Source of the DNA: Candidatus Hadarchaeota archaeon
GTDB taxonomy: Archaea > Hadarchaeota > Hadarchaeia > Hadarchaeales > JAGGTB01
Length of the DNA: 64,000 nt
Direction of reading: 5' to 3'
NCBI GenBank assembly: GCA_964384105.1
Contig: CAYLJV010000003.1
Location: forward strand, 64,001-128,000
In this document: positions 1-64,000 of the stretch, in pieces
Numbering within the stretch: position 1 is the stretch's first letter
How the letters are laid out: each line of letters begins with the position of its first letter
Made by a program: the position numbers and the translations under genes
The notes under the pieces: model-generated
Seen by the model: the letters and a program-made list of their open reading frames with translations, nothing else
The model's database searches: none
Told to the model about the DNA's origin: nothing

Positions 1-1
1 G

Positions 2-283
2 CACACTGTTCCTTTTGAAATAAGTGGACAGAGTGGGAGTGTTAAGATTACTTTGAAGCCGGCCCCTAGAGGTCTTGGTTTGGCCGCGTCTGAGGTACCC
101 CAGACTATATTGAGGTTGGCGGGGATAGAAGATGTTTGGACGGCTTCCAAAGGTCAGACTCGAACTACAATTAATTTCGCTCTAGCAACTTTTGATGCCC
201 TTAAACAGACATCAGAAGTGGCTTTGAGAGAAAGAGATAAAGAGAGGATTTTAACTGGTAGAATCGGTGATGAAGGTGCCTAA
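2..283 (+). CDS. rps5: 30S ribosomal protein S5 (uS5), C-terminal part, 5'-truncated by window
   Basis: Frame open from nt 2: [27 protein letters not shown]...LAGIEDVW...GQTRTTINF; precedes L30/L15/secY. Confidence 0.95.
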
Positions 284-743
284 ATTAGCTGTAGTTAGAA
301 TTCGGGGTTCAGTCGATATGAGAAGGAAGGTCAGTGAAATTCTTCGTATGTTAAATCTTAGTAGACCCAACCATTGTGTAATAATTGGTGATAGCAAGTC
401 TCAAAGGGGGATGCTACAAGAAGTAAAAGAGAAAATTACCTGGGGTGAGATAGACCCTAAAATTTTGGAAAAGCTTCTCCGAGAAAGAGGTAGAATTGAG
501 GGAGGAACTAAATTGACTGACGAATTGGTTGATGATAGCACTTCTTACGAGACTATAGGGGGTTTAGCTGAAGCAGTTTGTGCTGGAGAGGAAAGTTTAG
601 ATATAATACCCGATTTAAAAAAGGTCTTTAGATTGAGACCACCAAAGAAAGGATTCAAGCCCGTCAACCGCGCCGTTAGTGAGGGTGGAGCCTTAGGCTA
701 TCGGGGAGAAGGAATTAACGAATTACTCTTAAGAATGATTTGA
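267..743 (+). CDS. rpl30: 50S ribosomal protein L30 (archaeal uL30)
   Basis: AVVRIRG...ITWGE...FRLRPPKKG...GGALGYRG motifs; operon position. Confidence 0.95.
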
Positions 744-752
744 GGTGAGAAA

Positions 753-1196
753 ATGACCAGAAAAAGCAGAAAAGCTAGGAAAAAGCGCGGGAAGAGAACA
801 CATGGAAGAGGGAGTTCTCGAAAAGCTCGACATTCGGGACATAAAGGTGGTAAAGGCCAAGCTGGGAGCCACAAGCATCTCTGGAGAAAGGTTATTACCT
901 CCGATCCCAGGTATTTCGGAAAACATGGTTTCAAGCGTCCACCTATGGTTAAGGAGGAAACCAATGCAATTAATATAGGCGAGCTAGATGAACGAGTTGA
1001 AGAGTTGTTAGAAGCGGGACTAGCGGAGAAGAAGGGGGATGTGATTGTAGTGGATGTTTCCAATTTGGATTTCGACAAAGTTTTAGGAATGGGCAAGGTT
1101 ACCCATCCTCTTAGGGTCATAGCTGAAAGCTTCTCAAAAAGTGCCGAAAGGAAGCTGGAAGAAGCTGGAGGCGCAGCAGAGACAGGTGAAGATTGA
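753..1196 (+). CDS. rpl15: 50S ribosomal protein L15 (uL15)
   Basis: RGKRTHGRG...GGKGQAG...FGKHGF...KVLG; upstream of secY. Confidence 0.96.
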   Translation: MTRKSRKARKKRGKRTHGRGSSRKARHSGHKGGKGQAGSHKHLWRKVITSDPRYFGKHGFKRPPMVKEETNAINIGELDERVEELLEAGLAEKKGDVIVVDVSNLDFDKVLGMGKVTHPLRVIAESFSKSAERKLEEAGGAAETGED

Positions 1197-2590
1197 TGTC
1201 AGATCAATCAGGCCGATCATCTCTATATATTTTAGAACCTCTAATCAGAAAGCTTCCGGAAATTCAATCCCCAAAGCGGCATATTCCTTTTAAAGAAAAG
1301 TTAATGTGGTCAGCTTTAGCTCTCATTATCTATCTTGTAATGGGTAGAATACCCCTATATGGTGCTGCTGAGGAGGCGTTGAACTATTTCGGTCAGTTAC
1401 AGTACGTTCTTGCGAGTCAGGCGGGAACTTTGATGCAGCTGGGTATAGGACCGATAGTTACTTCGGGTATTATCATGCAGCTTCTGGCTGGAGCTAAGAT
1501 TCTTAACCTGAATTTGAGCAATCCAGAGGATAAGGCCTTGTTCACAGGTACTCAGAAGATACTAGCTATCGTCGTGGGTGCTTTTCAGGCCGCGGTTTTT
1601 GTGCTTTCAGGCTCGCTTACAGGTGGAGCTTTAACTAGTACTGGAACTTTGGTTTTCCTAGTTCTTCAACTGGTTATAGGAGTTACAATAGTACTATTCC
1701 TAGACGAAATGGTGTCTAAATACGGTTTTGGTAGCGGTATAAGTCTTTTTATTGCAGGGGGAGTCTCTGCTACGGTCTTCTGGCAGGCTTTTAACCCGAC
1801 CACGATTGGAGGAACTTTTGGAGGAGCGATACCAAACTTCATTTCGGCTTTAATAGAGGGGACACCCACGGCTTTAAGTAATGCGTTCTTCAGAGGGCCT
1901 AACTTGCCTAATATGATGGGTGTTATTGCTACCATAGTAGTGTTCCTCATTGTTATCTATGCAGTTAATATGAGGGTGGAGATACCTCTTTCTTACGCGA
2001 GATACGGTGGTGTCAGAGGCAGATATCCCATAAAATTCCTTTATGCTTCAGTTATTCCTGTTATTCTTTCCACTGTAGTGTTTACTAACGTTTCAATAAT
2101 GGCGCGTTTGACTGGTTTTTCATTCTTAGGTACTTTTGGACCTAACGGAAATCCGACTGGAGGATTATACTACTATCTTCAGCCACCTTCCGGAATGAGT
2201 CAGGTGATTGCGGAGCCGTTGCATGCGTTGTTCTATCTCGGAATTTTGGTATTGTTCTGTATGGGATTCGCTTGGCTTTGGGTACAGATGACGAATATGG
2301 CTCCGAGAGACGTGGCTAATCAGCTTAAGCGTTCCGGAATGTCTATTCCCGGTTTCCGAAGGGATACTAGAGTAATGGAAAATATTCTAGCCAGATATAT
2401 AACGCCTGTAACGATCCTCGGTGGTGCCTTCGTAGGAGCCCTAGCTGCAGGAGCGAACTTCTTAGGCGCTCTAAGTAGTGGTACAGGTATACTTCTGGCG
2501 GTCAGTATTATCTATCGCCTGTACAGAGAAATCGCCAAGGAGCAATTAGCTGAGATGTTCCCAGCAGCTAGAAGATTACTTGGGGAATGA
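1193..2590 (+). CDS. secY: preprotein translocase subunit SecY/Sec61alpha
   Basis: LGIGPIVT, GSGISLFIA, YPIKFLY, SIPGFR, GTGILL motifs; about 10 TM segments. Confidence 0.98.
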   Translation: MMSDQSGRSSLYILEPLIRKLPEIQSPKRHIPFKEKLMWSALALIIYLVMGRIPLYGAAEEALNYFGQLQYVLASQAGTLMQLGIGPIVTSGIIMQLLAGAKILNLNLSNPEDKALFTGTQKILAIVVGAFQAAVFVLSGSLTGGALTSTGTLVFLVLQLVIGVTIVLFLDEMVSKYGFGSGISLFIAGGVSATVFWQAFNPTTIGGTFGGAIPNFISALIEGTPTALSNAFFRGPNLPNMMGVIATIVVFLIVIYAVNMRVEIPLSYARYGGVRGRYPIKFLYASVIPVILSTVVFTNVSIMARLTGFSFLGTFGPNGNPTGGLYYYLQPPSGMSQVIAEPLHALFYLGILVLFCMGFAWLWVQMTNMAPRDVANQLKRSGMSIPGFRRDTRVMENILARYITPVTILGGAFVGALAAGANFLGALSSGTGILLAVSIIYRLYREIAKEQLAEMFPAARRLLGE

Positions 2591-2645
2591 ATTTATTGAA
2601 GTGTAGTTTTAAGTAGAAAAGTGATTAGTTAAGTGTGGTATTAGG

Positions 2646-3506
2646 ATGAAGAAGGACATTAGGAACATATTGGTAGTTGGTTTAATAGCATTCATTGTTC
2701 TCAGTTTTGCGTTTTCGGCAGTTAATGCTCAGGACCCTGACCAGGAGGGTCGGGAAGAGAACTTTCGAGATCTTCTGAACGGAGTTGACGGTCTGATAAG
2801 GGCGATTAGATTTGATAGGGAGATTACTGAGAACAGGATTTCCAATCTAGAGGCTCAATATAACTCGCTGTTCTCCGATTCATCTAACAGTACATTGGAT
2901 AGCGAAATTAGGAACCTATTTTCGGATTTCAGGGATCCAAATAATGTTACAGAGGAGAAAGCTCGGATTTTGAGGGGTAAAATAGAGGAATTGGGAGATT
3001 CCGAAGGTATAGGTATCTCTTTTATCTATAGCCACGCTATATTCGTGATATTGGGAGTATCTTTTGCCCTTGCATTTTCCGTGAATATGATAAGCAGGGT
3101 TGTTGTTGACTGGGAAGAGGTAAATGCAGCTAAGAGAAAACAATCCGAGATTCAGGATAAGCTCAAGAAAGCTAGGAAAGAAGGGGATAGAAAGAAGGTC
3201 AGAAAATATCAGCAGCAACAGCAAGATTTCATGCAAGAGCATATGGGAACGATGTTTTCTCCTATGAAAACAACCCTTATAATCTTCATACCCTTTATAA
3301 TCGTCTTTAGAATATTGGACAGCACTTATGGTGGGTGGGTAGTTGCTTGGTTGCCATTTAATCTACCTTGGCCAGATATCGGTTTCCCGCTTCTTGATCG
3401 TTTCTTCAAGGGTACAGTTGCTTCCTTAGGATTTTTTGGCTGGTATCTTTTGGTGTACTTTGGTCTATCTCAGCTCATGAGGAAGATTCTAGTGCCGAGC
3501 GAATGA
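2646..3506 (+). CDS. DUF106/EMC3-TMCO1 (Oxa1 superfamily) membrane protein with N-terminal signal peptide and extra soluble domain
   Basis: TM, charged coiled coil, TM, then WLPF...LGFFGWYLL C-terminal motif; position after secY. Confidence 0.8.
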   Translation: MKKDIRNILVVGLIAFIVLSFAFSAVNAQDPDQEGREENFRDLLNGVDGLIRAIRFDREITENRISNLEAQYNSLFSDSSNSTLDSEIRNLFSDFRDPNNVTEEKARILRGKIEELGDSEGIGISFIYSHAIFVILGVSFALAFSVNMISRVVVDWEEVNAAKRKQSEIQDKLKKARKEGDRKKVRKYQQQQQDFMQEHMGTMFSPMKTTLIIFIPFIIVFRILDSTYGGWVVAWLPFNLPWPDIGFPLLDRFFKGTVASLGFFGWYLLVYFGLSQLMRKILVPSE

Positions 3507-3564
3507 ATGTTTTTGGCAAAGACTCAAATTTGTTAAATCAAATTGGGTAATAGGTGACTCTCAA

Positions 3565-4428
3565 TTGAAAAAATCTCAAAGAAATTTGCTTGGGATTATA
3601 CTCGCTATTATTGTCGTAATAGGGTTAGCGGCTGTTACTGTGAATTCTCTGAACTCGAGAGAGGACGGTAACAAGGCGTACGGTGCTCTGAAAAGATTAG
3701 ATGATTCGTATTCAGCTGTAATAGTGGAGGAGGACCCAAAGAGCTCCTTAAGGAATGCTCAGAACTGGTACGACAGTATTGTAGCCAGTGAAAACTTTGA
3801 CGATAGGCCTCAGTTGAAGAACCTTGACAATGATATATCACAATCTTTTGAGGGTCTTATCTCTGATAGCGGAAACGCTAGCGGCGGAGAGATTCGGACA
3901 TTAAGGGAGAAGGTAGTGAGTATGGGAAACTACCTTGGAATAGAATTACCTTTTGGATATGGATACTCGCATATAGTTATCCTCGGCCTTTCATTGGGAC
4001 TCTCATTTTTGGTTACAGTTCTCTGTAGAAGAGTTATAGACTGGGATAAACTTCGGGAGGCAAAGAGATTAGTTGAAGAATGGGATAGAAAAATTAGGAA
4101 AGCTCGTAGGGAGAAAAAAGGAAAGAAGAAGAGAAAGCTTGAGACGAAAAGTGACGAGATTACCGTTAATGAAGAGAAAATCTGGATCATAAACGGAAAA
4201 CAGGCAGTCTTTTACCTTTCAGTATTTCTCGTTTTCTTGGCTTGGTTGACGTACGTGTACAGCGGTTGGACGGTAGTTTGGTTACCATTTACCTGGTTCG
4301 GGTCAGGATCTTTGAGTGCTATAGGCGTCTCGCTCGGCTCTTTTGGCTGGTTCCTTCTCTCTTACTTCGGTTTCGCTCAAGTTTGGCGAGAGATTCTGTT
4401 GCCCAGAACCGACGTCGAGGAACAGTAA
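3565..4428 (+). CDS. second DUF106/EMC3-TMCO1 paralog with N-terminal extension
   Basis: Same architecture as 2646..3506 (RVIDW, Y.GW..VWLPF, SLG.FGW.LL.YFG). Confidence 0.75.
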   Translation: MKKSQRNLLGIILAIIVVIGLAAVTVNSLNSREDGNKAYGALKRLDDSYSAVIVEEDPKSSLRNAQNWYDSIVASENFDDRPQLKNLDNDISQSFEGLISDSGNASGGEIRTLREKVVSMGNYLGIELPFGYGYSHIVILGLSLGLSFLVTVLCRRVIDWDKLREAKRLVEEWDRKIRKARREKKGKKKRKLETKSDEITVNEEKIWIINGKQAVFYLSVFLVFLAWLTYVYSGWTVVWLPFTWFGSGSLSAIGVSLGSFGWFLLSYFGFAQVWREILLPRTDVEEQ

Positions 4429-4445
4429 ATTGCTTGGGTGTAAAC

Positions 4446-4976
4446 ATGGTTAAAGTGGCTATCAGTGGCTTTGCCGGTACGGGGAAATCTACTGCTGCGA
4501 GAGCTATCTCGGAAAGATTCGGGCTTGAACATGTTTCTGCGGGTAAAGTATTCAGAGAAATGGCAGAAGAGAAAAACATGGATCTTATCGAGTTTTCTGA
4601 TTATGTGGAAAAACATCCCGAAATTGATAAGGAAATTGACGACAGGACAGTGGAGGAAGCAAAAAAGGATAATGTTCTGATAGAGGCTCGGCTAGCGGGA
4701 TGGATGGTAGAAGACGCGGACATTAATGTTCTTCTGATAGCACCTCTCGGAGAAAGAGTGAGGAGAATTTCTAATAGAGAGGGGTTTACGTTTGAGGAGG
4801 CTATGAAGGAAACAAAGGCTCGTGAAGAGAGTGAAAAACAGAGGTATAAGGATTTATATGGTATTGATGTGACTGACTACTCCGTGTTCGACTTGATTAT
4901 CGATACAGGGAAGTTTAACAAGGAAGCAACATTCGAGATATTGGAGTTGGCCGTTAACAAAGTGTTAGAGGAGTAA
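4446..4976 (+). CDS. cmk: cytidylate kinase (archaeal type)
   Basis: True start most likely MVKVAISGFAGTGKST (P-loop); SAGKVFR, RYKDLYGID motifs. Confidence 0.93.
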   Translation: MVKVAISGFAGTGKSTAARAISERFGLEHVSAGKVFREMAEEKNMDLIEFSDYVEKHPEIDKEIDDRTVEEAKKDNVLIEARLAGWMVEDADINVLLIAPLGERVRRISNREGFTFEEAMKETKAREESEKQRYKDLYGIDVTDYSVFDLIIDTGKFNKEATFEILELAVNKVLEE

Positions 4977-4999
4977 AAGTTAGGTGAGGAAAGATATTT

Positions 5000-5986
5000 A
5001 TGAATAAGTTACCTTCGGATGTGAAAAGAGAAGTTTTGATAAAGGCTACGGATTTTACTAACTCGGATTATGGATATGATCCTGAATCCCGTCCTATGGA
5101 AGAACATTTGAAGATGGGAGTTGTTAATCTCGACAAAAACCCGGGGCCCACATCACACGAGATTGTGAGCTGGATAAAGAGAATAATGCGTATCAAGAAA
5201 GCGGGGCATGGGGGAACACTTGATCCTAAGGTGAGTGGAGTTTTGCCGATCGCACTTCAAAAGGCCACTAAACTCACTCAAACTCTTTTGCCGGCAGGAA
5301 AGGAATATGTGGCTTTAATGCACCTTCATGACGAAGTCGACTCGCAGAGACTTGATAGCGTATTGGAAGAGTTTAGAGGAGTTATTGTCCAGAAACCGCC
5401 TGTTAGATCTTCAGTCAGAAGAAGAGAGAGAAAAAGGGAAATCTACTATTTAGAAATTATTGAGAGAGATGGACGTGACGTGTTAATGAGAGTTGGGTGT
5501 GAGGCTGGGACTTATATCAGGAAGTTGTGTCACGATATAGGGAAGTCTTTGGGTAGTGGGGCCCACATGGCAGAGCTTAGGAGAACGAGGGTTGGGGCTT
5601 TCGAGGAGGATGAGACCTTGGTTAACCTCTACGATCTCACTGACGCTTACATGTTTTGGAAGGAGGAAGGTTTTGAGAAGCCATTGAGGGAGGCAGTTTT
5701 ACCGGCAGAGAAAACGGTCGAACATCTACCGGAGATAGTAATTAGGGATGGTGCCGTAGACGCGATCTGTCGAGGAGCTAGTTTGGCTGCACCCGGAGTC
5801 CTTTCAGCTGAGACAGGAATAGAAGCCGGATCTCTTTTGGCCATAATGACTTTGAAGGGCGAGTTGGTCGCGTTGGGTAAAGGTAGGATGAACTCGCGGG
5901 AAATTATTGATGCAGATCATGGGATAGTTGCCGATCCTGAGAGGGTAGTCATGGAACCTGGAACTTACCCTAAGAAGTGGAAGTAA
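5000..5986 (+). CDS. cbf5: H/ACA RNA-guided pseudouridine synthase Cbf5 (TruB family with PUA domain)
   Basis: GPTSHE, GHGGTLDPKVSG, GTYIRKL, C-terminal PUA domain. Confidence 0.96.
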   Translation: MNKLPSDVKREVLIKATDFTNSDYGYDPESRPMEEHLKMGVVNLDKNPGPTSHEIVSWIKRIMRIKKAGHGGTLDPKVSGVLPIALQKATKLTQTLLPAGKEYVALMHLHDEVDSQRLDSVLEEFRGVIVQKPPVRSSVRRRERKREIYYLEIIERDGRDVLMRVGCEAGTYIRKLCHDIGKSLGSGAHMAELRRTRVGAFEEDETLVNLYDLTDAYMFWKEEGFEKPLREAVLPAEKTVEHLPEIVIRDGAVDAICRGASLAAPGVLSAETGIEAGSLLAIMTLKGELVALGKGRMNSREIIDADHGIVADPERVVMEPGTYPKKWK

Positions 5987-6053
5987 CTCGATTTCCAAAA
6001 TAGACTTTTGGAAATATTAACCTGCTTAATGCTTGTTGAACTGAGGGGTTAGA

Positions 6054-6916
6054 ATGGAGTATTTAGCCATAATTTTCACGTTAGGTGCTACCTTCTGTTG
6101 GGGTTTAGCCCAGGTTATTGGAAAGATAGCTTTACGAGATGTTTCATCTTTAACTTTCAATACGATACGTTTTTTGGCCAGTACTTCCGGTTTGTTTGTG
6201 GGTTTGAAGTCATTCGGTTCTATAGAGATTTTAGCTTTCGAGCCACCATTCCTTGCAGCGGTTCTATCTGGAATTCTCGACTGGTTTGTGGCAACCTTAT
6301 TGTTTTTCTATATATTGAGGAGGGATGCTGCTCACAGAGTAATTCCTGCTGGAAATTCCTATCCTTTTTGAGCGATTATAATGGCCTTCTTATTTTTAAA
6401 TGAAGAGATTACTTTCATTATTCCAATCTCGGCCGTCCTGATTTTTGTTGGAACGTTTCTTCTTAGTGGCCGAGATAATAAGGATAAGGATTCTTGGAAG
6501 TATGGAGTTCCAGTGGCATCCTTTGTTGCTTTTTTATGGGGATTGAATGCCGTATTTAATAAGTTCGCTTTGAACGAGGGAATGCAGCTTTTTTCGCTAC
6601 TTTTTGTTAGAGTCGCTTCTGCTGCTATGATCTTTCTTTTAGCTTTTGGTATCAGGAGTATCCGATCTTTTCCGAAGTTAACTAGAAAAAGCGTTGGTCT
6701 CAGTGCGCTTTCTGGTGTGACTGCGTCTGTGATTGGAAGTTTTCTCTATTTATCAGCTTTATCCCGAGAAGCTGCTAGTAAATTAGCTCCCATAACCGGT
6801 TCTACTGTTTTATTCGGTTTTTTACTGAGTGTAGTTATTCTTGGAGAAAATCCTACTAGGAAGGCTTTTTTGGGACTACCGCGATCTTCTTCGGTATACT
6901 TATTATGGTTTTATAG
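6054..6916 (+). pseudogene. EamA/DMT family transporter, interrupted
   Basis: ORFs 6054..6371 and 6381.. are in frame across a TGA (SYPF*AIIMAFLFL). A frameshift near 6870 moves the expected last TM helix (GTTAIFFGILIMVL*, stop 6914-6916) to another frame. Confidence 0.75.
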
Positions 6917-7017
6917 ATTTTCAAGAGCAGAAGGATTTAGTACCTTGGAATAAGATTTTATTCGATAGGGTTTCTATTGAAAACGGACTGTAAGATCAGC
7001 AGTTAATGATCTATTTA

Positions 7018-7105
7018 GCCGGGGTGGCAGAATCTGGCAATGCGCCAGCTTGGAGAGCTGGTGGCCGTTATGGCCTTCTGGGTTCAAATCCCAGCCCCGG
7101 CGCCA
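7018..7105 (+). tRNA. tRNA-Ser(GGA)
   Basis: Acceptor GCCGGGG/CCCCGGC, anticodon arm CCAGC-TTGGAGA-GCTGG, long variable arm, GGTTCAAATCC T-loop, encoded CCA. Confidence 0.97.
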
Positions 7106-7499
7106 CACTCTACCATCCTCATTTGAAGAATTATCAGAATCGGGATTTAAAGAACTGTTTTCAGATAGAGTGGATTTTTTATCTTTTTTTGAACTGATTT
7201 CTTTTGTCTACAAAAAACTAGATAGTATTACCTTCTGTAGATATCAATAAAAACTCATTTTGAATATACTTAGATAGTTGCAAAATCTTGTTTTCGACCG
7301 TAAAAATCCTGATCTTTATTCACAATAGATTCGTATTCTCTTTATTTTTTTGTTATGGGTGTAACAAAATTTCACTTTATCAATCTCTATAGTTTGTCCG
7401 ATACGTTTTAATATTGCCAATTAGAAAAGTTTTCAATTGCTTAAGTGATTAGTAAATTTAAAAAACCATTTCTAATGGAGGAGTAACTGGTGTTAAGAT

Positions 7500-7769
7500 A
7501 TGAGTGAAGTTAAATGCGCTGTACCTGGCTGTGATAATACTTTGACGGAAGATCAAAGGAATAAAAGAATTTCAGTGTGTTCTGACTGCGAGGCCGCGCA
7601 GATGCATCTTTGTGAATCTTGTGGGAAGCGTATTAGCGCTGATAGGATCAGTGATGGGGCGACTTTGTGTAAAGAATGCGAAGTTAACCCTAACGATTTG
7701 GTGGAAGGGGATACTTACAGTTACGAGGAGTACGAGGAAGAAGGAACTGAAGAAGATTTCATGGTTTGA
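7500..7769 (+). CDS. small double C4 Zn-finger protein with acidic tail (TraR/DksA-like finger)
   Basis: CAVPGC...CSDC and CESCGKRISADRISDGATLCKEC; GGAGGAG RBS upstream. Confidence 0.7.
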   Translation: MSEVKCAVPGCDNTLTEDQRNKRISVCSDCEAAQMHLCESCGKRISADRISDGATLCKECEVNPNDLVEGDTYSYEEYEEEGTEEDFMV

Positions 7770-7885
7770 ACTACTATTTTTCTAGTAAGTCTCTTCACTG
7801 AATCCGGCTTTTTTCTTCTTTTCAAGCGTATGTTTTGGGTAGTACCCTATTTTGTGTCTTTTAAAATTGTTAGGAAGTTATTTTC

Positions 7886-8362
7886 CTATAATTTTTCTTT
7901 AATTATTTTCAGAAATTCATCATTTTCTAGATTAGGGTAGGGGTCTAGCAGACAAAGTTGTATATCGACTAGAACATCGCATTTCTCTTTTGAATAGTCA
8001 ACTATCTCTTCTAATTTTTTTATACTACTACCCTTCTTCCTGTTTGGTATTCCTATGATCAAAAAAGGTTCAGTAACCTTGTTCTCTTCAATTTTTAAGG
8101 CAAAATCCGTAGTGAATATATCACCGAGTAGTTTCTTTGGCCCAATATTACCATCTATCTCGATGACGCCCAGAACTTTTTCTTTCTTATCCAGAACAAG
8201 GGCATCGGGATAGGTGATAATGTCCTCCGTTTTTGGTTTTTCTTCAGGTGGCCTCGGTAAATACTGCCTCTCGTCTCTATTAGAGATTTCTATATTAATA
8301 CCAATTTTTTCTCCAATTTTCCTCAGTTTTTCTTGTTGATTGGTAATCCAGTCGGAGGCCAT
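7886..8362 (-). CDS. hypothetical protein, possible PD-(D/E)xK-like fold
   Basis: 158-aa ORF with YPDALV...GVIEID pattern. Confidence 0.45.
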   Translation of the reverse strand: MASDWITNQQEKLRKIGEKIGINIEISNRDERQYLPRPPEEKPKTEDIITYPDALVLDKKEKVLGVIEIDGNIGPKKLLGDIFTTDFALKIEENKVTEPFLIIGIPNRKKGSSIKKLEEIVDYSKEKCDVLVDIQLCLLDPYPNLENDEFLKIIKEKL

Positions 8363-8440
8363 AGTATCATCTTTTTAATTTATCTTGTCATAAAGATTCT
8401 CAATTTTTTGGAATTTTCTTGATTGCTTAAGAATATTTCA

Positions 8441-8914
8441 CTAAGAGATCTCCTGAACTTTACATGCGGCTTTTTTCCGGAGATAGTTTATTTCTTTTCC
8501 GTGAAGGATTTCAAAGAGGCGTTCTCTTAGGTTCTTCACTAAAACTAACTCTATGGAGTTTTCTTCTACGGCTTTAAGCACTTCTTGAGCCGGATCTCCC
8601 GAAACGTACATTGGCACGATGGAGATACCGTATTTAGCCGCCTTTTTCTTTGCGTCCTCTGCGAATTCTTTTGCCGATTTATTCTGAATCTTCTTCTGAG
8701 TTTCTCTAACTGTCTTTACTATTTCGCTTTCTTCCCCAATCTGGCCGGTTCTATATCTGATACTTCTGGAAGGAGCTTCGTCAATTATATGGACGAGAAA
8801 AATTTTCCCGCCTTTCTTTGTTTTAGTTAGGGCCTTCTCAAATGCGGTCTTTGGAAAGGACCTCCCAAAGTAGGGGACCAATGTTTTTTCTACTTTTTCT
8901 TGATTTTTTGTCAC
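8441..8914 (-). CDS. universal stress protein (UspA family)
   Basis: LVP...IFLVHII...GDPAQEVLKA...ELVLV...AACKV; paralog of 27589..28071. Confidence 0.85.
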   Translation of the reverse strand: MTKNQEKVEKTLVPYFGRSFPKTAFEKALTKTKKGGKIFLVHIIDEAPSRSIRYRTGQIGEESEIVKTVRETQKKIQNKSAKEFAEDAKKKAAKYGISIVPMYVSGDPAQEVLKAVEENSIELVLVKNLRERLFEILHGKEINYLRKKAACKVQEIS

Positions 8915-9085
8915 TCAGGATACCCGATTTTTTTACTCACTCTAATTGAATGTCATTCACGTTTTTTATCTTATTCGGTTTGATTTCTTTCACCGATAAA
9001 AATTCATAAAATCCTTTAATTTCTCTATAGGAAAATCCTGTAGTCCAGAGGTTGCCACAAGTTTAGAATCTGGATTATTGAATAT

Positions 9086-9325
9086 CTATTTTTCAGAAGA
9101 AGCTATTATATTAGTAATTGTTCTCTCTATACCGTTAATTCCTCTTATGTTTTCTAAGATGAAGTTCAGAAGGTGATCAAGATTTTCCCCTTCTATGATC
9201 GCCATTACGTCGTGGGGACCGGTCAGCATTTCCGTCTGTTTAACATGCCGTAATAACTTGAGTTTTCGATGAACGTATTTCATACAGCCGCTTTCCGTTT
9301 TTATTAAAATCAAGGCTTCTATCAA
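9086..9325 (-). CDS. Lrp/AsnC ligand-binding (RAM) domain protein
   Basis: ALILIKTE...LTGPHDVMA...IRGINGIERTIT. Confidence 0.85.
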   Translation of the reverse strand: MIEALILIKTESGCMKYVHRKLKLLRHVKQTEMLTGPHDVMAIIEGENLDHLLNFILENIRGINGIERTITNIIASSEK

Positions 9326-9438
9326 GAAAATATTCTCCTTTTGATAATTAGTATGTAGCTCTTACTAAGTTAAATTTCGGTTTGATAGGACAAATATGCT
9401 TTATTTTTTATTGAAGAGCGGCAGTTTCCGATTTTCTT

Positions 9439-9972
9439 CTATCCCCATTCTTGGTTTTGCTTTTTTCTGGATTCATCTGGATAGACTTCGACTATTTTTT
9501 GGATAATATTCGTGTTTGTAAGGTTGATTATGCTTCCTTTTTCGGTTTGGATTCTAGTAAAGAATAGGTTTGTCTCTATAACAGTTCCAGTAACGTTCTC
9601 CGGAAGGATAGTTATTTTGTCTCCTATCTGGAAGGGTCGCCAGATCATCAACACCAGCGCCGCTAGTATGTTTCCTAAGATGCTCCAGACAGCGACAAAT
9701 CCTATGATTATCATTGCAGCGATTGAGGAGATGACTATCCAAAGCCTTCCTATGCCGATCCCGAAAATTGAGGCTACTATCAGTATTCCAGCTATTACGA
9801 TGATCCATCGTATAACGATCTTGATAGCGTGTACGTGGGATTGTGGGAGTTTCTTTTTCTCACTGTAGCTGGAGACTCTGGACTCTAATGCTTGGTCTAG
9901 AATTATCCCTGCGGCAATTACAATCAGGGCAGGTACTATGACTGTGAGAAAGTAGGACAAAGCGATTAACAT
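9439..9972 (-). CDS. small-conductance mechanosensitive channel (MscS family)
   Basis: 3 TM segments then RPFQIGDKI...GTV...FFTRI. Confidence 0.88.
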   Translation of the reverse strand: MLIALSYFLTVIVPALIVIAAGIILDQALESRVSSYSEKKKLPQSHVHAIKIVIRWIIVIAGILIVASIFGIGIGRLWIVISSIAAMIIIGFVAVWSILGNILAALVLMIWRPFQIGDKITILPENVTGTVIETNLFFTRIQTEKGSIINLTNTNIIQKIVEVYPDESRKKQNQEWG

Positions 9973-10172
9973 GTTAACATTAAGTAATTAGATTTTTCAT
10001 CTGATAAAATTTAGTGGGATTCAAATTATTTATTTTCAAGCTTAATGCCTTTGGATTAGCGTAACCGCTCTGAAATTAGAGCGAGGTTGGAGAGAGTGAG
10101 GTTTCCTTTTGAAGATATTTAACTCCCTTTATTCTCCGGCAACTGGGCTGTTCAGTCGAAATAATAACTGAT

Positions 10173-10721
10173 TTACCAGTTGTCGGAGTATACGACTGCG
10201 TGTGCGGCTATGTATTGGTTTTCTGGGTTGGTTCCTAGGCTTATTTCGTATATGTCGTAATCGGTTCCTTCGGAGAGTTCTTCATGTTTGTATGTGAATT
10301 GACCGGGTGCGGAAGTGTCTGGAATTTCTGTTCCCACGTACAGATGTGTTTCTGTCAGATAGAAATTCTCGTCTGGCCAAAACTCAACCAGTAGGGTGTT
10401 GTCTGCATCGTTGAATTCTATGAATAATTCTCCAACAGGTATGTGCCTGCCAGCGATTAAGGGAACTAATGTAGCTCCCTCTTCTGGATTGTATGGGAAG
10501 TACCCACCCCATCCTTTTCCAAAATTCTCCCATCCTGGTGGGTTTAATTCGGGCGTATCCACTGATCCTGCCCATGCCGTTTCGGTTCCACCCCAGGTTC
10601 CAACTCCAAAGAAGTTATTCTTGCCGATTTCTGTATCGTGGAAGTAAGCCATGCTGCTTGTACTGACTAGGAATATGGTTACTCCTAGGACCATCAAACC
10701 GACTATTGCTTTTGTTCTCAT
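10173..10721 (-). CDS. SipW-class signal peptide secreted protein (TasA/CalY-like N-terminus)
   Basis: Signal peptide followed by AYFHDTE...N.F..G. Confidence 0.7.
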   Translation of the reverse strand: MRTKAIVGLMVLGVTIFLVSTSSMAYFHDTEIGKNNFFGVGTWGGTETAWAGSVDTPELNPPGWENFGKGWGGYFPYNPEEGATLVPLIAGRHIPVGELFIEFNDADNTLLVEFWPDENFYLTETHLYVGTEIPDTSAPGQFTYKHEELSEGTDYDIYEISLGTNPENQYIAAHAVVYSDNW

Positions 10722-10864
10722 TTTTTCAACTCCTGTTTTTGAGGTATTTTTACCCCGCTCCTCTTGAGCGGCCTTATGATCATGATCCTTGATTTGCCCT
10801 TACCGGGCGCGATTAAAAATAAAAAATAAAGAAAGGAAATTATCGAGTGTTTCCCGTTGCTTTA

Positions 10865-12361
10865 CTACCAAGAAAGTCCACCAGGACCCACGCTGTTTTC
10901 TGTGATGTACTGGTTTTCGTACCAGTTTTCGGGGGTGCCGTATATGTAGAAGTTATCGAAGTATCCATATGGTCCGGTTATCGTTGTATCTTCATATGGT
11001 GGAATCCAATACGGATCTGGAACGACTAGTATAAAAGGTAGTTTCGTATCTACTGGTATTATCTCATCTGTGTTTTTTTGATTGCTTGTGCTTTCTATCT
11101 CCTGTGTGTTCTCTATATGGAACTCGGATCCTGCCGGTATTCCAGTATAAGGATCCTCCCAAGGATCATAGTTGGACATTATACCAGCGACATCGTAGAA
11201 GGTATCTCCATTATCTGCGGTGAAGCTCCTCGGCGGTGTTAGTGTATCTTTTGGATTGAGGTCTGGTCTGTCAAGACGGACAGTTATATTCACGTTTTCT
11301 GTCATATTTTTTTCTGGCCAGGAGTACTTGGCTGTGTCGAATAGTAAAACATCGAGGTCTTCTGAGCCTCTGTAAACTCCTTCCGGTGTTTCAGGTCCGA
11401 TTGCTGATGTCCCAATCCGATCTACAGTGTAAGTGTAGTCTCCGACCAACGGCCTCATGATATGAATATGATGATCTGCTCCAGAGTCGTATATTATAGC
11501 GTTGAAGTGCATCTCTAATCCTATTAGATTGTTGTCTTTATTGTACTCCTCTTTTACTCTGAATCTCATTCCAAAGTCATTGTAGTCGAAGTCTCCATTA
11601 TACCAATCTTCATATCCAATATAAGCAGTACCAGTTCCAGGATATCGTTCGATTTCAGGTATACACGGATTATCGTCTTGATGTCTTCTTTGATAAGCGT
11701 TGAATATTATGTCAAAGCTTAATTCATCTGATTGAATTTCATTTCCAACTTCTGTGCTAATCCACCATGATATACCTATGTAGTAGTTTTCACATCCTAT
11801 CAAAGGCTGTATTCCGTCGGATAAATCTAGATTTTGATCTAGTGAATATCTTAAAGGCATTTCGTTTGCTTTTCCACTGAATAGTATTCTTTCACTACTC
11901 TCATCAAATTCGTTGTTTCCATCGTTTTCTTGCCAAATTTGTATATTGAGGTTCTGTGCGAGCTCACCATCCCAGAGACCTTCTGTATTATCAACTAAAC
12001 CTTCTGGTTCGTTTATTCCCTTCTCACTAAAGGAAGTCGGAACTATCTCCATGCAGGCCCAGGCATCGTTCGTGTAGCTGTGAAGGCTTATTGTAGCCTC
12101 TCCGCTGTCACCTGGTTTAACATCCTCAAGATTGAATATTGGATCAGTTTCTCCTTCTCCATCGGCTAGATTGCTCATTGCTCTCTCTTCTATTATCTCT
12201 CCGTTGTAGTGTTCTACCCAGTCTACTTTAAGGTCGAGTGTTCCTGCTGTGAATGTGTTTCCTTCGCTGGATTCAGTATCGTGGAAGTAGGCAAGACTAC
12301 CAGCAGTAGCTCCTATCGCCACGATACCTATCAGCATTATTGAAAAAAGTGCTCGTCTCAT
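10865..12361 (-). CDS. TasA/CalY-family protein fused to an LruC/DUF4842-like C-terminal domain
   Basis: AYFHDTESSEGNTFTAGTLDLKV, DVKPGDSG, GNEIQSD; then GYEDWYNGDFDYNDF and LPFILVVP...WY. Confidence 0.75.
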   Translation of the reverse strand: MRRALFSIMLIGIVAIGATAGSLAYFHDTESSEGNTFTAGTLDLKVDWVEHYNGEIIEERAMSNLADGEGETDPIFNLEDVKPGDSGEATISLHSYTNDAWACMEIVPTSFSEKGINEPEGLVDNTEGLWDGELAQNLNIQIWQENDGNNEFDESSERILFSGKANEMPLRYSLDQNLDLSDGIQPLIGCENYYIGISWWISTEVGNEIQSDELSFDIIFNAYQRRHQDDNPCIPEIERYPGTGTAYIGYEDWYNGDFDYNDFGMRFRVKEEYNKDNNLIGLEMHFNAIIYDSGADHHIHIMRPLVGDYTYTVDRIGTSAIGPETPEGVYRGSEDLDVLLFDTAKYSWPEKNMTENVNITVRLDRPDLNPKDTLTPPRSFTADNGDTFYDVAGIMSNYDPWEDPYTGIPAGSEFHIENTQEIESTSNQKNTDEIIPVDTKLPFILVVPDPYWIPPYEDTTITGPYGYFDNFYIYGTPENWYENQYITENSVGPGGLSW

Positions 12362-12396
12362 TTTCTTTTAAACTGATTAGTTTACTGTTTTGATTT

Positions 12397-13110
12397 CTAG
12401 GCTTCACTGTATAGGTCTTCCTGATGTCTGTACTGGTCTGCTCCAAAGACAAGGTCGAAGCTGAGGTTGTCACCTTGTATTATGTTACCAACAGTTGTTG
12501 GAACTTCCCATTCTATAACGAGGTAGTAAGTTACGCAGTTTTCAAGCGGTTGCATACCATCGTTACTCTCTCCGTCTAGAGGGATTTTTCTCTCACTAAT
12601 GCCGAAATCATCATCATGATATATTGCTGCATCAGGAGCTGTTCCGTTTGGATAATCTCCTTTGTACCAACTAACCGTAACATTCATGTTCTGAGATAGT
12701 TCTCCTTCTCCGTCTGTCTCTCCTCCTTCGGCTTCAATCTCCGGTTCTGTGTCGGTTCCATCTGTTTCCTCAAGGTTTTCTATTGATATCCAACCCCAAG
12801 CAGGATTATCGTACACGTGCAAACTGATTATGGCTCTACCATTGTCACCAGGTTTGACGTCCGAGAAGTTAAATATCGGTTCAAGCGGATCGTCTGTTTC
12901 GTCAAATTTATTTGACCAGCTACCCTCGTAATTCGCTGATGAGTCTACCAGATCCACTTTAAGATCCAACTCTCCTGCAGTGAAAGTGTTCCCACTGCTT
13001 GTTTCAGTATCACTGAAATATGCCATAGTTCCAGCACCTGCTAGAAATAACGCAATTCCGATAACCATTACGCTTCCTAGGATTTTTGAATTAATCATAT
13101 AATTTTTCAC
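12397..13110 (-). CDS. TasA/CalY (camelysin-like) SipW-dependent secreted protein
   Basis: GAGTMAYFSDTETSSGNTFTAGELDL, DVKPGDNG, GNIIQGD. Confidence 0.85.
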   Translation of the reverse strand: MKNYMINSKILGSVMVIGIALFLAGAGTMAYFSDTETSSGNTFTAGELDLKVDLVDSSANYEGSWSNKFDETDDPLEPIFNFSDVKPGDNGRAIISLHVYDNPAWGWISIENLEETDGTDTEPEIEAEGGETDGEGELSQNMNVTVSWYKGDYPNGTAPDAAIYHDDDFGISERKIPLDGESNDGMQPLENCVTYYLVIEWEVPTTVGNIIQGDNLSFDLVFGADQYRHQEDLYSEA

Positions 13111-13300
13111 CTCCCCTTATTTTTTAGGGAATTTATATGCCGCCCCCTTGAGCGGTCTTTTAGGATGATATGATTCAAAGTGAAAAATTTCGGGTTTGCA
13201 AAGAATTTCCCGACTCTTTCAAATAACAATGGATGCATCTCCCTCCTCAGTCCAAAAAATACGTCCTCATTTTGTTTTAAAAACTAGTAAGAAAGAGTCC

Positions 13301-13348
13301 TCAGAAGGATGTTCAGAAGAAACTTCAGAAGAATGTTCAGCAGATTCT
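13301..13348. repeat. 4 x 12-bp imperfect tandem repeat
   Basis: TCAGAAGGATGT TCAGAAGAAACT TCAGAAGAATGT TCAGCAGATTCT, in the divergent intergenic region. Confidence 0.8.
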
Positions 13349-13387
13349 TTATTAGTGATTTAATAATCATAAAGCTCATTTCTTCTT

Positions 13388-13642
13388 TTGGAATTACCAA
13401 GTGGAGATTGGATGGGCGAAATAAAGAAATTTGAAAAGCCCGATGAAATACTTCTATATTTGAAGAATGAAAGGGCAAAGAGTGTCCAAGAAATTTCAAA
13501 ATATACGGGATTGGAGGAAAGAGAAATCAGAAAGATCCTTTCTATCCTCAAAAAGATGGGTCTGCTGAAAGAGTCAAAAAACCTGACACCTCTTGGATCG
13601 AGATTGCTGGGTCTTCAGAACCAAACTGGAGAAGAAGGATAG
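13388..13642 (+). CDS. small winged-helix DNA-binding protein
   Basis: EILLYL...SVQEISKYTGLEEREIRKILSILKKMGLL...LTPLG. Confidence 0.75.
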   Translation: MELPSGDWMGEIKKFEKPDEILLYLKNERAKSVQEISKYTGLEEREIRKILSILKKMGLLKESKNLTPLGSRLLGLQNQTGEEG

Positions 13643-13716
13643 TTACAAACTCTTTTAATAAAACAACGAGAACTTATTTCTTCAAATGACAGAAGCGAAT
13701 TTTAGGAGGTGTAAGA

Positions 13717-13890
13717 TTGGAAGACTTATTGAAGAGTAATGTAGGTATGAACAAGAGAGCACTTAAGGAGATGCTTGAGGATGAGGAGCTCCTTGATTTA
13801 CAGATCGAACTTCTAGACAAGCTGGTAAAAGGACTGGAAGAGAAAGGATATTCAACTGATCAGGCTATTGCTTTAGTTGGGTCCGCTTGA
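13717..13890 (+). CDS. 57-aa hypothetical helical protein (not in ORF track)
   Basis: AGGAGGTG RBS then TTG start: (M)EDLLKSNVGMNKRALKEMLEDEELLDLQIELLDKLVKGLEEKGYSTDQAIALVGSA*. Confidence 0.6.
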   Translation: MEDLLKSNVGMNKRALKEMLEDEELLDLQIELLDKLVKGLEEKGYSTDQAIALVGSA

Positions 13891-13976
13891 TCCGAAAGCT
13901 ACAGGTATTGAAATCTCCAAACTTTTAGAGGATTTTATTCAGTACCCCCAAGAGCGGGCTTCAGTGATGGGTTCTT

Positions 13977-14972
13977 CTATATTTTTAGTACGGCCGCACC
14001 ATCTATTTCCGCGTCCTTGACCAACTGGAGCGCTTTATTGGCTTCTTCAAGTGAAAATACTTCGACCTCTGTCTTGATAGGTATACCACCGGCGATCTTA
14101 AGGAATTCTCTAGCATCCCTTCTAGTTACGTTAGCCACGCTTTTCACGTTCTTTTCGTGATAGAGAAGTTCGTAGTCCAGTTTGGGTATAGGACTCATGT
14201 GGATGGCATTGATTGCCAGAGTACCACCTTTTTCTAGAACTCTCAGTGCTTCCTTTACTATCCAACCAGCTGGAGCGAAGGTGATTACACGGTCTATCTT
14301 GGCTGGTGGGTCGTCCTTTGCGCTTCCCTCCCATACGGAACCTAACTCCCTGGCGAGCTCTCTGTGTCCTTCGCTTCTTGTGAAAACGTAAACATCACAT
14401 CCGAGGACCGTGGCTATCTGGATGACTATGTGAGCCGAGGCTCCAAATCCAAACAGACCCAATTTCTCCCCCGGTTTTACCTCACTCAATCGGAATGAGC
14501 GGTAACCGATAACCCCTGCACACATTAGCGGAGCCGCATTCTCATCAGGGAAATTTTCTGGAATTGGATATGAGAAGTCCTCCTCAGCTATCATATACTC
14601 TGCGTAACCGCCGTCAGTATGTAATCCAGTGAACTTCGGATTTTCGCAGAGGTTCTCCATTCCTCGTTTACAGAATTTGCATTCTCCACAGGATGAATAG
14701 AGCCATGGAACTCCTACTCTATCTCCCTTTTTGAACTGTGTCACATCGTCCCCGACACCTTCTACTGTTCCTATTACTTCGTGACCCGGAACTAAGGGGA
14801 GTTTTGGCAGTGAGAGCTCACCTTCCACCGTGTGGAGATCGGTGTGACAGACTCCACAGGCTTTCACTTTTAACTTTATTTCCTTTGACTGTGGCACTGG
14901 TTCGTTCAGCTCTACAAGCTCTAAGGGTGACTCCTCTGCAGGCTTGGGTTTTTTCAACTGCATGGCTTTCAT
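13977..14972 (-). CDS. zinc-dependent alcohol dehydrogenase (AdhP-like)
   Basis: CGVCHTD, GHEVIG, CGECKFC...C, APLMCAG. Confidence 0.93.
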   Translation of the reverse strand: MKAMQLKKPKPAEESPLELVELNEPVPQSKEIKLKVKACGVCHTDLHTVEGELSLPKLPLVPGHEVIGTVEGVGDDVTQFKKGDRVGVPWLYSSCGECKFCKRGMENLCENPKFTGLHTDGGYAEYMIAEEDFSYPIPENFPDENAAPLMCAGVIGYRSFRLSEVKPGEKLGLFGFGASAHIVIQIATVLGCDVYVFTRSEGHRELARELGSVWEGSAKDDPPAKIDRVITFAPAGWIVKEALRVLEKGGTLAINAIHMSPIPKLDYELLYHEKNVKSVANVTRRDAREFLKIAGGIPIKTEVEVFSLEEANKALQLVKDAEIDGAAVLKI

Positions 14973-15188
14973 AAATATCCCCTAAATAGACTTTACAATA
15001 ATTTCCATTATTTCTTGGTGAATCTTACCATTTTTTTCTATTCATATAGTCTGTCTTCGATAAAATTTAGTCTTTGAGTTCGGATTCGAGTCGTCCTCAG
15101 CAATCTTTAAATCCAAGTTATTCTCTTTCATTGACTGGGTTTTCTATCCGGAAATAGATAAATACGATTTCGGTGGAGAGGGATAAAA

Positions 15189-17474
15189 TTGAGCGATGTT
15201 GAAAAAGGGGGGTTAAAGCTTACAGTGGCAGAGGCTAGAAGCCAGCAGGACGTGGGACGAAGTGTAGCTAGGATCAGCAGAGGTGCTATGGAAGAACTGG
15301 GGGTAAAGCAGGGAGACGTTATAGAGATAGAGGGAACGAAGAAAACCGGGGCGATAGTGAGATCAAGTTATGGTGAAGATGAGGGCCTCGAAATAGTAAG
15401 ATTGGATGGTCTTTTACGCAGAAACGCTGGCACGTCTATTGGTGAAAAAGTTAAAATTAAGGTCTCTGACGCTCAGGAGGCCGAGAGGATAACTTTGGCT
15501 CCGGCTGAACAGAACATTCAGATTTTGGGTGGGGGTGAGGCCCTCAAGAGGAGCATACTCGGTAGGCCTGCCACCAAGGGTGACCTGATTTCTCCGGTTA
15601 GCTTACAGGATGATGTTTTCTCTCATATACTGGGTGGTATATTTCAGGAGATGACATCCTCGACCTTTGGTCTAGGCGAGATAAGATTCCTAGTTACTTC
15701 GACTTCTCCCGGTGGGATTGTTTTGGTTACGACCCGGACAGAGGTAAGCCTCTCCTCAAGACCTGCGGAGGTGGAGGAGGTTGCGGCTCCCACAGTTACT
15801 TACGAAGATATAGGAGGTCTTGAGAAGGAGATTCCAAGGATCAGAGAGATGGTCGAACTGCCTCTCAGACACCCCGAACTCTTCGACAGGCTAGGAATAG
15901 AGCCTCCAAAAGGAGTTCTACTCCACGGACCACCCGGAACGGGTAAAACACTTATAGCCAAGGCTGTTGCCAACGAGTCAGACGCATACTTCCAATCAAT
16001 AGCTGGTCCTGAGGTAATGTCCAAGTATTACGGGGAGTCAGAAAAGAGGTTGAGGGATGTATTTGATGAGGCAAAGAAGAACGCTCCTGCGATAATATTT
16101 CTCGATGAGATAGATTCAATAGCTCCTAAGCGGGAGGAGGTCACTGGAGATGTTGAGAAACGTGTCGTTTCGCAATTACTGTCTTTGATGGATGGTCTAG
16201 AAGCCAGAGGAAAGGTAATAGTTATAGCAGCTACCAACCGTGTTGATTCTCTCGATCCTGCTCTTAGACGTCCCGGAAGATTTGATAGGGAAATTGAAAT
16301 AGGCGTTCCTAACAGGGATGGGAGAATGGAGATTCTTCAGATACATACTCGTGGCATGCCTCTGGCTGAGGACGTTGATTTAGACAAACTTGCCGATGAT
16401 ACTCATGCTTATGTTGGAGCCGATCTCGCTGCACTTGCCAGAGAGGCGGCTATGAACGCACTCAGGGATATTCTCCCTAAAATCGATTTGGAGGCCAAGG
16501 AAATATCTCCAGAGATTCTAGAGAATTTGAGAGTTACTGAAAGGAATTTCCGCGAAGCCATGCAACAGGTAGAACCCTCGGCGATGAGAGAGGTTCTGAT
16601 ACAAGTTCCAGACACTCACTGGGGTGATGTTGGTGGTTTAGAAGAAGTGAAGCAGAATCTCCGGGAGGCAGTTGAATGGCCGTTAAATAATCCCCAAATT
16701 TTCAAGAGAATGGGTATACAGGCCCCTCGTGGCATACTTCTCTACGGACCTCCTGGAACGGGTAAGACAATGTTGGCTCGTGCGGTGACCACGGAGAGTA
16801 ATGCAAACTTCATCTCAATAAAAGGACCCGAGTTACTATCCAAGTGGGTCGGTGAATCCGAGAAGGGAGTCAGAGAAACATTCAAAAAGGCAAGACAGGT
16901 GGCGCCCACAGTAATATTCTTCGACGAAATAGACGCGATGGTTCCTCATCGTGGAGCTGGAGAGTCCGATTCGAGAGTTGGTGGGAGAGTGATCAGTCAA
17001 CTTCTTACGGAGATAGATGGATTAGAGATGCTCGAAAACGTCGTTGTCATAGGGGCTACTAACAGACCGGACTTGATAGACCCAGCTCTGATGAGACCTG
17101 GTCGTTTCGATAGAGTTATTCTAGTTCCTGCTCCTGACAAAGATGCTCGGCTTAAAATATTTCAGATTCATACCAAAGACATGCCACTTGCCAAGGATGT
17201 GGATCTAGAGGATTTGGTTAAACAGACAGAAGGATATACAGGTGCAGATATAGCAGCCGTATGTAAGGAGGCAGCTATGCTTGCTCTGAGGGAGAACTTG
17301 GAATCACAGAAGGTCAAGAAGAGACATTTTGAAAGTGCTCTTAATTCCGTTGGGTCATCGGTTACTGAGGAAATTGAGCAGGGTTATCGAGATTTCAGGA
17401 AGAATCAAAGGAAAAGAATCGGAGATAGAGTTCGATCGAAATTGATACCGGGTGAGTTTGGTACTTATTACTAA
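15189..17474 (+). CDS. cdc48: CDC48/VCP (VAT) AAA+ ATPase
   Basis: N-domain, two GPPGTGKT Walker A motifs and RPGRFDR motifs; C-terminal ...TYY. Confidence 0.96.
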
Positions 17475-17489
17475 AATCTAACAGTTGGT

Positions 17490-18443
17490 CTATAATTTTT
17501 TATTTTCAATATCGATATTCAGTTCTCTGATTAACTCTTTGTATCGATGCCTAAGTGTGACTTGCGTAACTTCTGCTATCTCGGATATTGCCCTTTGGGT
17601 CTTTTTTTCTCCCGATAAAAGACTCGCGATGTAGACCGCAGCTGCAGCTGTTCCTTTTGCGCCTTTTCCGGAAATTAGGCCTTTCTTCTGAGCTTTTCTG
17701 ATTATATCTATAGCTTTCGCTTGAGTTTCTCCGGAAATTTTGAGATCGCTTCCGAACCGAGCTATGTATTTTGTAGGGTCTATTGGGGGAAGATGAATAT
17801 TCAGTTCTCTGGAGATAAATCTATAATTTTTTGAAATCTTTTTTTTGCTAACTTTACTCACTTTGGATATTTCTTCCAAGCTTCTGGGGATGCCGGCTTC
17901 TCTACTGGCTGCATATATGGTTGCCGAAGTGACTGCTTCGGTTGATCTTCCTCTGATCAGATTCTTTTCTGCCGCTTTTCTGTACATTATTGATGCTATT
18001 TCTTGTACATTGCGCGGGAGACCAAGCTGGGAGGCCATACGACTAATTTCTGAAAGGGCATAGGCTAGACTTCTCTCACGTGCGCCTGAAACTTTAATTC
18101 GCTTTTGCCATTTTCTTAAACGATGGACTTTCGCTTTCTGTCTAGGAGAAAGACTTTTTCCGAGACTATCCTTATCCATCCAATCAATATCAGTGGGTAA
18201 TCCCTTGTTGTGTATTCTGTATGTTATTGGAGATCCGATCCTGCTCAGGTCTTCTCCTTCTTGGTTAAAAGTCTGCCATTCACCTTCATTTTCCTTCATA
18301 TCTTCTATGATTCTACCGCATTTTCTACAGATTACTATGTCTTCTTGATAGTCTTTTACAACAGACGTACTACCACAAGATGGGCATTTTATATCTAAGT
18401 CTATTCTATATTTTGAAGAAGATTTCTTCTTTTGGGACATCAA
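17490..18443 (-). CDS. tfb: transcription initiation factor IIB (TFB) paralog
   Basis: CPSCG/CRKCG Zn ribbon, RLRKWQ, LIRGRS, two cyclin folds, terminal HTH. Confidence 0.93.
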   Translation of the reverse strand: MMSQKKKSSSKYRIDLDIKCPSCGSTSVVKDYQEDIVICRKCGRIIEDMKENEGEWQTFNQEGEDLSRIGSPITYRIHNKGLPTDIDWMDKDSLGKSLSPRQKAKVHRLRKWQKRIKVSGARERSLAYALSEISRMASQLGLPRNVQEIASIMYRKAAEKNLIRGRSTEAVTSATIYAASREAGIPRSLEEISKVSKVSKKKISKNYRFISRELNIHLPPIDPTKYIARFGSDLKISGETQAKAIDIIRKAQKKGLISGKGAKGTAAAAVYIASLLSGEKKTQRAISEIAEVTQVTLRHRYKELIRELNIDIENKKL

Positions 18444-18692
18444 AATAATTGTTTCCCGGGAATAGAATATTAAATTGAGGTTTATGGGAATTTATTAATA
18501 AATAGGGTTATCAATTAATTTTCTCTCATAAAAATCTTTTATACCTTTCTTTAGTGATTCTAAGTCTATTAAATCATTTTATCGGTTTTTAAGACCTTAA
18601 TAGTCTTTAATATTTGTTTTCTAATATTTTTTCTTACCATTGGTACGGAACATTTGTTAAAAAGCTTTTTTTGTTTGTTTTACCCTTATTAG

Positions 18693-19490
18693 ATGGAGAT
18701 TTGCTTTTCCGTAGGGGGTTACTGGATGTCAGGGAAAATCCGTTCTAGAGAAAGTAAAGGAGAATCTGACTTTAAAAGTGAGAATTATGGTGCAGCTTTT
18801 GATTTTAGAGATAGCAAGATTCTAGATAAGTATAGTTTCCAAGCTTCGATAGGTCTGAATCTAAGAGAGAAAATGGAGGAACTTCGCAACTGTCTTGAGT
18901 CTTTGAAAGGTTTGGATATTTCAGATGAAGGAGGGGAATTTCTGAATCGGGCTATAGAAAGTACTCTGGAAGAAGTGGAGCTTGTTGAGTACATTCATGA
19001 GCGGGATGTTCAGGAGGAGTCCAAGGTGGGAATGGACGTTTTGAGTACTTTTTTGGAATATGCATGGTCGGAGACTCAACTTGCCATATCGAAGCTCTGG
19101 AGAGCGTATAAAAAATGGGGAGATCAGAATGAGATTTTCTTTGATCTGGCTAAGAAATCTGCAGAGCACAAATCATTGTTAGAACTGATTAAATCAAATC
19201 TGGACGAAGGTCGTATGAAATATTACCCTGGATATAATGAGGAAAAAAATTTTGATTGGAAGGAAAACTCTAATGAGGAAATTTTAATGGATCTTATGAA
19301 AGAAGAAAATTTACTATTGGATTTGTACAAGAGGTTAGGTTCCTTATTGGATAGAGATGATATCCGGGGAAGTTGTAGAGGGGAGAAATGGATAGAGTAT
19401 TTCGAAATTTTCGGAAAATTGGTTCGAGAAGTGGAAGAAAATATAGATAAGTTGGAAAGAGTGAGAAGATCTATTCTTTTTAGCCGATGA
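18693..19490 (+). CDS. hypothetical protein: degenerate HisKA-like helical hairpin plus ferritin-like domain
   Basis: LNLREKMEELRNCLESLK...FLNRA aligns by eye to local HDVRNKMQ... helices; E..H and E...Y ferritin-like spacing downstream. Confidence 0.5.
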   Translation: MEICFSVGGYWMSGKIRSRESKGESDFKSENYGAAFDFRDSKILDKYSFQASIGLNLREKMEELRNCLESLKGLDISDEGGEFLNRAIESTLEEVELVEYIHERDVQEESKVGMDVLSTFLEYAWSETQLAISKLWRAYKKWGDQNEIFFDLAKKSAEHKSLLELIKSNLDEGRMKYYPGYNEEKNFDWKENSNEEILMDLMKEENLLLDLYKRLGSLLDRDDIRGSCRGEKWIEYFEIFGKLVREVEENIDKLERVRRSILFSR

Positions 19491-19552
19491 ATAGTTTGGA
19501 ATCTATTTTTTGGCATCAATTATTACTTTTTTAAGTCATATTCTTTTGTCAG

Positions 19553-21106
19553 TTGACTTTTGATTCTACCAACAATCGAAAAGGGTTTATAATTGATACT
19601 TTAAGCTTTTATCAGAGTTTCATGGAGACTCGAAAAGTTGTTTTAACTGCAGATCGTTCTTTGATGAGCAATTTTAGAGGTAACTATATCCTTGGTTTCC
19701 TCTCGTGTGCACCTTCCAGCGTGGTTCCAGGATTCGTTTATAATCGAATATTTGCACCCCCCATAGAGGCTAATCCAGATGGTTCGGCAAGGGCTGCCCC
19801 TATGGGTCTTAGACGTTTGGAAAGCGCTCTTTTACAGGACAGTCGATACGTTGAAGGTGAGGTTCTAGTGGCTCATCCCCACTGTATAAGGGAAGTTATC
19901 GGGGAAGATACTGAAATTATTGGAGTTAGTGTAATGGATCCATTGGGGAAAGGCCCAGTTACGTCGTCTTTTACACACAATACTGAACACACACCGATGA
20001 ATGCCGTGGAATTCCAGTCGCTCACGAATGACATAAATGAGCTTGTTTCTGATGCTAGGGTGGTTGTAGGTGGAGGAGGGGCTTGGCAGCTTGAGAACAG
20101 AATGGAAGAGTTTGACATCGATTACTTGGTCCTTGGAGAGGTGGGTCATAATGCTCCTGATGTATTTGAGAGTATAGTCTCGGGTTCTGCCGATCCGGTT
20201 ATATTTTCTGGGAGTCCCAAAAGTATGGACGAAGTTCCCGAGATTAAAGGACCTACTATAAATTCCGTTTTAGAGGCGATGAGAGGATGTGGTCGTGGTT
20301 GTAGTTTTTGTGGGCCAAATAATAGACGTAAGATATATGCTGATGTTGATCGCCTTAAGCGGGAGGCGGAAGTAAATTCTAGAGAATTTCGTCACATCTG
20401 GTTACATAGCGAGGATATCCTTCTTTATAAACATAGTAGTAATTTTGTACCCAATCGAGAAGAAATCCGAAATCTATACGAGTCTATATTGAACGTTGAA
20501 GGAATTGAGATGGTGGGTACTACTCACATTAATCTCGCTGGTGTGGTGTCTGCTCCTGAAGTCATTGGTGATATTTCTAAACTTAATGGACTTTCTACCG
20601 ATAGATGGACGGGGATTCAACCGGGTCTAGAGACAGGAAGCCCTCGACTTATCGATAAACATATGCGGGGTAAAGCACTTCCTTTCGAACCGGAAGATTG
20701 GCCAAATATTGTTGAGGAAGGTATTCGAATATTGAATGATAATTACATCTATCCTGCCTGTACTCTGGTTATCGGATTGCCGGGGGAGACAGAGGAGGAT
20801 GTGGATCTGACCATAGAGCTGATCGAGAATCTTTCTGATACACATAGCATCTTTGCTCCGCTCATGTATATGGATTACAGAGGGGAAGCAACAGTTGCGG
20901 CTTATGACATGTCTCCTAAGCAATTGGAGTTATTTTACAAATGTTGGAGACATAATGTTGATGAAATTCAGGGAAAGGTTTGGAGGGCGACGAAGGGATG
21001 GAATCCTATCTCCCGTATAGTTTCGAAGTTAGTGGTCTGGTTGGGTGGAAAAACTATTTTACATAAACTCGATCGGATGAAGATCGAGAGTGGTCTAGAG
21101 CAATAG
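19553..21106 (+). CDS. radical SAM protein (B12-binding-like N-terminal domain)
   Basis: RGCGRGCSFC (CxxxCxxC), GLETGS, IGLPGET; start probably near METRK. Confidence 0.88.
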   Translation: MTFDSTNNRKGFIIDTLSFYQSFMETRKVVLTADRSLMSNFRGNYILGFLSCAPSSVVPGFVYNRIFAPPIEANPDGSARAAPMGLRRLESALLQDSRYVEGEVLVAHPHCIREVIGEDTEIIGVSVMDPLGKGPVTSSFTHNTEHTPMNAVEFQSLTNDINELVSDARVVVGGGGAWQLENRMEEFDIDYLVLGEVGHNAPDVFESIVSGSADPVIFSGSPKSMDEVPEIKGPTINSVLEAMRGCGRGCSFCGPNNRRKIYADVDRLKREAEVNSREFRHIWLHSEDILLYKHSSNFVPNREEIRNLYESILNVEGIEMVGTTHINLAGVVSAPEVIGDISKLNGLSTDRWTGIQPGLETGSPRLIDKHMRGKALPFEPEDWPNIVEEGIRILNDNYIYPACTLVIGLPGETEEDVDLTIELIENLSDTHSIFAPLMYMDYRGEATVAAYDMSPKQLELFYKCWRHNVDEIQGKVWRATKGWNPISRIVSKLVVWLGGKTILHKLDRMKIESGLEQ

Positions 21107-21173
21107 TTCCCTTTGTTTTGTGACAACCAAAGTTCTGGCGTAAGTTGTTTAAATCATATTCATATAACTCCAT

Positions 21174-22280
21174 GTGGTGAAAAATATGAAAACTACAGTT
21201 AGTGTAATCAAAGCGGATGTAGGTAGTCTACCAGGACACGTTGTTGTTCCAAAGGAGATGCTGGATATATGTGAAGACGATCTTTCAGGGGCCAAAGAAG
21301 AGGGCGTTATAAAAAGCTACCATGTGACAAATTGCGGTGACGACATTAATCTTATCATGGCTCATGATAAGGGCGTAGATAACGAAAAAATCCATCAATT
21401 GGCGTGGGATACGTTCATGGAAGCAGGAGATTACGCAAAAGAACACGGGTTTTATGGAGCTAAACAGGACCTTTTGAAAGAAGCTTTTTCAGGAAATGTT
21501 AAAGGAATGGGCCCGGGAGTTGCCGAATTCGAAATTGAAGAAAGGCCGAGTGAACCAATAATCGTTTGGGCATGTGATAAAACTGCCCCAAGTGCGTTTA
21601 ACCTCCCGATTTTCAAGATGTTTGGCAGTCCTTTCAATACAGCTGGTCTCATCATAGATACAAAAATGCATGATGGATACAAGTTTGAAATCCACGATAT
21701 CAAGAAAGGCAAGAAAATTATGCTCAGTAGTCCCGAAGAGATGCATGACATACTCTCGCTGATTGGCCTTGTAAATAGGTATGTGATTAAGAGAGTTTAT
21801 AGAAAGACTGGAGAAGTAGCTGCTTCCATTAGTACTGAGAAACTAAGTATGATTGCAGGAGAGTACGTTGGAAAGGATGATCCAGTTGCTATCACACGTG
21901 CACAGTCTGGGTATCCTGCAGTTGGAGAAGAACTCGAAGCTTTTGCTTTCCCACATCTTGTACCTGGATGGATGAGAGGTTCTCACCAGGGTCCGTTGAT
22001 GCCGGTTTCTCGGAAAAACGCTAGACCGACTCGATTCGATGGTCCTCCGAGGATAATTGCTCTTGGATTCCAGCTAAAGAATGGAATTCTTCAGGGTCCA
22101 GTAGATCTATTTGACGATCCGTCTTTCGACGAAGCTCGGAAGAAAGCTGGAGAAATTGCAGAGTATATGCGTAGACACGGACCGTTCCAGCCGCATCTGC
22201 TACCAGAGGAAGAGTTAGAATACACGACGATAACAGATGTAATAGACAATCTGGAAAATCGCTTTGAATCAATAGAGTGA
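21174..22280 (+). CDS. fbp: bifunctional fructose-1,6-bisphosphate aldolase/phosphatase (class V)
   Basis: SVIKADVG, FSGNVKGMGPG, YVGKDDP, GWMRGSH, RFDGPPR. Confidence 0.96.
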   Translation: MVKNMKTTVSVIKADVGSLPGHVVVPKEMLDICEDDLSGAKEEGVIKSYHVTNCGDDINLIMAHDKGVDNEKIHQLAWDTFMEAGDYAKEHGFYGAKQDLLKEAFSGNVKGMGPGVAEFEIEERPSEPIIVWACDKTAPSAFNLPIFKMFGSPFNTAGLIIDTKMHDGYKFEIHDIKKGKKIMLSSPEEMHDILSLIGLVNRYVIKRVYRKTGEVAASISTEKLSMIAGEYVGKDDPVAITRAQSGYPAVGEELEAFAFPHLVPGWMRGSHQGPLMPVSRKNARPTRFDGPPRIIALGFQLKNGILQGPVDLFDDPSFDEARKKAGEIAEYMRRHGPFQPHLLPEEELEYTTITDVIDNLENRFESIE

Positions 22281-22281
22281 G

Positions 22282-22335
22282 TTGGGAATTTTCTGAACAG
22301 AAGATAGCGGAAAATTTCCCAATCTTTTTATTTTA
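22282..22335 (+). terminator. inverted repeat plus T-rich tract after fbp
   Basis: TTGGGAATTTTC...GAAAATTTCCCAA followed by CTTTTTATTTT. Confidence 0.5.
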
Positions 22336-22484
22336 TTTTGACTTGATTTAATTGACAAATTGAGAAGGAGATTAATCTGAGTAAAATATCAAGAGTTTTG
22401 AAGGTATACGAATGGTTTTATAAGGGAATTCGTTCTAAAAGTCTCAATACCCTTATTAGGGATTTACTGTAAGATTAGGTAAGA

Positions 22485-23009
22485 ATGGGGACAAGAATGC
22501 CAGAAGAAGAAAAACCGAAGGAAGAAGGCCAAAAACTGAAAGGTATTGTGCGGTTAGCGGGCAGAGACCTAAAGGGAAGTAGGCGTATCCAGTCTGCTAT
22601 AAGTGGCTTGAAAGGTATCGGCTCATCTATGGCCAAAGCAATGGTTTATTCGGCGGGGATAGACGGAACTCAAAAAGTTGGTTCTTTGAGTGATGAGCAA
22701 ATTAAAAGTCTGGAAAAAGTTTTTGATGATCCCGTCAAATATGGAATCCCAAAATATATGCTTAATAGACGTAAGGATTTTGAAACTGGTGAAGATCTGC
22801 ACCTTCTTGGCGGTGATATCGAGATGGCTGAGAGGGAAGATATATCGAGAGAGAAGGATATTCAGAGTAGAAGGGGAATCCGCCATCAAAGAGGTCTTCC
22901 GGTGAGGGGGCAGCGCACTAGGTCTACAGGTAGAAAAGGTATGACCGTGGGTGTACAAAGAGAAAAATTGAAGAAGAAAAAGAAAAAGGAAAAGAAGGAA
23001 AAGAGTTGA
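22485..23009 (+). CDS. rps13: 30S ribosomal protein S13 (uS13)
   Basis: LNRRKD, RGIRH.RGLPVRGQRTRSTGR. Confidence 0.97.
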   Translation: MGTRMPEEEKPKEEGQKLKGIVRLAGRDLKGSRRIQSAISGLKGIGSSMAKAMVYSAGIDGTQKVGSLSDEQIKSLEKVFDDPVKYGIPKYMLNRRKDFETGEDLHLLGGDIEMAEREDISREKDIQSRRGIRHQRGLPVRGQRTRSTGRKGMTVGVQREKLKKKKKKEKKEKS

Positions 23010-23015
23010 TGATTC

Positions 23016-23561
23016 ATGGGAGATCCTAAAAGACAAAGAAAGCAGTATGCGACACCCCTTAGGCCTTGGGATAGAGAGCGCATAATAAAGGAAGCAGATT
23101 TGACCAGAAAATATGGATTAAAGTCCAAGAATGAAGTTTGGAAAACTGAGACTATTCTTCGAGATTTCCGAAGGGAGGCGAGAAAGTTGATGGCTGAAAC
23201 GGGGGAACAAGCAGATAAGGAGGCTAAACAGTTGCTTTCCAAGTTACAGAATTTGAAATTGGTTGGAAAAGATTCTTCTATAGTTGATGTTCTTAAGTTA
23301 GGTATTGAAGATGTTCTTGATAGGCGTCTTCAATCAGTTGTTTATAAGAAAGGTCTTGCCAAGACTGCAACACAGGCAAGGCAGTTCATTGTTCATGGAC
23401 ATATAGTTGTTGGTGACAGATGTGTCACTGAGCCAGGTTATCTGGTGTCTGGTGATGAAGAGCAGGAGGTTGCTCATCATCCGTCATCTTCTTACAAAGA
23501 AATTATCAAACCAGAGGAAGTAAAGTCCAATAGACCAGCGGCTACTACGGAGGAGAAATAA
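23016..23561 (+). CDS. rps4: 30S ribosomal protein S4 (uS4)
   Basis: MGDPK, YGLK, RRLQ...[11 protein letters not shown]. Confidence 0.97.
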
Positions 23562-23562
23562 T

Positions 23563-23994
23563 ATGGCGAGAAGAGGCAGAAGCAGAAGTAAAGGAAGAAA
23601 GAAAAAGGAAGGAGAAAAATGGGGCGTGGCCCATATATACGCTTCTTTCAATAATACGATAATTCATGTAACTGATTTGACCGGTGCCGAAACAGTCGCT
23701 CGTTATTCTGGTGGCATGGTTGTCAAGAGTGATAGAGAGGAGTCTTCACCATATGCTGCGATGAAAGCGGCTGGCTTCGTGGCTGAAGAGGTAAAAGATA
23801 AAGGCTTCACCGGTGTACATATAAAGGTACGTGCTCCGGGCGGAAGCGGGTCGAAGAGTCCAGGTCCGGGTGCCCAGGCTTCGATTAGGGCCTTGGCGAG
23901 AGCCGGACTACAGATCGGAAAAATAGAGGATGTTACCCCAATACCTCACGACGGAACTAGAAAGAAAGGTGGGAGAAGGGGAAGACGAGTATAA
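23563..23994 (+). CDS. rps11: 30S ribosomal protein S11 (uS11)
   Basis: [26 protein letters not shown]. Confidence 0.98.
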
Positions 23995-24012
23995 GAATCA
24001 GGTGTTAATAAA

Positions 24013-24816
24013 ATGGAAATTGAATTGAGAAAGTTTGATGATGAAAATCTAGAATTCGTGATTTCGGGAACTAATCCCGCCTTCGTTAACTCTATTAGAC
24101 GAACTATTCTTCAGAAGGTACCTGTTATGGCAATAGATGAAGTTGAAGTTATGGTTAATGATACAATAATGGGAGACGAAGTAATAGCTCATCGTCTTGG
24201 TCAGATTCCGTTAAACACTCCCGATGGATATTTGCTCCCTTCCGAATGTGACTGCAGAAAGGGTAGATGTCCTAACTGTAGTGTTGATCTCGATCTTGAA
24301 CTGGTTGAGGGCCCCGCTGTGGTTCGAGCAAGCGATTTAGACCCATCAGATTCAGAGGTTTTTCCCGTTCAAGGTGAAACTCCTATTGTTCGACTCGGTG
24401 AAGAACAAAGGATAAAACTTACAGGGATTGCTAGACTAGGATTCGGTAAGGACCATGCTAATTGGCAGCCTGCTGTTGCTTCATACAAGTACATGCCTAT
24501 TATCAACATAAACCAAGACGCTCGCGAGGAGTGGGAGGAGTGCGCTGAGGTCTGTCCAACGGATGTATTTGAGGTTGAAGATGGAGAACTGACAATTGTA
24601 AATCTTGAGGAGTGCACTTTATGCAACGCCTGTGTGGAGGCATGCCCTGGCGCTATCGAGGTCAAGGGAGATTCAACGAAGTTTATTTTCAGAGTAGAAT
24701 CCACGGGAGCTATGTCTTCTGAGAGAATTCTGAGAAAGTCTCTCGAAATAATGAAGGCTAAATGTAGCGAGTTCAACGAAAAGCTAGATGAATTAAAGAA
24801 GTTCGGAGAATTGTAA
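24013..24816 (+). CDS. rpoD: DNA-directed RNA polymerase subunit D (Rpo3) with Fe-S ferredoxin insert
   Basis: NSIRR, AHRLGQIP, GKDHANW, CAEVCP and CTLCNACVEAC. Confidence 0.96.
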   Translation: MEIELRKFDDENLEFVISGTNPAFVNSIRRTILQKVPVMAIDEVEVMVNDTIMGDEVIAHRLGQIPLNTPDGYLLPSECDCRKGRCPNCSVDLDLELVEGPAVVRASDLDPSDSEVFPVQGETPIVRLGEEQRIKLTGIARLGFGKDHANWQPAVASYKYMPIININQDAREEWEECAEVCPTDVFEVEDGELTIVNLEECTLCNACVEACPGAIEVKGDSTKFIFRVESTGAMSSERILRKSLEIMKAKCSEFNEKLDELKKFGEL

Positions 24817-24831
24817 ATTTTTGATAGGATT

Positions 24832-25896
24832 CTAGATCCATTCTTTTCTTCTGAAGTAGATTACCATCCCAATAACGACCATAAACATTACTATTAATAT
24901 CGTAGGATATGCCCAGCTTACCTCGAGTTCAGGCATAAATTCGAAGTTCATCCCGTAAACTCCTGCTATGAACGTTAGGGGGATGAATATTGTGGCTATA
25001 ATGGTTAATACTTTCATAACTTCATTCATTCTGTTACTGATACTTGAAAGATAAATATCCAATAAGCCGGAGAGCATTTCTCTTTGGGCCTCTAGAGTAT
25101 CTACAGCTTGTATTGTGTGATCGTAGATATCTCTGAAATATATGAGATTCTTTTTCTTTATTAAGGAAACCTCTCCCCTTTCTAGCCTCCTTATCGCTTC
25201 TCTTAGAGTCCAAAAGGATTTACGAAGAGATATGAGTTCTCTTTTAAGATTTTGTATATTTTGTAGAGTTCTAGTTGTGGGATTTACTAGGACCTTTTCT
25301 TCCAAATCTTCTATTTCTTCACCAATATTTTCTAGGATTATGTAGTAGTTGTCCACGATTGCGTCTATTAGAGCATAAGCTAGATAATCACTACCCTCCT
25401 TTCTTATTTTTCCTTTACCGCCTCGAATTCGGTCTCTAATAGGATCAAAAACGTCTCCTTCTTTTTCTTGAAAAGAAATGACGTAATTTTCTCCGAGAAT
25501 TAGGCTTATTTGTTCCTTTTCAATTTCTTTGCCACTTTCCTCATAATAGAACATTTTTAAAACGGCAAATACATGATTTTCAAAATCTTCTATTTTTTGC
25601 CTTTGTTGAGTGTTCAGAATATCCTCAAGTAGAAGGGGATGTAAGTCAAAATTTTTTCCTATTTTTTCTATTATTTCGACCTTATGTATACCGTCTATAT
25701 TTATCCAAGTGACTGTAGGTTTTTCTTTGAATGGGAAACATTCTTCCACTTTTTCGACTTTTTTTTCTTGATATTGTTTCTCGTCGTAATCTAAAATTGT
25801 TATAGTAGGTTCTTCTTTTTTTTCTTCTCCAGTGTAAATAAGAGTTCCAGGGGGTAGACCTGCTTCCTTATGTCTTTTTTCGGGAGAATTAGACAT
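24832..25896 (-). CDS. corA: magnesium/cobalt transporter CorA
   Basis: GLPPGTL, YGMNF..MPEL signature. Confidence 0.96.
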   Translation of the reverse strand: MSNSPEKRHKEAGLPPGTLIYTGEEKKEEPTITILDYDEKQYQEKKVEKVEECFPFKEKPTVTWINIDGIHKVEIIEKIGKNFDLHPLLLEDILNTQQRQKIEDFENHVFAVLKMFYYEESGKEIEKEQISLILGENYVISFQEKEGDVFDPIRDRIRGGKGKIRKEGSDYLAYALIDAIVDNYYIILENIGEEIEDLEEKVLVNPTTRTLQNIQNLKRELISLRKSFWTLREAIRRLERGEVSLIKKKNLIYFRDIYDHTIQAVDTLEAQREMLSGLLDIYLSSISNRMNEVMKVLTIIATIFIPLTFIAGVYGMNFEFMPELEVSWAYPTILIVMFMVVIGMVIYFRRKEWI

Positions 25897-26017
25897 TCTA
25901 GTGGTATTTTTTGTCGAATCTCAGTAATTAATGTTTTGAACATTTTATACAGTTCCTCTCTATCTTCTTTTAAGAAGCCGTATTCTTTTTTAGAGTTTAG
26001 TTTTAAACCGTCTGTGT

Positions 26018-26803
26018 ATGCTGAGTGAAAAAGATCTGGTTCTCGAGCTCGAAGATGTCTCGAGAATAGTTGATAATAATCTAGTAATAGACGATATATC
26101 GTGGAAAATCAAAAAAGGTGAGCACTGGGCTATGCTTGGAGCTAATGGGGCGGGCAAAACTACCTTAATGAAAATAATCTCCGGTTATCTCTGGCCTACG
26201 AAAGGGAAAGTTAAGGTTCTTGGAGAAAGATTTGGTAAGGTAGATCTTAGGGAACTCAGAAAGAATATTGGATATGTAAATTCTGTTCTCTTAAATGAAA
26301 TCCCGTGGAATGATTCTGTTTTAAAGGTCGTACTTTCAGGTAGATTCGGTAGTATCGGCCTTTACGAGGAACCAACGAAAAAGAATTTGGGTAAAGCGGA
26401 GGACCTTCTCGAATTTATGGGGTGTCTCGATTTGAAGAAAAGGCAGTTTGGCAAATTGTCTCAGGGAGAACAGCAGAAGGTACTGATAGCTAGGGCATTA
26501 ATGTCTAAGCCGGGGATCCTCATCATGGATGAACCGGCTATAGGATTGGATCCAGCTGCTAGGGAAAGGTTCCTGAAACGGGTCGAAAAAACTGCTATAA
26601 TGGAGGGCGGCCCTACGCTAATATATATAACTCATCATATAGAGGAGATAATACCTATTTTTAAGAAAGCGATAATTTTGAAGGATGGGAGAATATTAGC
26701 AAAAGGGCGTAAAGAGAGGATTTTAACAGATAGTATTCTAGAGAAAGCCTTTGATATGAGACTCAAGGTTATCGAGAATGACGGAAGATACGTTATTAGT
26801 TAG
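26018..26803 (+). CDS. ABC transporter ATP-binding protein (ModF/YlmA-like)
   Basis: GANGAGKT, LSQGE, MDEP, ITHH. Confidence 0.88.
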   Translation: MLSEKDLVLELEDVSRIVDNNLVIDDISWKIKKGEHWAMLGANGAGKTTLMKIISGYLWPTKGKVKVLGERFGKVDLRELRKNIGYVNSVLLNEIPWNDSVLKVVLSGRFGSIGLYEEPTKKNLGKAEDLLEFMGCLDLKKRQFGKLSQGEQQKVLIARALMSKPGILIMDEPAIGLDPAARERFLKRVEKTAIMEGGPTLIYITHHIEEIIPIFKKAIILKDGRILAKGRKERILTDSILEKAFDMRLKVIENDGRYVIS

Positions 26804-26880
26804 TTTACATTCGAATTTTTCAAATAGGATAGCTTTTTGAGTATGGATAGATATTGTTGTGGAATTGAGAAGTGATCTAA

Positions 26881-27516
26881 ATGAAACCTAGAGTTATTTC
26901 CTTTGATGTTGACGGGACTTTGGTAAAGAAAACACTAGCCGATAGGTTTTGGTTTGTGGAGGTTCCGAGGCTCTATATCAAATATAATCATCTGGGTTTT
27001 GATGAAGCGGTCGAATTTTTGAAGAGAAATTACGATGAGGTGGGAGATAGAGACATTAGATGGTATTTGCCCAAGTATTGGTTTGATAGGTTTGGATTTG
27101 AAGAGAAACCTACAGAGATCCTGAAGAATATTAGTGACGAAGTAGAATTTTTTCAGGACGCATTAGATGTTCTATCTTCTCTGGATTCGGATTATGACTT
27201 AATAGTTATTTCAAATGCCCCTGAAGAGTTTCTAAATGTTCAGTTAAAGGATGTTGAAAACTACTTCTCCAAAATTTATTCCTGCGTTTCTGATTTAGGT
27301 CAAGTTAAAAAAGATGCCAGGGTTTATGAGAAGATCTGCGCTGACTATGGGGTTGCTCCTGAGGATGTAGTTCACGTGGGAGATGATTGGGACTTTGATT
27401 ATAGATCTCCTCAAAAGATAGGAGTAAATACTTTCTTGATAGATCGGGACGGTAAATTTGATCGAAAAAATGGTGTTCTCAGAGATCTAAGAGATATGTT
27501 AGATATTATTAATTAG
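26881..27516 (+). CDS. HAD-family hydrolase
   Basis: FDVDGTL, ISN, HVGDD. Confidence 0.9.
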   Translation: MKPRVISFDVDGTLVKKTLADRFWFVEVPRLYIKYNHLGFDEAVEFLKRNYDEVGDRDIRWYLPKYWFDRFGFEEKPTEILKNISDEVEFFQDALDVLSSLDSDYDLIVISNAPEEFLNVQLKDVENYFSKIYSCVSDLGQVKKDARVYEKICADYGVAPEDVVHVGDDWDFDYRSPQKIGVNTFLIDRDGKFDRKNGVLRDLRDMLDIIN

Positions 27517-27588
27517 ATTCCCCGATTTATATTTGGAATAGGATATGAGTCAAGGTAATAAAGTTATCACGTTTTTCGGGGGTTTATA

Positions 27589-28071
27589 GTGCCAGAGAAA
27601 AGTAAACTGAAAAGAGTTTTAGTTCCGTATTCGGGTATGGGCCTTCCGGTTAATGCTTTGACAAAGGCTATTGAGAGTTTGGATGAGAAGGGGGAATTGT
27701 TTCTACTTCATGTTATTGATGAGGCTCCGGTGGTGGATTTGAGCTATCAGACGGGACAATCTGAATATAGTGAACTTATAAAAATATTTAGAGAGACTCA
27801 GAGAAAGGTTCAAAAAAATTATGCCAGAGAGGTCTCAAAGGAAATTAAAAAGGAAGGTTCAAAACACAAAATCACTGTGACACCACTTTATGCAATTGGT
27901 GATCCGGCGGAAGAGGTTTTGAAGATCGTAAGCGAATATTCCATCCAGCTTGTTGTTATTGAAAAGTTGAGGGATAGAATAGTTGAGATTTTCCACGGTG
28001 ATGAGATAAACTATTTGTGCGAAAGAGCTCCTTGCGAGGTCTTGCGTGTACCCGGTCGAAAAAAGGATTGA
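27589..28071 (+). CDS. universal stress protein (UspA family)
   Basis: VLVPY, LLHVID, GDPAEEVL, RAPCEVL. Confidence 0.85.
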   Translation: MPEKSKLKRVLVPYSGMGLPVNALTKAIESLDEKGELFLLHVIDEAPVVDLSYQTGQSEYSELIKIFRETQRKVQKNYAREVSKEIKKEGSKHKITVTPLYAIGDPAEEVLKIVSEYSIQLVVIEKLRDRIVEIFHGDEINYLCERAPCEVLRVPGRKKD

Positions 28072-28148
28072 TTTTTTGGTCTAGAATAAGACCTTTTCGA
28101 TTCTTAACTGTTATATATCATTTATAAGAGTAGTATAATGGGGTTTTA

Positions 28149-28499
28149 TTGGCAATAAACTTGGATGAAGCAATATTAAATATTGTATTGAGTATCATCA
28201 TAGTATCCCCCGTTTTATGGATTTCGGGCCGTGCTTTGGTAGGTAAGAGAAGAGCGACTTTCGTTGATGCGATTTGGATCGTAGTATTGGGGACGATTAT
28301 AGGATCGATTATTGGCTACATCTTTGCAGGTGTTATCGCTTCTATTATCGTGCTTATTGTCTGGCTTGGGTTAGTCAAGCATTTTTTTGAGTGCGGATGG
28401 CTCAAGGCCCTGGCGATTTCGATATTGGCCGTGATTATATTCGTAGTGATTGCAGTAGTCCTGAGTATAATTGGCTTTGGTTTATGGGTCTGGATATAA
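28149..28499 (+). CDS. small 4-TM membrane protein
   Basis: Hydrophobic 116-aa ORF with GWLKAL motif. Confidence 0.7.
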   Translation: MAINLDEAILNIVLSIIIVSPVLWISGRALVGKRRATFVDAIWIVVLGTIIGSIIGYIFAGVIASIIVLIVWLGLVKHFFECGWLKALAISILAVIIFVVIAVVLSIIGFGLWVWI

Positions 28500-28609
28500 C
28501 ATAGTTAATTTTGAGAGAATACCGAAGAAAAAGCCCATTACTTAGAAATAATGAGGATATTTTAGGAAATATTGCTTCTAATTGGATAACCTTTTTGAAT
28601 GATGAGTAG

Positions 28610-28774
28610 ATGAAGGGAAAACGGATGGTAGTCTTGTCACTTTTTATTAAGAAACCAATCAAGAAGAAGTTCAAATGCGAGTGCGGCGAAATCGTTTGTA
28701 TAGTGGATTCTGACGAACCACAGGAATACTGTCCCATATGTGGCAAAAAACTTTCAGATAACGGTAGCTGCTGA
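28610..28774 (+). CDS. 54-aa Zn-ribbon micro-protein (not in ORF track)
   Basis: ...KKFKCECGEIVCIVDSDEPQEYCPICGKKL... Confidence 0.65.
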   Translation: MKGKRMVVLSLFIKKPIKKKFKCECGEIVCIVDSDEPQEYCPICGKKLSDNGSC

Positions 28775-28954
28775 AATTCGCAGGTATTTTTCTTTTAGAG
28801 GTTAGATCCTGTCTTTTAGCTAGTTGTATTATTTGGAAGTCGGATTTTGGCAATTAGGCAGTACTATGTGGTTTATCTGGAGTTTTACGAAGTTTGGTGT
28901 AACTAATCGAAATTTATTTTCTCTTCCAATTCAAAATAGAAACATTTTATTGAT

Positions 28955-30163
28955 TTGGAAATAACTTTTTACCACATGCAGGATGTTTACGATAAGCCAA
29001 TAGCTGTTCTAGGAGGTGGAGCTGGTGGTCAGACAATGGCTGCAGATATCTCTTTGGCAGGTAATAGAGTTAGACTATATGAACTTCCTGAGTTTGAAGG
29101 AAGGATAAAAGAAGTTATGAAGAGTCAGAAAATCGAGATTGTTGGAGACGAAGCAAATGCCAAAAATTTTAGGAGAAATGGAGTAGCTGAAGTAGATTTG
29201 ATAACGTCTGATATGAGCGAAGCACTAGAGAATGTCGGATTGATAAATGTTGTTGTCCCCGCTCTTGGTCACGAGAAATTCTTTGATAAGATGATTCCTT
29301 ATCTGGAGGATGGACAGTTTATAAACATATTTCCGGATAATTATGGATCTTTGCTTTTGAAACACAAATTGGTTGAAGACGATATTGATGTTGATGTAAT
29401 AATCGGAGGGTGGTCCTCTTTACCCTATGCGACTCGGTCGAGGGGTATGGAGCCGGGGAGAGTCAATCTGGCGAATAGGACTGTTGAGCTCAGGGGGGAT
29501 ACTTTACCCAGCGAGGATTGGGGGAAGTTCCTTAAAATAATGAAGAATTTTCCGCCGTTGGATCCTACTAAGATCAAGAAAGGTGACACTGTACTCGATA
29601 TCGGGTTCAGCAATCCAAATCCCGCAGTTCATGTTCCAGGGTCTGTTCTCAATGTGGGACATATGGAGAATTATGGTAAGCCGGAGAAGATATACGGCGA
29701 CGAAGAATCAGATTATAGTCTTTACATACAGGGTACTTCCCCTTCCGTTTCGAAGTTAATGTGGGAGTTTTATAGGGAAGAGCGCAAAATTGCTGAAGCT
29801 ATCGGAATAGAAATCGAGGAGTGGAGGGAGGAGGACTTCATGTCTAAATCTAATATAATGTTAAAGCACTATATGGGAAGAGAATTCGAGATTCCTTTTG
29901 AGGACCGCGATTGGAGCTGGGTAGTGGGACCTCAAACTGTAGAGGATCGATACTTTATGGAGGATATAGCAGTTGGCACAAATATCTACTACGAACTTGC
30001 AGAGAATTTTGGTGTTTCGGCCCCTCTGATCGAGTCATTTATTAGAATTGGCTCTGCCATCTGCGGTCATGATTTTATGGAGGAGGGTAGATCTTTGAGT
30101 GATTTGGGTATTTCGAGTATGTCCAGAGAGCAACTTTTGAAGTATTTGAGAGAAGGAATCTAA
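28955..30163 (+). CDS. NAD(P)-dependent opine/octopine dehydrogenase family protein
   Basis: IAVLGGGAGG, N.NP.VH, RYFMEDI, GRSL..LG. Confidence 0.85.
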   Translation: MEITFYHMQDVYDKPIAVLGGGAGGQTMAADISLAGNRVRLYELPEFEGRIKEVMKSQKIEIVGDEANAKNFRRNGVAEVDLITSDMSEALENVGLINVVVPALGHEKFFDKMIPYLEDGQFINIFPDNYGSLLLKHKLVEDDIDVDVIIGGWSSLPYATRSRGMEPGRVNLANRTVELRGDTLPSEDWGKFLKIMKNFPPLDPTKIKKGDTVLDIGFSNPNPAVHVPGSVLNVGHMENYGKPEKIYGDEESDYSLYIQGTSPSVSKLMWEFYREERKIAEAIGIEIEEWREEDFMSKSNIMLKHYMGREFEIPFEDRDWSWVVGPQTVEDRYFMEDIAVGTNIYYELAENFGVSAPLIESFIRIGSAICGHDFMEEGRSLSDLGISSMSREQLLKYLREGI

Positions 30164-30252
30164 TTATTTATTTAGTCAGTTCTCTTACTGACTCTTGGTT
30201 AGCTTGGAGAAATTTTTTGCATGATTAGTCATAATAGTTTTCTAAGAAGTTT

Positions 30253-32454
30253 ATGAGAGTTCTTTTTGTGGATGATGAACCTGAGCTTCTTGAGCAGGCT
30301 AAACTATTTTTAGAGAAAGATGACGACCTGCTTGAGATAAAAACGGCAACTTCTGCGGAGGAAGGTTTGGACCTCATTGAAGACGAGAGTTATGATGCCG
30401 TAGTTTCTGATTATCAAATGCCCGGCTTAAACGGTTTAGAATTTTTAAAGATCTTGAGAGGTGATATGGAGGTTGATCTTCCTTTTATTGTTTTTACTGG
30501 AAAGGGCCGGGAGGAGGTGGCTATGGAAGCATTAAATCTTGGAGCAGATCACTATTTACAAAAAAGGGGTTTTCCAGAGGCCCAGTACAAGGCGTTAGCT
30601 AATGTTGTAATTAAGGAGATAAAAAGGAAAAAGTCAGAGTCCGCTCTGCAGGAGAGTCAGAGGAGGTTATCTACCTTGTTGAAGAACCTTCCAGGTATGG
30701 CTTACCGCTGTAGGGTGGATGAGGATTGGACGATGTTATTCGTTAGTGAGGGTGGATATGAACTTACGGGTTATAGATCGGAGGATTTAGTGAATAACTC
30801 GAAAGTTTCTTATAAAGAATTGATTCACCCAGAAGATCGCGTTTATGTTAGAGATGAAATCCAGAAATCCATCCAAGAAAAAGAACCATTTCAGGTGGAG
30901 TATAGGATAGTAACAGCAAACGATGAAGAAAAATGGGTTTGGGAGCAAGGACGTAGAGTTCCATCAAGCGAATCTGGGAAAAATTTGCTGGAGGGGATAA
31001 TTATAGATGTGAGTGAACGCAAGAAAATTGAAAAAGATCTTTATTTCGAGAGTAATCTCCTGTCTTCACTTTTAAATTCAATTCCAGATTTTGTTTATTT
31101 CAAAGACAAGGAGGCTAGGTATATAAGGGTCAGTAAGGCTTACGCTGAATCTCTTGGATTAGATATAGAAGAAATAATGGGAAAGAACGTACTCGATCTT
31201 TATCCTGAGAATGAGGGGAGGAGGATGCATGAGGACGATATGAAGGTTATCGAGGAGGAGAAGGTTGTTGTCGATAAAGAGGATAGAATCACTCTTCCTA
31301 GTGGGGAGACACGGTGGATGTCTACTACTAAAACACCTCGATATGATTCGGAGGGAAATGTTATCGGTATGATGGGGATTTCGCGAGATGTTACTGATTT
31401 CAAGGAAATAGAAATGGACCTTGAAGAAGAGAGAGATTTTGTCAAAAAGTTTTTGGAGACATCACCAGTGTTTTTTGTTGCTATAGATCCTGAAAGGAAA
31501 GTTCGAATGATGAATAAAACTATGTTGAAGAGGTTGGGATATAGTGAGGAGGAGGTTATGGGAGAAGACTATGTTTCTGAATTTATTCCAGAGTCCGATC
31601 GGAGAGAATTGGAAAAGGTATTTGATAGGATAAAGGCTGGAAAAAAGACAATTAATGAAAATAAAGTTTTGACAAAAGAGGGTGAGGAAATTCTTATAGA
31701 GTGGCGGGGAAGGCCAATATTTGGGGAAAATGGAGAACTTGACTACTTTTTTGGTGTGGGAATCGATATAAACGATCGTAAAGAAGCTGAAAAAAGAGAA
31801 GAATTTTTACATTCCCTTCTGAGACACGATTTAAGAAATAAAAATCAAATCGCTGAGGGGTATCTGGAGCTCATAATGGACTATAATCTACCGGAAAAGG
31901 CGGAGGAATATCTGGGGAAAATTAACAGAGCCATTGAAGAAGGAATAGAACTCATTGAGAAAGTTAGAACTTTAAGACAGTTAAAAAATGAGGAAAATCC
32001 CAAGGAAATAAGGATCAATTCTCTTTTAGAGAAAGTGGTTGAGGATTATCAGAGTATGACGGAAAATGGAGATATAGAATTTGTCTACTCTGGGGACTCT
32101 ATTGAGGCCCTAGGGGGAAATCTCCTTGAAGAGGCTCTATCAAACCTAATAGAAAATTCCGTGAAACACGGGGATTGTGACAAGATTAGAATATCTTGTT
32201 GTGAGAATGATGGTGAGGTAATAATTGTTGTGGAAGATGATGGAATTGGTATATCTGATGAGGTTCGAGGGAAGGTGTTCCGGAGAGGTTTTAGGGAAGG
32301 TGAGAATGCGGGTTCTGGACTGGGTTTGTATCTTGTAAGAGAGATAGTGAATAGCTATGGCGGTTCCGTTGAAATAAAAGATTCTGAGCTGGGTGGAGCT
32401 AGGTTTGATGTTTTTTTGGAGAAAGTACGAAAAGATTCAACTATCTTTTCTTAG
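30253..32454 (+). CDS. hybrid sensor kinase: REC-3xPAS-HisKA-HATPase
   Basis: VDDE...SDYQMP...FTGKG; RHDLRN; NLIENS..H; EDDGIG; GSGLGL. Confidence 0.92.
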   Translation: MRVLFVDDEPELLEQAKLFLEKDDDLLEIKTATSAEEGLDLIEDESYDAVVSDYQMPGLNGLEFLKILRGDMEVDLPFIVFTGKGREEVAMEALNLGADHYLQKRGFPEAQYKALANVVIKEIKRKKSESALQESQRRLSTLLKNLPGMAYRCRVDEDWTMLFVSEGGYELTGYRSEDLVNNSKVSYKELIHPEDRVYVRDEIQKSIQEKEPFQVEYRIVTANDEEKWVWEQGRRVPSSESGKNLLEGIIIDVSERKKIEKDLYFESNLLSSLLNSIPDFVYFKDKEARYIRVSKAYAESLGLDIEEIMGKNVLDLYPENEGRRMHEDDMKVIEEEKVVVDKEDRITLPSGETRWMSTTKTPRYDSEGNVIGMMGISRDVTDFKEIEMDLEEERDFVKKFLETSPVFFVAIDPERKVRMMNKTMLKRLGYSEEEVMGEDYVSEFIPESDRRELEKVFDRIKAGKKTINENKVLTKEGEEILIEWRGRPIFGENGELDYFFGVGIDINDRKEAEKREEFLHSLLRHDLRNKNQIAEGYLELIMDYNLPEKAEEYLGKINRAIEEGIELIEKVRTLRQLKNEENPKEIRINSLLEKVVEDYQSMTENGDIEFVYSGDSIEALGGNLLEEALSNLIENSVKHGDCDKIRISCCENDGEVIIVVEDDGIGISDEVRGKVFRRGFREGENAGSGLGLYLVREIVNSYGGSVEIKDSELGGARFDVFLEKVRKDSTIFS

Positions 32455-33074
32455 TCGTTGCTCTCTTCTATTTTTCTTTTTTCTTCTTTTCGGTTGGAGT
32501 CCTTGTCAGAGAACTGAAATATGGTTCCTGCGATGAAGAGTATCGCTCCGATAATCAGGGAAGCCTCTCTGGAACCAGTTAGCTGGAAAACAGCAGTTCC
32601 TGCTAGAATGCCTCCTATTAAGGCGGTCATAGCGGGCAGAAGTAGTCGGAAAAGAACTACTGCAATAGCAGCAAAAAGGATCCCCAAAACGATTGCTAAG
32701 GGTGGTGACAATCCAATAAGTAGGCCAGTTCCGAGGGCAAATCCGACTATACCTATCCAGAGATACGGTGCGAAGAATCCGATAACTCCACCTATTAGAA
32801 ATGAACCAATTAGTATTATGATTAGCAGGATTCCAGAGCTTGGGAAATACGAGTACATAAAGCCAAGAGCTAAGAATCCACCTATTAGAAAATTGAAGAT
32901 ATCGAATAATCTCTTTCCATAAAAACTGTAGAGGACACCTAATATCAGGAAGATTATGGGAAATGCGATTATCAGTTCATTTAGGTCTGATATCATTTCC
33001 ATTAGGCTAATCCCTTTGAGAGCTCCCATCCCTCCGAATCCAGCTAAAGTAGCGAACAATTTGCTTCCCTCCAT
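32451..33074 (-). CDS. multi-pass membrane protein (DUF4203-like)
   Basis: Gly-rich hydrophobic helices, F.GKRLF, G..FQ. Confidence 0.6.
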   Translation of the reverse strand: MEGSKLFATLAGFGGMGALKGISLMEMISDLNELIIAFPIIFLILGVLYSFYGKRLFDIFNFLIGGFLALGFMYSYFPSSGILLIIILIGSFLIGGVIGFFAPYLWIGIVGFALGTGLLIGLSPPLAIVLGILFAAIAVVLFRLLLPAMTALIGGILAGTAVFQLTGSREASLIIGAILFIAGTIFQFSDKDSNRKEEKRKIEESND

Positions 33075-33160
33075 AAATCTGCCTTTTTGGTATTTTTATC
33101 TTCCGAAAATTTTCTAAAAAATATTAATAAAAGGATAAAATTGTGGATTTTTAGCAGCTT

Positions 33161-33259
33161 TTACATTTTTTTAGCTTTTCCTGGGTGTTTCTTCTTTGCG
33201 TGCTCTTTTAGTTTCTCTTTAGAGTCGAATTCTTTTCCACATATATCACATTTTGGCAA
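33161..33259 (-). CDS. 32-aa C2H2 zinc-finger micro-protein (not in ORF track)
   Basis: GGGAGGTG RBS then TTG start: MPKCDICGKEFDSKEKLKEHAKKKHPGKAKKM*. Confidence 0.8.
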   Translation of the reverse strand: MPKCDICGKEFDSKEKLKEHAKKKHPGKAKKM

Positions 33260-33384
33260 ATTTGGACACCTCCCCATTTTATTTCTCTTTTAAGAAACTA
33301 AAACTCTTACTAAAACTTTTGTGGGTATGGTTATGGGAAAAATAAATATTATCTAAACTTTAATTTTCGAGTAGGAGGCTTATT

Positions 33385-33699
33385 ATGCCAAAATTAAAAA
33401 TAACTGTTTTGAAGACTTCTACGGAAAAGCAGTTTATTGAAGAGTATGGGGCTGAAGGGTGCGAAGAAGAGTGCCCGCTATTCGATGAAGGCGACGAATT
33501 CGTCGTCGATCCCGAAAAACCGTTTGTTCCAGATGGTTTCTGTAGTTACGCTTGGGATTCGATAATGAACTTAGTAACTCCTTTATTGCTGGGCGGAGAT
33601 TTTAGTATTTGGGATTGGACAGAGGATGATAAAACCGCAATAGCATGTTGCAATGATGGTCTTAGACCTGTTTTCTTCAAATTAGAAGCGCTCGATTAA
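33385..33699 (+). CDS. TIGR04076-like small Cys-rich protein
   Basis: KLKITV, CPLF..GDEF, FCSYAW, CCNDGLRPV.F. Confidence 0.75.
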   Translation: MPKLKITVLKTSTEKQFIEEYGAEGCEEECPLFDEGDEFVVDPEKPFVPDGFCSYAWDSIMNLVTPLLLGGDFSIWDWTEDDKTAIACCNDGLRPVFFKLEALD

Positions 33700-33945
33700 T
33701 CTGATTAGCTTTCTATAATGAGGTTTCAGAAAAAGGCGAGTTAGGAAAATATTTAGAGGAAGAATAGACATATTAATACTTCAGAGAGTTTGGGGCTAGA
33801 GTTAGTTTTAAAATGCGAACATTTTTATTGATTAACGAAATTGTGAAATGTAAAAGTTATTTAGAAAAATCCAATGATTTGGTAATCAGGAGCTAGTTGT
33901 TTAAAATATTTGATTTTCATACCATTTAGAGCTGATTTTTAGGAG

Positions 33946-34152
33946 GTGAGACTAATGAAAGGAACTGTGAAATTTTTCAACGATAGAAAAAATTACGGGT
34001 TTATAGAACCTGAAGAAGGAAGTAAAGACGTCTTTGTACATAGAAGTGACATTGAAGCGGATACTCTTAAAGAAGGTGACATTGTTGAATTTGATACAGA
34101 AGAAGAAGAAAAAGGTCTTAGAGCTGTGAACGTTAAGAAGGTTGAAGAATAA
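33946..34152 (+). CDS. cspA: cold-shock protein
   Basis: GTVKFFN...YGFI...DVFVH RNP motifs. Confidence 0.93.
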   Translation: MRLMKGTVKFFNDRKNYGFIEPEEGSKDVFVHRSDIEADTLKEGDIVEFDTEEEEKGLRAVNVKKVEE

Positions 34153-34403
34153 ATTCAATTTTTAATATTTCGGAGATAAAAAAGCGATTTTAGTACTTTC
34201 AGTTGGCCTTGTCTTAAAAGTTAACTATAAAACCAGATACCATTCAAGATCTCAAAATTTTTTGTTATTTTTTATTTTTATAATGCCTATTTGCGTTTTC
34301 TAGGAAAGATAATTTAGATATTTTGATCTTTTTCGATCTAAATTTTAATTTGTCTTAGATTCTCGTAAGGGATTAATATCGCTCTTAGAAGAGATGATGT
34401 TTT

Positions 34404-34958
34404 TCAGGATTTAGAGATCATTACCTCTGTAGCTTTTATTACGGCTTCTACTTCGTCTCCTTCTTTTAGATCTAAATCCTCTGCTGCCTCTTTTGTTATG
34501 AATGCTGTCATCTTTGAAGGTTCTACCTTTATTTTTATTTTTGCTCCGACTTCTCCAAGTTCGATATCCTCTATTTTTCCTTTTAGGTGATTTCTAGCGG
34601 ATAGTTTTGTAGACATATTTTCCCAAAACATTTTTTCTTTAATCATCTTATTTAACGTATCGTTCATCCAGTTGTATTTTCTTATGAGTTCTATCCCTTG
34701 ATCTGTAAGTTTGGATCCTCCGCCTCCGGTCCCGCCTTTTTCTGATTCAACTAATTTCAGATTTAGTCTTTTCTCAAGTTTCTTTAGTATTCCCCATGCA
34801 TGTCTATACGACATTCCCAGTATTTTGGCGGCCTTGTTCAGAGAACCCTCTTCCTCTATTGTCTGTAGAAGCTCAATTCTACCTTCTCCACCTATGGCCT
34901 CCCCTTCTATCTGCAGCCACAATTTTATTGTTGGTTCTAATTGATTCTGTTTGTTCAT
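34404..34958 (-). CDS. modE: ModE-type regulator (HTH plus TOBE/mop)
   Basis: GSLNKAA..LGMSYRHAW, GG.GGGGS.LT, SARN, IKATEV. Confidence 0.9.
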   Translation of the reverse strand: MNKQNQLEPTIKLWLQIEGEAIGGEGRIELLQTIEEEGSLNKAAKILGMSYRHAWGILKKLEKRLNLKLVESEKGGTGGGGSKLTDQGIELIRKYNWMNDTLNKMIKEKMFWENMSTKLSARNHLKGKIEDIELGEVGAKIKIKVEPSKMTAFITKEAAEDLDLKEGDEVEAVIKATEVMISKS

Positions 34959-35006
34959 CTTCAGTTACCTAGTTACTTTTTAGTGATTCGATCTAATAAC
35001 TACCAG

Positions 35007-35726
35007 TTAGAAAATTAATTCACCTGAAACAAATTTTTTCGTTTTTTCATCTCTTGGGTTTTTAAATAGTTCCTTAGTTCCCCCTTCCTCGACTATTTTC
35101 CCCTGATAAAGGTGAACTGTTCTATTTGAAAGCCGCTTAGCTTGAAATAGTGTGTGGGTTGCTATTGCTACAGTGGTATTTTTTTCTTCTACAATTTCCT
35201 TAATAGCTTCTTCAACGATTTTTGCATTCCCTGGATCAACGTTTGCTGTAGGTTCGTCCAAGAGAAGGAGATCCGGGTCGATAACAAAGGCTCTTGCCAG
35301 TGCAACTCTCTGCTGTTCTCCCCCAGATAGGTTTTTTGCGTTTTTATTCACATGATCCTGCATCTTCACAAGTTTCAGAGCTTCTGAAACTTTATTATCG
35401 ATCTTTGATTTCGAGAAGTTCCGTACTTTTAAACCATAAGCTATGTTATCTTTGACAGAAGAATTAAACATGGTCGATTTTTGAAAAACTAGTGTGACTC
35501 TTCTATTCAACTTGTAGAGTTCATCTATCTCGTCACCTCTGTATATATACTTCCCGCTAGTTGGGATGTCAAGGCTTGCTAATATCCGTAATAAAGTGGT
35601 CTTTCCAGAGCCGTTATGACCGATGAAAGCTAGGAGGTCTCCTTCCTTTATTTCTAGAGATATTGATTTTAAGGCCTCAAAGGAGCCGAACTTTTTAGTG
35701 ATATTTTCCAATTGAATGAAACTCAT
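35007..35726 (-). CDS. tupC: tungstate ABC transporter ATPase
   Basis: GHNGSGKT, LSGGEQQR, DEPT; in operon with tupAB. Confidence 0.85.
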   Translation of the reverse strand: MSFIQLENITKKFGSFEALKSISLEIKEGDLLAFIGHNGSGKTTLLRILASLDIPTSGKYIYRGDEIDELYKLNRRVTLVFQKSTMFNSSVKDNIAYGLKVRNFSKSKIDNKVSEALKLVKMQDHVNKNAKNLSGGEQQRVALARAFVIDPDLLLLDEPTANVDPGNAKIVEEAIKEIVEEKNTTVAIATHTLFQAKRLSNRTVHLYQGKIVEEGGTKELFKNPRDEKTKKFVSGELIF

Positions 35727-36436
35727 TTTCTTTCCCTTCTAAAAAGGTTTAATATCATGCTAATGGTGAAAACTATTAGGAGTAATATTATCCCAAGAGC
35801 TAATGCGATACCTATTTCTCCTCGAACTGTATACATTTGGATCGAGGTAGTTAGTACTCTGGTATTAAGGGCACTACCACTAACTAGAATATTACCTCCG
35901 ATCATCATTGCTAGCCCCAGCTCTGCTATGGCTCTATTAAATCCCGAAACGACTGAGAGAATAACTCCATTTATTCCTTCTTTTAGAACTGTTATTGTTG
36001 ACTCGAGCCGACTAGCTCCTAAAGTGATAGCTAGTTCTCTGACGTTTGTCTCAACCGCTTCAATAGAACCGGCTGTGAAGCTTATTATAATAGGAGTAAT
36101 CAAAAATGCTTGACCTACGCTGATTCCAAGAGGGGTATAAATAAGATTAAGGAAACCGAAAGGCCCAGCTGGTACCAGTAAAAGGTACAATACTAGCCCT
36201 AAAACAACTGTTGGGATACCAATCAGTGAATTAAAGAGACCCCTTACGAACCGTATTCCCCTGAATTCATGCATTCCCAAATAAACTCCTATAGGAATGC
36301 TCCAAATTGAAGCGATCAAGGTAGCGATTCCTGAGACATATATCGATCTCAGAGCGATACTCATCACTAAGGAGTCTCCAGTAATTATCAGGTGTAGAGC
36401 CTTTCGGATTCCCTCTAAAACAAATTCAAGTGACAT
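35723..36436 (-). CDS. tupB: tungstate ABC transporter permease
   Basis: P.VV.GL, GPFG, RAIAELG..MMIGGNI, TRVLTT. Confidence 0.88.
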   Translation of the reverse strand: MSLEFVLEGIRKALHLIITGDSLVMSIALRSIYVSGIATLIASIWSIPIGVYLGMHEFRGIRFVRGLFNSLIGIPTVVLGLVLYLLLVPAGPFGFLNLIYTPLGISVGQAFLITPIIISFTAGSIEAVETNVRELAITLGASRLESTITVLKEGINGVILSVVSGFNRAIAELGLAMMIGGNILVSGSALNTRVLTTSIQMYTVRGEIGIALALGIILLLIVFTISMILNLFRRERK

Positions 36437-36474
36437 TTTTTCTTTTGCTAATTGGTAACGTCTATTTTATACTT

Positions 36475-37482
36475 TTACTGATTACTGTGGAACTCTAGGT
36501 TGTGTTTAGATGCTTGGTATCTGTATTCCATTGGGCACTCAGTTCCGTTAATAAATCCGTATTCTGTTATCCAATTGTATACTGGTCCAGCACTCTCTTC
36601 TCCTTCTAGAACACTTACAGCCGGATGAAAAAGTTGACGGCCGAATTCTACAACAGCGTATTCTCCAATTAATTCTTGTGCGTCACTAGAAGTAAGCCAT
36701 TTCGTAAATCTCATTGCTCCTTCGAAATCTTTGTCATACTCCTCTGGATTAACAGGAATAACTCCGTATACATTAGTTAACTCTTTTCCTTCATCCACAA
36801 GTACTTCTAGATCTATGAGTCCTCCTGCAGAGTACGCCAAATATGTACCCATGTCGGCGAGCGTGTAGGCATCGTTGTTGTTACAGTAGTTTAGGGTAGC
36901 ACCCATTCCCTGCCCGGTACTCCTGAACCAATTCTTTCCTTTGATATCTTCCTCGTAGGAGCAACCTGCAGCGTTCCAAAGTCCGATTTCTTTTGTGTTA
37001 GTGCCTGAACCATCGTCTCTAGAAGCCCAAATTACATTTCCTTCTTCTCCTGATTTGTAAATCTCCTTTAGGGCTTCCGATGGTGTCATCCCCCCTATTC
37101 CTGCAGAATCATTAGGGGGCCCTACGATCGTGAAGAAGTTATAGGCAATTACTTTCCTATTCACTCCATAGCCGTCCCCCATAAAGGCTGCTTCTTTACT
37201 TTTTGCATGCACTAAAATTACATCCGAATTCCCCATTTTCGCATCTTCGATTGCGGCGCCTGTTCCTTTGGGTATAAAATGCAATTCTATCCCTGTTTCT
37301 TCTCTGAAAGCAGGTCCGATGGAGTTCTCGAGTAAACCGGTGTCATAAAGACTAGTCGTTGTCGAGACGGTGAGAATTCTTTGTTCTTGTGCATACTGCG
37401 TCTGGTAGTACCATATTCCTCCAGATACCGCTACTATAACCATAATTCCTACAACTAAAGCTGTTCTATTTGTAGATTTCAT
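36475..37482 (-). CDS. tupA: tungstate ABC transporter substrate-binding protein
   Basis: TTTSLYDTGL, GTGAA, SRDDGSGT, GQGMG. Confidence 0.9.
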   Translation of the reverse strand: MKSTNRTALVVGIMVIVAVSGGIWYYQTQYAQEQRILTVSTTTSLYDTGLLENSIGPAFREETGIELHFIPKGTGAAIEDAKMGNSDVILVHAKSKEAAFMGDGYGVNRKVIAYNFFTIVGPPNDSAGIGGMTPSEALKEIYKSGEEGNVIWASRDDGSGTNTKEIGLWNAAGCSYEEDIKGKNWFRSTGQGMGATLNYCNNNDAYTLADMGTYLAYSAGGLIDLEVLVDEGKELTNVYGVIPVNPEEYDKDFEGAMRFTKWLTSSDAQELIGEYAVVEFGRQLFHPAVSVLEGEESAGPVYNWITEYGFINGTECPMEYRYQASKHNLEFHSNQ

Positions 37483-37527
37483 TCTTTTTTCACCTCTTTA
37501 CTAAAAAAGTAGATAAGCTTATAACCC

Positions 37528-37614
37528 TTATGCTTTCTTTAACATATTGAATAGATTGAAGTGAAAATCTAATCAACACAAAATATTTATATCTTTATGT
37601 TTATTTAAGCATAA
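37528..37614. promoter_or_regulatory. two candidate ModE boxes upstream of tupA
   Basis: TTATG-N10-CATAT (37528-37547) and TTATG-N10-CATAA (37595-37614) upstream of an operon ending in modE. Confidence 0.7.
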
Positions 37615-37884
37615 CCGGCCAGATTTGTGAATAATCGGGGATGCTGAAATACTATCAAGAAGACCTCCTGGATGATTTTTATCGGCATTGACTCCACTGG
37701 TCTGGACCCAATATCCTTAACCCCAGGTTAACCCACAGCCTGGGGTTGACTCTTAATCCTTCTGAGACTTCCTTTTGACTCACTTGGATAAGAGCAGAAA
37801 GCATCTGGGTTTGAAAATGGGAGGGAAGATGCTAAATTCGAAGTTTATTTTTTGGGACTTACCGTTTTTTTAATCTCGGAGTTC

Positions 37885-38820
37885 TCAGATAAGATCAAAA
37901 TCCTTGAGGACTCTCTTTATCTCTTTCCTGTTTTCAGGAAGGGGTTCCCGGTCGAGCGGTGGTCTTGGAATGCCGTGATCAAATCCCATTAAATTCAGAG
38001 CGTATTGTACTGACATGGGATTCTTTTCATTTGTCTGGAACATTGCGTTATGGATTGGCATGAGTTCTTTATTTAGTTCGTAGGCTTTGGCCGTGTTGTT
38101 TTTTCGATAGGCCTCTTCCCAGACTTCAACTACTCCACTTGGATGGACATTTGCACTGACACTTATTGCGAAACTTCCACCTTGCTCGAATATGTAATCA
38201 TTTGCGGCGTCGTCACCGGATCCTAAATGGAAATCTAGACTGCGAGTTTGGATTTCTTTTCCTATCTTTCTTATTTGTTCGTAATTACCGGATGCTTCCT
38301 TTATCCCTATAGCTCCTGCGACTTTCTCGGCGATTTCGAGGGTCGTTTCGGCTTCGATATTTCTCCCTGTTCTGCCGGGCACATTGTATATTACTATTGG
38401 CAGTTCAATCTCCTTTGCGATCATATCATAATGGGAGACTATCCGGTCTTGAGGAGGGCAGTTCTGGTAGGGTGAGATCATTAAATGGGCGTCCGTTCCC
38501 GTTTCTTCCTCGACCTTTTTGGCTAGTTTGATGGTTTGCCGTGTGGTGTTCATTCCATCTCCTGCGATGACTGGAAGTTTTGTCATTTCTGCGGTTCGTG
38601 ATATGAATTCGACGTGTTCCTCGAACATTGTTTCTCCGTAATCTCCTAGAGTTGCCGCGTGTCCCGTGCAGCCTGCGGGGACTACACCGTGAACACCGTT
38701 TTTCTCAAGATAGTTGAGATGTTCTTCAAGAGCATCATAGTTTATGGATCCATCTTCGCTTATCGGGGTCGGAAGAGCGGGAAAGACTCCAATTGGTTTA
38801 AATTTTGAATCTCTACTCAT
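37885..38820 (-). CDS. dihydrodipicolinate synthase (DapA)-family aldolase
   Basis: YNVPGRTG, GIKEAS (Schiff-base Lys), SGDD; GCTGH replaces GTTGE. Confidence 0.85.
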   Translation of the reverse strand: MSRDSKFKPIGVFPALPTPISEDGSINYDALEEHLNYLEKNGVHGVVPAGCTGHAATLGDYGETMFEEHVEFISRTAEMTKLPVIAGDGMNTTRQTIKLAKKVEEETGTDAHLMISPYQNCPPQDRIVSHYDMIAKEIELPIVIYNVPGRTGRNIEAETTLEIAEKVAGAIGIKEASGNYEQIRKIGKEIQTRSLDFHLGSGDDAANDYIFEQGGSFAISVSANVHPSGVVEVWEEAYRKNNTAKAYELNKELMPIHNAMFQTNEKNPMSVQYALNLMGFDHGIPRPPLDREPLPENRKEIKRVLKDFDLI

Positions 38821-38934
38821 TACTACTTGTTAAATCTAAGATTTCCTATAAAATTTGTTAGTAAGATTCTTTGGCTTTTAAAGAAAGTTAATATTTTTTT
38901 AGTTATTTTTGACATATTTCTAGTCAGTGAAATA

Positions 38935-39174
38935 ATGGACTATGAAGACCTGGACAAGATGGTGAGGGAGGAGGGTAAAAAACCTAAGGGAGAAGTTTTC
39001 TGTCCCGAATGCGGATCCCATAGATTATATTATTTCGTAGGGGGTAGAGCGGGCTGGATTTACGAATGCAAGAATTGCGGTTATCACGGTTCGGTAGTTA
39101 TAGAGGATAGTAAAATAGCGAAGGATTTATGGAAGAGATGGAAAAAGGGTGTTAAAGAAGACGAGGATATCTAG
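38935..39174 (+). CDS. small Zn-ribbon protein
   Basis: FCPECGS...YECKNCGY; likely start MDYED. Confidence 0.75.
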   Translation: MDYEDLDKMVREEGKKPKGEVFCPECGSHRLYYFVGGRAGWIYECKNCGYHGSVVIEDSKIAKDLWKRWKKGVKEDEDI

Positions 39175-39223
39175 TAAAAAGGAAAATGTGGTTCTGATTT
39201 ATCTGAACGAGATCGTTGAAAAT

Positions 39224-39448
39224 TTATTTAGATTCTTCTTTATCGTATTGTATTTTTTTCCATTTTTCCAATAGTTTACTGGCATCTCTTGTGGCTTTCA
39301 TGGATTTCTCTATGTATTTTTTTGGCTCTTCAGGAAGGTCGGCATCTTCCAAGAGGCTAAGATAGCCTTCAATAATCTGGAGCTTGTTTCTCAGATCGTG
39401 CCTTATGTCTGATTGATAGTCCTCCTCTTCATTACTCTTTTTTGGCAT
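39224..39448 (-). CDS. stand-alone HisKA (DHp) domain protein
   Basis: IRHDLRNKLQIIEGYLSLL matches the H-box of neighbouring kinases; no HATPase domain. Confidence 0.75.
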   Translation of the reverse strand: MPKKSNEEEDYQSDIRHDLRNKLQIIEGYLSLLEDADLPEEPKKYIEKSMKATRDASKLLEKWKKIQYDKEESK

Positions 39449-39627
39449 TTCAACAGCTCTTTCCTTGTTTTTTTGGTCTCGGTGACAAAAGATTTTCGGT
39501 GTGGAGTTTGTTTTGTTTTTCCAAGTTCATAATGAAATTTGAAATCCAGCTATGGTTTAGGTTATATCTTCTGGTTAGATTTAAAAACAAAGTTAGGTAT
39601 CTTCTCATAGCATGTTGGGTGGATTAA

Positions 39628-41775
39628 TTGAAGATTCTTCTAGTCGATGATGAAAAAGATATTTTAGAACAAGCTAAAATCTTTCTTGAAAGAAAAGAAA
39701 AATTAAAAGCCGAAACGATTACTTCTCCAAAAGAAGCTCTCAAGAATTTAGTTAATGGAGAGTTTGATGCTATTGTTTATGACTATCAAATGCCGGGAAT
39801 GAATGGCTTGGAGTTTCTTAGAGTAGTGAGGGAAGAAAAGAAGAGTGACATACCATTCATCATCTTCACGGGGAAGGGTCGAGAGGAAGTAGCGATGAAA
39901 GCTCTCAATCTCGGAGCAAATCGATACCTTAGAAAGGGTGGGGACCCTGTGACACAGTATGAAGTTTTAGCCGGTGCGATTATCGATGAAGTTGAACACA
40001 AGAGAGCTGAGAAAAGGGCGGAATCCTACGCTAGAGACTTGAAAGAGACTTTCAACTCCCTACAGGAGATAGCTTTCCTGTTAGATGAAGACCACAATAT
40101 TATTTTGGCAAATGGTCATGCCGAGAAGTTTTTTGGGAAATCGGAAGAGGAACTTAAAGACTTCAAATGCTACGAACTGGCTCACGGGACCGATGAGCCT
40201 ATCGAGGGGTGTCCTTTGAAAAAGACTTTTGATAGTAGGGAAATGGAGGAGCTGGATTTTTATGATTCAAATAAAGGGAAATATTTCCTCGCCAGAACAC
40301 ACCCGATTTTTACAGGGGAGGGGGAACCAGAAAAGTTCGTTCATCAGGTAATTGATATCACGAAGAGGAAAAAGAAGGAAGAAGATTTGAAAATCTACAA
40401 GGATCGACTAGAAACTGCCATGGAGGCGGGTAATCTAGCTTGGTGGGAGATGGAGCTACCTTCGGGGAAAGTGAGATTCAACGATAGGAAGGCGGAGATG
40501 CTGGGATATTCTCCTGGCAGATTCGAGCATTACGAGGATTTTACAGATCTTTTGCACCCTGAAGATCACGATAAAGCGATGCATGCTATGAGAGATCACC
40601 TTGAAGGTAGAGCACCTAGATATGAGGTTGAATATAGAATAAAAATGAAATCGGGCGATTATAAGTGGCTTAGGGATGTAGGTGCGATTACTGAGGACAG
40701 CGAATCAAACGATTACAGAAAAGTCACGGGCGTTGTTATTGATATTGATGAAAGAAAGAAAAAAGAGGAAAAATTACAATTTCAATCAGATATATTGGAA
40801 CAGATAGAAAATGCAGTAATAGTCACGAATTTGGAAGGAAAGGTTACCTATTGGAACAAAAAAGCTGAGGAGCTATACGGTTGGAAGGAAGAGGAAGTTC
40901 TAGGAGAGAACATTGTCGATGTTACTCCTTCGTTAGCATCTAAAGATCAAGCAGAAGAGATAATGGAGAAATTACAAAAGGGAGAGAAGTGGTCTGATGA
41001 ATTTCTGGTTCAAAGAAAAGATGGTACTGAGTTTAATGCTATCGTGACTGATGCACCCATATACAATGAAGATGGAGAAATTACGGGTATCGTTGGAGTT
41101 TCCACTGATATTAGCAAGCGTAAAGAGTTAGAGGAAAGGGAAAAGTTTCTACATTCCTTGTTGAGGCACGATGTTAGAAATAAGATGCAGATCGTCCAGG
41201 GTTACCTCGAGCTTTTGAAAGATTTTGATCTCCCAAAGGAAGCGGAGTCTTTTCTCGAAAAAGCTATGAGAAGTAGTTACGAGGGTATGGAAGTTATTGA
41301 GAAAGTTAGAACTCTAAGAAAGGCTAGTGAGGAAGAGACCAAGAGTGTAAACATTTGCTCGATGATCTACGATAGTTTGGATAATTGGAAATCTTGGGCC
41401 GAGGACGCGGGAATGGAAATAAATGTAGATTTTCCAGAGTCGAAGTGCGTGGTGAAAGGTGGTTCTCTCTTAAACGAGTTATTCTCTAATCTTGTGGAGA
41501 ATTCCATACAGCATTCCGGTGGAGAAATAATCGAGATTTCAGGTGAAATAATTGATAGCGAATTTGTCTGTGTAATAGAGGATAATGGACAGGGTATTGC
41601 TGACGAGAATAAAGATAGGATCTTCGATAAGGGATACACGACGGATGAGGGTCGTGGATCCGGCCTTGGACTGTTTCTGGTAAAGGCGCTTTTGGATATC
41701 TATGGTGGGGATATTGAGGTTGGGGACTCCGAGCTCGGCGGAGCTAAGTTCGAGATTCGGTTGAAAATGGCATAG
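39628..41775 (+). CDS. hybrid sensor kinase: REC-3xPAS-HisKA-HATPase
   Basis: VDDE, DYQMP, RHDVRN, EDNGQG, GSGLGL. Confidence 0.92.
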   Translation: MKILLVDDEKDILEQAKIFLERKEKLKAETITSPKEALKNLVNGEFDAIVYDYQMPGMNGLEFLRVVREEKKSDIPFIIFTGKGREEVAMKALNLGANRYLRKGGDPVTQYEVLAGAIIDEVEHKRAEKRAESYARDLKETFNSLQEIAFLLDEDHNIILANGHAEKFFGKSEEELKDFKCYELAHGTDEPIEGCPLKKTFDSREMEELDFYDSNKGKYFLARTHPIFTGEGEPEKFVHQVIDITKRKKKEEDLKIYKDRLETAMEAGNLAWWEMELPSGKVRFNDRKAEMLGYSPGRFEHYEDFTDLLHPEDHDKAMHAMRDHLEGRAPRYEVEYRIKMKSGDYKWLRDVGAITEDSESNDYRKVTGVVIDIDERKKKEEKLQFQSDILEQIENAVIVTNLEGKVTYWNKKAEELYGWKEEEVLGENIVDVTPSLASKDQAEEIMEKLQKGEKWSDEFLVQRKDGTEFNAIVTDAPIYNEDGEITGIVGVSTDISKRKELEEREKFLHSLLRHDVRNKMQIVQGYLELLKDFDLPKEAESFLEKAMRSSYEGMEVIEKVRTLRKASEEETKSVNICSMIYDSLDNWKSWAEDAGMEINVDFPESKCVVKGGSLLNELFSNLVENSIQHSGGEIIEISGEIIDSEFVCVIEDNGQGIADENKDRIFDKGYTTDEGRGSGLGLFLVKALLDIYGGDIEVGDSELGGAKFEIRLKMA

Positions 41776-41913
41776 TATTTCTCTTGGCCCGGTCAAATTA
41801 TACTACTAAGATGAAGATCCGAGCACATTCCCACCTTTTTTAAACTAAGATAACATGTGTAGAAACTGATTCTACTGTCAATTGTTTTTAGGATTCAATA
41901 TTTGGAGGTGTAA

Positions 41914-42306
41914 TTGATGCAAAGTTTGCAGAATCTACCGTCCCAAGCTCAGGAGAAGCTAGAGGAACTTCAAAAGCAGAGGGAAAAGCTTCAGGAGATC
42001 GAAGAAGAGAAAAGCAGGATTAAAGTGAGGAAGGAACGTCTAGAAAGAGGTGAGAATGCTTTAAAAGAAGTAGATCGGGGAGATGAGGTCTTCAAAGCTT
42101 CCGGCCCCGTTATAGTCAAGACTAGCAAGGAAGATTTCATGGAAGAGATATCAGAGCAGAAGAAAAGCATGGAGGAGAGGTTAGAGTCCATAGAAAGCAA
42201 AAAAGATGAGATCAAGAAAAAAGCTATAGAAAACCAAAAGGAACTGAAGAAGAGAGCCAAGCGAAACAAAAAGGAGTCTAAAGACAAAAATTCGATGTTC
42301 AGTTGA
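41914..42306 (+). CDS. pfdB: prefoldin beta subunit-like protein
   Basis: LP...Q coiled coil, VFKASGPVIVK hairpin, coiled coil. Confidence 0.75.
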   Translation: MMQSLQNLPSQAQEKLEELQKQREKLQEIEEEKSRIKVRKERLERGENALKEVDRGDEVFKASGPVIVKTSKEDFMEEISEQKKSMEERLESIESKKDEIKKKAIENQKELKKRAKRNKKESKDKNSMFS

Positions 42307-42386
42307 GCTAATTTTCAGTATATTTGATACCGTTGAGTGAACGGGTTAAAAAACTAAATAAAAAATAAAAGTGGAAGAAAACGGTC

Positions 42387-42668
42387 TTACCCGCTTTTTC
42401 CTAGTCTTATCGATATCGAGGATACGTTTGAAGTACTTCCGTCCTCATTTTCGAGTTCTTCCGTTTCTGTTTCTATGTCGAGAATTTCTAGGTCCTTCAA
42501 AAATCTGTTTTTGGTTATCTCCGCAGTATCTACAGCTCTGCTGATAGCTCCTCCACGAGCCTTCAGAAAAACTTCGTCACTTCCTTTGTTAAACTGTGTC
42601 ACTACGGCGAGAACATAGTCCATTGGACCCTTCTTGCTCCCAACGTAAACAACGTTGTCATCTGCCAT
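42387..42668 (-). CDS. albA: DNA/RNA-binding protein Alba
   Basis: [27 protein letters not shown]. Confidence 0.93.
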
Positions 42669-42831
42669 TATTTCACCTCCTTATTGTCTGCTTGACAGCT
42701 AGGTTCAGTATTACATCAAATATTACCGTATTTCTGTTCCAGCTGAATCAGTTTCTATTATATCGTTTTCAGGTTTAATGTTTATGCCTTTGCCTGGTAT
42801 TGGTAACAATACCATTTAAAAGCGGTTCCTT

Positions 42832-43062
42832 CTAATCTCCGTAAGTGATTTCAACACTGTCCGAATGCTCTTCGCATAGATATTTTACTTCGTCTTCTTC
42901 ATAGACCAGCCTAGTTGGCTTTTTTCCGCAAACTTCGCATGGTTGTGTATTGCCAAAAGTTACTGGTGGCCAGGGTTCATTAGGATGTTGGCCTTTTATG
43001 TGCTTTTTCCATCCTTTGTATTCCTTTCCACAGTACGGACATTCTCTTTTACCATCTGTCAT
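42832..43062 (-). CDS. small C2H2 plus CxxC/CxxH zinc-finger protein
   Basis: CPYCG...HIKGQH; CEVCG...LCEEH; GGAGG RBS. Confidence 0.7.
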   Translation of the reverse strand: MTDGKRECPYCGKEYKGWKKHIKGQHPNEPWPPVTFGNTQPCEVCGKKPTRLVYEEDEVKYLCEEHSDSVEITYGD

Positions 43063-43329
43063 TCTATTTCTTCTACCTCCTTACGGGTTTACTAGTTGCT
43101 TTTTCTGTCTCGCTCAGGACACAGAGCGAATATTAAACCTAAAGTGAGAGATATCTTTCAGTAATAATATTTATTTTCATGCATTTCAATCCTTTGTTCC
43201 CCTTTTTGATTTTTTCCCCCCTGTTTCTCGGAATTATAGTTAAAAATAATGTGTTAAGGTTTTATTTTCAAGTTATTCAATTATATTCTATGAACGAGAA
43301 ATAATTCAATTGATAAAATAGATGATACT

Positions 43330-43749
43330 ATGAGAAATAAAAAGGAAATGTTAGAAGACGTGAGAAATGATGCTAGAGAAAATGGATATTATGTCTGTCC
43401 GGATGAGGACCTTTTAGATGATCTGATAGAGGGGTTAGTAAAGAACGAGAAAAGATATGGGTATGCTTTTTGTCCATGTAGGTGGGCCAGCGGAGTTCCA
43501 ACGCGTGATGTAGATGTTATTTGCCCTTGTGGGTATAGAGTTCCGGATGTTGAAGAATACGGTCAGTGTTACTGTGGTCTTTTCGTTTCGAAAAAGCTTA
43601 AAGATGATTCGTCCAAACTCGGTTCAATCCCTGAAAGACGTCCGAAAAAATTGATAGAAGCAGCGGATGAAGCAAGAAAGAAAAAGGAACACGGAGAAAT
43701 AGACCGGAAGATTTTGGAATCAGATGTGAGGAAGGGACTTGGTCGATAG
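43330..43749 (+). CDS. ferredoxin:thioredoxin reductase catalytic subunit-like protein
   Basis: CPCR, CPC, CYCGLF motifs. Confidence 0.88.
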   Translation: MRNKKEMLEDVRNDARENGYYVCPDEDLLDDLIEGLVKNEKRYGYAFCPCRWASGVPTRDVDVICPCGYRVPDVEEYGQCYCGLFVSKKLKDDSSKLGSIPERRPKKLIEAADEARKKKEHGEIDRKILESDVRKGLGR

Positions 43750-44003
43750 GGCATTGCGAAGTTCGGATACAGTGGAAATAAGTCTTTTTCGAAAGGTTTG
43801 AGAGATTATTGAGATAATTCTGAGCATTGGATTTCGTGAACATACACATACAATTATTTTTTGACAATTCTGGGAAGTATTCCGATTGATCTGATTCTTT
43901 TATTGAAGAACTTGTATTCTTGAACATACTTACAAATATTAAGATCTTTTTGAGCTTTTGCTAAGAATATTCGATAATTCGACTGGTAATTTCTCGTTTA
44001 TAA

Positions 44004-44058
44004 GATTCAGGGCACAGTGCACTCTAACTCGTACATAAAGGTCGCTCGGAGGAGGATC
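44004..44058. repeat. 55-bp conserved block, copy 1 (copy 2 at 59441-59495)
   Basis: 51/55 identical; both copies lie about 70 bp upstream of a REC-PAS-HK gene. Confidence 0.9.
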
Positions 44059-44129
44059 GACCATAAAAAAGGAAAATTATTGAAATTGAGGTAATTTTTA
44101 ACCTCGAATACATATTAATATTAAGTGAT

Positions 44130-46661
44130 ATGAGGGTTCTGTTTGTTGATGACGAGCCTGACATCTTAGAACAGGCAAAACTCTTTCTCGAGAAAGAGAA
44201 AGATGGACTGGATATTGACACTGTTATTTCTGCTGGGAAAGCTCTGGAATTGTTTGAGAAAAACGATTATGATTGTATTGTTTCGGATTACCAGATGCCT
44301 GAGATGGATGGGCTTAGCTTTTTAAAAATTTTAAGAAATGAAAGGCAAAATAGCATTCCATTCATAATGTTCACCGGTAAAGGTCGTGAAGAAGTTGCTA
44401 TAGAAGCCCTTAACTTGGGAGCAGATCGTTATCTACAGAAGGGTGGAGATCCACGGTCACAATATGATGTTTTGGCTCAGGCGATAATCCAAGAGATTGA
44501 ATACAGTCAAATGGAGGAAAGGGAAAACTTCTTCGAGATTTCAGCTACTCACGCCCCCGAAGCTATTTTCGTGTCCGATAAGAATGCAAATATTATTTAT
44601 GTTAACAAACAAGCATCTGAAAATCTAGGTTATTCTATCGAGGAATTGGAAGATATGAAAATTTTTGATCTTGATCCAAACTTTTCCTCGAAAAATTGGA
44701 ATCAACATTGGAAAAAGTCACGTAAAAAAGGAAAAACAAGGATTGAATCTGACCATATAAAAAAAGATGGAACAAAATTCTCTGTAGAGCTTCTGATTAA
44801 TCATATAGAACATATGGGTGAAGAATATCACTTCACATTTGCAAGGGATATCACCGATAGAAAGAAAATGGAGAAAGAGCTCTCTTTTGAGTCTGATTTG
44901 ATGGAGTCTCTTATGGATAATCTCCCTGATTTCGTATACTTCAAGGATGAGGATGCCCGTTACGTGGAAGTTAGTGAAAGTTACGCTGAAATGATTAATA
45001 TGGAAAAGGATGAGATTATCGGGAGGAAAGTGACGGATCTTTATTCTGAAGACGAGGGCAATAGGATGCATGAGGATGATTTGAGAGTGATAGAAGAGGG
45101 TGGAAAGATAGTCGACAAGGAAGACAAGATTACCATCCCTAATGGAGAAACCAGATGGATGTCCACTACAAAAATTCCAAGGTATGACGATGAAGGTAAT
45201 GTTATAGGAATGTTTGGTGTTTCTCGAGATATTACGGATAGAATGAGGTTAGAGAAGAGAATCGCTAATGAGAGAGACATGTTTGTGGAGGGGCCGGTTG
45301 TGGTCTTTAGCTGGTTAAACGAGTCGGGTTGGCCTATCGATTATGTTTCTCCTAACGTTGAGGAAGTCCTTGGTTACGAACCAGAGGACTTCACGGGTGG
45401 TGATCTTGTCTATACTGACGTCATAGCTGATGAGGACGTAGATAAAGTGATAGAAGAGAACCGGGAGGCTAGTGAGAGAGGGGAACCAAGGTTTGAACAT
45501 TCCCCTTATAGGATAGTCAAGAAGAACGGGGATGAGATCTGGGTTTACGATCTTACGACGATAGTTAGAAATGACAAAGGCGAGATAACTCGCTATCAGG
45601 GATATATTCTCGACATTACCCAACAGATGGAGAGAGAGGAGGAATCGAGATTATCCAAAGATATAATCACGAAGAGCCCTATTGTTGTGTTCTTGTGGAG
45701 GAATGAGGAGGGGTGGCCTGTGGAATTTGTTACTGAAGATGTTGTGGATATTTATGGCTACAGTCCTGAGGATTTTACTTTCGAAAATATGAAATTCATT
45801 GATACTATTCATCCTGATGATCGGTCAAGAGTCAGAGAGGAGGTTATTGAGAGCAGTAAGAAGGGACGAGAGAGAATCTCACATGAACCTTACCGTATAA
45901 TTACGAGGGAGGGAAATGTTAGATGGATCAAAGACGAAACTTACATCAAAAGGGACGAGAAAGGTAATATATTGAACTATCGGGGTATTCAAGAAGACAT
46001 CACTCAAAGGAAAAAGGCAGAGGAGAGGGAGGAATTTCTACACTCATTACTTAGACATGATGTTCGTAACAAGGCTCAAATTGTTCAGGGTTATTTGGAG
46101 CTTCTTAGGGATACTGACCTTTCAGAGGAGCAGAGTGAACTTATTGAGAAGGCCAGTAAAGCTTCAGAAGTAGGAGTAGATATTATTGAGAAGGTTAGAA
46201 CACTTCGAAAGGTAAGTGAAGAGAGGAGAATTAGTGAAGTTGGTATCAGAGTGATTCTTAAGAACGTGATCAGTGGGAAGGAATCACAGGCTTCGGAAAG
46301 GGATATAGAGATAGATTTTGAAATGGAGGGTTGCAAGGTTCTAGGAGGTCCCCTATTGGAGGAGCTATTCTCAAACTTAGTGGAAAATTCCATCAAGCAT
46401 GCTGACTGCGAGAAGATCCGAATATCCGGAAGAAAGACGAGTGAAGAGTGTATAATTACAGTCGAGGATGATGGTAAGGGAATTTCAGACGAAGATAAAA
46501 ACAAAATTTTCGAAAAAGGGTTTAAAAGCGGCAAAACTGGCGGTTCAGGACTTGGATTATTCCTTGTGAAGGAAATAGCTGAGTCTTACGGTGGTAGTGT
46601 TGAAGTCAATGACTCGGAACTAGGAGGCGCAAGATTCGACGTTCATTTGAAGAAAACCTAA
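44130..46661 (+). CDS. hybrid sensor kinase: REC-4xPAS-HisKA-HATPase
   Basis: VDDE, SDYQMP, RHDVRN, EDDGKG, GSGLGL. Confidence 0.92.
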   Translation: MRVLFVDDEPDILEQAKLFLEKEKDGLDIDTVISAGKALELFEKNDYDCIVSDYQMPEMDGLSFLKILRNERQNSIPFIMFTGKGREEVAIEALNLGADRYLQKGGDPRSQYDVLAQAIIQEIEYSQMEERENFFEISATHAPEAIFVSDKNANIIYVNKQASENLGYSIEELEDMKIFDLDPNFSSKNWNQHWKKSRKKGKTRIESDHIKKDGTKFSVELLINHIEHMGEEYHFTFARDITDRKKMEKELSFESDLMESLMDNLPDFVYFKDEDARYVEVSESYAEMINMEKDEIIGRKVTDLYSEDEGNRMHEDDLRVIEEGGKIVDKEDKITIPNGETRWMSTTKIPRYDDEGNVIGMFGVSRDITDRMRLEKRIANERDMFVEGPVVVFSWLNESGWPIDYVSPNVEEVLGYEPEDFTGGDLVYTDVIADEDVDKVIEENREASERGEPRFEHSPYRIVKKNGDEIWVYDLTTIVRNDKGEITRYQGYILDITQQMEREEESRLSKDIITKSPIVVFLWRNEEGWPVEFVTEDVVDIYGYSPEDFTFENMKFIDTIHPDDRSRVREEVIESSKKGRERISHEPYRIITREGNVRWIKDETYIKRDEKGNILNYRGIQEDITQRKKAEEREEFLHSLLRHDVRNKAQIVQGYLELLRDTDLSEEQSELIEKASKASEVGVDIIEKVRTLRKVSEERRISEVGIRVILKNVISGKESQASERDIEIDFEMEGCKVLGGPLLEELFSNLVENSIKHADCEKIRISGRKTSEECIITVEDDGKGISDEDKNKIFEKGFKSGKTGGSGLGLFLVKEIAESYGGSVEVNDSELGGARFDVHLKKT

Positions 46662-46721
46662 TCTCAAAAATTCCTTCAAGATATTCATCCGTGAAAGTTT
46701 AAGGGGCTAGAGTTAATTACG

Positions 46722-47129
46722 ATGAAACATGTTAATATTTTGAGAGATAATATGACAAAAAAAGAAAAAATGGAAGAAGAGACTAAAAAGGTAGCCGAGG
46801 AAGTAACTGAAAACATTAAAAAGGTAGCTGAAGAGGCTACTGAGGAAATAAAAAAAGCTGGTCAAGAAGCCGCCAAAGAAATAAAGAGAAGCGCTGATGA
46901 GACCGAAGTCTTTCTAGTTAAGGAAGGCTCAGCAGTAGCTGGAAAAACCGTAGAGGATATAGACAAACAGGGACTTTTGGGAAAAGATGCTTTGATCGTA
47001 GAGATAGAACGAAACGATGGAAAGGTAACACCAAAAGGAGATACTGTTCTAGAGGCCGGAGACACCGTCAAGATTACACCTTCTAGCGGAATCTCAGAAA
47101 AAACAAGGATCGCCTTCAACAAAGAATAA
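46722..47129 (+). CDS. TrkA-C (RCK_C) domain protein with N-terminal 11-mer helical repeats
   Basis: KKVAEE repeats; GSAVAGKTV...IER...PKGDTVLEAGD. Confidence 0.75.
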   Translation: MKHVNILRDNMTKKEKMEEETKKVAEEVTENIKKVAEEATEEIKKAGQEAAKEIKRSADETEVFLVKEGSAVAGKTVEDIDKQGLLGKDALIVEIERNDGKVTPKGDTVLEAGDTVKITPSSGISEKTRIAFNKE

Positions 47130-47208
47130 CTCAATCGGAGTTTAACACTGATCAGATAGGCAAGTAGTATTATTACCAAAAATAGAAGTAGATTTGGAAT
47201 TTTAAGAA

Positions 47209-47535
47209 TTATTCTTCTTTTGAATCCCCATAGAAGATATTCTCATCCGCTTGTTTTGGATGTTCCTTGAACATCCTATCCTCAAGATCGCTCTTTATTT
47301 GCCTCAAATGTTTAGAAATCTGATGATACTTTTCACTATAGACCGATTTTGGAACCGAATCAAGTTCCTGAGATAATTCATGAAGTTCTCTTCGAACATT
47401 TTTTACCTTTTCGGCAATTTTCTTCCACTTCTCAAAATCTGTTTTTTCGATTTTTACACCTCCCACTTCACCAGTTAAATATGGCTTCATCAACTTTAAT
47501 CTTTTCAAACCCACAACAATTTTTATTAAACTCAA
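47209..47535 (-). CDS. hypothetical protein
   Basis: Helical ORF; start probably near GGAGGTG-preceded ...EKTDFEKW. Confidence 0.5.
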   Translation of the reverse strand: MSLIKIVVGLKRLKLMKPYLTGEVGGVKIEKTDFEKWKKIAEKVKNVRRELHELSQELDSVPKSVYSEKYHQISKHLRQIKSDLEDRMFKEHPKQADENIFYGDSKEE

Positions 47536-47690
47536 AATTAGGAGATACTTACTGCAACTATCTGATTCCTTTTTGGCTAATTGTACTTATATCACTCAAA
47601 TTGAACGCTTTCATTAATTATCTTAATCTTAAACTCGATTGTACGCACAATTAAATAGGATTAAGTAGGCTTGCTTACGCGGAAAGGACT

Positions 47691-47936
47691 ATGTCAAAGA
47701 AAGCTACAACACTTTATCTTGATGAGGGAACAGTAAAGGAAGCTAAGAGATTAGGTTTTAACTTATCCAGGTCTTGTGAAATAGCGTTAGAACGGAGAAT
47801 ACTGGCTGAGAAACGCAGGTTATCATTCGATTATTCGGAAAACTCTAAAGAAGTCAAACCTAAAATTAATCCTACAGTGATTGCGGGGGTTGCCAAGTCA
47901 GGTCAACGGCGCAGCGTTGAGGGCGCTGTCCCATAG
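47691..47936 (+). CDS. CcdA-like ribbon-helix-helix protein, homologous to the integrase N-terminus and reading into tRNA-Leu
   Basis: TTLYLDEGTVKEAKRLGFNLSRSCEIALERRI vs integrase ITVQISKSLVERAEEEGLNVSKSCELALERRI. Confidence 0.75.
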   Translation: MSKKATTLYLDEGTVKEAKRLGFNLSRSCEIALERRILAEKRRLSFDYSENSKEVKPKINPTVIAGVAKSGQRRSVEGAVP

Positions 47937-47970
47937 GGGTTCCGGGGTTCGAATCCCCGCCCCCGCACCA
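47883..47970 (+). tRNA. tRNA-Leu(GAG)
   Basis: GCGGGGG/CCCCCGC acceptor, CAGCG-TTGAGGG-CGCTG anticodon arm, variable arm, GGTTCGAATCC, CCA. Confidence 0.97.
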
Positions 47971-48249
47971 TAAACCTCAATTCACGGGGGGAGATTAATT
48001 GTAAGTTTCAACCAACTGGTTAATTTTAACTCTTTTATAGAGTTCCTAGAATAACCTGTGAAGTGATATTTACCCCGCTAAGAGCAATCTAATGGGCAAC
48101 ACCTCAGGAACGAAAAATGAAGTAATAAACCTGTCCAGTTAAGACGGTATTAACTTTCTCAAAATAGAAGTATATACTCCCACCTTCTGTTCTTCCACTT
48201 GAAAATAGTTATTCACCCGACAAAGAGAGTGAAGTTCGTTATATTTCTG

Positions 48250-48930
48250 CTATTCTATTTTATCCAAAATGTAATCCGCACCACCCTGGGTTACCCAATA
48301 ATCTGCGGATAGTCCTGAAGGAAAATAAGTTTCAATCTTCTTTGGTTCATTTTCCAACTTATCTTCAATATATTCTCCATACCAGTCCTGAACATTTCCT
48401 CCCATAAGTACAATCTTCTCAGGCTCAAAGTCTTTAATAATCTGACGAAGGTAAGGATGACAAAATTCAGCCGCCTTATCAGGATTATTATCCTTATCAG
48501 ATACATAGCAGTGTATGAAGTCCGTCATGACCCATTCTTTTTCTTGATGATTTAACGCATTCAAGAGTTTGTATATCTCCCTACAATTAAACGAGGGGAA
48601 CTGATAGGATTTATCCAAATAGACCGGTTCTTTCTTATTGCCTGGCTTAGCTACTTTCTTATCATTTCTAAGATAATAATCTGCCATTTCCTCGGCTTGT
48701 TCTTCGGCGGAGTTCAATCCTTTCCATGTGTGACCGCCTCCATGCCCTTTTGAGACAATCAGAACATCAATAGGGGATTTTATTGGAGAAGGATTGGATA
48801 TAACTCCGACAAAAGGAGAATATTCATTGCCGAACTTCTTCTCTTCATCTTCAAATTTACTTCTGCTTTCTCGGCATTTTTGACAACGGTCTTTCTTTTC
48901 AAGTTTTGCAGAGTATTCCTTATAATCCAT
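48250..48930 (-). CDS. uracil-DNA glycosylase-like (family 4-type fold) protein
   Basis: CQKC, VLIVSKGHG, TDFIHC, FCHPYL..II....PEKIVLMG, YFPS. Confidence 0.65.
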   Translation of the reverse strand: MDYKEYSAKLEKKDRCQKCRESRSKFEDEEKKFGNEYSPFVGVISNPSPIKSPIDVLIVSKGHGGGHTWKGLNSAEEQAEEMADYYLRNDKKVAKPGNKKEPVYLDKSYQFPSFNCREIYKLLNALNHQEKEWVMTDFIHCYVSDKDNNPDKAAEFCHPYLRQIIKDFEPEKIVLMGGNVQDWYGEYIEDKLENEPKKIETYFPSGLSADYWVTQGGADYILDKIE

Positions 48931-49117
48931 ATATCTCTAATAAGCATGACTCAAGAATAAATAAAAATTCTGGACAGATGGAGAAAAATTTTCTGTAAAG
49001 TCAAAAAAATTGAAGCTAATAGTGTGTTAACTTTCTATTTTCTCTGACCTGAACCGGAATGCTTGTTCTTCGGTCACGCACCATAATCTTAATCTTTTGG
49101 ATGTCTAAACTCCATGT

Positions 49118-49612
49118 ATGTTCAAAGGAAGTAATTTACAGGGTAAAACAGAAAGCATGTTCAGGGCTTTTTCCTGGTGTCTGGTTCTAACACTGGTTGT
49201 GATATTCTCTGTTTATCCTATTGCCTCAAGAAATCTTACCAGTTTAGCAGGTCCAATACTTTTAATTCTCGGACTTACACCTCTTGCTGTTCTGAAAGTA
49301 AACAACGAATCTTTAGCATCTGTAGGTGCTGATATTGCCTTCGGAGCCTTTGATACAGGTTTCATGACTATAGCAACTCTTGCTGGAGCTACATTTGCAG
49401 GAATTTTGGGAGCTGTAATATGAGCTGAAGCTGGAGATGCTATAACCGATGCTTGGGCTGGTCTAATTGAGGGAAAAGTAGCATCTTGGCTCCGTGAGAG
49501 GGGGATAGATGAAGCTCGCAGGCCTTTTACTACTTCGATGGGAAAAATGTCAGGATGTTTATTAGGAGCTGGAGTTACAGTTTCCATAGCTAGCATAATT
49601 GGAATTTTTTAA
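49118..49612 (+). pseudogene. membrane protein with internal in-frame TGA (49421-49423)
   Basis: GAVI*AEAGDAITDAWAG...GKMSGCLLGAG continues in frame to TAA at 49610-49612. Confidence 0.65.
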
Positions 49613-49650
49613 TAGAAACCAAACTTTATTCTGTAATTTCAATAAAAGAA

Positions 49651-49794
49651 CTAGCCCAGAGAGTTGAATTTATCCAAAATATCTTTTTTAATCTCTTCTT
49701 CAGTCTCCAAAGAATCTAAAACTATAATCACTTCTTCTTCAGTCAGATCATAGAGATTGAATACAATTGCATCAATTAAATTATCTGTTTCTTG
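49651..49794 (-). pseudogene. C-terminal remnant of an Eco57I/type IIG-like restriction-modification enzyme
   Basis: QETDNLIDAIVFNLYDLTEEEVIIV...*, matching the ID..V..LY.LT.EE tail motif; no upstream gene body. Confidence 0.6.
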
Positions 49795-50251
49795 TCATCA
49801 GTGTGGAAAAGAAATTCAAGACAACGATGAAGTAATAGTTATGGATTATAGGGGAGATTATACAGACATAACTGATCTTTGGATTTATCATAAAAGCTGT
49901 ATAGACCCCATATCAATAGAAAGAGAGAAAGTTCTCGATAATGGAAAATGGAAAGTAGTTAAAGAAAATCTTAAATAATTGTATTAATCCAATGCATTCT
50001 TTGAAAAAATGATAAGAAAAGAATTTCTGAAATAACTCACAGAATATTATTTTACGTCGAACCTAAGAAACATTCAAGTATTAATTGATGGAAATAGAAA
50101 AATCTTATTTTGCGAGTGGTTTAAAACGGTTACCAAAATAATCGGAATTGTAAACCTTCTATTCTTCCAGAAGTGTTTTACGAGTGGTATAGAAAATGAT
50201 AGGGGAAGATGAACTCTTCTCAAAAATATAAGGGGTTAGAGGTCCGATTTT

Positions 50252-50785
50252 ATGGCTGATACTAAGTATAAGGTTAACAATGTCGTCATGACTGTTTCTT
50301 ACGAGAATACTAGATTTAACTTGGAGGAACTTACTTCTAATTTAGAAGGGGCAAGATATGAACCTGAAAGCTTCCCTGGAGTAATCTATAAAACGATCGA
50401 GCCTAAAGCCGCTTTTCTGATATTTTCTTCTGGAAAAGCGAACTGTGTAGGAGCGAATAGTGTCGAAGGAGGGAAGAAGGCAATAGAAAAGCTTACAGAT
50501 AAACTTCAAGATTTAGGGTTTGGTGTTGGTGAGCCAGTCATTGAAGTTCGGAATATGGTTGCTAAAGTGGATTTTCAGAGGAGTTTCGATCTGGAGGAAA
50601 TAGCAAGGAACTTTCCTCACGCAGAATATAATCCAGAAACATTTCCAGGACTCGCATTCAGATTGGAGGGGTATAAGAGTATGATATTTCTGCTTTTTAC
50701 ACAGGGCACAGGGGTCTGTGTCGGAGCTAAGAGTGAGGAAGAGATTGAGGAAGGTATAAGAAGAATAGAAGAGGCCATCGAATAA
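50252..50785 (+). CDS. tbp: TATA-box binding protein (TBP) paralog
   Basis: Two repeats: YEPESFPGVIY...LIFSSGK and YNPETFPGL.FR...LLF..G..VC.GAK. Confidence 0.93.
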   Translation: MADTKYKVNNVVMTVSYENTRFNLEELTSNLEGARYEPESFPGVIYKTIEPKAAFLIFSSGKANCVGANSVEGGKKAIEKLTDKLQDLGFGVGEPVIEVRNMVAKVDFQRSFDLEEIARNFPHAEYNPETFPGLAFRLEGYKSMIFLLFTQGTGVCVGAKSEEEIEEGIRRIEEAIE

Positions 50786-50882
50786 GAATCTTAAAAATTC
50801 TACAAGTTAGAAAAACATGAAACAATCTATGGCATGGATCAATCCAAACCTACTAGACTAGTAGTTACCCACTTATGACTAT

Positions 50883-50996
50883 TTAGATTAACATTGCAGT
50901 AGCATCCAACTCTATCTGACAGTGAATACACCTGTCCCTGCCATCTTCAATAGTTTCCTTGCTAAGTTTTTTACCACACTCAACACATTTCTTCAT
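50883..50996 (-). CDS. 37-aa C4 Zn-finger micro-protein, copy 1 (not in ORF track)
   Basis: MKKCVECGKKLSKETIEDGRDRCIHCQIELDATAMLI*; AGGAG RBS and TATAAATA upstream. Confidence 0.85.
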   Translation of the reverse strand: MKKCVECGKKLSKETIEDGRDRCIHCQIELDATAMLI

Positions 50997-51132
50997 TATC
51001 AAAACTCTCCTTGATCGGCCCTAAGGTCTGAAGCACTATTTATAGGTCACTGTTTGCAGGGTTGAAAAGTGGAAATATGAGTAATGATGACTAATTCTTT
51101 TAATTCCGGAGGATTATTTGGGAATACTTAAA

Positions 51133-51245
51133 GGAGAGGGGAGAGTAGTTCATACGAAGTCAAGTTTATTGGACGTTACTAAACGTCCACCTTAAACCCG
51201 AGCTGGGCGGTCCCCCCCGACCGTTCAGCTTCCTCCCCCCTTCTC
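51133..51245 (+). ncRNA. candidate structured ncRNA (closing stem plus two hairpins)
   Basis: GAGAGGGG/CCCTTCTC; TGGACGTT-ACTA-AACGTCCA; AGCTGGGCGGTC-C6-GACCGTTCAGCT; TTTTAATT box about 30 nt upstream. Confidence 0.45.
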
Positions 51246-51344
51246 AAAAATTTATTTATATTCATAGACTTCTCTCGAGAGAAGGAACTAAATCAAATGT
51301 TCACAGATGATATCTCTACAGGGAAGAGAACGTATTGTTAACTT

Positions 51345-52298
51345 TCAATACACTTCTACCTCTTCATCGAGCTCTTCAGCTAGTTCTTTGTACCTGTTTC
51401 TAACCGTGACTTCGGTAACGTCTGCAACTTCTGCCACTTCTCTCTGGGTTCTCCTTTCACCACATTTCAGCGCGGCTATGTAGAGTGCTGCTGCAGCTGT
51501 TCCAGAAGGAGTTTTGCCCGATGTCAATTTTTCTTCTTGTGCCTTCCGAATTATCTTCATAGCTTCAACCCTGGCTTCATCTGATATATTCAGCTCGCTT
51601 CCGAACCTGGCTACATACCTGCTTGAGTCCGTGGGGGGAAGATCAATGTCTAATTTTCTTGCAATAAATCGATAGGTGCGTCCTATCTCTTTTTTATCCA
51701 CTCGGCTAACTTCAGTTACCTCTTCGAGAGTTCTGGGCATTTGAGCTTCCCGACAGGCTGCGTAGAGAGTAGCTGAGACCACTCCCTCTATCGAACGGCC
51801 TCTAATTAAATCAGCGTATAAAGCTTCCCGATATATTTTGGAAGTATTTTCTCTCACGTTTCTCGGTAAACCAAGCTGAGAGGCCATCCGATCCATCTCA
51901 GAAAGGGCGAAAGCTAGGTTACGGTCCTTGGCACCTGAAACCCTAATACGTTTTTGCCATTTTCTAAGACGGTACATTTTATAGCGTTTTCCTGGAGACA
52001 GGGTCTTTCCTCGACTGTCTCTATTGCTCCAATCGATTTGGGTTGAGAGCCCCTTATCGTGAATAGTGTACGTCATTGGAGAGCCTCCCCGACTGCGCTC
52101 TTCTCTTTGCTCTTGACTGAAAGACCTCCACTCAGGCCCCCTATCCTTAATATCTTCCTTTATAACAAGGCCGCAGCTCCTGCAAACAATCGTATTCTGT
52201 TGATAATCCCTGACAGTAACACTATTCCCACAATTAGGACAATGAAACTCTGAACTTCTGTTCTTCACTTTCTTAGAGGAATAAGTATCGGTCAACAA
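51345..52298 (-). CDS. tfb: transcription initiation factor IIB (TFB) paralog
   Basis: [45 protein letters not shown]. Confidence 0.96.
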
Positions 52299-52409
52299 TA
52301 TTCTCTATCCTGATCATTCCTGTTAGTTTTTCCTGAAAGAACAAATTTTCAATTGGTTCCAAAAGGATTGTCCGTTAATTCTGCACTATATTCCGGCTTC
52401 TTTAGCATA

Positions 52410-52487
52410 CTACTCCTCTAAGTTTCTCTCGATCCACCTTACCTTCTCATCAGCAGTCATACTACTCCAGTTATCTGGAACTTTCAT
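52410..52487 (-). CDS. 25-aa micro-ORF upstream of tfb
   Basis: GAGG RBS then MKVPDNWSSMTADEKVRWIERNLEE*; a 19-aa ORF follows immediately (52349-52408). Confidence 0.4.
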   Translation of the reverse strand: MKVPDNWSSMTADEKVRWIERNLEE

Positions 52488-52581
52488 AATTCCTCATCTA
52501 TTCAGTTATCTCAAAGTAATCAACTATCTTGTTTATGGGTAGAGTGGTCACTGGAAGTGAACAGAAAATTGACAAATCATC

Positions 52582-52607
52582 TAAGCGGACTAAATGGTTT
52601 AATCAGG
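52582..52607. repeat. 26-bp bipartite motif TAAGCGGAC-N7-KTTAATCAGG, copy A (B 52928-52953, C 57649-57674)
   Basis: Three same-orientation intergenic copies with fixed spacing. Confidence 0.8.
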
Positions 52608-53035
52608 CCACCTCTTATCATAGGTGAGGTCTTGATTGAGTAATAATAAAAACACTTTACAAGGAGAACCAAGATAGAATTGTTTGTCCTGCCGGAAAGA
52701 TATCCAAAATATATCCTTAAGTCATCAAACCTCGGAAATTTTTTAAAGTGATGCCGAGGAATTTCAGTTCTCTTTGCTTTCAATTAGTTCAAGAAATCAC
52801 GAATCAACGGGGGATTGCCAGTCCCGGCAGGGCTTTTCCCTTTATATCAAGTATGTCTTTTTATGCAAAGTCGCAGGACTCTCAAGCTATTGTAATAATT
52901 TTGAATTAAATATCTCCTATATGAAGATAAGCGGACAATTTAGGTTAATCAGGCTAGCCAAGTAATTTGGTTATTGTCTGAAGAGGGGAGATTATAATGA
53001 AAAGAGTTAGACTACCAAGTAATTTCCCCATGGTA

Positions 53036-53088
53036 GAGCGTCGATACCGCTATACCCTCAATCTATGGCATGGTTGAGTCGAAACCCG
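53036..53088. repeat. ~53-bp double-hairpin repeat (second copy 58340-58392, partial copy 50823-50850)
   Basis: GAGCG-N7-CGCTATACCCTCAATCTATGGCATGGTTGAG-N3-AAACCCG. Confidence 0.85.
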
Positions 53089-53116
53089 CTAATAGTAGAG
53101 GCCCAATTGCGATTTT

Positions 53117-53230
53117 TTAAATTAACATCGCAGTAGAGTCCGACTCGGTCTGACAATTAAAACAACGGTCCCTGCCCTCTTCAATAGCTTCCTTACTCAA
53201 TTCTTTTCCACACTCTATGCACTTTTTCAT
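53117..53230 (-). CDS. 37-aa C4 Zn-finger micro-protein, copy 2 (not in ORF track)
   Basis: MKKCIECGKELSKEAIEEGRDRCFNCQTESDSTAMLI*; same length, RBS and TATA as copy 1, with synonymous divergence. Confidence 0.85.
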   Translation of the reverse strand: MKKCIECGKELSKEAIEEGRDRCFNCQTESDSTAMLI

Positions 53231-53780
53231 TTTCAATTCACTCCTTGATCAGTCCCAGAGAAAGAAGTTCTATTTATAAATTATGAATATCTCTTTTCAA
53301 GTTATTTCAGTTATTTCTTCTATGAACTCTCCAGCAAGCTCGACTTTATTGCCAAAACTTCTTATTAACTGTTTGGATTTACTTTCAGAGAAAAAAGCTC
53401 CTTTTACTCGCAATACATACTTTAGTTACCAACCTCGTAAATTTTTATCCCAAAAAACCGGATTTTACTTGAATTAGCTTCCTAATTGAACGAAAAATCT
53501 GAAGGAATCAAACCCGGGTCTTTTACTTATAAATAAAACCCTTGAAGTCCCTTTTCTTTATAGATAATTGGGCTTACAGGGGATTTATCTCCGAATAAGA
53601 CAAGTTGTTTTACTATATAGATAGTTTTCTTCTGTTTTTATTCCTTAGAAAGGTAAAAAAGAAAGTAAAAGCATGAAGGTGGCCTTCACGAAATTCCGAG
53701 AGAAGTTGGAAAATCAAGATTGAAATCACGAACCGAAAAGCATTTAATTTCAAATTCTGAGTTCGGGAAGGTGAGTTTGA

Positions 53781-53976
53781 GGGGCCGGGATTGTTACCCT
53801 TTCGCGGGCAGGTTGAAAAGCAGCCGATCGGTAGCCGACCGAAGCAGAGCCTGCCGGCATCGCCCGACCCCTGTGCCCCATTCTCAGTAAAAACAAGGAG
53901 GTGAGAAACCCCGAAGGGACACCAAAACCGCCAGTGTTGAAAACTCGGTTCCTAAAGAGAAGAAGTTCACCGGCGG
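53781..53976 (+). ncRNA. candidate structured ncRNA, copy 1
   Basis: GC-rich, shares conserved blocks and stems with 56347-56551; CGAAAAGCATTTAATT BRE/TATA at 53734-53749; T-tract near 54020. Confidence 0.6.
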
Positions 53977-54243
53977 AATCGTAAAACACATGACAATTAA
54001 TGTTATTAAACGAGGAATTCTTTTTGGCTTACTCCCTCCCATATATAATTTAACAATATGTTAAAAATATTCCTATTTTCTGTAATTCTACCTTCACAAA
54101 ACTTTAGCATAAGTAAATAAAAAGAATAAGGAGAGGTCCCTTGGTTCTGAAGAAGGGTCAGGGAGTTCCTCCATTTTTTTACTTTCACCCAACTCAGACA
54201 ACCGCTTAACAGTACATAACCAAAGAGTTAAATCTATGATAAA

Positions 54244-54507
54244 TTGGGAAGGCCCATACCTACTTTCAGATATGTAATCGAGAAAGAGATAGAAAATTGG
54301 AAAGAGTTCAAGAGAGCTTTGAGTAGGAAAGACAAAGAGATTTTCAATAGGATCATGGAGTACTGTAGGAAACACATTCCAGCTTGTTCTCAGACCAACA
54401 ATCCAGAACCCTTTCGGCCTATGATTATTTCTATTATTCTAGAGCAACTAAAGAAATTGAATTTTCCTGAAGAAGCTATCTCGAAAATTCAAGAGTTGAT
54501 AGAATAG
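54244..54507 (+). CDS. small helical protein resembling the PolB2-associated arCOG07300 family
   Basis: MGR..PTFR...W..F.RAL...D...F......R.H.......P.P....ISI.LEQ pattern, recognised from memory of the family. Confidence 0.6.
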   Translation: MGRPIPTFRYVIEKEIENWKEFKRALSRKDKEIFNRIMEYCRKHIPACSQTNNPEPFRPMIISIILEQLKKLNFPEEAISKIQELIE

Positions 54508-54571
54508 AAAGAATAAATTCAAAAGGGCAGAAACTATTTTGGTTTTTTACTTCTGTTTTTCTTTAATTGAC

Positions 54572-55507
54572 TTAATATGTTTCCAATTCAATTTCGAGTT
54601 CTTTGGCCACATCCTTATACCTGTTCCTGACAGTGACCTCGGTCACCCCCGCCACCTCAGCAACAGATCTCTGGGTTACTCTCTCCCCACCTTTCAAGGC
54701 GGCTATGTAAAGACACGCAGCAGCCGTCCCACTGGGACTCTTGCCCGAAGTCAGTTTTTTCTCTTGGACTCTCTTAATCAAATACATAGCATTCGTTTGG
54801 ACTTCTCCAGAAATACCAAGCTCACTACCAAAACGAGTCACATAACTGGCCGGATCAGTCGGGGGAAGGTGGATATCTAACTTTCGTGTTAAAAACATGT
54901 AACTACTAGTGATCTTCTTCATCTTAACTCGGCTTACCTCTTCGATCTCCTCAAGAGTTCGAGGCATCTTTGCTTCACGACATGCTGCATAAAGTGTAGC
55001 TGATACGACACCTTCGATTGATCTACCACGAATCAAGCCCTTTTCAACAGCCTCTCTGTAAATTTTTGACGCGATCTCCTGCGTACTTCTCGGCAGACCC
55101 AGCTGAGATGTCATCCTACTCATCTCACCAAGTGCAATGATCAAATTTCTATCACCTGAACTAGCGATCCTGCTTCGATTATGCCACTTTCTCAGTCGGT
55201 ACATCTGCTGGGACTTTTTTGGAGACAGATTCTTACCCTTCGCATCTCTGTTCTTCCAGTCAATATTAGTGGAAAGTCCTTTATCGTGAATAGTGCCCGT
55301 TGAAGGAGGCCCGGATCTCTTTTTATTCTGATATTCTTTGGCACTGAAAGCTCGCCATTCTGGACCCCTGTCCTTAATACTCTCTTCTATGATCCTACCG
55401 CAATCAGCACATATTCTAACGTTTTGCTGATAATCCATAATCCTGGAGGTACTACCACAGTTCGGACATTTAGCGGATGCTTTCTCAGAACCCTTAATAG
55501 AACTCAC
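54572..55507 (-). CDS. tfb: transcription initiation factor IIB (TFB) paralog
   Basis: [45 protein letters not shown]. Confidence 0.96.
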   Translation of the reverse strand: MSSIKGSEKASAKCPNCGSTSRIMDYQQNVRICADCGRIIEESIKDRGPEWRAFSAKEYQNKKRSGPPSTGTIHDKGLSTNIDWKNRDAKGKNLSPKKSQQMYRLRKWHNRSRIASSGDRNLIIALGEMSRMTSQLGLPRSTQEIASKIYREAVEKGLIRGRSIEGVVSATLYAACREAKMPRTLEEIEEVSRVKMKKITSSYMFLTRKLDIHLPPTDPASYVTRFGSELGISGEVQTNAMYLIKRVQEKKLTSGKSPSGTAAACLYIAALKGGERVTQRSVAEVAGVTEVTVRNRYKDVAKELEIELETY

Positions 55508-55990
55508 ATTATTACTCTTCTTCCCATCTACTAGTACTTTCCTCCGATTTTTCAGAATACGCTAAGGAGGAACTTAAGTAGTTCAAAAATGATTTTGAAA
55601 AGCCAGCCAAATATAAACTCTAACTCTACACCAAAAACACTTAAAAACTCGAAAACATCAAAAATACACTCAATCGATAAATAAATACCTAAAAAGTCTT
55701 AGAATTTTGTTCCAGACCATAAATATTCTTAAATAAGGTGACAGAACACCATATTTATTCTCATAGGGAATCCAGTTAACTCTTTCATAAAAGTTAAAAA
55801 TTAACTAATTGTTTTTCAATCAAAATATCAATTTTATCCATATAAAATTCATACCTATATCATCTTAGATGATATGGTAAAATCGGAATATTGATAGTTT
55901 TTAGTTTTTAGAAGTTTTTACTGAAATGAGAAATGAATAGTTTCTAAAGAGAAAGTAGATAAGAATTGAAAATGGTGGATAAGGTTTTAA

Positions 55991-56242
55991 TTGTATCCAA
56001 GATTAGGAGGATTTGGAGGGGTTACAATGAGCAAAACTAATCAATCAGTCACAGAAGAAGATGATGAGATTTTCAGCAATGAAAGATTTGCAGAAACAAC
56101 AATACAGAGGATAAGCAAGTATGTAAAAAATTACGGTGAGAAGGACAAGGAGGATATTTACAAGCTACTGAAACGGTGTTATGTGGCTCTGTGCCGATTG
56201 AGGAATTGGGAGCCACAAGATCTCGACAAATTCAGGGATTAA
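55991..56242 (+). CDS. small hypothetical protein
   Basis: GGAGG RBS before MSKTNQ (56027). Confidence 0.55.
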   Translation: MYPRLGGFGGVTMSKTNQSVTEEDDEIFSNERFAETTIQRISKYVKNYGEKDKEDIYKLLKRCYVALCRLRNWEPQDLDKFRD

Positions 56243-56346
56243 TGCATTATTTGGATGGTTATCTCCGATTTAACTTGAAAAATCCTAAATAAAAAATCGA
56301 AAAGTATTTTAATTCCAAAACAGTGATTTTGATAGATTGAAAATAA

Positions 56347-56551
56347 GGGGCCGGGATTGTTACCCTTTCGCGGGCAGGTTGTTGCCTATACCAGTTTAGG
56401 TCGGTCGCCAACCAACCACAGAGCCTACCGGAACGCCCGGCCCCAGAGCCCCCTTAAACCGAGCCAATGGGGAGGTGAGAAACTCCATAGGGGGACTCAT
56501 TCCGCCGGTGTTTGTAAATTCTGTCCTCAAGAGAAGAAAAGATACCGGCGG
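56347..56551 (+). ncRNA. candidate structured ncRNA, copy 2
   Basis: First 35 nt identical to copy 1; GGGGCCGGG/CCCGGCCCC and CCGCCGGTG/TACCGGCGG stems; CGAAAAGTATTTTAATT promoter at 56298-56314; T-tract near 56601. Confidence 0.6.
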
Positions 56552-56817
56552 GAGCTTGATAATGGAAATGTTAACTAAAGCATCTGAACTAGAAAGAAGC
56601 CTTTTCTTTAATCCACCCCCCCAATTGATTCATCGGAATTAAACTCCGTATGCAAAGACCCTTTGCCATCTGAATGTGTGCATTTAAATTTTACGAATTG
56701 TGTCGAAAGTTTTAGGGCAAGGATTTTGTTTGAAACTGTGGAGCTTATGGTTCACTTAAGGTAAATAATGAGGAGAGTTCAACAAATTTTCAGTTAAAAA
56801 CTCCTATTTTTTAGTTT

Positions 56818-57075
56818 CTAGCTACGAGGAAGCAAATTCCTCATCTGATGGTATTTTTCGAGAAATTTTGAGCCCTTTTCAGTTAAATCCCACTGTAAAG
56901 GCGAGTGGGCCCTTACTTCAACGAGACCATTTTTCCGTAGCTGTTCGAGATACTCATTGCATCTCTTAAAGTTCAAGTTTGCTTTATAAACAATATGGGT
57001 TTTTCGAGATTTATGTTTAACAGCTGTTAGAAGATCTGCATAAACATCGAATCTTGTTCTTCGGTCCCTACCCAT
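56818..57075 (-). CDS. archaeal winged-helix transcription regulator (COG3432/HTH_45-like)
   Basis: RRTRFDVYADLL...KTHIVYKANLNF...YL..L...GLV...LTEKG..FL. Confidence 0.85.
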   Translation of the reverse strand: MGRDRRTRFDVYADLLTAVKHKSRKTHIVYKANLNFKRCNEYLEQLRKNGLVEVRAHSPLQWDLTEKGSKFLEKYHQMRNLLPRS

Positions 57076-57784
57076 AATACCCTAAGTTGTTCTTACCAAA
57101 CCACCTTACTTAAGGTTAGCTTACTACTAGTACAGAACATTATTCTTAGGAAGGGTAAAAAGCGAACTTTCTGTATTTTTTAACATAATGTTTGAAGAAA
57201 ATATTTGTTAGTGTCGGATTGAAAGTTTTAGGATAGAAAATAAAAAGAATAAAGGGGTATACGCCTTTTCCCTTTCTCTCTTAAACAATATGATTAGAAA
57301 AAATATAGTGGGTTTGTTTAATAATTATTTATATGGAATAATTTTGTGAAAAAAATAGAACTCTCTAAAACTAAACAGAGAGAAAATTGGAATAGGATCA
57401 GTAATGTGATAAAAATTAGTGCAGTTAGTTTTTTGCAACTGTCCCTACCATTTTCTATTTAATTTTCGTACAATTTACCTACTATTTTGAAGGCTCTGGA
57501 TTATCATACCATACAATAATCGTTGTAGTTGTTCCTTATTTCGGATTTTCACTACTTGCTTTAAAAAAACTGGAGACCACTAAAAAGCCTCACAGAAAAA
57601 TAGGCTATACTAAAGAGATCTGAAGGTTCCCAAATGAATTGGATCATGTAAGCGGACTGAATGGGTTAATCAGGTTAGGTTATTTGAAACGGTAATTTAG
57701 TTATTAATAGATTTTCTTCGAGTTTGGCTCATAGAACCCTATAAGTTTTGAAACAAGACTTGTTTATTCTTATGTGAGTCCCTT

Positions 57785-58321
57785 ATGAAAAAGGATAGAA
57801 AATCAGATAGGAAGAAAAAGGTTGCTATCGGGATAATCATAATAATTTTAGTAGTGATAGTCGCATACCTATATTTCTCTGGAGGTTCTACCGAAGCAGA
57901 AGAGGTCAACAGTGTTGACATTGAAGTAGAAGGTGATACCAATCTTGGTTTCTCTGGAGAATACAGGATGAGGGCCAGAGGTTTGCAAAAAGAGAAACCA
58001 GACGTGAGGTTGGATATAACTTCTGGAAAACCCGCTATGACTATCTGGATCTACAATAGCGAGGAGGGCGAACTATATGGGTATAATTCTGATGACGACT
58101 ATTGGGTTAACCTTTCGGAAATGCCCGACTTAGAGTATCTACAAGAATTCGCAAAATCAATGAGAGACTACGTGAGTTCAGGAGAGGGTGACATGACAGT
58201 AGAATATCAAGGGTCGAAATATGAATTGAGAATTAATGAAGTAAACCCATCACTCCCCGACAGTCTATTCACTCCACCAGAAGATGCAAAAATGGAGAAC
58301 TTAGTTCCAAAGAATCTGTAA
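57785..58321 (+). CDS. membrane-anchored exported protein (LolA/DUF4412-like tail)
   Basis: N-terminal TM anchor; VRLDI; NPSLPDSLFTPP C-terminus. Confidence 0.6.
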   Translation: MKKDRKSDRKKKVAIGIIIIILVVIVAYLYFSGGSTEAEEVNSVDIEVEGDTNLGFSGEYRMRARGLQKEKPDVRLDITSGKPAMTIWIYNSEEGELYGYNSDDDYWVNLSEMPDLEYLQEFAKSMRDYVSSGEGDMTVEYQGSKYELRINEVNPSLPDSLFTPPEDAKMENLVPKNL

Positions 58322-58409
58322 ATTCAAACTTACATGATAGAGCGTATCTGACGCTATACCCTCAATCTATGGCATGGTTGAGGCCAAACCCGATTAATAC
58401 TTACCTTAA

Positions 58410-59438
58410 TCAGAGAATTTCAATTCCAACTTTATCATATATCTTCTTCAAGTGCTTTGGTGTTTGTCCATTGTAGTTTCTCAAGTCAATACTTCCGAAG
58501 TGCCCAAGTAACATTTCCTTAATGTCAGTTGATCCGCCTTTCCTATCCCATTCTTGTGAGAAGAACTTCCTGCAGTGCTTCAGTTTTAGGTCTGGTTTTT
58601 CATCCATCTTGTTTGTAATGAGATAGATAGCCTTGTGAATGAATGGTCTTTCAGGAAACATTCCCTTCAACTTCTTCAGTCTCTTCTGTGCCTTTTTGTT
58701 GAAAACTACAATTCTTTCTCCTTTGGTCTTGGTCTCCTCCGCTGGAAGATTGATAATCCTATCATCGAGATTAATATCCTCCCAGTCTAACCTGTAAACC
58801 TCCCAGGGCCTCATCCCAGTAACAGCAGAAAGGTGAACTGCAGTCTGTGCTCTGTAAACGTATTTGTGTTCAGTGCCCTCGTGATCTAATTCATCCATAA
58901 GATTGAGAATATCTTCCTTCTCCACTATCTTAGGCCTGTGTTTACTCAAATTGGGTTTCTTGATCTTCTCAATCCAGTAAACGTTCATCTCCTTGAAGAA
59001 CTGCTTGATTGCTTGAATGTCATCGGAGAGAGTTCTGTTAGAAACCTCATCTCTTCTCTCGTTAAGATAATCAGTCACATCATTGAGACTGCAGGACCAA
59101 TTCACGTGTTCTCCCAGTTTTTCTAATTTTCCCTTAACTGCATTTATTCTTAGAGAACTTCTACCAGCCGCTTTTAGTCTGTTACAAAACTCTTCTATAT
59201 CTTTCTTCGAAAATGAGACCTTGTGATTATTGCCTTTGTTTCCATTACCATTCGGATAACTTCCATTTTGTGGTTTGAAGTTGTGATTGTTTGCTACATT
59301 GGAGTCTATTTCCTCTAGAGTTATGATTCTTCTCTCCAGAGCTAATTCACAGGACTTAGATACATTAAGCCCCTCTTCCTCGGCCCTCTCAACTAAACTT
59401 TTGGATATTTGAACTGTAATTTTATCTTCTATATTCAT
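58410..59438 (-). CDS. tyrosine recombinase/integrase with N-terminal CcdA-like RHH domain
   Basis: TGMRPWE (R), TKTK (K), KHCR (KxxR variant), LLGH, RNY (Tyr); likely start MNIEDK. Confidence 0.92.
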   Translation of the reverse strand: MNIEDKITVQISKSLVERAEEEGLNVSKSCELALERRIITLEEIDSNVANNHNFKPQNGSYPNGNGNKGNNHKVSFSKKDIEEFCNRLKAAGRSSLRINAVKGKLEKLGEHVNWSCSLNDVTDYLNERRDEVSNRTLSDDIQAIKQFFKEMNVYWIEKIKKPNLSKHRPKIVEKEDILNLMDELDHEGTEHKYVYRAQTAVHLSAVTGMRPWEVYRLDWEDINLDDRIINLPAEETKTKGERIVVFNKKAQKRLKKLKGMFPERPFIHKAIYLITNKMDEKPDLKLKHCRKFFSQEWDRKGGSTDIKEMLLGHFGSIDLRNYNGQTPKHLKKIYDKVGIEIL

Positions 59439-59440
59439 TT

Positions 59441-59495
59441 GATTCAGGGTGCAGTACACTCTAACTCGTACATAAAGGTCGCTCTGAGGAGGATC
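59441..59495. repeat. 55-bp conserved block, copy 2, in the divergent integrase/kinase promoter region
   Basis: 51/55 identical to 44004-44058. Confidence 0.9.
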
Positions 59496-59570
59496 AAGTT
59501 TAAAAAAGGAGTTTAAAAGTGAAATCACGTGTTTTTTTAGCTTATTACTTATATAACATTAACAATAGAT

Positions 59571-62500
59571 ATGAAAGTTCTTCTCGTTGATGATGAGCCT
59601 GATATTTTAGAACAGGCTAAAATCTTTCTCGAAAAAGAGGAGGAAAGGTTGAGTGTTGAAACTGTTGCTTCAGCTAGGGAAGCTCTGAATTTATTGGAGA
59701 AAAACGAATATGATGGTATAGTATCGGATTACCAGATGCCTGAGATGGATGGGCTTAGCGTTTTAAAAATTTTAAGAAAGGAAAGGCAAAATGGCATTCC
59801 ATTCATAGTGTTCACCGGTAAAGGTCGTGAGGATGTGGCTATGAAGGCCTTGAATCTTGGGGCCGATCGTTACTTGCAGAAGGGCGGTGATCCTAGGTCT
59901 CAGTATGGTGTATTGGCACAAGCTATAGTCCAAGAGATCGAGCATTGGAAGCATAAAAGGGAATTAAGGAGTATTGGTTGGCTTCTCACAAAGGGGGTAG
60001 AAGAAACAACTTACGAACCACCTTATGACGATCTAACAGAGCTGAATACTGAAAGAACGATATTGGACTCCATAGGAAAAGACCTGCTTCAAGATATTGT
60101 GGATCATTTTATGAGCTTACTTGACACTTCAAGTGCAGTCTACGAGAAAAATGGTGATTATGCATTAGGAATCTTCGCTTCCAAATGGTGTAAATTCATG
60201 GATAAAAAATCCAGAGATCTCTGCAACAAAGATGATAATCAAGAAGCATTAGATTGTGGAAAATGGATCTGTCACGAATCCTGTTGGAATGCTGCAAAAA
60301 TCTCAATGGAAAAGGGTAAACCTGTCGACGTTGAATGCAGCGGAGGAATAAACCTGTACGCAGTTCCAATCCGAGCGGATGGAGAAATTATTGGCTCCAT
60401 AAATTTCGGTTATGGAGAACCGCCAAAAGATCCAGACAAGTTAGAAGAGCTCTCAGAAAAATACCAGGTAAGTATTGAGGAACTCCGTAAAAATGCGAGT
60501 TCATACGAACCTCGTCCTCATTTCATTATTGAAGTTGCCAAGAACAGGTTACGAACTTCAGCCAGACTGATAGGGGAAATCGTGAGAAGAAAAAGGTCTG
60601 AAAGAGAATTAGCAAAGGAAAGAGATAGAGTTCAAAAGTATCTGGAAACCGCTGAAGTAATGATAGTAGCGATAGGCAAGGACCACAAAGTTATGGAGAT
60701 AAACAGAAGAGGTTGTGAAATACTCGGTTATGATAAGAAAGAAATTATTGGAAAAGACTGGTTCGAGAATTTCATTCCTGAAAGAACGAGAAAAAGCTTG
60801 CTTAAGGAGATTCTAGAGCCGTTGATGGAAGGAAATATTGACAAAGCCCAAAGGCATGAAAATCCTGTACTGACCAAAGACGAAGAAGAGAGAATTTTGT
60901 CCTGGAGAAATACCGTGCTAACTGACGATACTGGAGAAATCATCGGAACTCTAAGCTCAGGAATGGACATTACCGAACAAAAAGAAATGGAGAACGAGCT
61001 GCGTGAGAGTGAGGAGAAGTACAGGCGACTTTTCGAGACCGCTCAAGATGGAATGCTTATACTGAACGCCGACTCCGGAGAGATAATGGATGCTAATCCT
61101 TACATTCAAGAACTTTTGAGTTATTCGAAGGAGGAGCTTGTGGGAAAGGAGCTCTGGCAGATAGGAACCTTTAGGGATATTGTTGAGAACAAGGAGAAGT
61201 TTGAGGAGTTGGTGGATGAGGATTATATTCGTTACGAAGATATGCCTCTGGAAACGAAAGGCGAAGAGGAGGCTTCGGTCGAGTTCGTCAGCAATACGTA
61301 CGAGGCCGGTGGAGAAAAAGTAGTGCAGTGTAACATCAGAGATATTACGGAGAGAAAGAAGGCTGAAGAGGAGTACAGGAATCTTTTCGAAACTATGGCT
61401 CAGGGCGTGGTTTATCAGGATTCTGAAGGAAACATTATTTCGGCCAACCCTGCTGCTGAAAGGATGTTGGGGTTGACGGTTGATCAGATGAAGGGGCGGA
61501 CTTCTAGACATCCTGAGTGGAAGGCAATTAGGGAGGATGGGAGTCCTTTTCCTGGAGAGGAACATCCTGCCATGGTTGCTCTACGAACGGGAGAGGAAGT
61601 GAGAGATGTCGTTATGGGTGTTTACCATCCTGAAAAAGAAGACCATGTCTGGATCAATATAAATGCATTACCTCGGTTTCGGGAAGGTGAGGAAGAACCA
61701 TACCAGGTGTATACTACGTTCGAGGACATCACTGAGCGGAAGAGAGCGGAGGATAAACTCCGTGAGAGAGTCAAAGAATTAAGCCTGTTTTACAATTTTT
61801 CGAAGCTTGTTGAAGAGTTGGGGAATTCTCTGGAGAATATACTTCGGGGATTAGTGGATTTGATTTCTCCTGCGTTGCAGTATCCAGAGATAACCTGTGC
61901 CAGATTAGTTTTGGATGATGAGGAGTTTAAAACAGACAATTATGAGGAATCCAAGTGGAAACTGAAAAGCAATATTCTTGTGGAAGAGGAGAACAGGGGT
62001 TTTCTCGAGGTTGATTATTTAGAAGAAAAACCTGAACTGGACATAGGTTCTTTCCTAGAAGAAGAAAGAGATCTCTTAGAGGCTATCACAGAACGATTGG
62101 GCAAGATAATAGGCCGACTTGAATTAGAAGAAAAAGTCCGAGAGAGTGAGGAAAAATTCAGGAGTTTGTTCGAGTCTTCCCAGGACGCGGTTATGGTTCT
62201 TAAACCGCCCAAATGGGAGTTTACCTCTGCCAACCCGGCTACCGTGGAAATGTTTAGGGTGGAGGACGAGTCCGATTTTTGCTCGAGACCGCCAAGGGCG
62301 TATGCCCCTGAAAAACAACCGGACGGTCAGTCGTCCAAGGTAAAAGCGAAAAAGATGATCGACAAAGCGATGAGCGAAGGTGAGGTTTTCTTTGAATGGA
62401 CACATAAACGGTTAGATGGTGGGGAATTCCCTGCCACGGTTTTACTAAGTCGAGTGGAGGTCGGAGAGGAGAGTTTTTTGCAAGCTACAGTGCGAGACAT

Positions 62501-63521
62501 CACCGAACGAAAGGAAGCTGAGGAGAGACTTAAGGAAAGTGAGGAAAAGTTTCGAAGTTATGTGGAAAATGCGCCGAATGGAGTATTTGTCGTTGATAAG
62601 GATGGAAACTACCTTGAAGTTAACAAAACTGCTTGTGAGGTGACAGGATATTCTGAAGAAGAACTGCTAGAAATGAATATATCAGATCTAGTTACCTCTG
62701 AAGCTCGCGACAAAGCTATAGAAACTTTTGAAGAGCTTCTTGAAACAGGAAAAATGAGAACGGAACTCCCCTACCTCAGGAAAGATGAAGGCAAAGGATA
62801 CTGGAGTATAAATGCTGTAAAGATCTCGGATGATCGCTATCTTGGTTTTGTCGAGGATATCACGGAGCGAAAAGAAGCGGGGGAGAGGGAGAAGTTCCTC
62901 CACTCACTGTTGAGGCATGACGTTCGAAACAAGGCTCAGATCGTGCAGGGATATCACGAACTGTTGTTGGACTGTGATATGCCCGAAGAGGCGGAGGACT
63001 ACGTGGAGAAGGCTAGTAAGGCAGTTCGGGACAGCATAGATCTGATCGAAAAGGTTAGGACGTTGAGGGAAGTTGGTGAAAAGGAAGAGTTGGGGGAGGT
63101 TAGCATTGGATCGATCCTGGATAAAGTGATTAGTGAAAGTGAGTCTCAAGCTGATGAAAAAGGAATAAAAATAGAATCGGGGAGTTTGGACTGCAAAGTT
63201 CAGGGTGGGCCCCTCTTGGAGGAACTTTTCTCAAACCTTGTGGAAAATTCAATAGAACATGCCGGTTGTAGAAAAATCCTGATTTTGGGAGAAGAGACCA
63301 ATGAGAAGTTTATAGTAACAGTTGAGGACGACGGTAAGGGAATTCCGGAGAATAAAAGAGACAGAATATTCGAAAAAGGTTACAAAGCAGGGGAAACCAG
63401 CGGGTCCGGTTTGGGGCTCTATCTGGTCAAGGAAATAGCTGAGAGTTACGGTGGCTCAGTTGAAGTCAAGGACTCCGAATTAGGTGGAGTAAGATTTGAT
63501 GTCAGTCTCGAAAAAGCTTAG
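59571..63521 (+). CDS. hybrid sensor kinase: REC-PocR-multiple PAS/GAF-like-HisKA-HATPase
   Basis: REC; Cys-rich PocR-like WCKF...C...CSGGINLYAVPI; five PAS; RHDVRN; GSGLGL. Confidence 0.92.
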   Translation: MKVLLVDDEPDILEQAKIFLEKEEERLSVETVASAREALNLLEKNEYDGIVSDYQMPEMDGLSVLKILRKERQNGIPFIVFTGKGREDVAMKALNLGADRYLQKGGDPRSQYGVLAQAIVQEIEHWKHKRELRSIGWLLTKGVEETTYEPPYDDLTELNTERTILDSIGKDLLQDIVDHFMSLLDTSSAVYEKNGDYALGIFASKWCKFMDKKSRDLCNKDDNQEALDCGKWICHESCWNAAKISMEKGKPVDVECSGGINLYAVPIRADGEIIGSINFGYGEPPKDPDKLEELSEKYQVSIEELRKNASSYEPRPHFIIEVAKNRLRTSARLIGEIVRRKRSERELAKERDRVQKYLETAEVMIVAIGKDHKVMEINRRGCEILGYDKKEIIGKDWFENFIPERTRKSLLKEILEPLMEGNIDKAQRHENPVLTKDEEERILSWRNTVLTDDTGEIIGTLSSGMDITEQKEMENELRESEEKYRRLFETAQDGMLILNADSGEIMDANPYIQELLSYSKEELVGKELWQIGTFRDIVENKEKFEELVDEDYIRYEDMPLETKGEEEASVEFVSNTYEAGGEKVVQCNIRDITERKKAEEEYRNLFETMAQGVVYQDSEGNIISANPAAERMLGLTVDQMKGRTSRHPEWKAIREDGSPFPGEEHPAMVALRTGEEVRDVVMGVYHPEKEDHVWININALPRFREGEEEPYQVYTTFEDITERKRAEDKLRERVKELSLFYNFSKLVEELGNSLENILRGLVDLISPALQYPEITCARLVLDDEEFKTDNYEESKWKLKSNILVEEENRGFLEVDYLEEKPELDIGSFLEEERDLLEAITERLGKIIGRLELEEKVRESEEKFRSLFESSQDAVMVLKPPKWEFTSANPATVEMFRVEDESDFCSRPPRAYAPEKQPDGQSSKVKAKKMIDKAMSEGEVFFEWTHKRLDGGEFPATVLLSRVEVGEESFLQATVRDITERKEAEERLKESEEKFRSYVENAPNGVFVVDKDGNYLEVNKTACEVTGYSEEELLEMNISDLVTSEARDKAIETFEELLETGKMRTELPYLRKDEGKGYWSINAVKISDDRYLGFVEDITERKEAGEREKFLHSLLRHDVRNKAQIVQGYHELLLDCDMPEEAEDYVEKASKAVRDSIDLIEKVRTLREVGEKEELGEVSIGSILDKVISESESQADEKGIKIESGSLDCKVQGGPLLEELFSNLVENSIEHAGCRKILILGEETNEKFIVTVEDDGKGIPENKRDRIFEKGYKAGETSGSGLGLYLVKEIAESYGGSVEVKDSELGGVRFDVSLEKA

Positions 63522-63526
63522 GATAG

Positions 63527-63955
63527 ATGAGTGATAAGATGGAGAAATTCAAAAAAAGGGAATTTAGACAATACCGTGAATTGATAGACGGTATGAACGA
63601 CGCCGTATTTATCCACGATCTAAATTGTAATTTCCTTTCAGTGAACCAAGTGGCTGTCGACCGGCTTGGCTACTCGGAAGAAGAACTACTTTCCATGGGG
63701 TTAGATGATATAGATGGTTCGAAAGAAGGAAAAAAGGTCAAAGATAGAATCCAAGAAATAGAAAAAAAAGAAACGATAGTTTTTGAATCCATTCATGTTA
63801 CGAAAAGTGGGGAAAAAATCCCCGTAGAGATAAGTTCAAGTCCGATAAATTATCGAGGCGAACCGGCAGTCTTCAGCGTGGTTAAAGATATTAAGGAAAG
63901 GAAAAGAGTGGAGGAGGCCTTGCGCGATATTACTTCTGCCATGGTTTCCCAAATA
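63527..63955 (+). pseudogene. PAS-domain sensor gene truncated at attR (frame stays open to window end)
   Basis: MSDK...YRELIDGMNDAVFIHD...KDIKERKRVEEALRDITSAMVSQIG, then tRNA-derived sequence. Confidence 0.7.
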
Positions 63956-63985
63956 GGTTCCGGGGTTCGAATCCCCGCCCCCGCA
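63956..63985 (+). repeat. attR: duplicated 3' 30 bp of tRNA-Leu(GAG)
   Basis: Exact match to 47938-47967. Confidence 0.95.
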
Positions 63986-64000
63986 TCACAACCCCAATTA

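Follow-up and report, generated by a model that had tools for sequence, protein, structure and literature searches.

How a foreign-style segment of 16 kb came to lie within a tRNA gene for leucine in an uncultured, salt-loving archaeon, and what the general transcription factors that it carries might do there, are the questions raised by this locus. Where archaea have many paralogs of the TATA-binding protein (TBP) and of TFB, these are believed to play a part similar to that of alternative sigma factors, and to our knowledge the expansion of such families is poorly documented beyond the haloarchaeal megaplasmids. The window analysed here is the whole stretch of 64,000 nucleotides, and the segment of interest, element A or the island (47971-63955, 16.0 kb), is bounded on both sides by direct repeats of the 3' end of the tRNA gene. 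We consider it probable that element A is a decaying cryptic element integrated at tRNA-Leu, the newer of a tandem pair, which provides additional TBP/TFB pairs acting on ordinary promoters and represents a route by which such paralogs spread.

The left boundary is formed by an intact tRNA-Leu(GAG) gene identified by ARAGORN (47883-47970, plus strand), which constitutes attL and contains the exact core of the repeat (47938-47967). Exact copies of this 30-mer from the tRNA 3' end start at 47938 and 63956, upholding the 30-bp att duplication described in the initial annotation, and a third copy lies 2.1 kb past the second and beyond the window (C3:130108, equivalent to window position 66108). 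At 88% identity the tRNA-Leu repeat can be followed over 48 nt (47929-47976 vs 63947-63994), and the similarity between the right flanks of the first and second copies (att1 and att2) continues beyond the tRNA end (54 nt, 87%). The second copy, att2 (63956-63985, plus strand), is both the truncated attR of element A and the attL of a 2.1-kb remnant B, which carries a ParE-like/DUF7557 pair and ends at the third copy, att3. An assembly contig labelled X1, not to be confused with the micro-protein X1 below, crosses att2 with 0 differences. Outside the element, on its left side, the CcdA-like ribbon-helix-helix ORF81 (47691-47936, plus strand; PF07362 CcdA, E 4.5e-7) reads into the tRNA; its residues 7-39 share 45% identity with the N-terminus of the island integrase, and its matches in relatives are confined to the tRNA-encoded tail.

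The right end of element A appears eroded, since the tRNA homology of att2 begins only near tRNA position 47 and a truncated PAS gene (63527-63955, plus strand; PAS_9, E 6.1e-12) runs into it. Judged by eye, this gene corresponds to the N-terminal part of a complete kinase of 790 aa on contig C43 of the related genome G002. Element A would thus now be decaying by a deletion that truncated its right att together with the kinase gene next to it, and with both of these truncated its excision is doubtful, so that the element may no longer excise. Among the contigs of four runs, which drop rare forms, none joins att copies and no circular or excised joint was seen.

The integrase reported initially is present as a tyrosine integrase with a CcdA-like N-terminal region (58410-59438, minus strand), the methionine of MNIEDK being its likely start within ORF 58410-59528. 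It matches Phage_integrase PF00589 (E 1.3e-11, profile positions 3-84 only) and an XerA-like family in NCBIfam (E 1.1e-17), and the catalytic residues R, K, HxxR, H and Y could be read by eye in its C-terminal half. Its relatives are sporadic, with a match in one of five genus genomes at 27% identity and a best match elsewhere at 49%. The direct repeats, with the intact tRNA at one end, and the tyrosine integrase together support the earlier view of an att-bounded, integrase-bearing insertion at tRNA-Leu. The way in for element A would have been site-specific recombination into the 3' part of tRNA-Leu(GAG) by a tyrosine recombinase, and the element would be the newer of two tandem insertions, remnant B being the older.

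Partial tRNA-Leu copies also occur in relatives, one in G001 and five on contig C48 of G002. In an att alignment the att3 of the host genome (G000), the G001 fragment and four units of the G002 contig all start at the anticodon loop, as is expected for tRNA-targeting integrases. A non-tRNA junction, (G)CTCTCG before TTGAGGG, is common to the fragments of these three genomes, the other flanks being unrelated, and this points to a shared attP. The assembled tRNA-Leu(GAG) loci of four genus relatives (G001, G002:C6, G004 and G006) carry neither TBP, TFB nor the island integrase (0/4), nor did they yield any other gene of element A, a comparison that covers only 1.3 to 17.5 kb downstream of the tRNA, where synteny is lacking. 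The ORF to the right of att3 was found in one of five genus genomes, on another contig, and there is little synteny among relatives. Counting against this reading, the GC content of the element resembles that of the surrounding DNA, and the integrase is separated from att2 by the 4.5-kb kinase region instead of lying at an att end.

The cargo confirms much of what had been read from the sequence. Scans of the island ORFs against Pfam, NCBIfam and PHROGs yielded no replication, capsid or conjugation family, as had been noted, and the lack of such modules places the element in the cryptic class, apart from proviruses and ICEs; five ORFs had no family. These include a 73-aa ORF with a CxxC...HxxC pattern (49757-49978, plus strand), orf83 (55991-56242, plus strand) and orf178 (57785-58321, plus strand), all three without a match in the same collections; orf178 has an N-terminal hydrophobic segment and a weak homolog beside the TFB paralog on contig C8. 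The proposed UDG-like gene (48250-48930, minus strand, 226 aa) remains a candidate member of the UDG superfamily, its Pfam UDG match (E 7.2e-5) falling just below the cut-off (23.3 vs 24.3 bits); the protein had an Atlas score of 0.94 to UDG-bearing clusters and no match among PDB sequences. The gene likened to a PolB2 partner, orf87 (54244-54507, plus strand; phrog_30126, E 2.8e-5), was substantiated as a small protein of the PolB/inactive-RadA operon kind, its homolog in locus L117 lying between an inactive-RadA-like (Rad51-like) gene and PolB. The winged-helix regulator (56818-57075, minus strand) is a clear HTH_45 protein (E 1.6e-21) with a 74% identical paralog at C1:623720, and a domain scan likewise bore out the large sensor kinase (59571-63521, plus strand) with its REC-PocR-PAS(x4)-HATPase architecture. 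Two 37-aa zinc-ribbon micro-proteins with a CxxC...CxxC pattern, X1 (50883-50996, minus strand) and X2 (53117-53230, minus strand), are 76% identical to each other and within the host genome are confined to the island; a homolog of X1 (81% identical) occurs on G002:C48, the contig with an att array. The micro-ORFs themselves stand, and the epithet TraR-like rests on this pattern and a PHROG match at E 0.0097 only.

The transcription factors are intact genes, as first described. TBP2 (50252-50785, plus strand) is a divergent second TATA-binding protein whose stop-free frame of 181 aa matches PF00352 (E 2.9e-46, 155.6 bits) with both TBP repeats above the curated cut-off. It is 59% identical to TBP1 of its own genome and 65% identical to the TBP2 on contig C12 of G002, which in turn shares 59-60% with the TBP1 proteins, while TBP1 orthologs are 84% identical. 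This fast-evolving type was found in two of seven genus genomes, in both cases convergent with a TFB gene. TFB1 (51345-52298, minus strand; TFIIB repeats, E 1.8e-47) and TFB2 (54572-55507, minus strand; TFIIB repeats, E 1.7e-44) each have a TFIIB zinc ribbon (PF08271) and two PF00382 repeats, and TFB2 scores 422.9 bits against NF001658 (cut-off 384). In the tree TFB1 forms a long, unplaced branch and TFB2 belongs to a clade restricted to the host genome with a stem of 0.54. A grouping of the island factors with chromosomal paralogs had been named as evidence against mobility, and such a grouping was found for TFB2, which has its nearest relatives in two 81% identical chromosomal paralogs of the same genome. 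These sit among prefoldin, rubrerythrin, Usp, macro domain and PIN genes, and the TBP2-TFB pair of G002 adjoins housekeeping genes, both of which count against the preferred reading; a tRNA scan of 19.9 kb of the latter contig found none. Both island TFBs form part of an expansion throughout the genus, in which TFB copies number three to seven per genome vs one elsewhere. The island TBP and TFBs would supply the host RNA polymerase with further TBP/TFB pairs, similar to the alternative haloarchaeal pairs, and would use ordinary BRE/TATA-type promoters with no private code. Elements of this kind would be one of the ways in which TFB and TBP paralogs multiply and change place within the genus.

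The initial annotation had instead proposed a mobile switch of promoter specificity, in which the island TBP and TFBs read a non-canonical TTTAATT box and so drive both the RNAs of the island and a programme for stress or DNA damage. Its three RNA candidates are all structured. The single-copy candidate Z (51125-51250, plus strand) has an MFE of -52.1 kcal/mol and z-scores of -6.7 on the plus and -4.2 on the minus strand, with no other copy in the genome, and the other two (53779-53989 and 56345-56562, both plus strand) are copies 1 and 2 of a family, Y RNA, that has seven copies genome-wide. An Rfam search over 43000-64000 at E <= 1 gave no family except a weak sR5 match elsewhere, and other Y copies had no match. 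TTTAATT does occur at 51099, 53743 and 56308, and each of the three RNA loci has a TA-rich box some 30 nt upstream. Against an expectation of 34.4 copies of TTTAATT, however, the window holds 29, a count attained in 84 of 100 shuffles, so the motif is no commoner than chance; moreover, five of the seven Y RNA copies lie on the chromosome outside the island, preceded by the same kind of box. The shared box is real, but its reading as a cognate promoter is not sustained. The 11-residue C-terminal recognition helix is the same in TFB1, TFB2 and a single-copy TFB of another genus, which lends no support to a changed promoter code. The rapid evolution implied by 65% identity of TBP2 between genomes (84% for TBP1) and by the stem of the TFB2 clade, the divergence of TFB2 from consensus past the zinc ribbon, and the presence of the UDG-like gene and the PolB-operon-type small gene would all suit a switch, yet with the motif unenriched, the Y RNAs mostly chromosomal and the helix unchanged, the private code is not supported and we regard this proposal as quite improbable.

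Element A might also have arisen without import, from a recombination hot spot of tRNA-Leu and kinase genes at which unequal crossing-over and gene conversion made the tRNA copies and shuffled host genes, including the TFB and TBP paralogs, the integrase being incidental. Such an origin would fit the first 300-500 nt of the island kinase and the DNA upstream of it, 81-89% identical to the kinase at 44130 on the chromosome (44004-44500) and to contig C10, as well as an in-frame kinase::TFB chimera on C10, the chromosomal paralogs of TFB2 and the unremarkable GC content. It would fit, too, the four kinase genes of G002:C48, which combine divergent bodies with a near-identical 3' end, a 40-nt spacer and att. 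The same non-tRNA junction flanking fragments in three genomes, the start of these fragments at the anticodon loop, an integrase with its catalytic residues and the lack of island genes at four of four relatives' loci nevertheless speak against it, and we judge a purely local origin unlikely. A further, rather doubtful idea makes the 3' half of tRNA-Leu(GAG) a capture site, where site-specific recombination drives the expansion of TFB, TBP2 and kinases in the genus; here the four att-bounded kinase units arrayed in tandem in G002, with a common end of about 120-160 nt (kinase stop region, spacer and att), and the TBP/TFB set of the host genome in the same kind of unit would mark tRNA recombination as the engine of paralog expansion. 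If true, this would amount to an integron-like archaeal platform for transcription and signalling genes. Finally, element A could be an active provirus or integrative plasmid whose replication or structural genes hide among the ORFs without family (48250-49978, orf83 and orf178) and the long AT-rich spacers. The five such ORFs, about 2.5 kb of non-coding spacers, the matches of orf87 and the winged-helix protein to PHROG viral protein families and the TFB genes of archaeal viruses (15 phage records) agree with this, but Pfam, NCBIfam and PHROGs revealed no capsid, terminase, Rep, primase, helicase or secretion family, TFB2 and the integrase had no relative in IMG/VR scans, the right att is truncated and the contigs of the four runs held no circular or excised joint, all of which makes an active state highly improbable.

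The genus has gone from one TFB to between three and seven, and a small integrase-bearing element that combines a TBP with two TFBs offers it a concrete and testable route for the spread of general transcription factors, the proposed carriers being integrative elements in gene exchange with the chromosome. The island also supplies a compact natural TBP2/TFB set with which promoter choice can be studied biochemically. The seven-copy structured Y RNA and the kinase-att arrays of G002 are separate leads.

Earlier examples of TBP and TFB genes come from haloarchaeal plasmids, archaeal viruses and thaumarchaeal integrated elements. Among phage records searched by tblastn, TFB is annotated in the Sulfolobales viruses YNP1 and YNP2, four rudiviruses and Halorubrum tailed viruses (15 records), and TBP in Halorubrum virus HRTV-9 (1 record); these proteins share 21-29% identity with those of the island and belong to viruses with structural genes, none of which were found here. 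SSV-type elements with self-splitting integrases likewise integrate at archaeal tRNA genes (PMC7253208), but in them attP lies within the integrase gene, which integration splits into two fragments at the element ends, whereas that of the island is uninterrupted, with 4.5 kb between it and the nearest att. An SSV-type assignment was rejected, since in addition ORF81, which resembles the integrase N-terminus, lies outside the element and no C-terminal integrase fragment was found. An integron-like platform would have an integrase next to a primary site and an array of cassettes without promoters, each closed by a conserved recombination site. G002:C48 has four kinase units with a common end, and the units of the host genome measure 16 kb and 2.1 kb and have their own promoters; tblastn of that contig with the island integrase found no integrase. 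The haloarchaeal megaplasmids are similar in placing several TBP and TFB paralogs on accessory replicons of salt-adapted archaea, as on pNRC100 and pNRC200 of Halobacterium NRC-1, and promoter selection by alternative TBP-TFB pairs has been proposed (PMC1447603). Searches of plasmid records by tblastn gave 81 with TBP and 274 with TFB, the matches listed being all haloarchaeal; these plasmids of 80-890 kb differ from a 16-kb tRNA-integrated element, and identity to the island proteins is 41-54%. The main text of Krupovic et al. 2019 (PMC6563490) describes thaumarchaeal elements with a tyrosine integrase and att repeats, including a cryptic class with a median of 17 kb and the integrase as its only signature gene, TFIIB homologues as recurrent cargo that is present in every ICE described, and a PolB/small-protein/inactive-RadA operon on one element; no mention of TBP was found in that main text. 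Element A resembles these cryptic elements and ICEs in its tyrosine integrase, att repeats and TFIIB-type cargo, but where the thaumarchaeal TFIIB genes described there lie in conjugation modules beside ParB, the island, in a different and halophilic lineage, has no conjugation gene and brings a TBP and two TFBs together.

The segment to the right of tRNA-Leu(GAG) (47883-47970, called by ARAGORN) is best read as a cryptic element that integrated at tRNA-Leu and carries general transcription factor genes. It lies in a genome of 1.62 Mb in 12 contigs (GC 0.40, completeness 90%), within which a 30-mer from the T-arm and acceptor end of this tRNA has exactly three exact copies, all on the + strand of contig C3, of which the window is 64001-128000: at window positions 47938 (att1, inside the tRNA), 63956 (att2) and 66108 (att3, just beyond the window). 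Together with the tRNA these copies give the order tRNA-Leu, element A or the island (47971-63955, 16.0 kb), att2, remnant B, att3 and ordinary genes, the first large ORF past att3 reading as pyruvate kinase when judged by eye. Remnant B, probably an older insertion of 2.1 kb, contains a ParE-like toxin (E 2e-5), a DUF7557 protein (E 7e-11) and a small membrane ORF. Between the copies at 47938 and 63956 similarity widens to 48 nt at 88% identity, and past the tRNA end the sequence to the right of att1 still resembles that to the right of att2 (54 nt, 87%), which indicates related left ends in elements A and B. The initial annotation had named an assembly artefact as one way in which the repeat could prove spurious; one Logan contig from metagenome run X1, possibly the source sample, spans att2 without differences, so that att2 is not confined to this assembly. 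The island is present in two mat metagenomes, X1 and X2.

In an Rfam scan of 43000-64000 (E <= 1) the tRNA-Leu called by ARAGORN at 47883-47970 was unlisted, though tRNAs were listed at other loci. Directly upstream of this tRNA is a CcdA-like ribbon-helix-helix ORF (ORF81, 47691-47936) whose frame enters the tRNA; it is 45% identical to the integrase N-terminus across 33 residues, and nothing corresponding to its N-terminal part stands upstream of tRNA-Leu in relatives. An att-like match on contig C8 was rejected as an att remnant and is, by eye, an intron-bearing tRNA-Leu-like gene (C8:12439-12560, - strand). This gene, with its apparent intron, was uncalled by ARAGORN and has its T-arm and acceptor end in common with tRNA-Leu(GAG).

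From left to right, element A carries a UDG-superfamily-like ORF (Pfam E 7.2e-5, just below the cut-off; Atlas 0.94), a 73-aa CxxC ORF, a TBP gene (TBP2), the 37-aa zinc-ribbon micro-ORF X1 (50883-50996, - strand), the structured RNA candidate Z (z -6.7), TFB1, micro-ORF X2 (53117-53230, - strand; 76% identity to micro-ORF X1), a first Y RNA copy (53779-53989), orf87, TFB2, orf83, a second Y RNA copy (56345-56562), a wHTH protein (HTH_45), orf178, a tyrosine integrase, a REC-PocR-PAS-HATPase kinase of 1316 aa and, rightmost, a PAS ORF cut off by att2. The att repeats, integrase, TBP, TFBs, micro-ORFs, wHTH, RNA candidates and kinase noticed in the initial annotation are real, and, as it had also stated, family profile scans of the element A ORFs gave no match to genes for replication, capsids or conjugation. 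Island GC is not set apart from the surroundings.

Two PHROG families of unknown function were matched by orf87 (E 2.8e-5), and a homolog of orf87 sits between a Rad51-like gene and PolB in locus L117 (G005:C2:5000-17000). This locus holds TFB-like (cyclin repeats only), Rad51-like, orf87-like, PolB, TBP-like and XPB-like helicase genes; its contig was not counted as an instance from the genus, being probably foreign (GC 0.51-0.58 vs 0.40 for the genus). PMC6563490 describes the arrangement of Rad51-like gene, small protein and PolB from archaeal genomes and one thaumarchaeal element. Within the source genome micro-ORF X is found in the island only. A homolog with 81% identity is present in the relative G002 on contig C48, which also bears an att array, and the ends of G002:C48 and G002:C12 enter, by eye, near-identical sequence, so that the G002 assembly breaks at a repeat beside both X and TBP2.

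A two-hairpin sequence of 33-60 nt occurs in three copies, in the island only (50823-50855, 53029-53091 and 58333-58395), placed after each micro-ORF and after the integrase stop codon, and it may be a terminator or protein-binding site. Scans for tandem repeats and sigma-70 or terminator signals yielded nothing above chance. An Rfam sR5 match at 61912-61966, inside the kinase gene, was taken as chance (27.9 bits vs a gathering score of 40).

The Pfam match of the integrase spans just the first half of the catalytic domain; in the remainder R, K, HxxR, H and Y are readable by eye. The gene is sporadic in the genus, with a match in one of five genomes at 27% identity. Outside the genus the best match, at 49%, is in Archaeon SCG-AAA382B04, and others at 28-38% are mostly from Thermoplasmatota MAGs, plus one short 55% fragment. 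No relatives of the integrase or of TFB2 were found in IMG/VR by single-protein scans, which detect close relatives only. Tyrosine-recombinase matches occur at five loci of the source genome, only the island one being near TFB genes, and the island integrase was absent from all 36 fetched TFB loci of relatives. The likeness of ORF81 to the integrase N-terminus prompted consideration of a split integrase of the SSV type, which was rejected: the integrase gene is complete, ORF81 is not part of the element, and a search for a C-terminal fragment found none.

The nature of the insertion was further addressed by aligning full tRNA-Leu genes with all fragments. Fragments that start at the anticodon loop are found in three genomes (att3 of the source genome, the G001 fragment and units 1-4 of G002:C48), and the element-side sequence before them is the common non-tRNA (G)CTCTCG, where full tRNAs have GCGCAGCG. 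The simplest explanation of this common junction would be a shared attP. Partial tRNA-Leu copies are frequent in the genus, with one in G001, 762 bp past its tRNA, and five on G002:C48. By tblastn, island genes were found at none of four tRNA-Leu(GAG) loci of relatives (G001, G002:C6, G004 and G006) and none on G002:C48. The ORF to the right of att3 is present in one of five genus genomes, on a contig other than that of its tRNA-Leu; with so little synteny among relatives, the G001, G002, G004 and G006 loci do not amount to a clean empty site.

At att2 the tRNA similarity does not start until about position 47, and the frame of the PAS ORF enters the repeat. The product of this ORF corresponds, by eye, to the N-terminus of a complete 790-aa kinase on G002:C43, and we infer from these sequences that a deletion took the C-terminal part of the kinase together with the left part of attR, which makes excision doubtful. 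No joints between att copies were present in Logan contigs from four runs of one study. The cryptic element is probably decaying. Two other joints were rejected as rearrangements: 4103->7421, with 22 nt on one side only, was ascribed to paralogous repeats, and 5937->3721 likewise falls between paralogous repeats. Other tRNA-Leu genes with the same T-arm may account for loose contig ends at the tRNA core.

The five partial tRNA-Leu copies on G002:C48 are consecutive (L079, 215-11088), and four of the five each stand 40 nt past the stop codon of their own, distinct sensor kinase gene. Across these four units the sequence from the final 20-65 nt of the kinase gene through the spacer to the att is nearly the same, and the kinase bodies diverge. 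The contig resembles a row of kinase cassettes; a search with the island integrase as query found no integrase on it. Another kinase arrangement is found on contig C10 of the source genome (93-3388), where a second tyrosine recombinase of 294 aa is followed by an open frame of 804 aa in which a receiver-PocR-PAS kinase N-terminus continues, without a change of frame, as the first two thirds of a TFB. The kinase part has 81% nt identity to the island kinase, and the frame stems either from recombination or from chimeric assembly.

Two TBP genes are present in the source genome. The housekeeping TBP1 lies on contig C2 and shares 84% identity with its ortholog in G002. The island TBP2 is 59% identical to TBP1 and finds its best match, at 65%, in a second TBP on G002:C12, which is itself just 59-60% identical to either TBP1. 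Both second TBPs are convergent with a TFB, and a second gene of this type was found in two of seven genus genomes; an additional TBP copy in G005 is on a contig of GC 0.55. The TBP2-TFB pair of G002 adjoins housekeeping genes (geranylgeranyl-reductase-like, ParA/Mrp-like and AMMECR1), 0.8 kb from the contig end.

With TFB2 as query, the genomes of the genus each gave 3-7 full-length copies at 52-66% identity, the source genome having seven, with a further variant (98-99%) on contig C12 (1.6 kb). Each of 34 genomes from other genera has a single such copy, except G037 with two, and most of them also hold a divergent TFB-like gene (28-36%). A tree of 41 rows was built by quick IQ-TREE with SH-aLRT support only, leaving out fragments of <250 aligned residues, the divergent TFB-like class (30-38%) and the C10 chimera. 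Most clades comprise one gene from each of several genomes, the pattern of old paralogs. The initial annotation had proposed that the phylogeny of island factors be compared with that of chromosomal paralogs. TFB2 does group with such paralogs, in a clade of four confined to the source genome (TFB2, the C12 variant, C1:143839 and C8:19597; support 100, stem 0.54), and TFB1 forms a long, unresolved branch nearest to C6:53413 of the same genome (72% on kept alignment columns; 76% by tblastn). The two 81%-identical TFB2 paralogs stand amid ordinary genes (prefoldin, rubrerythrin, Usp and ABC ATPase; macro domain, PIN, cupin and DUF389). Such a clade, together with 81% chromosomal paralogs, indicates that island and chromosome swapped TFB copies recently, either direction being possible.

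A further TFB paralog in the window, outside the island (17490-18443), sits on the longest terminal branch of the tree (1.1). Contig C12 (1584 nt) is a second version of the TFB2 region (54499-55891, 98% identity), and metagenome-run contigs carry alternative letters over 55304-55841, a stretch with roughly doubled depth, which suggests either strain variation or a second copy. In ten sister-genus genomes (G007, G009, G012, G016, G026, G027, G029, G032, G035 and G038) the TFB match begins near residue 64-70 within open frames of 658-928 aa, which suggests an insertion, e.g. an intein, in the housekeeping TFB. Among the 36 fetched TFB loci of relatives, a tRNA-Leu was present at one, on G001:C11, with anticodon CAG and the TFB gene 1 kb downstream (L084, 7907-9930); no direct repeat was found there. 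On G002:C43 (L089, 9769-14768) a TFB and a kinase gene converge, and a partial tRNA-Leu copy stands 4 kb from the TFB.

The idea of a mobile module for switching promoter specificity holds for the mobile cargo in an evolutionary sense, but not for a private promoter. The C-terminal helix of TFB, which we take to be the BRE-recognition helix, shows no difference between TFB1, TFB2 and the TFB that G028 has in single copy, and the differences of TFB2 are concentrated after the zinc ribbon. The TTTAATT box, proposed as the island-specific promoter, is present at all three RNA sites named for it (51099, 53743 and 56308) and is not enriched in the window (29 observed vs 34.4 expected). The Y family has seven copies of about 210-245 nt in the source genome, two in the island and five on C1 and C4 (C4:51003-51204, -; C1:135625-135833, -; C1:397613-397831, +; C4:84899-85141, +; C1:153782-154025, -). 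These five adjoin ordinary genes, some directly beside tRNA genes and one beside SRP RNA and a tRNA. A TA-rich box lies about 30 nt upstream of the conserved Y core in most copies and, since Y copies occur outside the island, is not an island-specific promoter.

Pairing in Y extends over the seven copies in 86.4% of cells vs 32-48% with partners slid, and both sides changed in 9 of 39 pairs, a value reached by 0 of 500 shuffles. Y has no Rfam match, the true SRP RNA being elsewhere (C4:84328-84638). BLAST found it in 0 of 40 relatives, and a covariance model gave one partial match (43 bits), on G002:C102 between pstB-like and pstA-like genes. Candidate Z occurs once in the genome and has strong structure on either strand.

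Literature searches at the level of abstracts and main texts turned up no paper on a tRNA-integrated element with both TBP and TFB, nor on a cryptic one that combines a TBP with two TFBs; PMC8651126 does not mention TBP or TFB. In tblastn searches TBP was matched in 81 plasmid records and TFB in 274, those among the matches listed being haloarchaeal (41-54% identity); among phage records TFB was matched in 15 and TBP in one (21-29% identity). Multiple TBP and TFB genes are found on pNRC100 and pNRC200 (PMC1447603). PMC6563490 reports a TFIIB homologue in all the thaumarchaeal ICEs that it describes, and gives a median size of 17 kb for integrase-only cryptic elements. TBP and TFB on mobile elements are already known, and the new point here would be their combination, a TBP with two TFBs in a tRNA-integrated cryptic element.

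Follow-up and report, generated by a model that had tools for sequence, protein, structure and literature searches.

The window analysed here, a stretch of 64,000 nucleotides from a Candidatus Hadarchaeota archaeon, contains two short open reading frames (copies A and B) on either side of a gene for TFB. The original prediction, which was made from the letters alone, described their products as micro-proteins with a C4 zinc finger resembling that of DksA/TraR and proposed that they modulate RNA polymerase (RNAP) or TFB. The locus raises the questions of whether the two ORFs are genes, to which kind of protein their products belong, and whether their position beside TFB reflects a functional link.

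Results

Table 1. Features of the locus and of the related two-finger gene, with positions counted from the first letter of the window.
Feature	Position	Strand	Evidence or remark
Two-finger protein with acidic tail, 89 aa; second finger homologous to A/B	7500..7769	+	hhalign 95.3%
TBP2, second TBP paralog, convergent with A	50252..50785	+	PF00352 E 2.9e-46
att-like direct repeat copy 1, core only	50823..50855		27 nt past the stop codon of A
Copy A, gene of acidic C4 (presumably zinc) finger micro-protein, 37 aa	50883..50996	-	ORF, dN/dS against B, G002 ortholog, AF2
Predicted promoter and 5' UTR of A	50997..51046	-	TATA-like CCTATAAATAG, AAGGAG Shine-Dalgarno site
Element X, structured-RNA-like, just upstream of A	51114..51241	-	79% identical over 128 nt to the stretch upstream of the G002 ortholog
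TFB1 (TFIIB/TFB paralog), between copies A and B	51345..52298	-	PF00382 E 1.8e-47, PF08271 E 6.6e-15
att-like direct repeat copy 2, hairpin arm and core	53029..53091		25 nt past the stop codon of B; 87% identical to copy 3 over 60 nt
Copy B, paralogous micro-protein gene, 37 aa	53117..53230	-	ORF, comparison with A
Predicted promoter and 5' UTR of B	53231..53280	-	
TFB2, upstream of B on the same strand	54572..55507	-	PF00382 E 1.7e-44
att-like direct repeat copy 3	58333..58395		15 nt from the integrase stop codon
Tyrosine recombinase (integrase), strain-specific	58410..59528	-	PF00589 E 1.3e-11, phrog_1 E 1.2e-24

As shown in Table 1, the two unannotated ORFs of 114 nt are present as predicted, both on the minus strand, and they flank the TFB gene TFB1. 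The 37-aa products are MKKCVECGKKLSKETIEDGRDRCIHCQIELDATAMLI for copy A and MKKCIECGKELSKEAIEEGRDRCFNCQTESDSTAMLI for copy B, which are 76% identical. The ribosome-binding site and the upstream box claimed for each ORF were also found: AAGGAG lies 10 nt 5' of the ATG, and a (C/T)TATAAATAG box lies ~40-50 nt upstream. The box of copy A recurs upstream of the ortholog in a congeneric Hadarchaeota genome (G002) and of a 57-aa paralog in that genome, and the TATA box and the Shine-Dalgarno site are common to these two genes and to A and B. Each copy, having its own predicted TATA box and Shine-Dalgarno site, would be transcribed separately. The duplication spans ~225 nt: besides the ORF, it takes in 50 nt on the 5' side and 61 nt on the 3' side. 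The 5' flanks of A and B are identical at 34 of 50 nt and the 3' flanks at 44 of 61 nt, and the identity over the next 100 nt on each side is ~49%, which is the background level. None of the flanks, 3' or 5', gave a significant RNA fold (z -1.7, -0.74, +1.3, +0.2).

The differences between A and B consist of 13 synonymous and 11 non-synonymous substitutions (pS 0.66, pN 0.12, dN/dS 0.08). The first and second codon positions are identical at 64 of 74 sites and the third at 23 of 37, and A and B are old paralogs (dS ~1.6) under strong purifying selection. The protein of the G002 ortholog is 81% identical, with saturated synonymous sites, and dozens of divergent homologs that differ in their DNA retain all four cysteines and the frame. 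The earlier argument that the many synonymous differences speak for real coding is thereby strengthened, and these comparisons show that A and B are genuine, uncalled protein-coding genes under purifying selection. A search of ~15 billion predicted proteins for exact copies of A, B and the G002 ortholog found none, which fits their unannotated state. Contigs of four DNA runs were compared with the window; in one of these runs, made on a different sample within the study, positions 50200-55338 are covered with few differences. The joints seen in this comparison, which connect paralogous TFB and promoter stretches and stem mostly from low-identity contigs, were given no weight.

The proteins belong to a family that is confined to Hadarchaeota and MSBL1, with 27 short proteins and four longer, fused members in 5.8 billion clusters. 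MSBL1 archaea are the only informative names among the matches, and seven of the 65 genomes of the order matched the family profile at E<=1e-3; A and B themselves score 74-77 bits against it. The family motif is C-x2-C-[G]-x2-[ILV]-[ST]-x-E... 15-residue spacer ...C-x2-C-x2-E-[DE]-x-[AG]-x-[AG]-M, which both copies fit, ending in E-x-D-x-T-A-M-L-I. Among the 39 of 41 members that have all four cysteines, the spacer between the two CxxC motifs is 15 residues in 37 and 14 in two. All 41 aligned members are acidic (pI<7, median 4.5). The AF2 model of A (pLDDT 84.5) is a single compact domain, which consists of a knuckle, a short helix, and a helix at residues 24-36. The four cysteines presumably bind zinc; in one study, several predicted archaeal C(P)XCG fingers (5 of 14) are reported to be zinc-free, a state that AlphaFold2 cannot tell (PMC11241148).

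In P0016, P0019, P0181 and P0178-P0180, the finger is located C-terminal to transmembrane segments, and in P0037 and P0136 it follows a P-loop ATPase and transmembrane segments. The fusion partners are membrane proteins, not transcription proteins. Neither Pfam nor NCBIfam holds a model of this single-finger family of Hadarchaeota and MSBL1, the protein atlas returned unnamed clusters only, at 0.91, and searches of the literature on Hadesarchaea zinc fingers, small archaeal zinc fingers and DksA/TraR in archaea found no description of it. A search for related loci returned, besides the G002 contig, only a match of 26 residues with 50% identity in an Acetatifactor MAG, which was regarded as spurious.

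A one-domain zinc-finger micro-protein is described as a single domain of at most 70 aa that has two C(P)XCG-type motifs (PMC11241148, PMC10716476). A and B agree with this definition, with a length of 37 aa, CVECG or CIECG as the first motif and CIHC or CFNC as the second. Such proteins form a kind, not a homologous family. The C(P)XCG micro-proteins of Haloferax volcanii (HVO_2753, HVO_0758 and others) are, like A and B, archaeal, shorter than 70 aa and about one finger in size, with two CxxC motifs of which the first is CxxCG; they are also described as often missed by annotation and as having pleiotropic or unknown roles (PMC6562870, PMC10716476, PMC11241148). However, they come from a different phylum, and a sequence relationship to A and B is not detectable: the NCBIfam HVO_2753 family gave E 0.064 for A and no match at E<=0.1 for B. 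Features that set the A/B family apart from the H. volcanii set are its spacer, fixed at 15 residues, its conserved helix with the motif E-[DE]-x-[AG]-x-[AG]-M, and its membrane-protein fusions. Brz of Halobacterium salinarum, the bacteriorhodopsin-regulating zinc-finger protein, is another small archaeal zinc finger and, being likened to A and B by description, offers a precedent for control of transcription by a zinc finger of this size; its gene adjoins its target, a gene of the process that it regulates (PMC2253796), whereas the adjacency of A and B to TFB is not kept in relatives. We also considered a LysW-type carrier with its EDWGE end, a PIP box for PCNA and a proteasome tail of the HbYX type, and dropped each because its motif is absent.

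The proposed likeness to the DksA/TraR finger is faint but recurs across Pfam, NCBIfam, PHROGs and fold searches, and every match in the profile check is below threshold. The PF01258 model scored 11.2 bits for A and 12.1 bits for B (E 0.38 and 0.2) against a cut-off of 24.9, and it matched 6 of the 41 family members at E<=1 (best E 0.063). In a six-frame search of the genome with PF01258, A and B were not among the matches at E<=10; four other places were, one of them above the cut-off, in a 238-aa protein. NCBIfam PRK11019 gave E 0.05 (14 bits against a cut-off of 96), and the PHROG phrog_54 'DksA-like zinc-finger' gave E 0.0097 and 0.0013, below threshold. The sequence profile search of the PDB matched designed zinc fingers, and these only at their C2H2 linker and first knuckle; TraR was obtained at E 0.72 and DksA at E 1.6. 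The VIA fold search placed TraR at the top (Z 3.7, rmsd 1.4, alignment over all 37 residues), but E6 and eL43 were level with it at Z 3.6, and none of its rows reached Z 5. Foldseek against the PDB gave no match at E<=1e-3; YbiI, the best at E 0.16, DksA and TraR were among the top rows, and the BFVD rows were a mixture of DksA-like, HNH, E6, TFIIE and anti-sigma fingers.

The finger of DksA/TraR (TraR 5w1s/6n57, DksA 7khi, YbiI 2kgo) shares with A and B the CxxCG...CxxC(Q) layout and a helix that starts from the second CxxC. The spacing described for DksA/TraR is CxxC-17-CxxC (PMC9239242), and the E. coli DksA spacer is likewise 17 residues, compared with 15 in the A/B family. DksA/TraR insert into the secondary channel of RNAP an N-terminal helix or coiled coil that bears DxxDxA (PMC9239242). 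A and B wholly lack the segment with which TraR/DksA reach the active site, as had been noted for the acidic-tip helix: with their first cysteine at position 4 of 37, they leave no space for an N-terminal helix, and the N-terminal extensions of the longer homologs are variable, with no DxxDxA conserved in the alignment. A and B have no equivalent of the TraR arginine pair R48/R49, which binds the rim helices; in the hhalign alignment of A with E. coli DksA, the probability of which is only 10.8%, the RR of 'GIRRLE' is paired with E14 and T15 of A. The host of A and B also differs, being an archaeon. Judged by the profiles, the spacer and the missing N-terminal helix, A and B are not members of the DksA/TraR family (PF01258).

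The resemblance to the second finger of the ORF at 7500-7769, which the original prediction had pointed out, is confirmed. A profile-profile comparison with the A/B family gave a probability of 95.3% (hhalign, E 2.3e-8), which indicates a likeness far beyond chance. The protein has its own family of nine proteins, which shares with A and B the CxxCG-x2-IS...C-x2-C layout and the organism group. However, that family has a further finger at the N-terminus and ends in a long tail of acidic residues, whereas A and B are the bare finger. In this two-finger family, F is the third-last residue in 10 of 10 aligned members and the end is FMV in 8 of 10; against E. coli DksA it reached 49% (hhalign).

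The genome has two TBPs and ~8 TFB genes in 1.6 Mb. Both A and B are located downstream of a TFB on the same strand and near the second TBP, an adjacency that is unlikely to arise by chance when counted as one event. Nevertheless, a copy of the micro-protein gene lies near only two of the ~8 TFB genes, and no TFB or TBP was found beside the homologs at seven loci, within flanks of 1.5 kb (5 kb for one) on fragmented contigs. In G002, the orthologs of TFB1 and TBP2 are convergent and 37 nt apart, without a micro-protein between them; compared with G002, this genome has ~475 extra nt (50802-51276), which carry element X, copy A and core 1. The TFB ribbon PF08271 gave no Pfam match to A or B at E<=1. 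TFB1 and TFB2 are 66% identical, and each has closer paralogs in other parts of the genome (76%, 80-81%), so that a simple recent tandem duplication of a TFB with its micro-protein was rejected. The position of A and B around TFB1 is best explained as a feature of this genome, not as a conserved functional link to TFB, and the earlier modulator proposal is left without backing from the neighbourhood survey. Of the three findings that the original prediction named as refuting it, two, a lack of profile similarity to the DksA/TraR finger and a lack of association of the homologs with transcription genes, are essentially what was observed.

The att-like repeats occur in only three places in this genome and in none of 60 relatives. 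Their sequence identity is 82-87% at distances of 2.2 and 5.3 kb, and their arrangement is B-O-P', P-O-P', P-O-B', ending at the integrase; the segments between the repeats do not include the integrase itself. Neither an empty site for these repeats nor a core beside the G002 ortholog was found. The best matches of the 372-aa integrase within the genus are only 26-27% identical; its best model is archaeal XerA (64 bits against a cut-off of 220), and the integron integrase model TIGR02249 gave 30 bits against a cut-off of 265, so that it is not IntI. Over the whole window, one tRNA alone reached the Rfam gathering score, and ARAGORN found only tRNA-Ser and tRNA-Leu; the core thus cannot be recognised as part of a tRNA, nor is it related to the tRNA-Leu at 47883-47970.

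Element X is limited to the genus, with one to three matches per genome, and 3 of its 33 predicted pairs show compensatory changes. Rfam gave nothing in 50800-56700 at E<=1, element X included. X and the micro-protein travel together, at different places in this genome and in G002, where a shared 189-nt sequence is the break point of two contigs beside the X/micro-protein loci. ORFs in the neighbourhood match viral PHROGs of unknown function.

Discussion

On balance, the results favour, if by no wide measure, the reading that A and B are genuine micro-protein genes whose products serve as protein-binding adaptors or regulators, and that their flanking of TFB1 results from a local insertion or duplication of a cassette. 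In this reading, each protein consists of one C4 knuckle pair, CxxC-15-CxxC, presumably with zinc, followed by a short conserved helix. Such a protein may act as a metal-stabilised adaptor or regulator that binds proteins, not nucleic acids, and the helix that follows the second CxxC may be its contact surface for a partner. The term adaptor here denotes a putative class of mechanism. The cassette, consisting of element X, the micro-protein gene and the att-like core, would have been inserted or duplicated beside the strain-specific tyrosine recombinase.

The alternatives differ in what they make of the neighbourhood. The micro-protein and element X could be the cargo, or a maintenance or regulatory factor, of a small integrative cassette that is moved by the neighbouring recombinase. 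It would then work for the element instead of the host, for instance as an accessory factor or a factor that sets the direction of recombination. The spacing of the core, which follows the stop codons of A, B and the integrase closely and is unique to this genome, the joint relocation of X and the micro-protein, the strain-specific integrase, the viral PHROG neighbours and the break of the G002 contigs at the shared 189 nt all fit this idea. It is nonetheless rather unlikely, because A and B are old paralogs under strong purifying selection, homologs elsewhere are surrounded by ordinary genes of the chromosome and have no integrase within the examined flanks, and the core is missing beside the G002 ortholog. 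Known excisionases are basic DNA binders, whereas A and B are acidic. The proposal that A and B modulate the basal transcription machinery (RNAP, TFB or TBP), whether as a stand-alone TraR/DksA-like finger at the RNAP funnel, a decoy for the zinc ribbon of TFB or an acidic protein that blocks the DNA-binding surfaces of TBP/TFB, is unlikely. It draws on the position of both copies downstream of TFB paralogs, with A convergent with TBP2, on DksA/TraR models as the recurring weak full-length match (phrog_54, PRK11019, VIA, Foldseek) and on the hhalign value of the two-finger family. However, none of these matches reaches its threshold, the spacer and the missing helix, DxxDxA and RR pair argue against a DksA/TraR mode of action, the TFB ribbon is not matched, the association with TFB/TBP is absent from the homolog loci, from the G002 pair and from most TFB genes of this genome, and the fusions are to membrane proteins.

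Two further readings concern the products themselves. A and B could be small zinc ribbons that bind nucleic acids or associate with the ribosome, in the manner of RpoP/Rpo12, eL43 and the zinc-ribbon proteins recently reported on archaeal ribosomes; the first knuckle matched the RpoP model NF001605 at residues 1-15 (E 5e-4) and Rpo12 at E 0.032, and ribosomal zinc ribbons appeared among the fold rows at Z 2-3.6. This is very improbable, since the matches cover one knuckle only (19.9 bits against a cut-off of 63) and the distribution is patchy and restricted to one lineage. RNA- and DNA-binding ribbons are basic, whereas the family is uniformly acidic. That the ORFs are untranslated and the conserved unit is a non-coding element would agree with the conservation of the flanks between A and B, but it is extremely unlikely given the codon-position pattern, the dN/dS value, and the cysteines and frame kept in divergent homologs. 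A more elaborate scheme combines the cassette with transcription: the recombinase would have assembled repeat-bounded modules between TBP2, TFB1 and TFB2, each with an acidic finger of DksA/TraR-like shape and one with RNA X, and the fingers would be decoys or blockers that bias the choice of TBP/TFB pair or the use of the RNAP funnel. This scheme is decidedly improbable. If true, the fingers would be an archaeal equivalent, carried on cassettes, of the TraR of plasmids and phages, and the first TraR-like modulator of archaeal transcription.

Conclusions

The family of A and B is an undescribed addition to the archaeal zinc-finger micro-proteins, a class that is already known, and its genes are uncalled in public annotation. 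The locus also shows how a plausible case of guilt by association, a micro-protein beside TFB, can arise from local cassette insertion. Most archaeal zinc-finger micro-proteins have no known function, and Hadarchaeota are not known to have a cultured representative. The small size of the family, its sharp motif, and its occurrence in free and membrane-tethered forms make the hunt for partners tractable.

Coding status of the two micro-protein genes

The genes A and B encode 37-aa C4 zinc-finger micro-proteins with 76% identity, and their similarity spans a unit of approximately 225 nt, consisting of the 5' flank, the ORF and the 3' flank. As shown in the table, both lie on the minus strand. 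A and B are identical at 34/50 positions before the ATG, where both have a TATA-like box, (C/T)TATAAATAG, and an AAGGAG Shine-Dalgarno site, and at 44/61 positions past the stop; beyond the unit, the identity drops to approximately 49% (next 100 nt, either side). Within the ORFs, 13 substitutions are synonymous and 11 non-synonymous (pS 0.66, pN 0.12, dN/dS 0.08), and codon positions 1 and 2 are identical at 64/74 sites versus 23/37 for position 3. An ortholog of 37 aa in the congeneric genome G002 shows 81% protein identity, saturated synonymous sites and the same promoter box. The exact sequences of A, B and this ortholog were found 0 times among approximately 15 billion predicted proteins, which indicates that gene callers missed them. 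The original prediction of real coding ORFs with many synonymous differences, each preceded by a Shine-Dalgarno site and a TATA-like box, is borne out: A and B are genes, as far as sequence can show, and their gene status and family membership, taken alone, are held with high confidence. The signals shown would allow the micro-protein to be expressed from its own promoter.

Features of the window and related elements (window positions unless a contig or locus is named)
Feature	Position	Strand	Remark
Copy A	50883-50996	minus	114-nt ORF encoding MKKCVECGKKLSKETIEDGRDRCIHCQIELDATAMLI
Copy B	53117-53230	minus	114-nt ORF encoding MKKCIECGKELSKEAIEEGRDRCFNCQTESDSTAMLI
TFB1	51345-52298	minus	
TFB2	54572-55507	minus	
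Third TFB of the window	17505-18395		
TBP2 (second TBP paralog)	50252-50785	plus	convergent with A
Two-finger acidic-tail protein	7500-7769	plus	89 aa; paralog at G000 C6:62833-63114 and 8 further relatives
Element X	51114-51241	minus	also L024:4444-4569, G001 C35:1-131, G002 C54:12626-12738
Extra stretch relative to G002	50802-51276		from alignment
GC-rich element, five long copies	53770-53990, 56336-56560, G000 C4:51014-51223, C1:135669-135841, C1:397614-397781		
att-like repeat copy 1	50823-50855		33-nt core, without 23-nt hairpin arm
att-like repeat copy 2	53029-53091		87% identical to copy 3 over 60 nt
att-like repeat copy 3	58333-58395		15 nt from tyrosine recombinase stop
Tyrosine recombinase gene	58410-59528		
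73-aa ORF	49757-49978	plus	upstream of TBP2
Sso10a-type ORF	56818-57075	minus	85 aa
Hybrid kinase genes	39628-41775, 44130-46661, 59571-63521		
49-aa ORF	L057:240-389 (G002 C12)		directly upstream of TFB1 ortholog

The single-finger family

A five-sequence profile matched 7/65 genomes of the order at E ≤ 1e-3, with 3/8 genomes of the window's own family, besides its own genome G000 (1.62 Mb, 12 contigs, 90% complete; window = C3:64001-128000), and 3/46 of another family. A nine-sequence profile against 1.84 billion representatives gave 163 proteins at E ≤ 1e-3, 14 of them at E ≤ 1e-10; the many long multi-stretch hits that match the first knuckle alone (profile positions 2-20) were left out of the family. 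A 22-sequence profile against 5.8 billion clusters gave 27 short and 4 longer proteins, and the only informative source name for the family was "hypothetical protein" of candidate division MSBL1 archaea.

In the 41-member alignment, three cysteines are invariant and the fourth nearly invariant, the spacer between the CxxC pairs is 15 residues in 37/39 members with all four cysteines and 14 in 2/39, and x2-E-[DE]-x-[AG]-x-[AG]-M comes after the second CxxC. Every one of the 41 proteins is acidic (median pI 4.5). Family members are 37-75 aa long with variable N-terminal extensions, acidic or basic, and some end in acidic residues, e.g., IYDLEE or APEEFGF. The finger and tail also form the C-terminus of proteins of 143-147 aa whose hydrophobic segments are N-terminal (P0016, P0019, P0181), of proteins of 226-329 aa in which several hydrophobic segments accompany an N-terminal His/Cys-rich domain (P0178-P0180), and of P-loop ATPases with hydrophobic segments after the ATPase (P0037, P0136), one of which carries an intein. 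No Pfam family accounts for these fusion partners. The finger is an acidic mini-domain with four cysteines that is conserved, as is its helix; it occurs free-standing or at the C-terminus of membrane proteins. No published description was found in the literature searched or in four family libraries. The family is undescribed; its kind, archaeal one-domain zinc-finger micro-proteins, is already known from Haloferax (PMC6562870, PMC10716476 and PMC11241148).

Comparison with DksA and TraR

The likeness of A and B to the second finger of ORF 7500-7769, part of the original prediction, was confirmed by profile-profile alignment (95.3% probability, E 2.3e-8). The family of that ORF, with two fingers and a long acidic tail in approximately 90 aa, is rare (only 9 clusters in 5.8 billion); its third-last residue is F in 10/10 aligned members, and 8/10 end in FMV.

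The likeness to the DksA/TraR finger itself is faint. The PF01258 scores are 11.2 (A) and 12.1 bits (B) against a cut-off of 24.9, 6/41 family members match at E ≤ 1 (best 0.063), and the score with NCBIfam PRK11019 is 14 bits (cut-off 96). A six-frame PF01258 search of the genome found a 238-aa protein above the cut-off and three weaker places, including ORF 7500-7769 and its C6 paralog, and no match to A or B at E ≤ 10. In hhalign against E. coli DksA, the single-finger family reaches 10.8% and the two-finger family 49%, the second finger of the latter scoring 15.7-16.8 bits with PF01258. The best DksA-type score, with the PHROG "DksA-like zinc-finger protein" (phrog_54), is borderline (E 0.0097 for A, 0.0013 for B). 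PMC9239242 gives an N-terminal helix with DxxDxA, CxxC-17-CxxC and R48/R49 as the defining features of DksA/TraR; A and B have none of these and lack the functional part of DksA/TraR.

The AF2 model (pLDDT 84.5, pTM 0.50) has a knuckle and helices at 13-17 and 24-36. No PDB chain reached E ≤ 1e-3 in Foldseek, where YbiI (E 0.16), DksA (TM 0.77 on query), chlamydial Dks, DksA2 and TraR are among the best-ranked rows. Among 48,161 chains, VIA-align ranks TraR first (Z 3.7, rmsd 1.4, 37 residues), followed by papillomavirus E6 and a ribosomal protein (Z 3.6), and none reaches Z 5. In the viral fold library, no row reaches E ≤ 1e-3, and DksA-like rows are mixed with HNH, E6, TFIIE and anti-sigma fingers. 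Because the profiles are below cut-off, the defining features are missing and the fold rows are mixed, membership of the DksA/TraR family is rejected, and we take the predicted likeness to reflect a small finger shape in common, possibly with a remote relationship.

Arrangement around TFB1 and TFB2

The minus-strand gene order is TFB2, B, TFB1, A, and the two copies flank TFB1 as originally described. TFB genes are unusually expanded for a 1.6-Mb genome, with approximately eight full-length paralogs (54-81% identity), three of them in the window, plus partial or distant ones; there are two TBPs. Contig C12 (1584 nt) carries a 98% identical TFB2 copy, a recent duplicate or unplaced strain variant. 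The identity between TFB1 and TFB2 is 66%, and both have paralogs elsewhere that resemble them more closely (76%, 80-81%), which rules out a recent tandem duplication of a TFB-micro-protein unit.

A third occurrence of the 3' flank that A and B have in common lies near the strain-specific tyrosine recombinase. The left arm is common to repeat copies 2 and 3 and the right arm to copies 1 and 2, giving the layout B-O-P', P-O-P', P-O-B', as tandem insertions at a single attachment site would be expected to produce. Within the core lies the inverted repeat CCCTCAA ... TTGAGG, and the repeat occurs at no further place in the genome and in 0/60 related genomes. It is not recognisable as a tRNA fragment. 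The recombinase, a generic tyrosine recombinase and not an integron integrase, is only 26-27% identical to its relatives in the genus; its gene is not within the segments that the repeats bound, and neither an empty site nor a circle was observed. The arrangement flanking TFB1 was most likely made by putative site-specific recombination in the window's lineage. The three direct repeats bound segments of 2.2 and 5.2 kb, each with a TFB paralog and a micro-protein; the second also holds a winged-helix protein of the NCBIfam Sso10a chromatin-protein family (70.7 bits, cut-off 60).

G002 is the most telling case on whether the TFB neighbourhood matters. There, 37 nt separate the convergent orthologs of TFB1 and TBP2, and no micro-protein lies between them; in the window, approximately 475 extra nt at this place comprise a short repeat, copy A including its promoter, and the 128-nt element X. 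G002 has X (79% identical) at another place, together with the micro-protein ortholog, after a CinA-like gene.

Several other elements were observed. Element X, directly upstream of the micro-protein in both genomes, is confined to the genus (1-3 matches per genome), has its own TATA-like box and a predicted closing stem with hairpins (33 pairs, 3 compensatory), and has no Rfam match; the translation of one ORF downstream of the copy in G001 suggests a candidate tRNA-like stretch. The GC-rich element of approximately 215 nt (71-81% identity) is a candidate multi-copy structured RNA by its consensus fold (44 pairs, 3 compensatory), without an Rfam match at E ≤ 1; its two window copies share a 36-nt block at 100% identity and bracket TFB2. 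The G002 contigs C48 (L006) and C12 (L057) end in sequences that are 94% identical over 189 nt. On one contig stand X and the micro-protein ortholog, on the other the orthologs of TFB1 and TBP2, and the shared end suggests that both loci adjoin a repeat or a junction that varies between strains. The 49-aa ORF of G002 is a different cysteine-rich one (CPKCG ... C-x4-C). The 73-aa ORF, with a CHQCG knuckle, a distal HKSC and only sub-threshold Pfam zinc-ribbon matches, may encode a further small metal-binding protein that annotation has missed. A stretch of 24 kb holds three large hybrid response-regulator/PAS/histidine-kinase genes, and a PAS kinase also adjoins the G002 micro-protein locus.

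Proposed role and alternatives

The original prediction regarded the micro-proteins as small modulators of RNA polymerase or TFB. Six other genomes provided seven homolog loci, with 20 neighbouring ORFs of 80 aa or more at six of them and 3 at the G002 locus; no TFB or TBP was found there within flanks of 1.5 kb (5 kb for one) on fragmented contigs. The neighbours include a PAS histidine kinase, MscS, CinA-like, P-type ATPase, TtuA, dCTP deaminase, an AAA_14 protein and one TrmB/MarR-type regulator. Of the genome's TFBs, TFB1 and TFB2 are the only ones close to a micro-protein gene. The TFB association of A and B does not extend to these short flanks of the homologs, and modulation of the transcription machinery is quite improbable. 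That the micro-proteins are factors serving the cassette is also unlikely. The conserved unit is scarcely conceivable as a non-coding element, given the low dN/dS and the identity concentrated at codon positions 1 and 2. A nucleic-acid or ribosome binder is very unlikely.

Fingers of acidic character bind nucleic acids poorly, and fusions in this pattern typify recruitment modules; for these reasons, the partner would be a protein. The finger would bind a metal and recognise this protein partner, and the free 37-aa forms may serve as soluble adaptors, or compete for the partner that the fused forms would bind. Taken as a whole, this role of a metal-binding, protein-recognising adaptor or competitor is, by a narrow balance, probable.

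Follow-up and report, generated by a model that had tools for sequence, protein, structure and literature searches.

Candidate structured RNA elements with a Shine-Dalgarno/anti-Shine-Dalgarno motif form a small, lineage-restricted family in a Hadarchaeota-like archaeon

Two GC-rich islands in the window, i.e. the 64,000-nt stretch of DNA analysed here, which comes from an uncultured salt-loving archaeon with an MSBL1/Hadarchaeota-like genome, are members of a small, previously undescribed family of candidate RNA elements that are structured, stand alone and are restricted to one lineage. Its members have a common fold with covariation in the helices, are non-coding, carry an unpaired motif that is a perfect Shine-Dalgarno sequence on one strand and a copy of the 16S rRNA 3' end on the other, and are confined to a narrow range of genomes.

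In the initial annotation, the element was a pair, with one copy on each side of an island TFB gene. Both islands, hereafter copies A and B, lie where it had placed them and contain the blocks that it listed: the first 35 bases are identical (53781-53815 and 56347-56381) and are followed, in the same order, by CAGAGCCTRCCGG, CGCCCGRCCCC, GGAGGTGAGAAAC, CCGCCRGTGTT and ACCGGCGG, separated by segments that vary and contain indels. The G+C content of the cores is 58.2% and 57.6%, that of the flanking spacers 24-35%, and the copies share 73% identity over ~200 nt (E = 5e-20, genome-wide). The picture of a pair around a TFB gene did not survive, as the 1.6-Mb genome (G000) contains seven copies, the window pair included, with cores of ~200-240 nt, and the other five lie elsewhere among unrelated neighbours. 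Copy B is a member of a subfamily with a longer P2 extension. The annotation had also proposed a search for homologs with a covariance model. Our model (R1; 206.5 bits for copy A, 192.9 bits for copy B) recovered the seven copies and, in the congener G002, a single shorter one comprising the first domain only, but none elsewhere in the 66 genomes of the phylum, so that carriers amount to two of the 66, with one of six congeners and none of the 59 other genomes searched. BLAST against 61 genomes found G000 alone, apart from a 22-nt match in G019 (E 0.0027) that we take as chance, and nothing was matched in the collections of plasmids and phages. A scan with the invariant-loop pattern returned 4 stretches in bacterial MAG contigs, 0 in viral contigs and 9 in metagenome contigs; all were partial, scored at most 16.6 bits with model R1 and were likewise considered fortuitous. 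DNA contigs from sequencing runs end at the 35-mer common to the copies, and the joint of 53859 to 56498 in X1, which connects non-homologous positions, is attributed either to a further member of the family or to the assembly.

The core can be modelled in three parts (Table 1): a domain formed by P1, a loop, P2 and P2b; P3 with the SD/anti-SD loop; and the P4 hairpin. The first domain, the only one common to the G002 homolog, has an invariant asymmetric loop of 15 nt facing 4 nt on the opposite side. The C-rich/T5 motif beyond P4 is found in every copy and in G002.

Table 1. Positions of predicted features of copies A and B in the window (a dot denotes a feature listed without a strand)
Feature	Position	Strand	Detail
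Copy A, core (P1/P2/P2b domain, P3, P4)	53781..53980	.	alignment and model R1
Copy A, first domain	53781..53871	.	P1 53781-53789 with 53863-53871
Copy A, invariant asymmetric loop	53793-53807	.	
Copy A, P2	53807-53815 with 53848-53855	.	
Copy A, P2b hairpin	53828-53832 with 53838-53842	.	
Copy A, P3	53873..53922	.	helix 53873-53879 with 53916-53922
Copy A, motif GGAGGTGAG inside P3	53897-53905		minus reading CUCACCUCC
Copy A, P4 hairpin	53928..53976	.	53928-53936 with 53968-53976; loop purine-rich on plus
Copy A, BRE/TATA-like motif (CGAAAAG, 2 nt, TTTAATTT)	53734..53751	+	30-47 nt before core
Copy A, T5 run and C-rich motif (ACTCCCTCCC)	54017..54040	.	45-60 nt past P4
Copy B, core (same architecture)	56347..56558	.	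alignment and model R1
Copy B, first domain	56347..56444	.	P1 56347-56355 with 56436-56444
Copy B, invariant loop	56359-56373	.	
Copy B, P2	56373-56381 with 56422-56429	.	
Copy B, P3	56446..56498	.	helix 56446-56453 with 56490-56498
Copy B, motif GGAGGTGAG inside P3	56471-56479		
Copy B, P4 hairpin	56502..56551	.	56502-56510 with 56543-56551
Copy B, BRE/TATA-like motif	56298..56316	+	
Copy B, equivalent of T5 run and C-rich motif	56601-56622		

The pairings named in the initial annotation exist, and the covariation check that it suggested came out in favor of the fold. Over the eight family members, 88.0% of the cells are paired in the plus reading and 91.8% in the minus reading, and 10 of the 26 pairs of the first domain changed on both sides, counts that do not represent independent events, the eight members being paralogs or close kin. 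None of 500 shuffles matched the observed percentage paired, the covariation score or the number of two-sided changes, whether counted by pair or by cell. P1, P2, P2b and P3 are maintained through changes on both sides, those in P3 being seen among the copies. ORFs of 50-79 aa do overlap copies A and B on both strands, but the open frames differ from copy to copy and, as the annotation had held, none is shared; a protein is ruled out because indels of one and two bases occur inside the conserved blocks, both between copies and between strains. Chance similarity is excluded by the E-values between paralogs, which reach 1e-45, together with the covariation. We give practically no credit to a chance resemblance or to a coding origin, whether as a gene or as a family of pseudogenes. 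A small ORF past P4 (MI[T/M/I]E...) was discarded, with lengths of 2 to 48 codons and starts that are not conserved. The same applies to a helix closing leader on trailer, tested with the 28 nt before P1 versus the 100 nt after P4, whose duplex energies were no better than those of shuffled leaders (z -1.0 to +0.9); a bulged purine/pyrimidine leader-trailer pairing is visible by eye in G002 and copy A.

Searches for known families agree with the original description of a structured element with no match in Rfam. The Rfam 15 covariance models detected one tRNA only in the whole window, five weak matches at E up to 10 in 53600-56750, none of them on the cores, and SRP RNA, tRNAs and noise only at six other loci. 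A weak match to mir-306 (E 4.5) overlaps copy C1a. Genuine genes for SRP RNA (C4:84328-84638, 190 bits), which is unlike the element, and RNase P RNA (C3:148469-148758, 220 bits) are present in the genome, and a presumed likeness to the SRP Alu domain was dropped in view of this true SRP RNA elsewhere and its dissimilarity. C/D guides have C and D boxes at their ends, while H/ACA guides have a symmetric pocket and an ACA after the lower stem; inspection by eye showed no ACA after P1 on the plus or the minus strand and an internal loop of 15 versus 4 nt, and no snoRNA family scored in the Rfam runs on the element loci. Past P4 there is a UGAUAA-CUGA stretch without a distant partner.

The conserved 9-nt motif falls in the P3 loop in the predicted folds. 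The 16S rRNA of the host ends in GATCACCTCCT, and the unpaired motif is either a perfect Shine-Dalgarno sequence (plus strand) or a copy of this 16S 3' end (minus strand); the "SD decoy" of the initial annotation is only one of these two mirror-image readings. From this identity, a role in translation initiation would be our best guess. Outside the elements, 13 sites have at most three mismatches to the plus-strand motif and its context, several of them followed by ATG, and no extended complementarity to any specific mRNA target was found.

The reading that we prefer, and hold to be moderately probable, is that the RNA is transcribed from the minus strand of the window. The early caveat on C-A mismatches proved substantial: of the 63 cells of P1, 8 are A.C or C.A and none is G.U when read on the plus strand, and these A.C cells become G.U on the minus strand, on which alone a complete path through G-C, G.U and A-U exists at three pairs. 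The consensus fold reaches -43.7 kcal/mol on the minus strand (covariation term -1.19) and -38.4 kcal/mol on the plus strand, where the covariation term is unfavourable (+2.62); broken cells number 24 of 287 and 37 of 273, respectively. Mean z-scores in single-sequence folding are -2.7 (minus) and -1.5 (plus), and in four of the seven copies the minus fold lies 10-16 kcal/mol lower. Singletons in three close copies are more often G>A (19) than C>T (11), with the excess mostly in stems, positions being judged by eye. Finally, the G002 element is co-directional with the pst operon in the minus reading only. Against the minus strand, six of the eight members have U.G on plus at one pair of P2, P4 taken with an unbiased helix finder gives 9 G.U versus 6 A.C on plus, and the plus consensus as a whole, with its 39 pairs, has A.C to G.U at only 19 to 15. 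Likewise, measured by the standard spacing from archaeal promoter to start, the AT-rich boxes before P4 lie ~8 nt too near the helix, and the purine content of the minus strand would be 43%.

A plus-strand RNA, as in the initial annotation, with a transcript of ~250 nt expressed from the BRE/TATA block and starting a few bases before P1, is possible, although we would not call it probable. Its P3 loop would expose a perfect Shine-Dalgarno sequence without a start codon (GGAGGUGA plus a 5-7 nt spacer), and it could act as a decoy or sponge by binding the 16S 3' end, 30S subunits or a C/U-rich partner. The promoter-like motif pointed out in the initial annotation does resemble the tRNA promoters of the genome, that of tRNA-Val being close in both sequence and distance; its consensus in copies A and B is CGAAAAG-YA-TTT(T)AATT, ~30-47 nt upstream of the first G. 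Expressed as CGAAA(A/G)-N2-3-TTTAAT, the block begins 46-48 nt before P1 in four of the seven copies by regular expression, a fifth case, in the divergent copy C1c, being recognised by eye, and in C1c and the likewise divergent C3b it is more conserved than the remaining flank. Also in favor of the plus strand are its purine content (57%, with A-rich loops; local SRP, RNase P and 16S RNAs have 54-59%), the conserved U.G pair in P2, the shared orientation of all three tRNA genes located 77-210 nt from copies, the similarity of the motif and its context to genuine ribosome-binding sites of the genome, the folding of copy B, which is best on this strand (z -2.9 to -3.6), and the downstream T-tract of the annotation, found as T-runs 45-55 nt past P4, the last helix, in A and B. 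However, A.C mismatches would lie inside helices (8 in P1, 7 in P3), in five of the seven copies the folding z-score does not fall below -2, and in G002 the RNA would be an antisense unit squeezed within an operon spacer. Moreover, the T4-CG runs in which local tRNA genes end likewise have CGAAAAG as their reverse complement, and the minus reading of the motif in copy A is such a T4 run followed by CG.

For the preferred minus-strand RNA, we consider it a tenable, if tentative, proposal that the copies form a family of sibling anti-SD RNAs acting by SD pairing. The single-stranded stretches of such an RNA would be rich in C and U, its P3 loop would present UCACCUCCU, the last bases of the cell's own 16S rRNA, and a second, looser copy would follow P1. 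Pairing with the Shine-Dalgarno sequences of mRNAs would then lower translation, in trans and through a set of sibling RNAs in G000, and in cis on pstB in G002, where the ribosome-binding site lies ~55 nt downstream of the motif.

The genomic surroundings bear on two further explanations. Only two of the seven copies are near TFB genes and the neighbours of the seven differ, so that the link to TFB/TBP was abandoned, and the suggested action on co-encoded transcription factors is unsupported. Carriage by a mobile element is shown for the two window copies only, which have tRNA-Leu on one side and a tyrosine integrase on the other. A selfish or decaying dispersed repeat, perhaps carried by integrative elements that sit close to tRNA genes and comparable to the small structured intergenic repeats of bacteria, would be a unit of ~345 bp that spreads, or once spread, as DNA, whose fold serves mobility or nothing and whose transcripts, if any, are by-products. 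Several features suit such a repeat: the multiple copies in one genome set against the near absence from relatives, the similarity that runs past the fold (-50 to +295), the island with its integrase beside tRNA-Leu, the three of seven copies that lie 77-210 nt from tRNA genes, a copy adjoining RelE- and HicAB-like genes (named by eye from ORFs), helix mismatches in several copies, and the domain in the G002 pst spacer, which the closest relative, G004, lacks. Nevertheless, we regard this explanation as unlikely. Neither terminal inverted repeats nor target-site duplications above shuffled expectation were found at any of the seven copies (direct repeats of 6-8 nt and inverted repeats of 6-10 nt in the flanks; shuffled mean 6.7-7.7, maximum 10-12), which argues against a MITE or cut-and-paste transposon, an origin that the initial annotation had named as fatal to its proposal. 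The genome has only one integrase of that type plus one fragment, and an empty site could not be recovered for any copy in G000: around copy C1b, the flanks had no DNA match in six congeners, and the congeners show no synteny in the region downstream of the SRP-tRNA-Ser cluster. Compensatory changes preserve four helices across subfamilies and across species, an argument for the fold being under selection.

A cis-acting leader of the downstream gene (a riboswitch, a thermometer or a protein-binding operator) is more improbable still. In G002, the element occupies the 195-nt pstA-pstB spacer of the pstC-pstA-pstB operon; read in the direction of the operon, the ribosome-binding site of pstB follows the domain and anti-SD by ~55 nt, and eight bases can pair; in the minus reading, two G000 copies also have a co-directional gene 120-190 nt downstream. 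For most of the seven copies, however, the downstream genes are unrelated, convergent or distant on either strand, no conserved small ORF follows the element, and a constant place upstream of related genes, as expected of a riboswitch or leader, is seen with pstB of G002 alone.

Among known systems, streptococcal csRNAs and staphylococcal RsaE and RNAIII are bacterial regulatory sRNAs with C/U-rich anti-Shine-Dalgarno loops. The meningococcal sibling sRNAs (PMC5362039) belong to the same comparison. As in bacterial sibling sRNAs, there are several paralogs per genome, each copy would have its own promoter and T-run, and, in the minus reading, the unpaired pyrimidine-rich motif would be complementary to ribosome-binding sites, its identity with the 16S 3' end depending on the minus strand being the RNA. 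In contrast, the element is archaeal, 2-3 times longer and built as a large conserved three-part fold, its motif reproduces 9 nt of the 16S 3' end exactly, it is known from sequence alone, and the two have no sequence or Rfam relation. The Hgc RNAs of Methanocaldococcus and Pyrococcus, which form Rfam families, are G+C islands in AT-rich archaeal genomes. Our element was found in the same way and likewise stands alone as a structured, GC-rich island among AT-rich spacers, but is multi-copy, very narrow in range and without an Rfam match, whether at the gathering score or up to E 10. Correia elements and REP/BIME are examples of small structured intergenic repeats or MITEs, and share with the element the dispersal in spacers, the patchy distribution, promoter-like sequence and, in G002, a location within an operon spacer, whereas the element lacks their terminal inverted repeats and target duplications and is a multi-helix fold with compensatory changes instead of one long hairpin. 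TnpB omega RNA, IS110 bridge RNA and retron ncRNA are guide or scaffold RNAs of mobile elements that are equally structured, 150-250 nt long, multi-copy and patchy, but no partner gene adjoins any copy of the element. The sole TnpB ORF (393 aa, contig C3) has nothing like the element (R1 at most 7.2 bits there), and the IS110 and reverse transcriptase domains (PF01548, PF00078) were not found in the 90% complete G000 genome.

The practical value of the family is limited by its narrow range, its uncultured host and the kind of data from which it is known. To our knowledge, few structured regulatory RNAs have been described in archaea, and none known to us comes from uncultured MSBL1/Hadarchaeota-like halophiles, a lineage at which no literature search was aimed. 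More speculatively, the elements may represent a new class of archaeal riboregulators, in which a scaffold of ~200-250 nt that mimics the 16S 3' end, or a ribosome-binding site lacking a start codon, tunes initiation globally, and whose siblings also insert in operon spacers such as pstA-pstB. If true, such a folded RNA would offer a handle on the control of SD-dependent initiation in archaea, and the folded domain gained in the operon spacer of G002 would bear on the origin of new cis-regulators.

The region holding the two GC-rich islands reads as the initial annotation described it. Copies A and B begin with an identical run of 35 bases and keep the remaining shared blocks in the same order, with variable stretches and indels of lengths other than multiples of three between them. 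Their cores have 58% G+C against 24-35% in the surrounding spacers, and in a search of the whole genome copy B matched copy A at 73% identity (E = 5e-20). ARAGORN and Rfam detected nothing on the cores, the sole gathering-score match in the window being one tRNA, and the five weak Rfam matches obtained between 53600 and 56750 at E up to 10 all fell outside both. No known Rfam family matches the element, which also failed the tests for SRP RNA and RNase P RNA and, as judged by eye, for guide RNAs; the initial annotation, too, could match it to no RNA class.

The stretch carrying both copies lies between a tRNA-Leu and a tyrosine integrase gene (Table) and also encodes a TBP, two TFBs and a winged-helix protein; DNA runs containing it come from hypersaline mats and a salt lake. 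An 81-aa CcdA-like ORF runs into the tRNA-Leu. At its N-terminal end this ORF is similar (45% over 33 aa) to the beginning of the integrase ORF, 10.5 kb distant, and tRNA-like sequence that also occurs at the other tRNA-Leu, on contig C1, codes for its final 22 residues. These two regions may mark the ends of an integrated element that carries the TBP gene, both TFB genes and the two RNA copies. Among named sequences, the best TFB relatives belong to candidate division MSBL1 and Hadarchaeota. Besides its neighbour (66% identity), the TFB gene between the copies has four or more paralogs elsewhere in the genome (81%, 81%, 63% and 62% identity), a large TFB family given a genome of 1.6 Mb. A second shared block, which starts purine-rich and contains a GC-rich hairpin and a T7/T4 run, follows copy A as well as copy C4a, the latter on another contig; a weak rli59 Rfam match falls on the block in the window. 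One contig of run X1 (depth 5) links 53859 to 56498, skipping 2638 bases and joining non-homologous positions of A and B, which points to another member of the family in the community or else to an effect of assembly.

Features in the window and near other copies in the source genome (C1 and C4 are other contigs)
Feature	Position	Relation
CcdA-like ORF	window, 47691-47970 region
tRNA-Leu	window 47883-47970	one border of the stretch with copies A and B
Neighbouring TFB gene	window 51345-52298
Identical 35 bases, copy A	window 53781-53815
Second shared block	window 54120-54195	about 340-410 nt past copy A
TFB gene	window 54572-55507
Identical 35 bases, copy B	window 56347-56381
Tyrosine integrase	window 58410-59528	other border of the stretch
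Second shared block	C4, about 50790-50860	about 340-410 nt past copy C4a
tRNA-Ser	C4:84732-84821	near copy at C4:84899
tRNA-Pro	C1:135999-136076	near copy at C1:135831
RelE-, HicA- and HicB-like ORFs	C1:152080-153163	adjoin divergent copy C1c
tRNA-Thr	C1:153503-153576	near copy ending C1:153786

The islands had been presented as a pair tied to a TFB gene on a mobile element. BLAST and a covariance model of the whole element built from the copies (203 positions, 39 pairs) identified seven copies on three contigs (143-207 bits) in this assembly of 1.62 Mb (12 contigs, 40% G+C, 90% complete), of which the window is C3:64001-128000. Apart from the divergent C1c, beside which small ORFs were named by eye from their translations, the copies fall into two subfamilies with different P2 extensions; taking the first G as reference, they resemble one another from about -50 to +295. 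The surrounding genes are unrelated from copy to copy and often convergent, so that the TFB link is true of the two window copies only and a general cis-leader role fails; nor does carriage on a mobile island apply to the family as a whole. A tRNA gene is found 77-210 nt away from three of the seven copies (chance about 0.01, a rough estimate counting spacers only), one of these copies following an SRP RNA - tRNA-Ser cluster.

Against 61 genomes of the order, the whole-element model matched only the source genome and its congener G002. A model of the first domain (92 positions, 26 pairs) matched two of the nine genomes of the family and two of the 66 of the phylum, many of them incomplete; E-values of both models are rough. 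Scanning genome, metagenome and viral collections for exact patterns yielded matches at chance level only, and plasmid and phage collections yielded none.

In the consensus fold, P1 (9 bp) encloses a domain made up of P2, hairpin P2b and an invariant one-sided loop of 15 nt; P3 encloses a loop carrying the motif GGAGGTGAG, and P4 is a long hairpin. In an alignment of eight members, 10 of the 26 first-domain pairs have changed on both sides, and none of 500 shuffles matched the observed percentage paired, both-side changes or covariation score, although all eight members are kin and these statistics thus overstate their independence. Furthermore, sliding the partners by 1-3 columns lowers pairing from 88-92% to 30-50%, and P3 is retained despite differing sequences in four copies. 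Indels of 1-2 nt separate paralogs, and also strains in a salt-lake run, and reading frames are unlike between copies; the element is therefore not protein-coding, as the initial annotation had held. The fold is under compensatory selection. A selfish dispersed repeat would account for the patchy range, the multiple copies in one genome and the closeness of tRNA genes and an integrase island, but this selection argues against it, and searches found no MITE-type terminal inverted repeats, no target duplications and no partner transposase, recombinase or reverse transcriptase. The initial reading as a new archaeal ncRNA gains support.

The congener member consists of the first domain only, with many compensatory changes, and sits in the 195-nt pstA-pstB spacer of a pstC-pstA-pstB operon. 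At the closest ortholog locus, in G004 (PstB 90% identical), the gap is 1 nt; the spacers of G001 and G003 measure about 100-130 nt and are without the domain, and the junction is short in the source genome. This junction is highly variable within the genus (locus L017, G002:C102 1454-1627, versus L066, G004:C27), and G002 pstB seemingly starts at a new GTG that has a Shine-Dalgarno sequence of its own.

Evidence on the transcribed strand is conflicting, and the plus-strand call made initially is now doubtful. On the one hand, several findings favour minus: (i) P1 on plus contains eight A.C or C.A cells and no G.U among 63, and P3 seven A.C versus two G.U, (ii) G-C, G.U and A-U are all seen in three pairs only on minus, (iii) minus has more cells paired (91.8% vs 88.0%), fewer broken (24/287 vs 37/273), a lower consensus energy (-43.7 kcal/mol with a favourable covariation term vs -38.4 with a penalty) and a lower single-fold mean z (-2.7 vs -1.5), (iv) singletons in three close copies comprise 19 G>A versus 11 C>T, the excess lying mainly in stems by our own reading of positions, and (v) the orientation of the G002 copy agrees with that of its operon on minus only.

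On the other hand, others favour plus. A CGAAA(A/G)-N2-3-TTTAAT block begins 46-48 nt before P1 in four of the seven copies by regular expression and in a fifth by eye; it almost equals the tRNA-Val promoter of the genome and is more conserved than the other flank in divergent copies. Several tRNA genes end in T4-CG runs, of which CGAAAAG is the reverse complement, so the same bases could be a minus-strand terminator; promoter and terminator calls alike were made from sequence only. By the spacing rule for archaeal start sites, the AT-rich boxes before P4 on minus are about 8 nt too near the helix. The plus strand is 57% purine with A-rich loops, resembling the SRP, RNase P and 16S RNAs of the genome; six of the eight members have U.G on plus at one P2 pair, P4 on plus has nine G.U versus six A.C, and all three tRNA genes near copies are co-oriented with plus. 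On balance, we lean slightly towards transcription from minus.

The only unpaired motif that is conserved suggests, for either strand, a role in translation initiation. On plus it reads GGAGGUGA, the perfect Shine-Dalgarno-type sequence reported initially; its spacer is like that of genuine ribosome-binding sites in the genome, but a start codon is lacking. On minus it reads UCACCUCCU, which exactly matches the 3' end of the genome's own 16S rRNA, and a looser second copy directly follows P1. The G002 motif is located some 55 nt before the ribosome-binding site of pstB, and eight bases could pair between the two in the minus reading. For these reasons we prefer a model in which sibling RNAs from the minus strand would mask Shine-Dalgarno sequences; the mirror model, a plus-strand RNA that would act as a Shine-Dalgarno decoy, comes close behind.

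Altogether, these copies are a real family of structured RNA elements, with no Rfam match, which we could place in no class known to us and which is at present restricted to two related halophilic archaea, both uncultured. Although the narrow range and the uncultured host limit its weight, both the anti-Shine-Dalgarno or Shine-Dalgarno mimicry and the insertion into an operon are intriguing.
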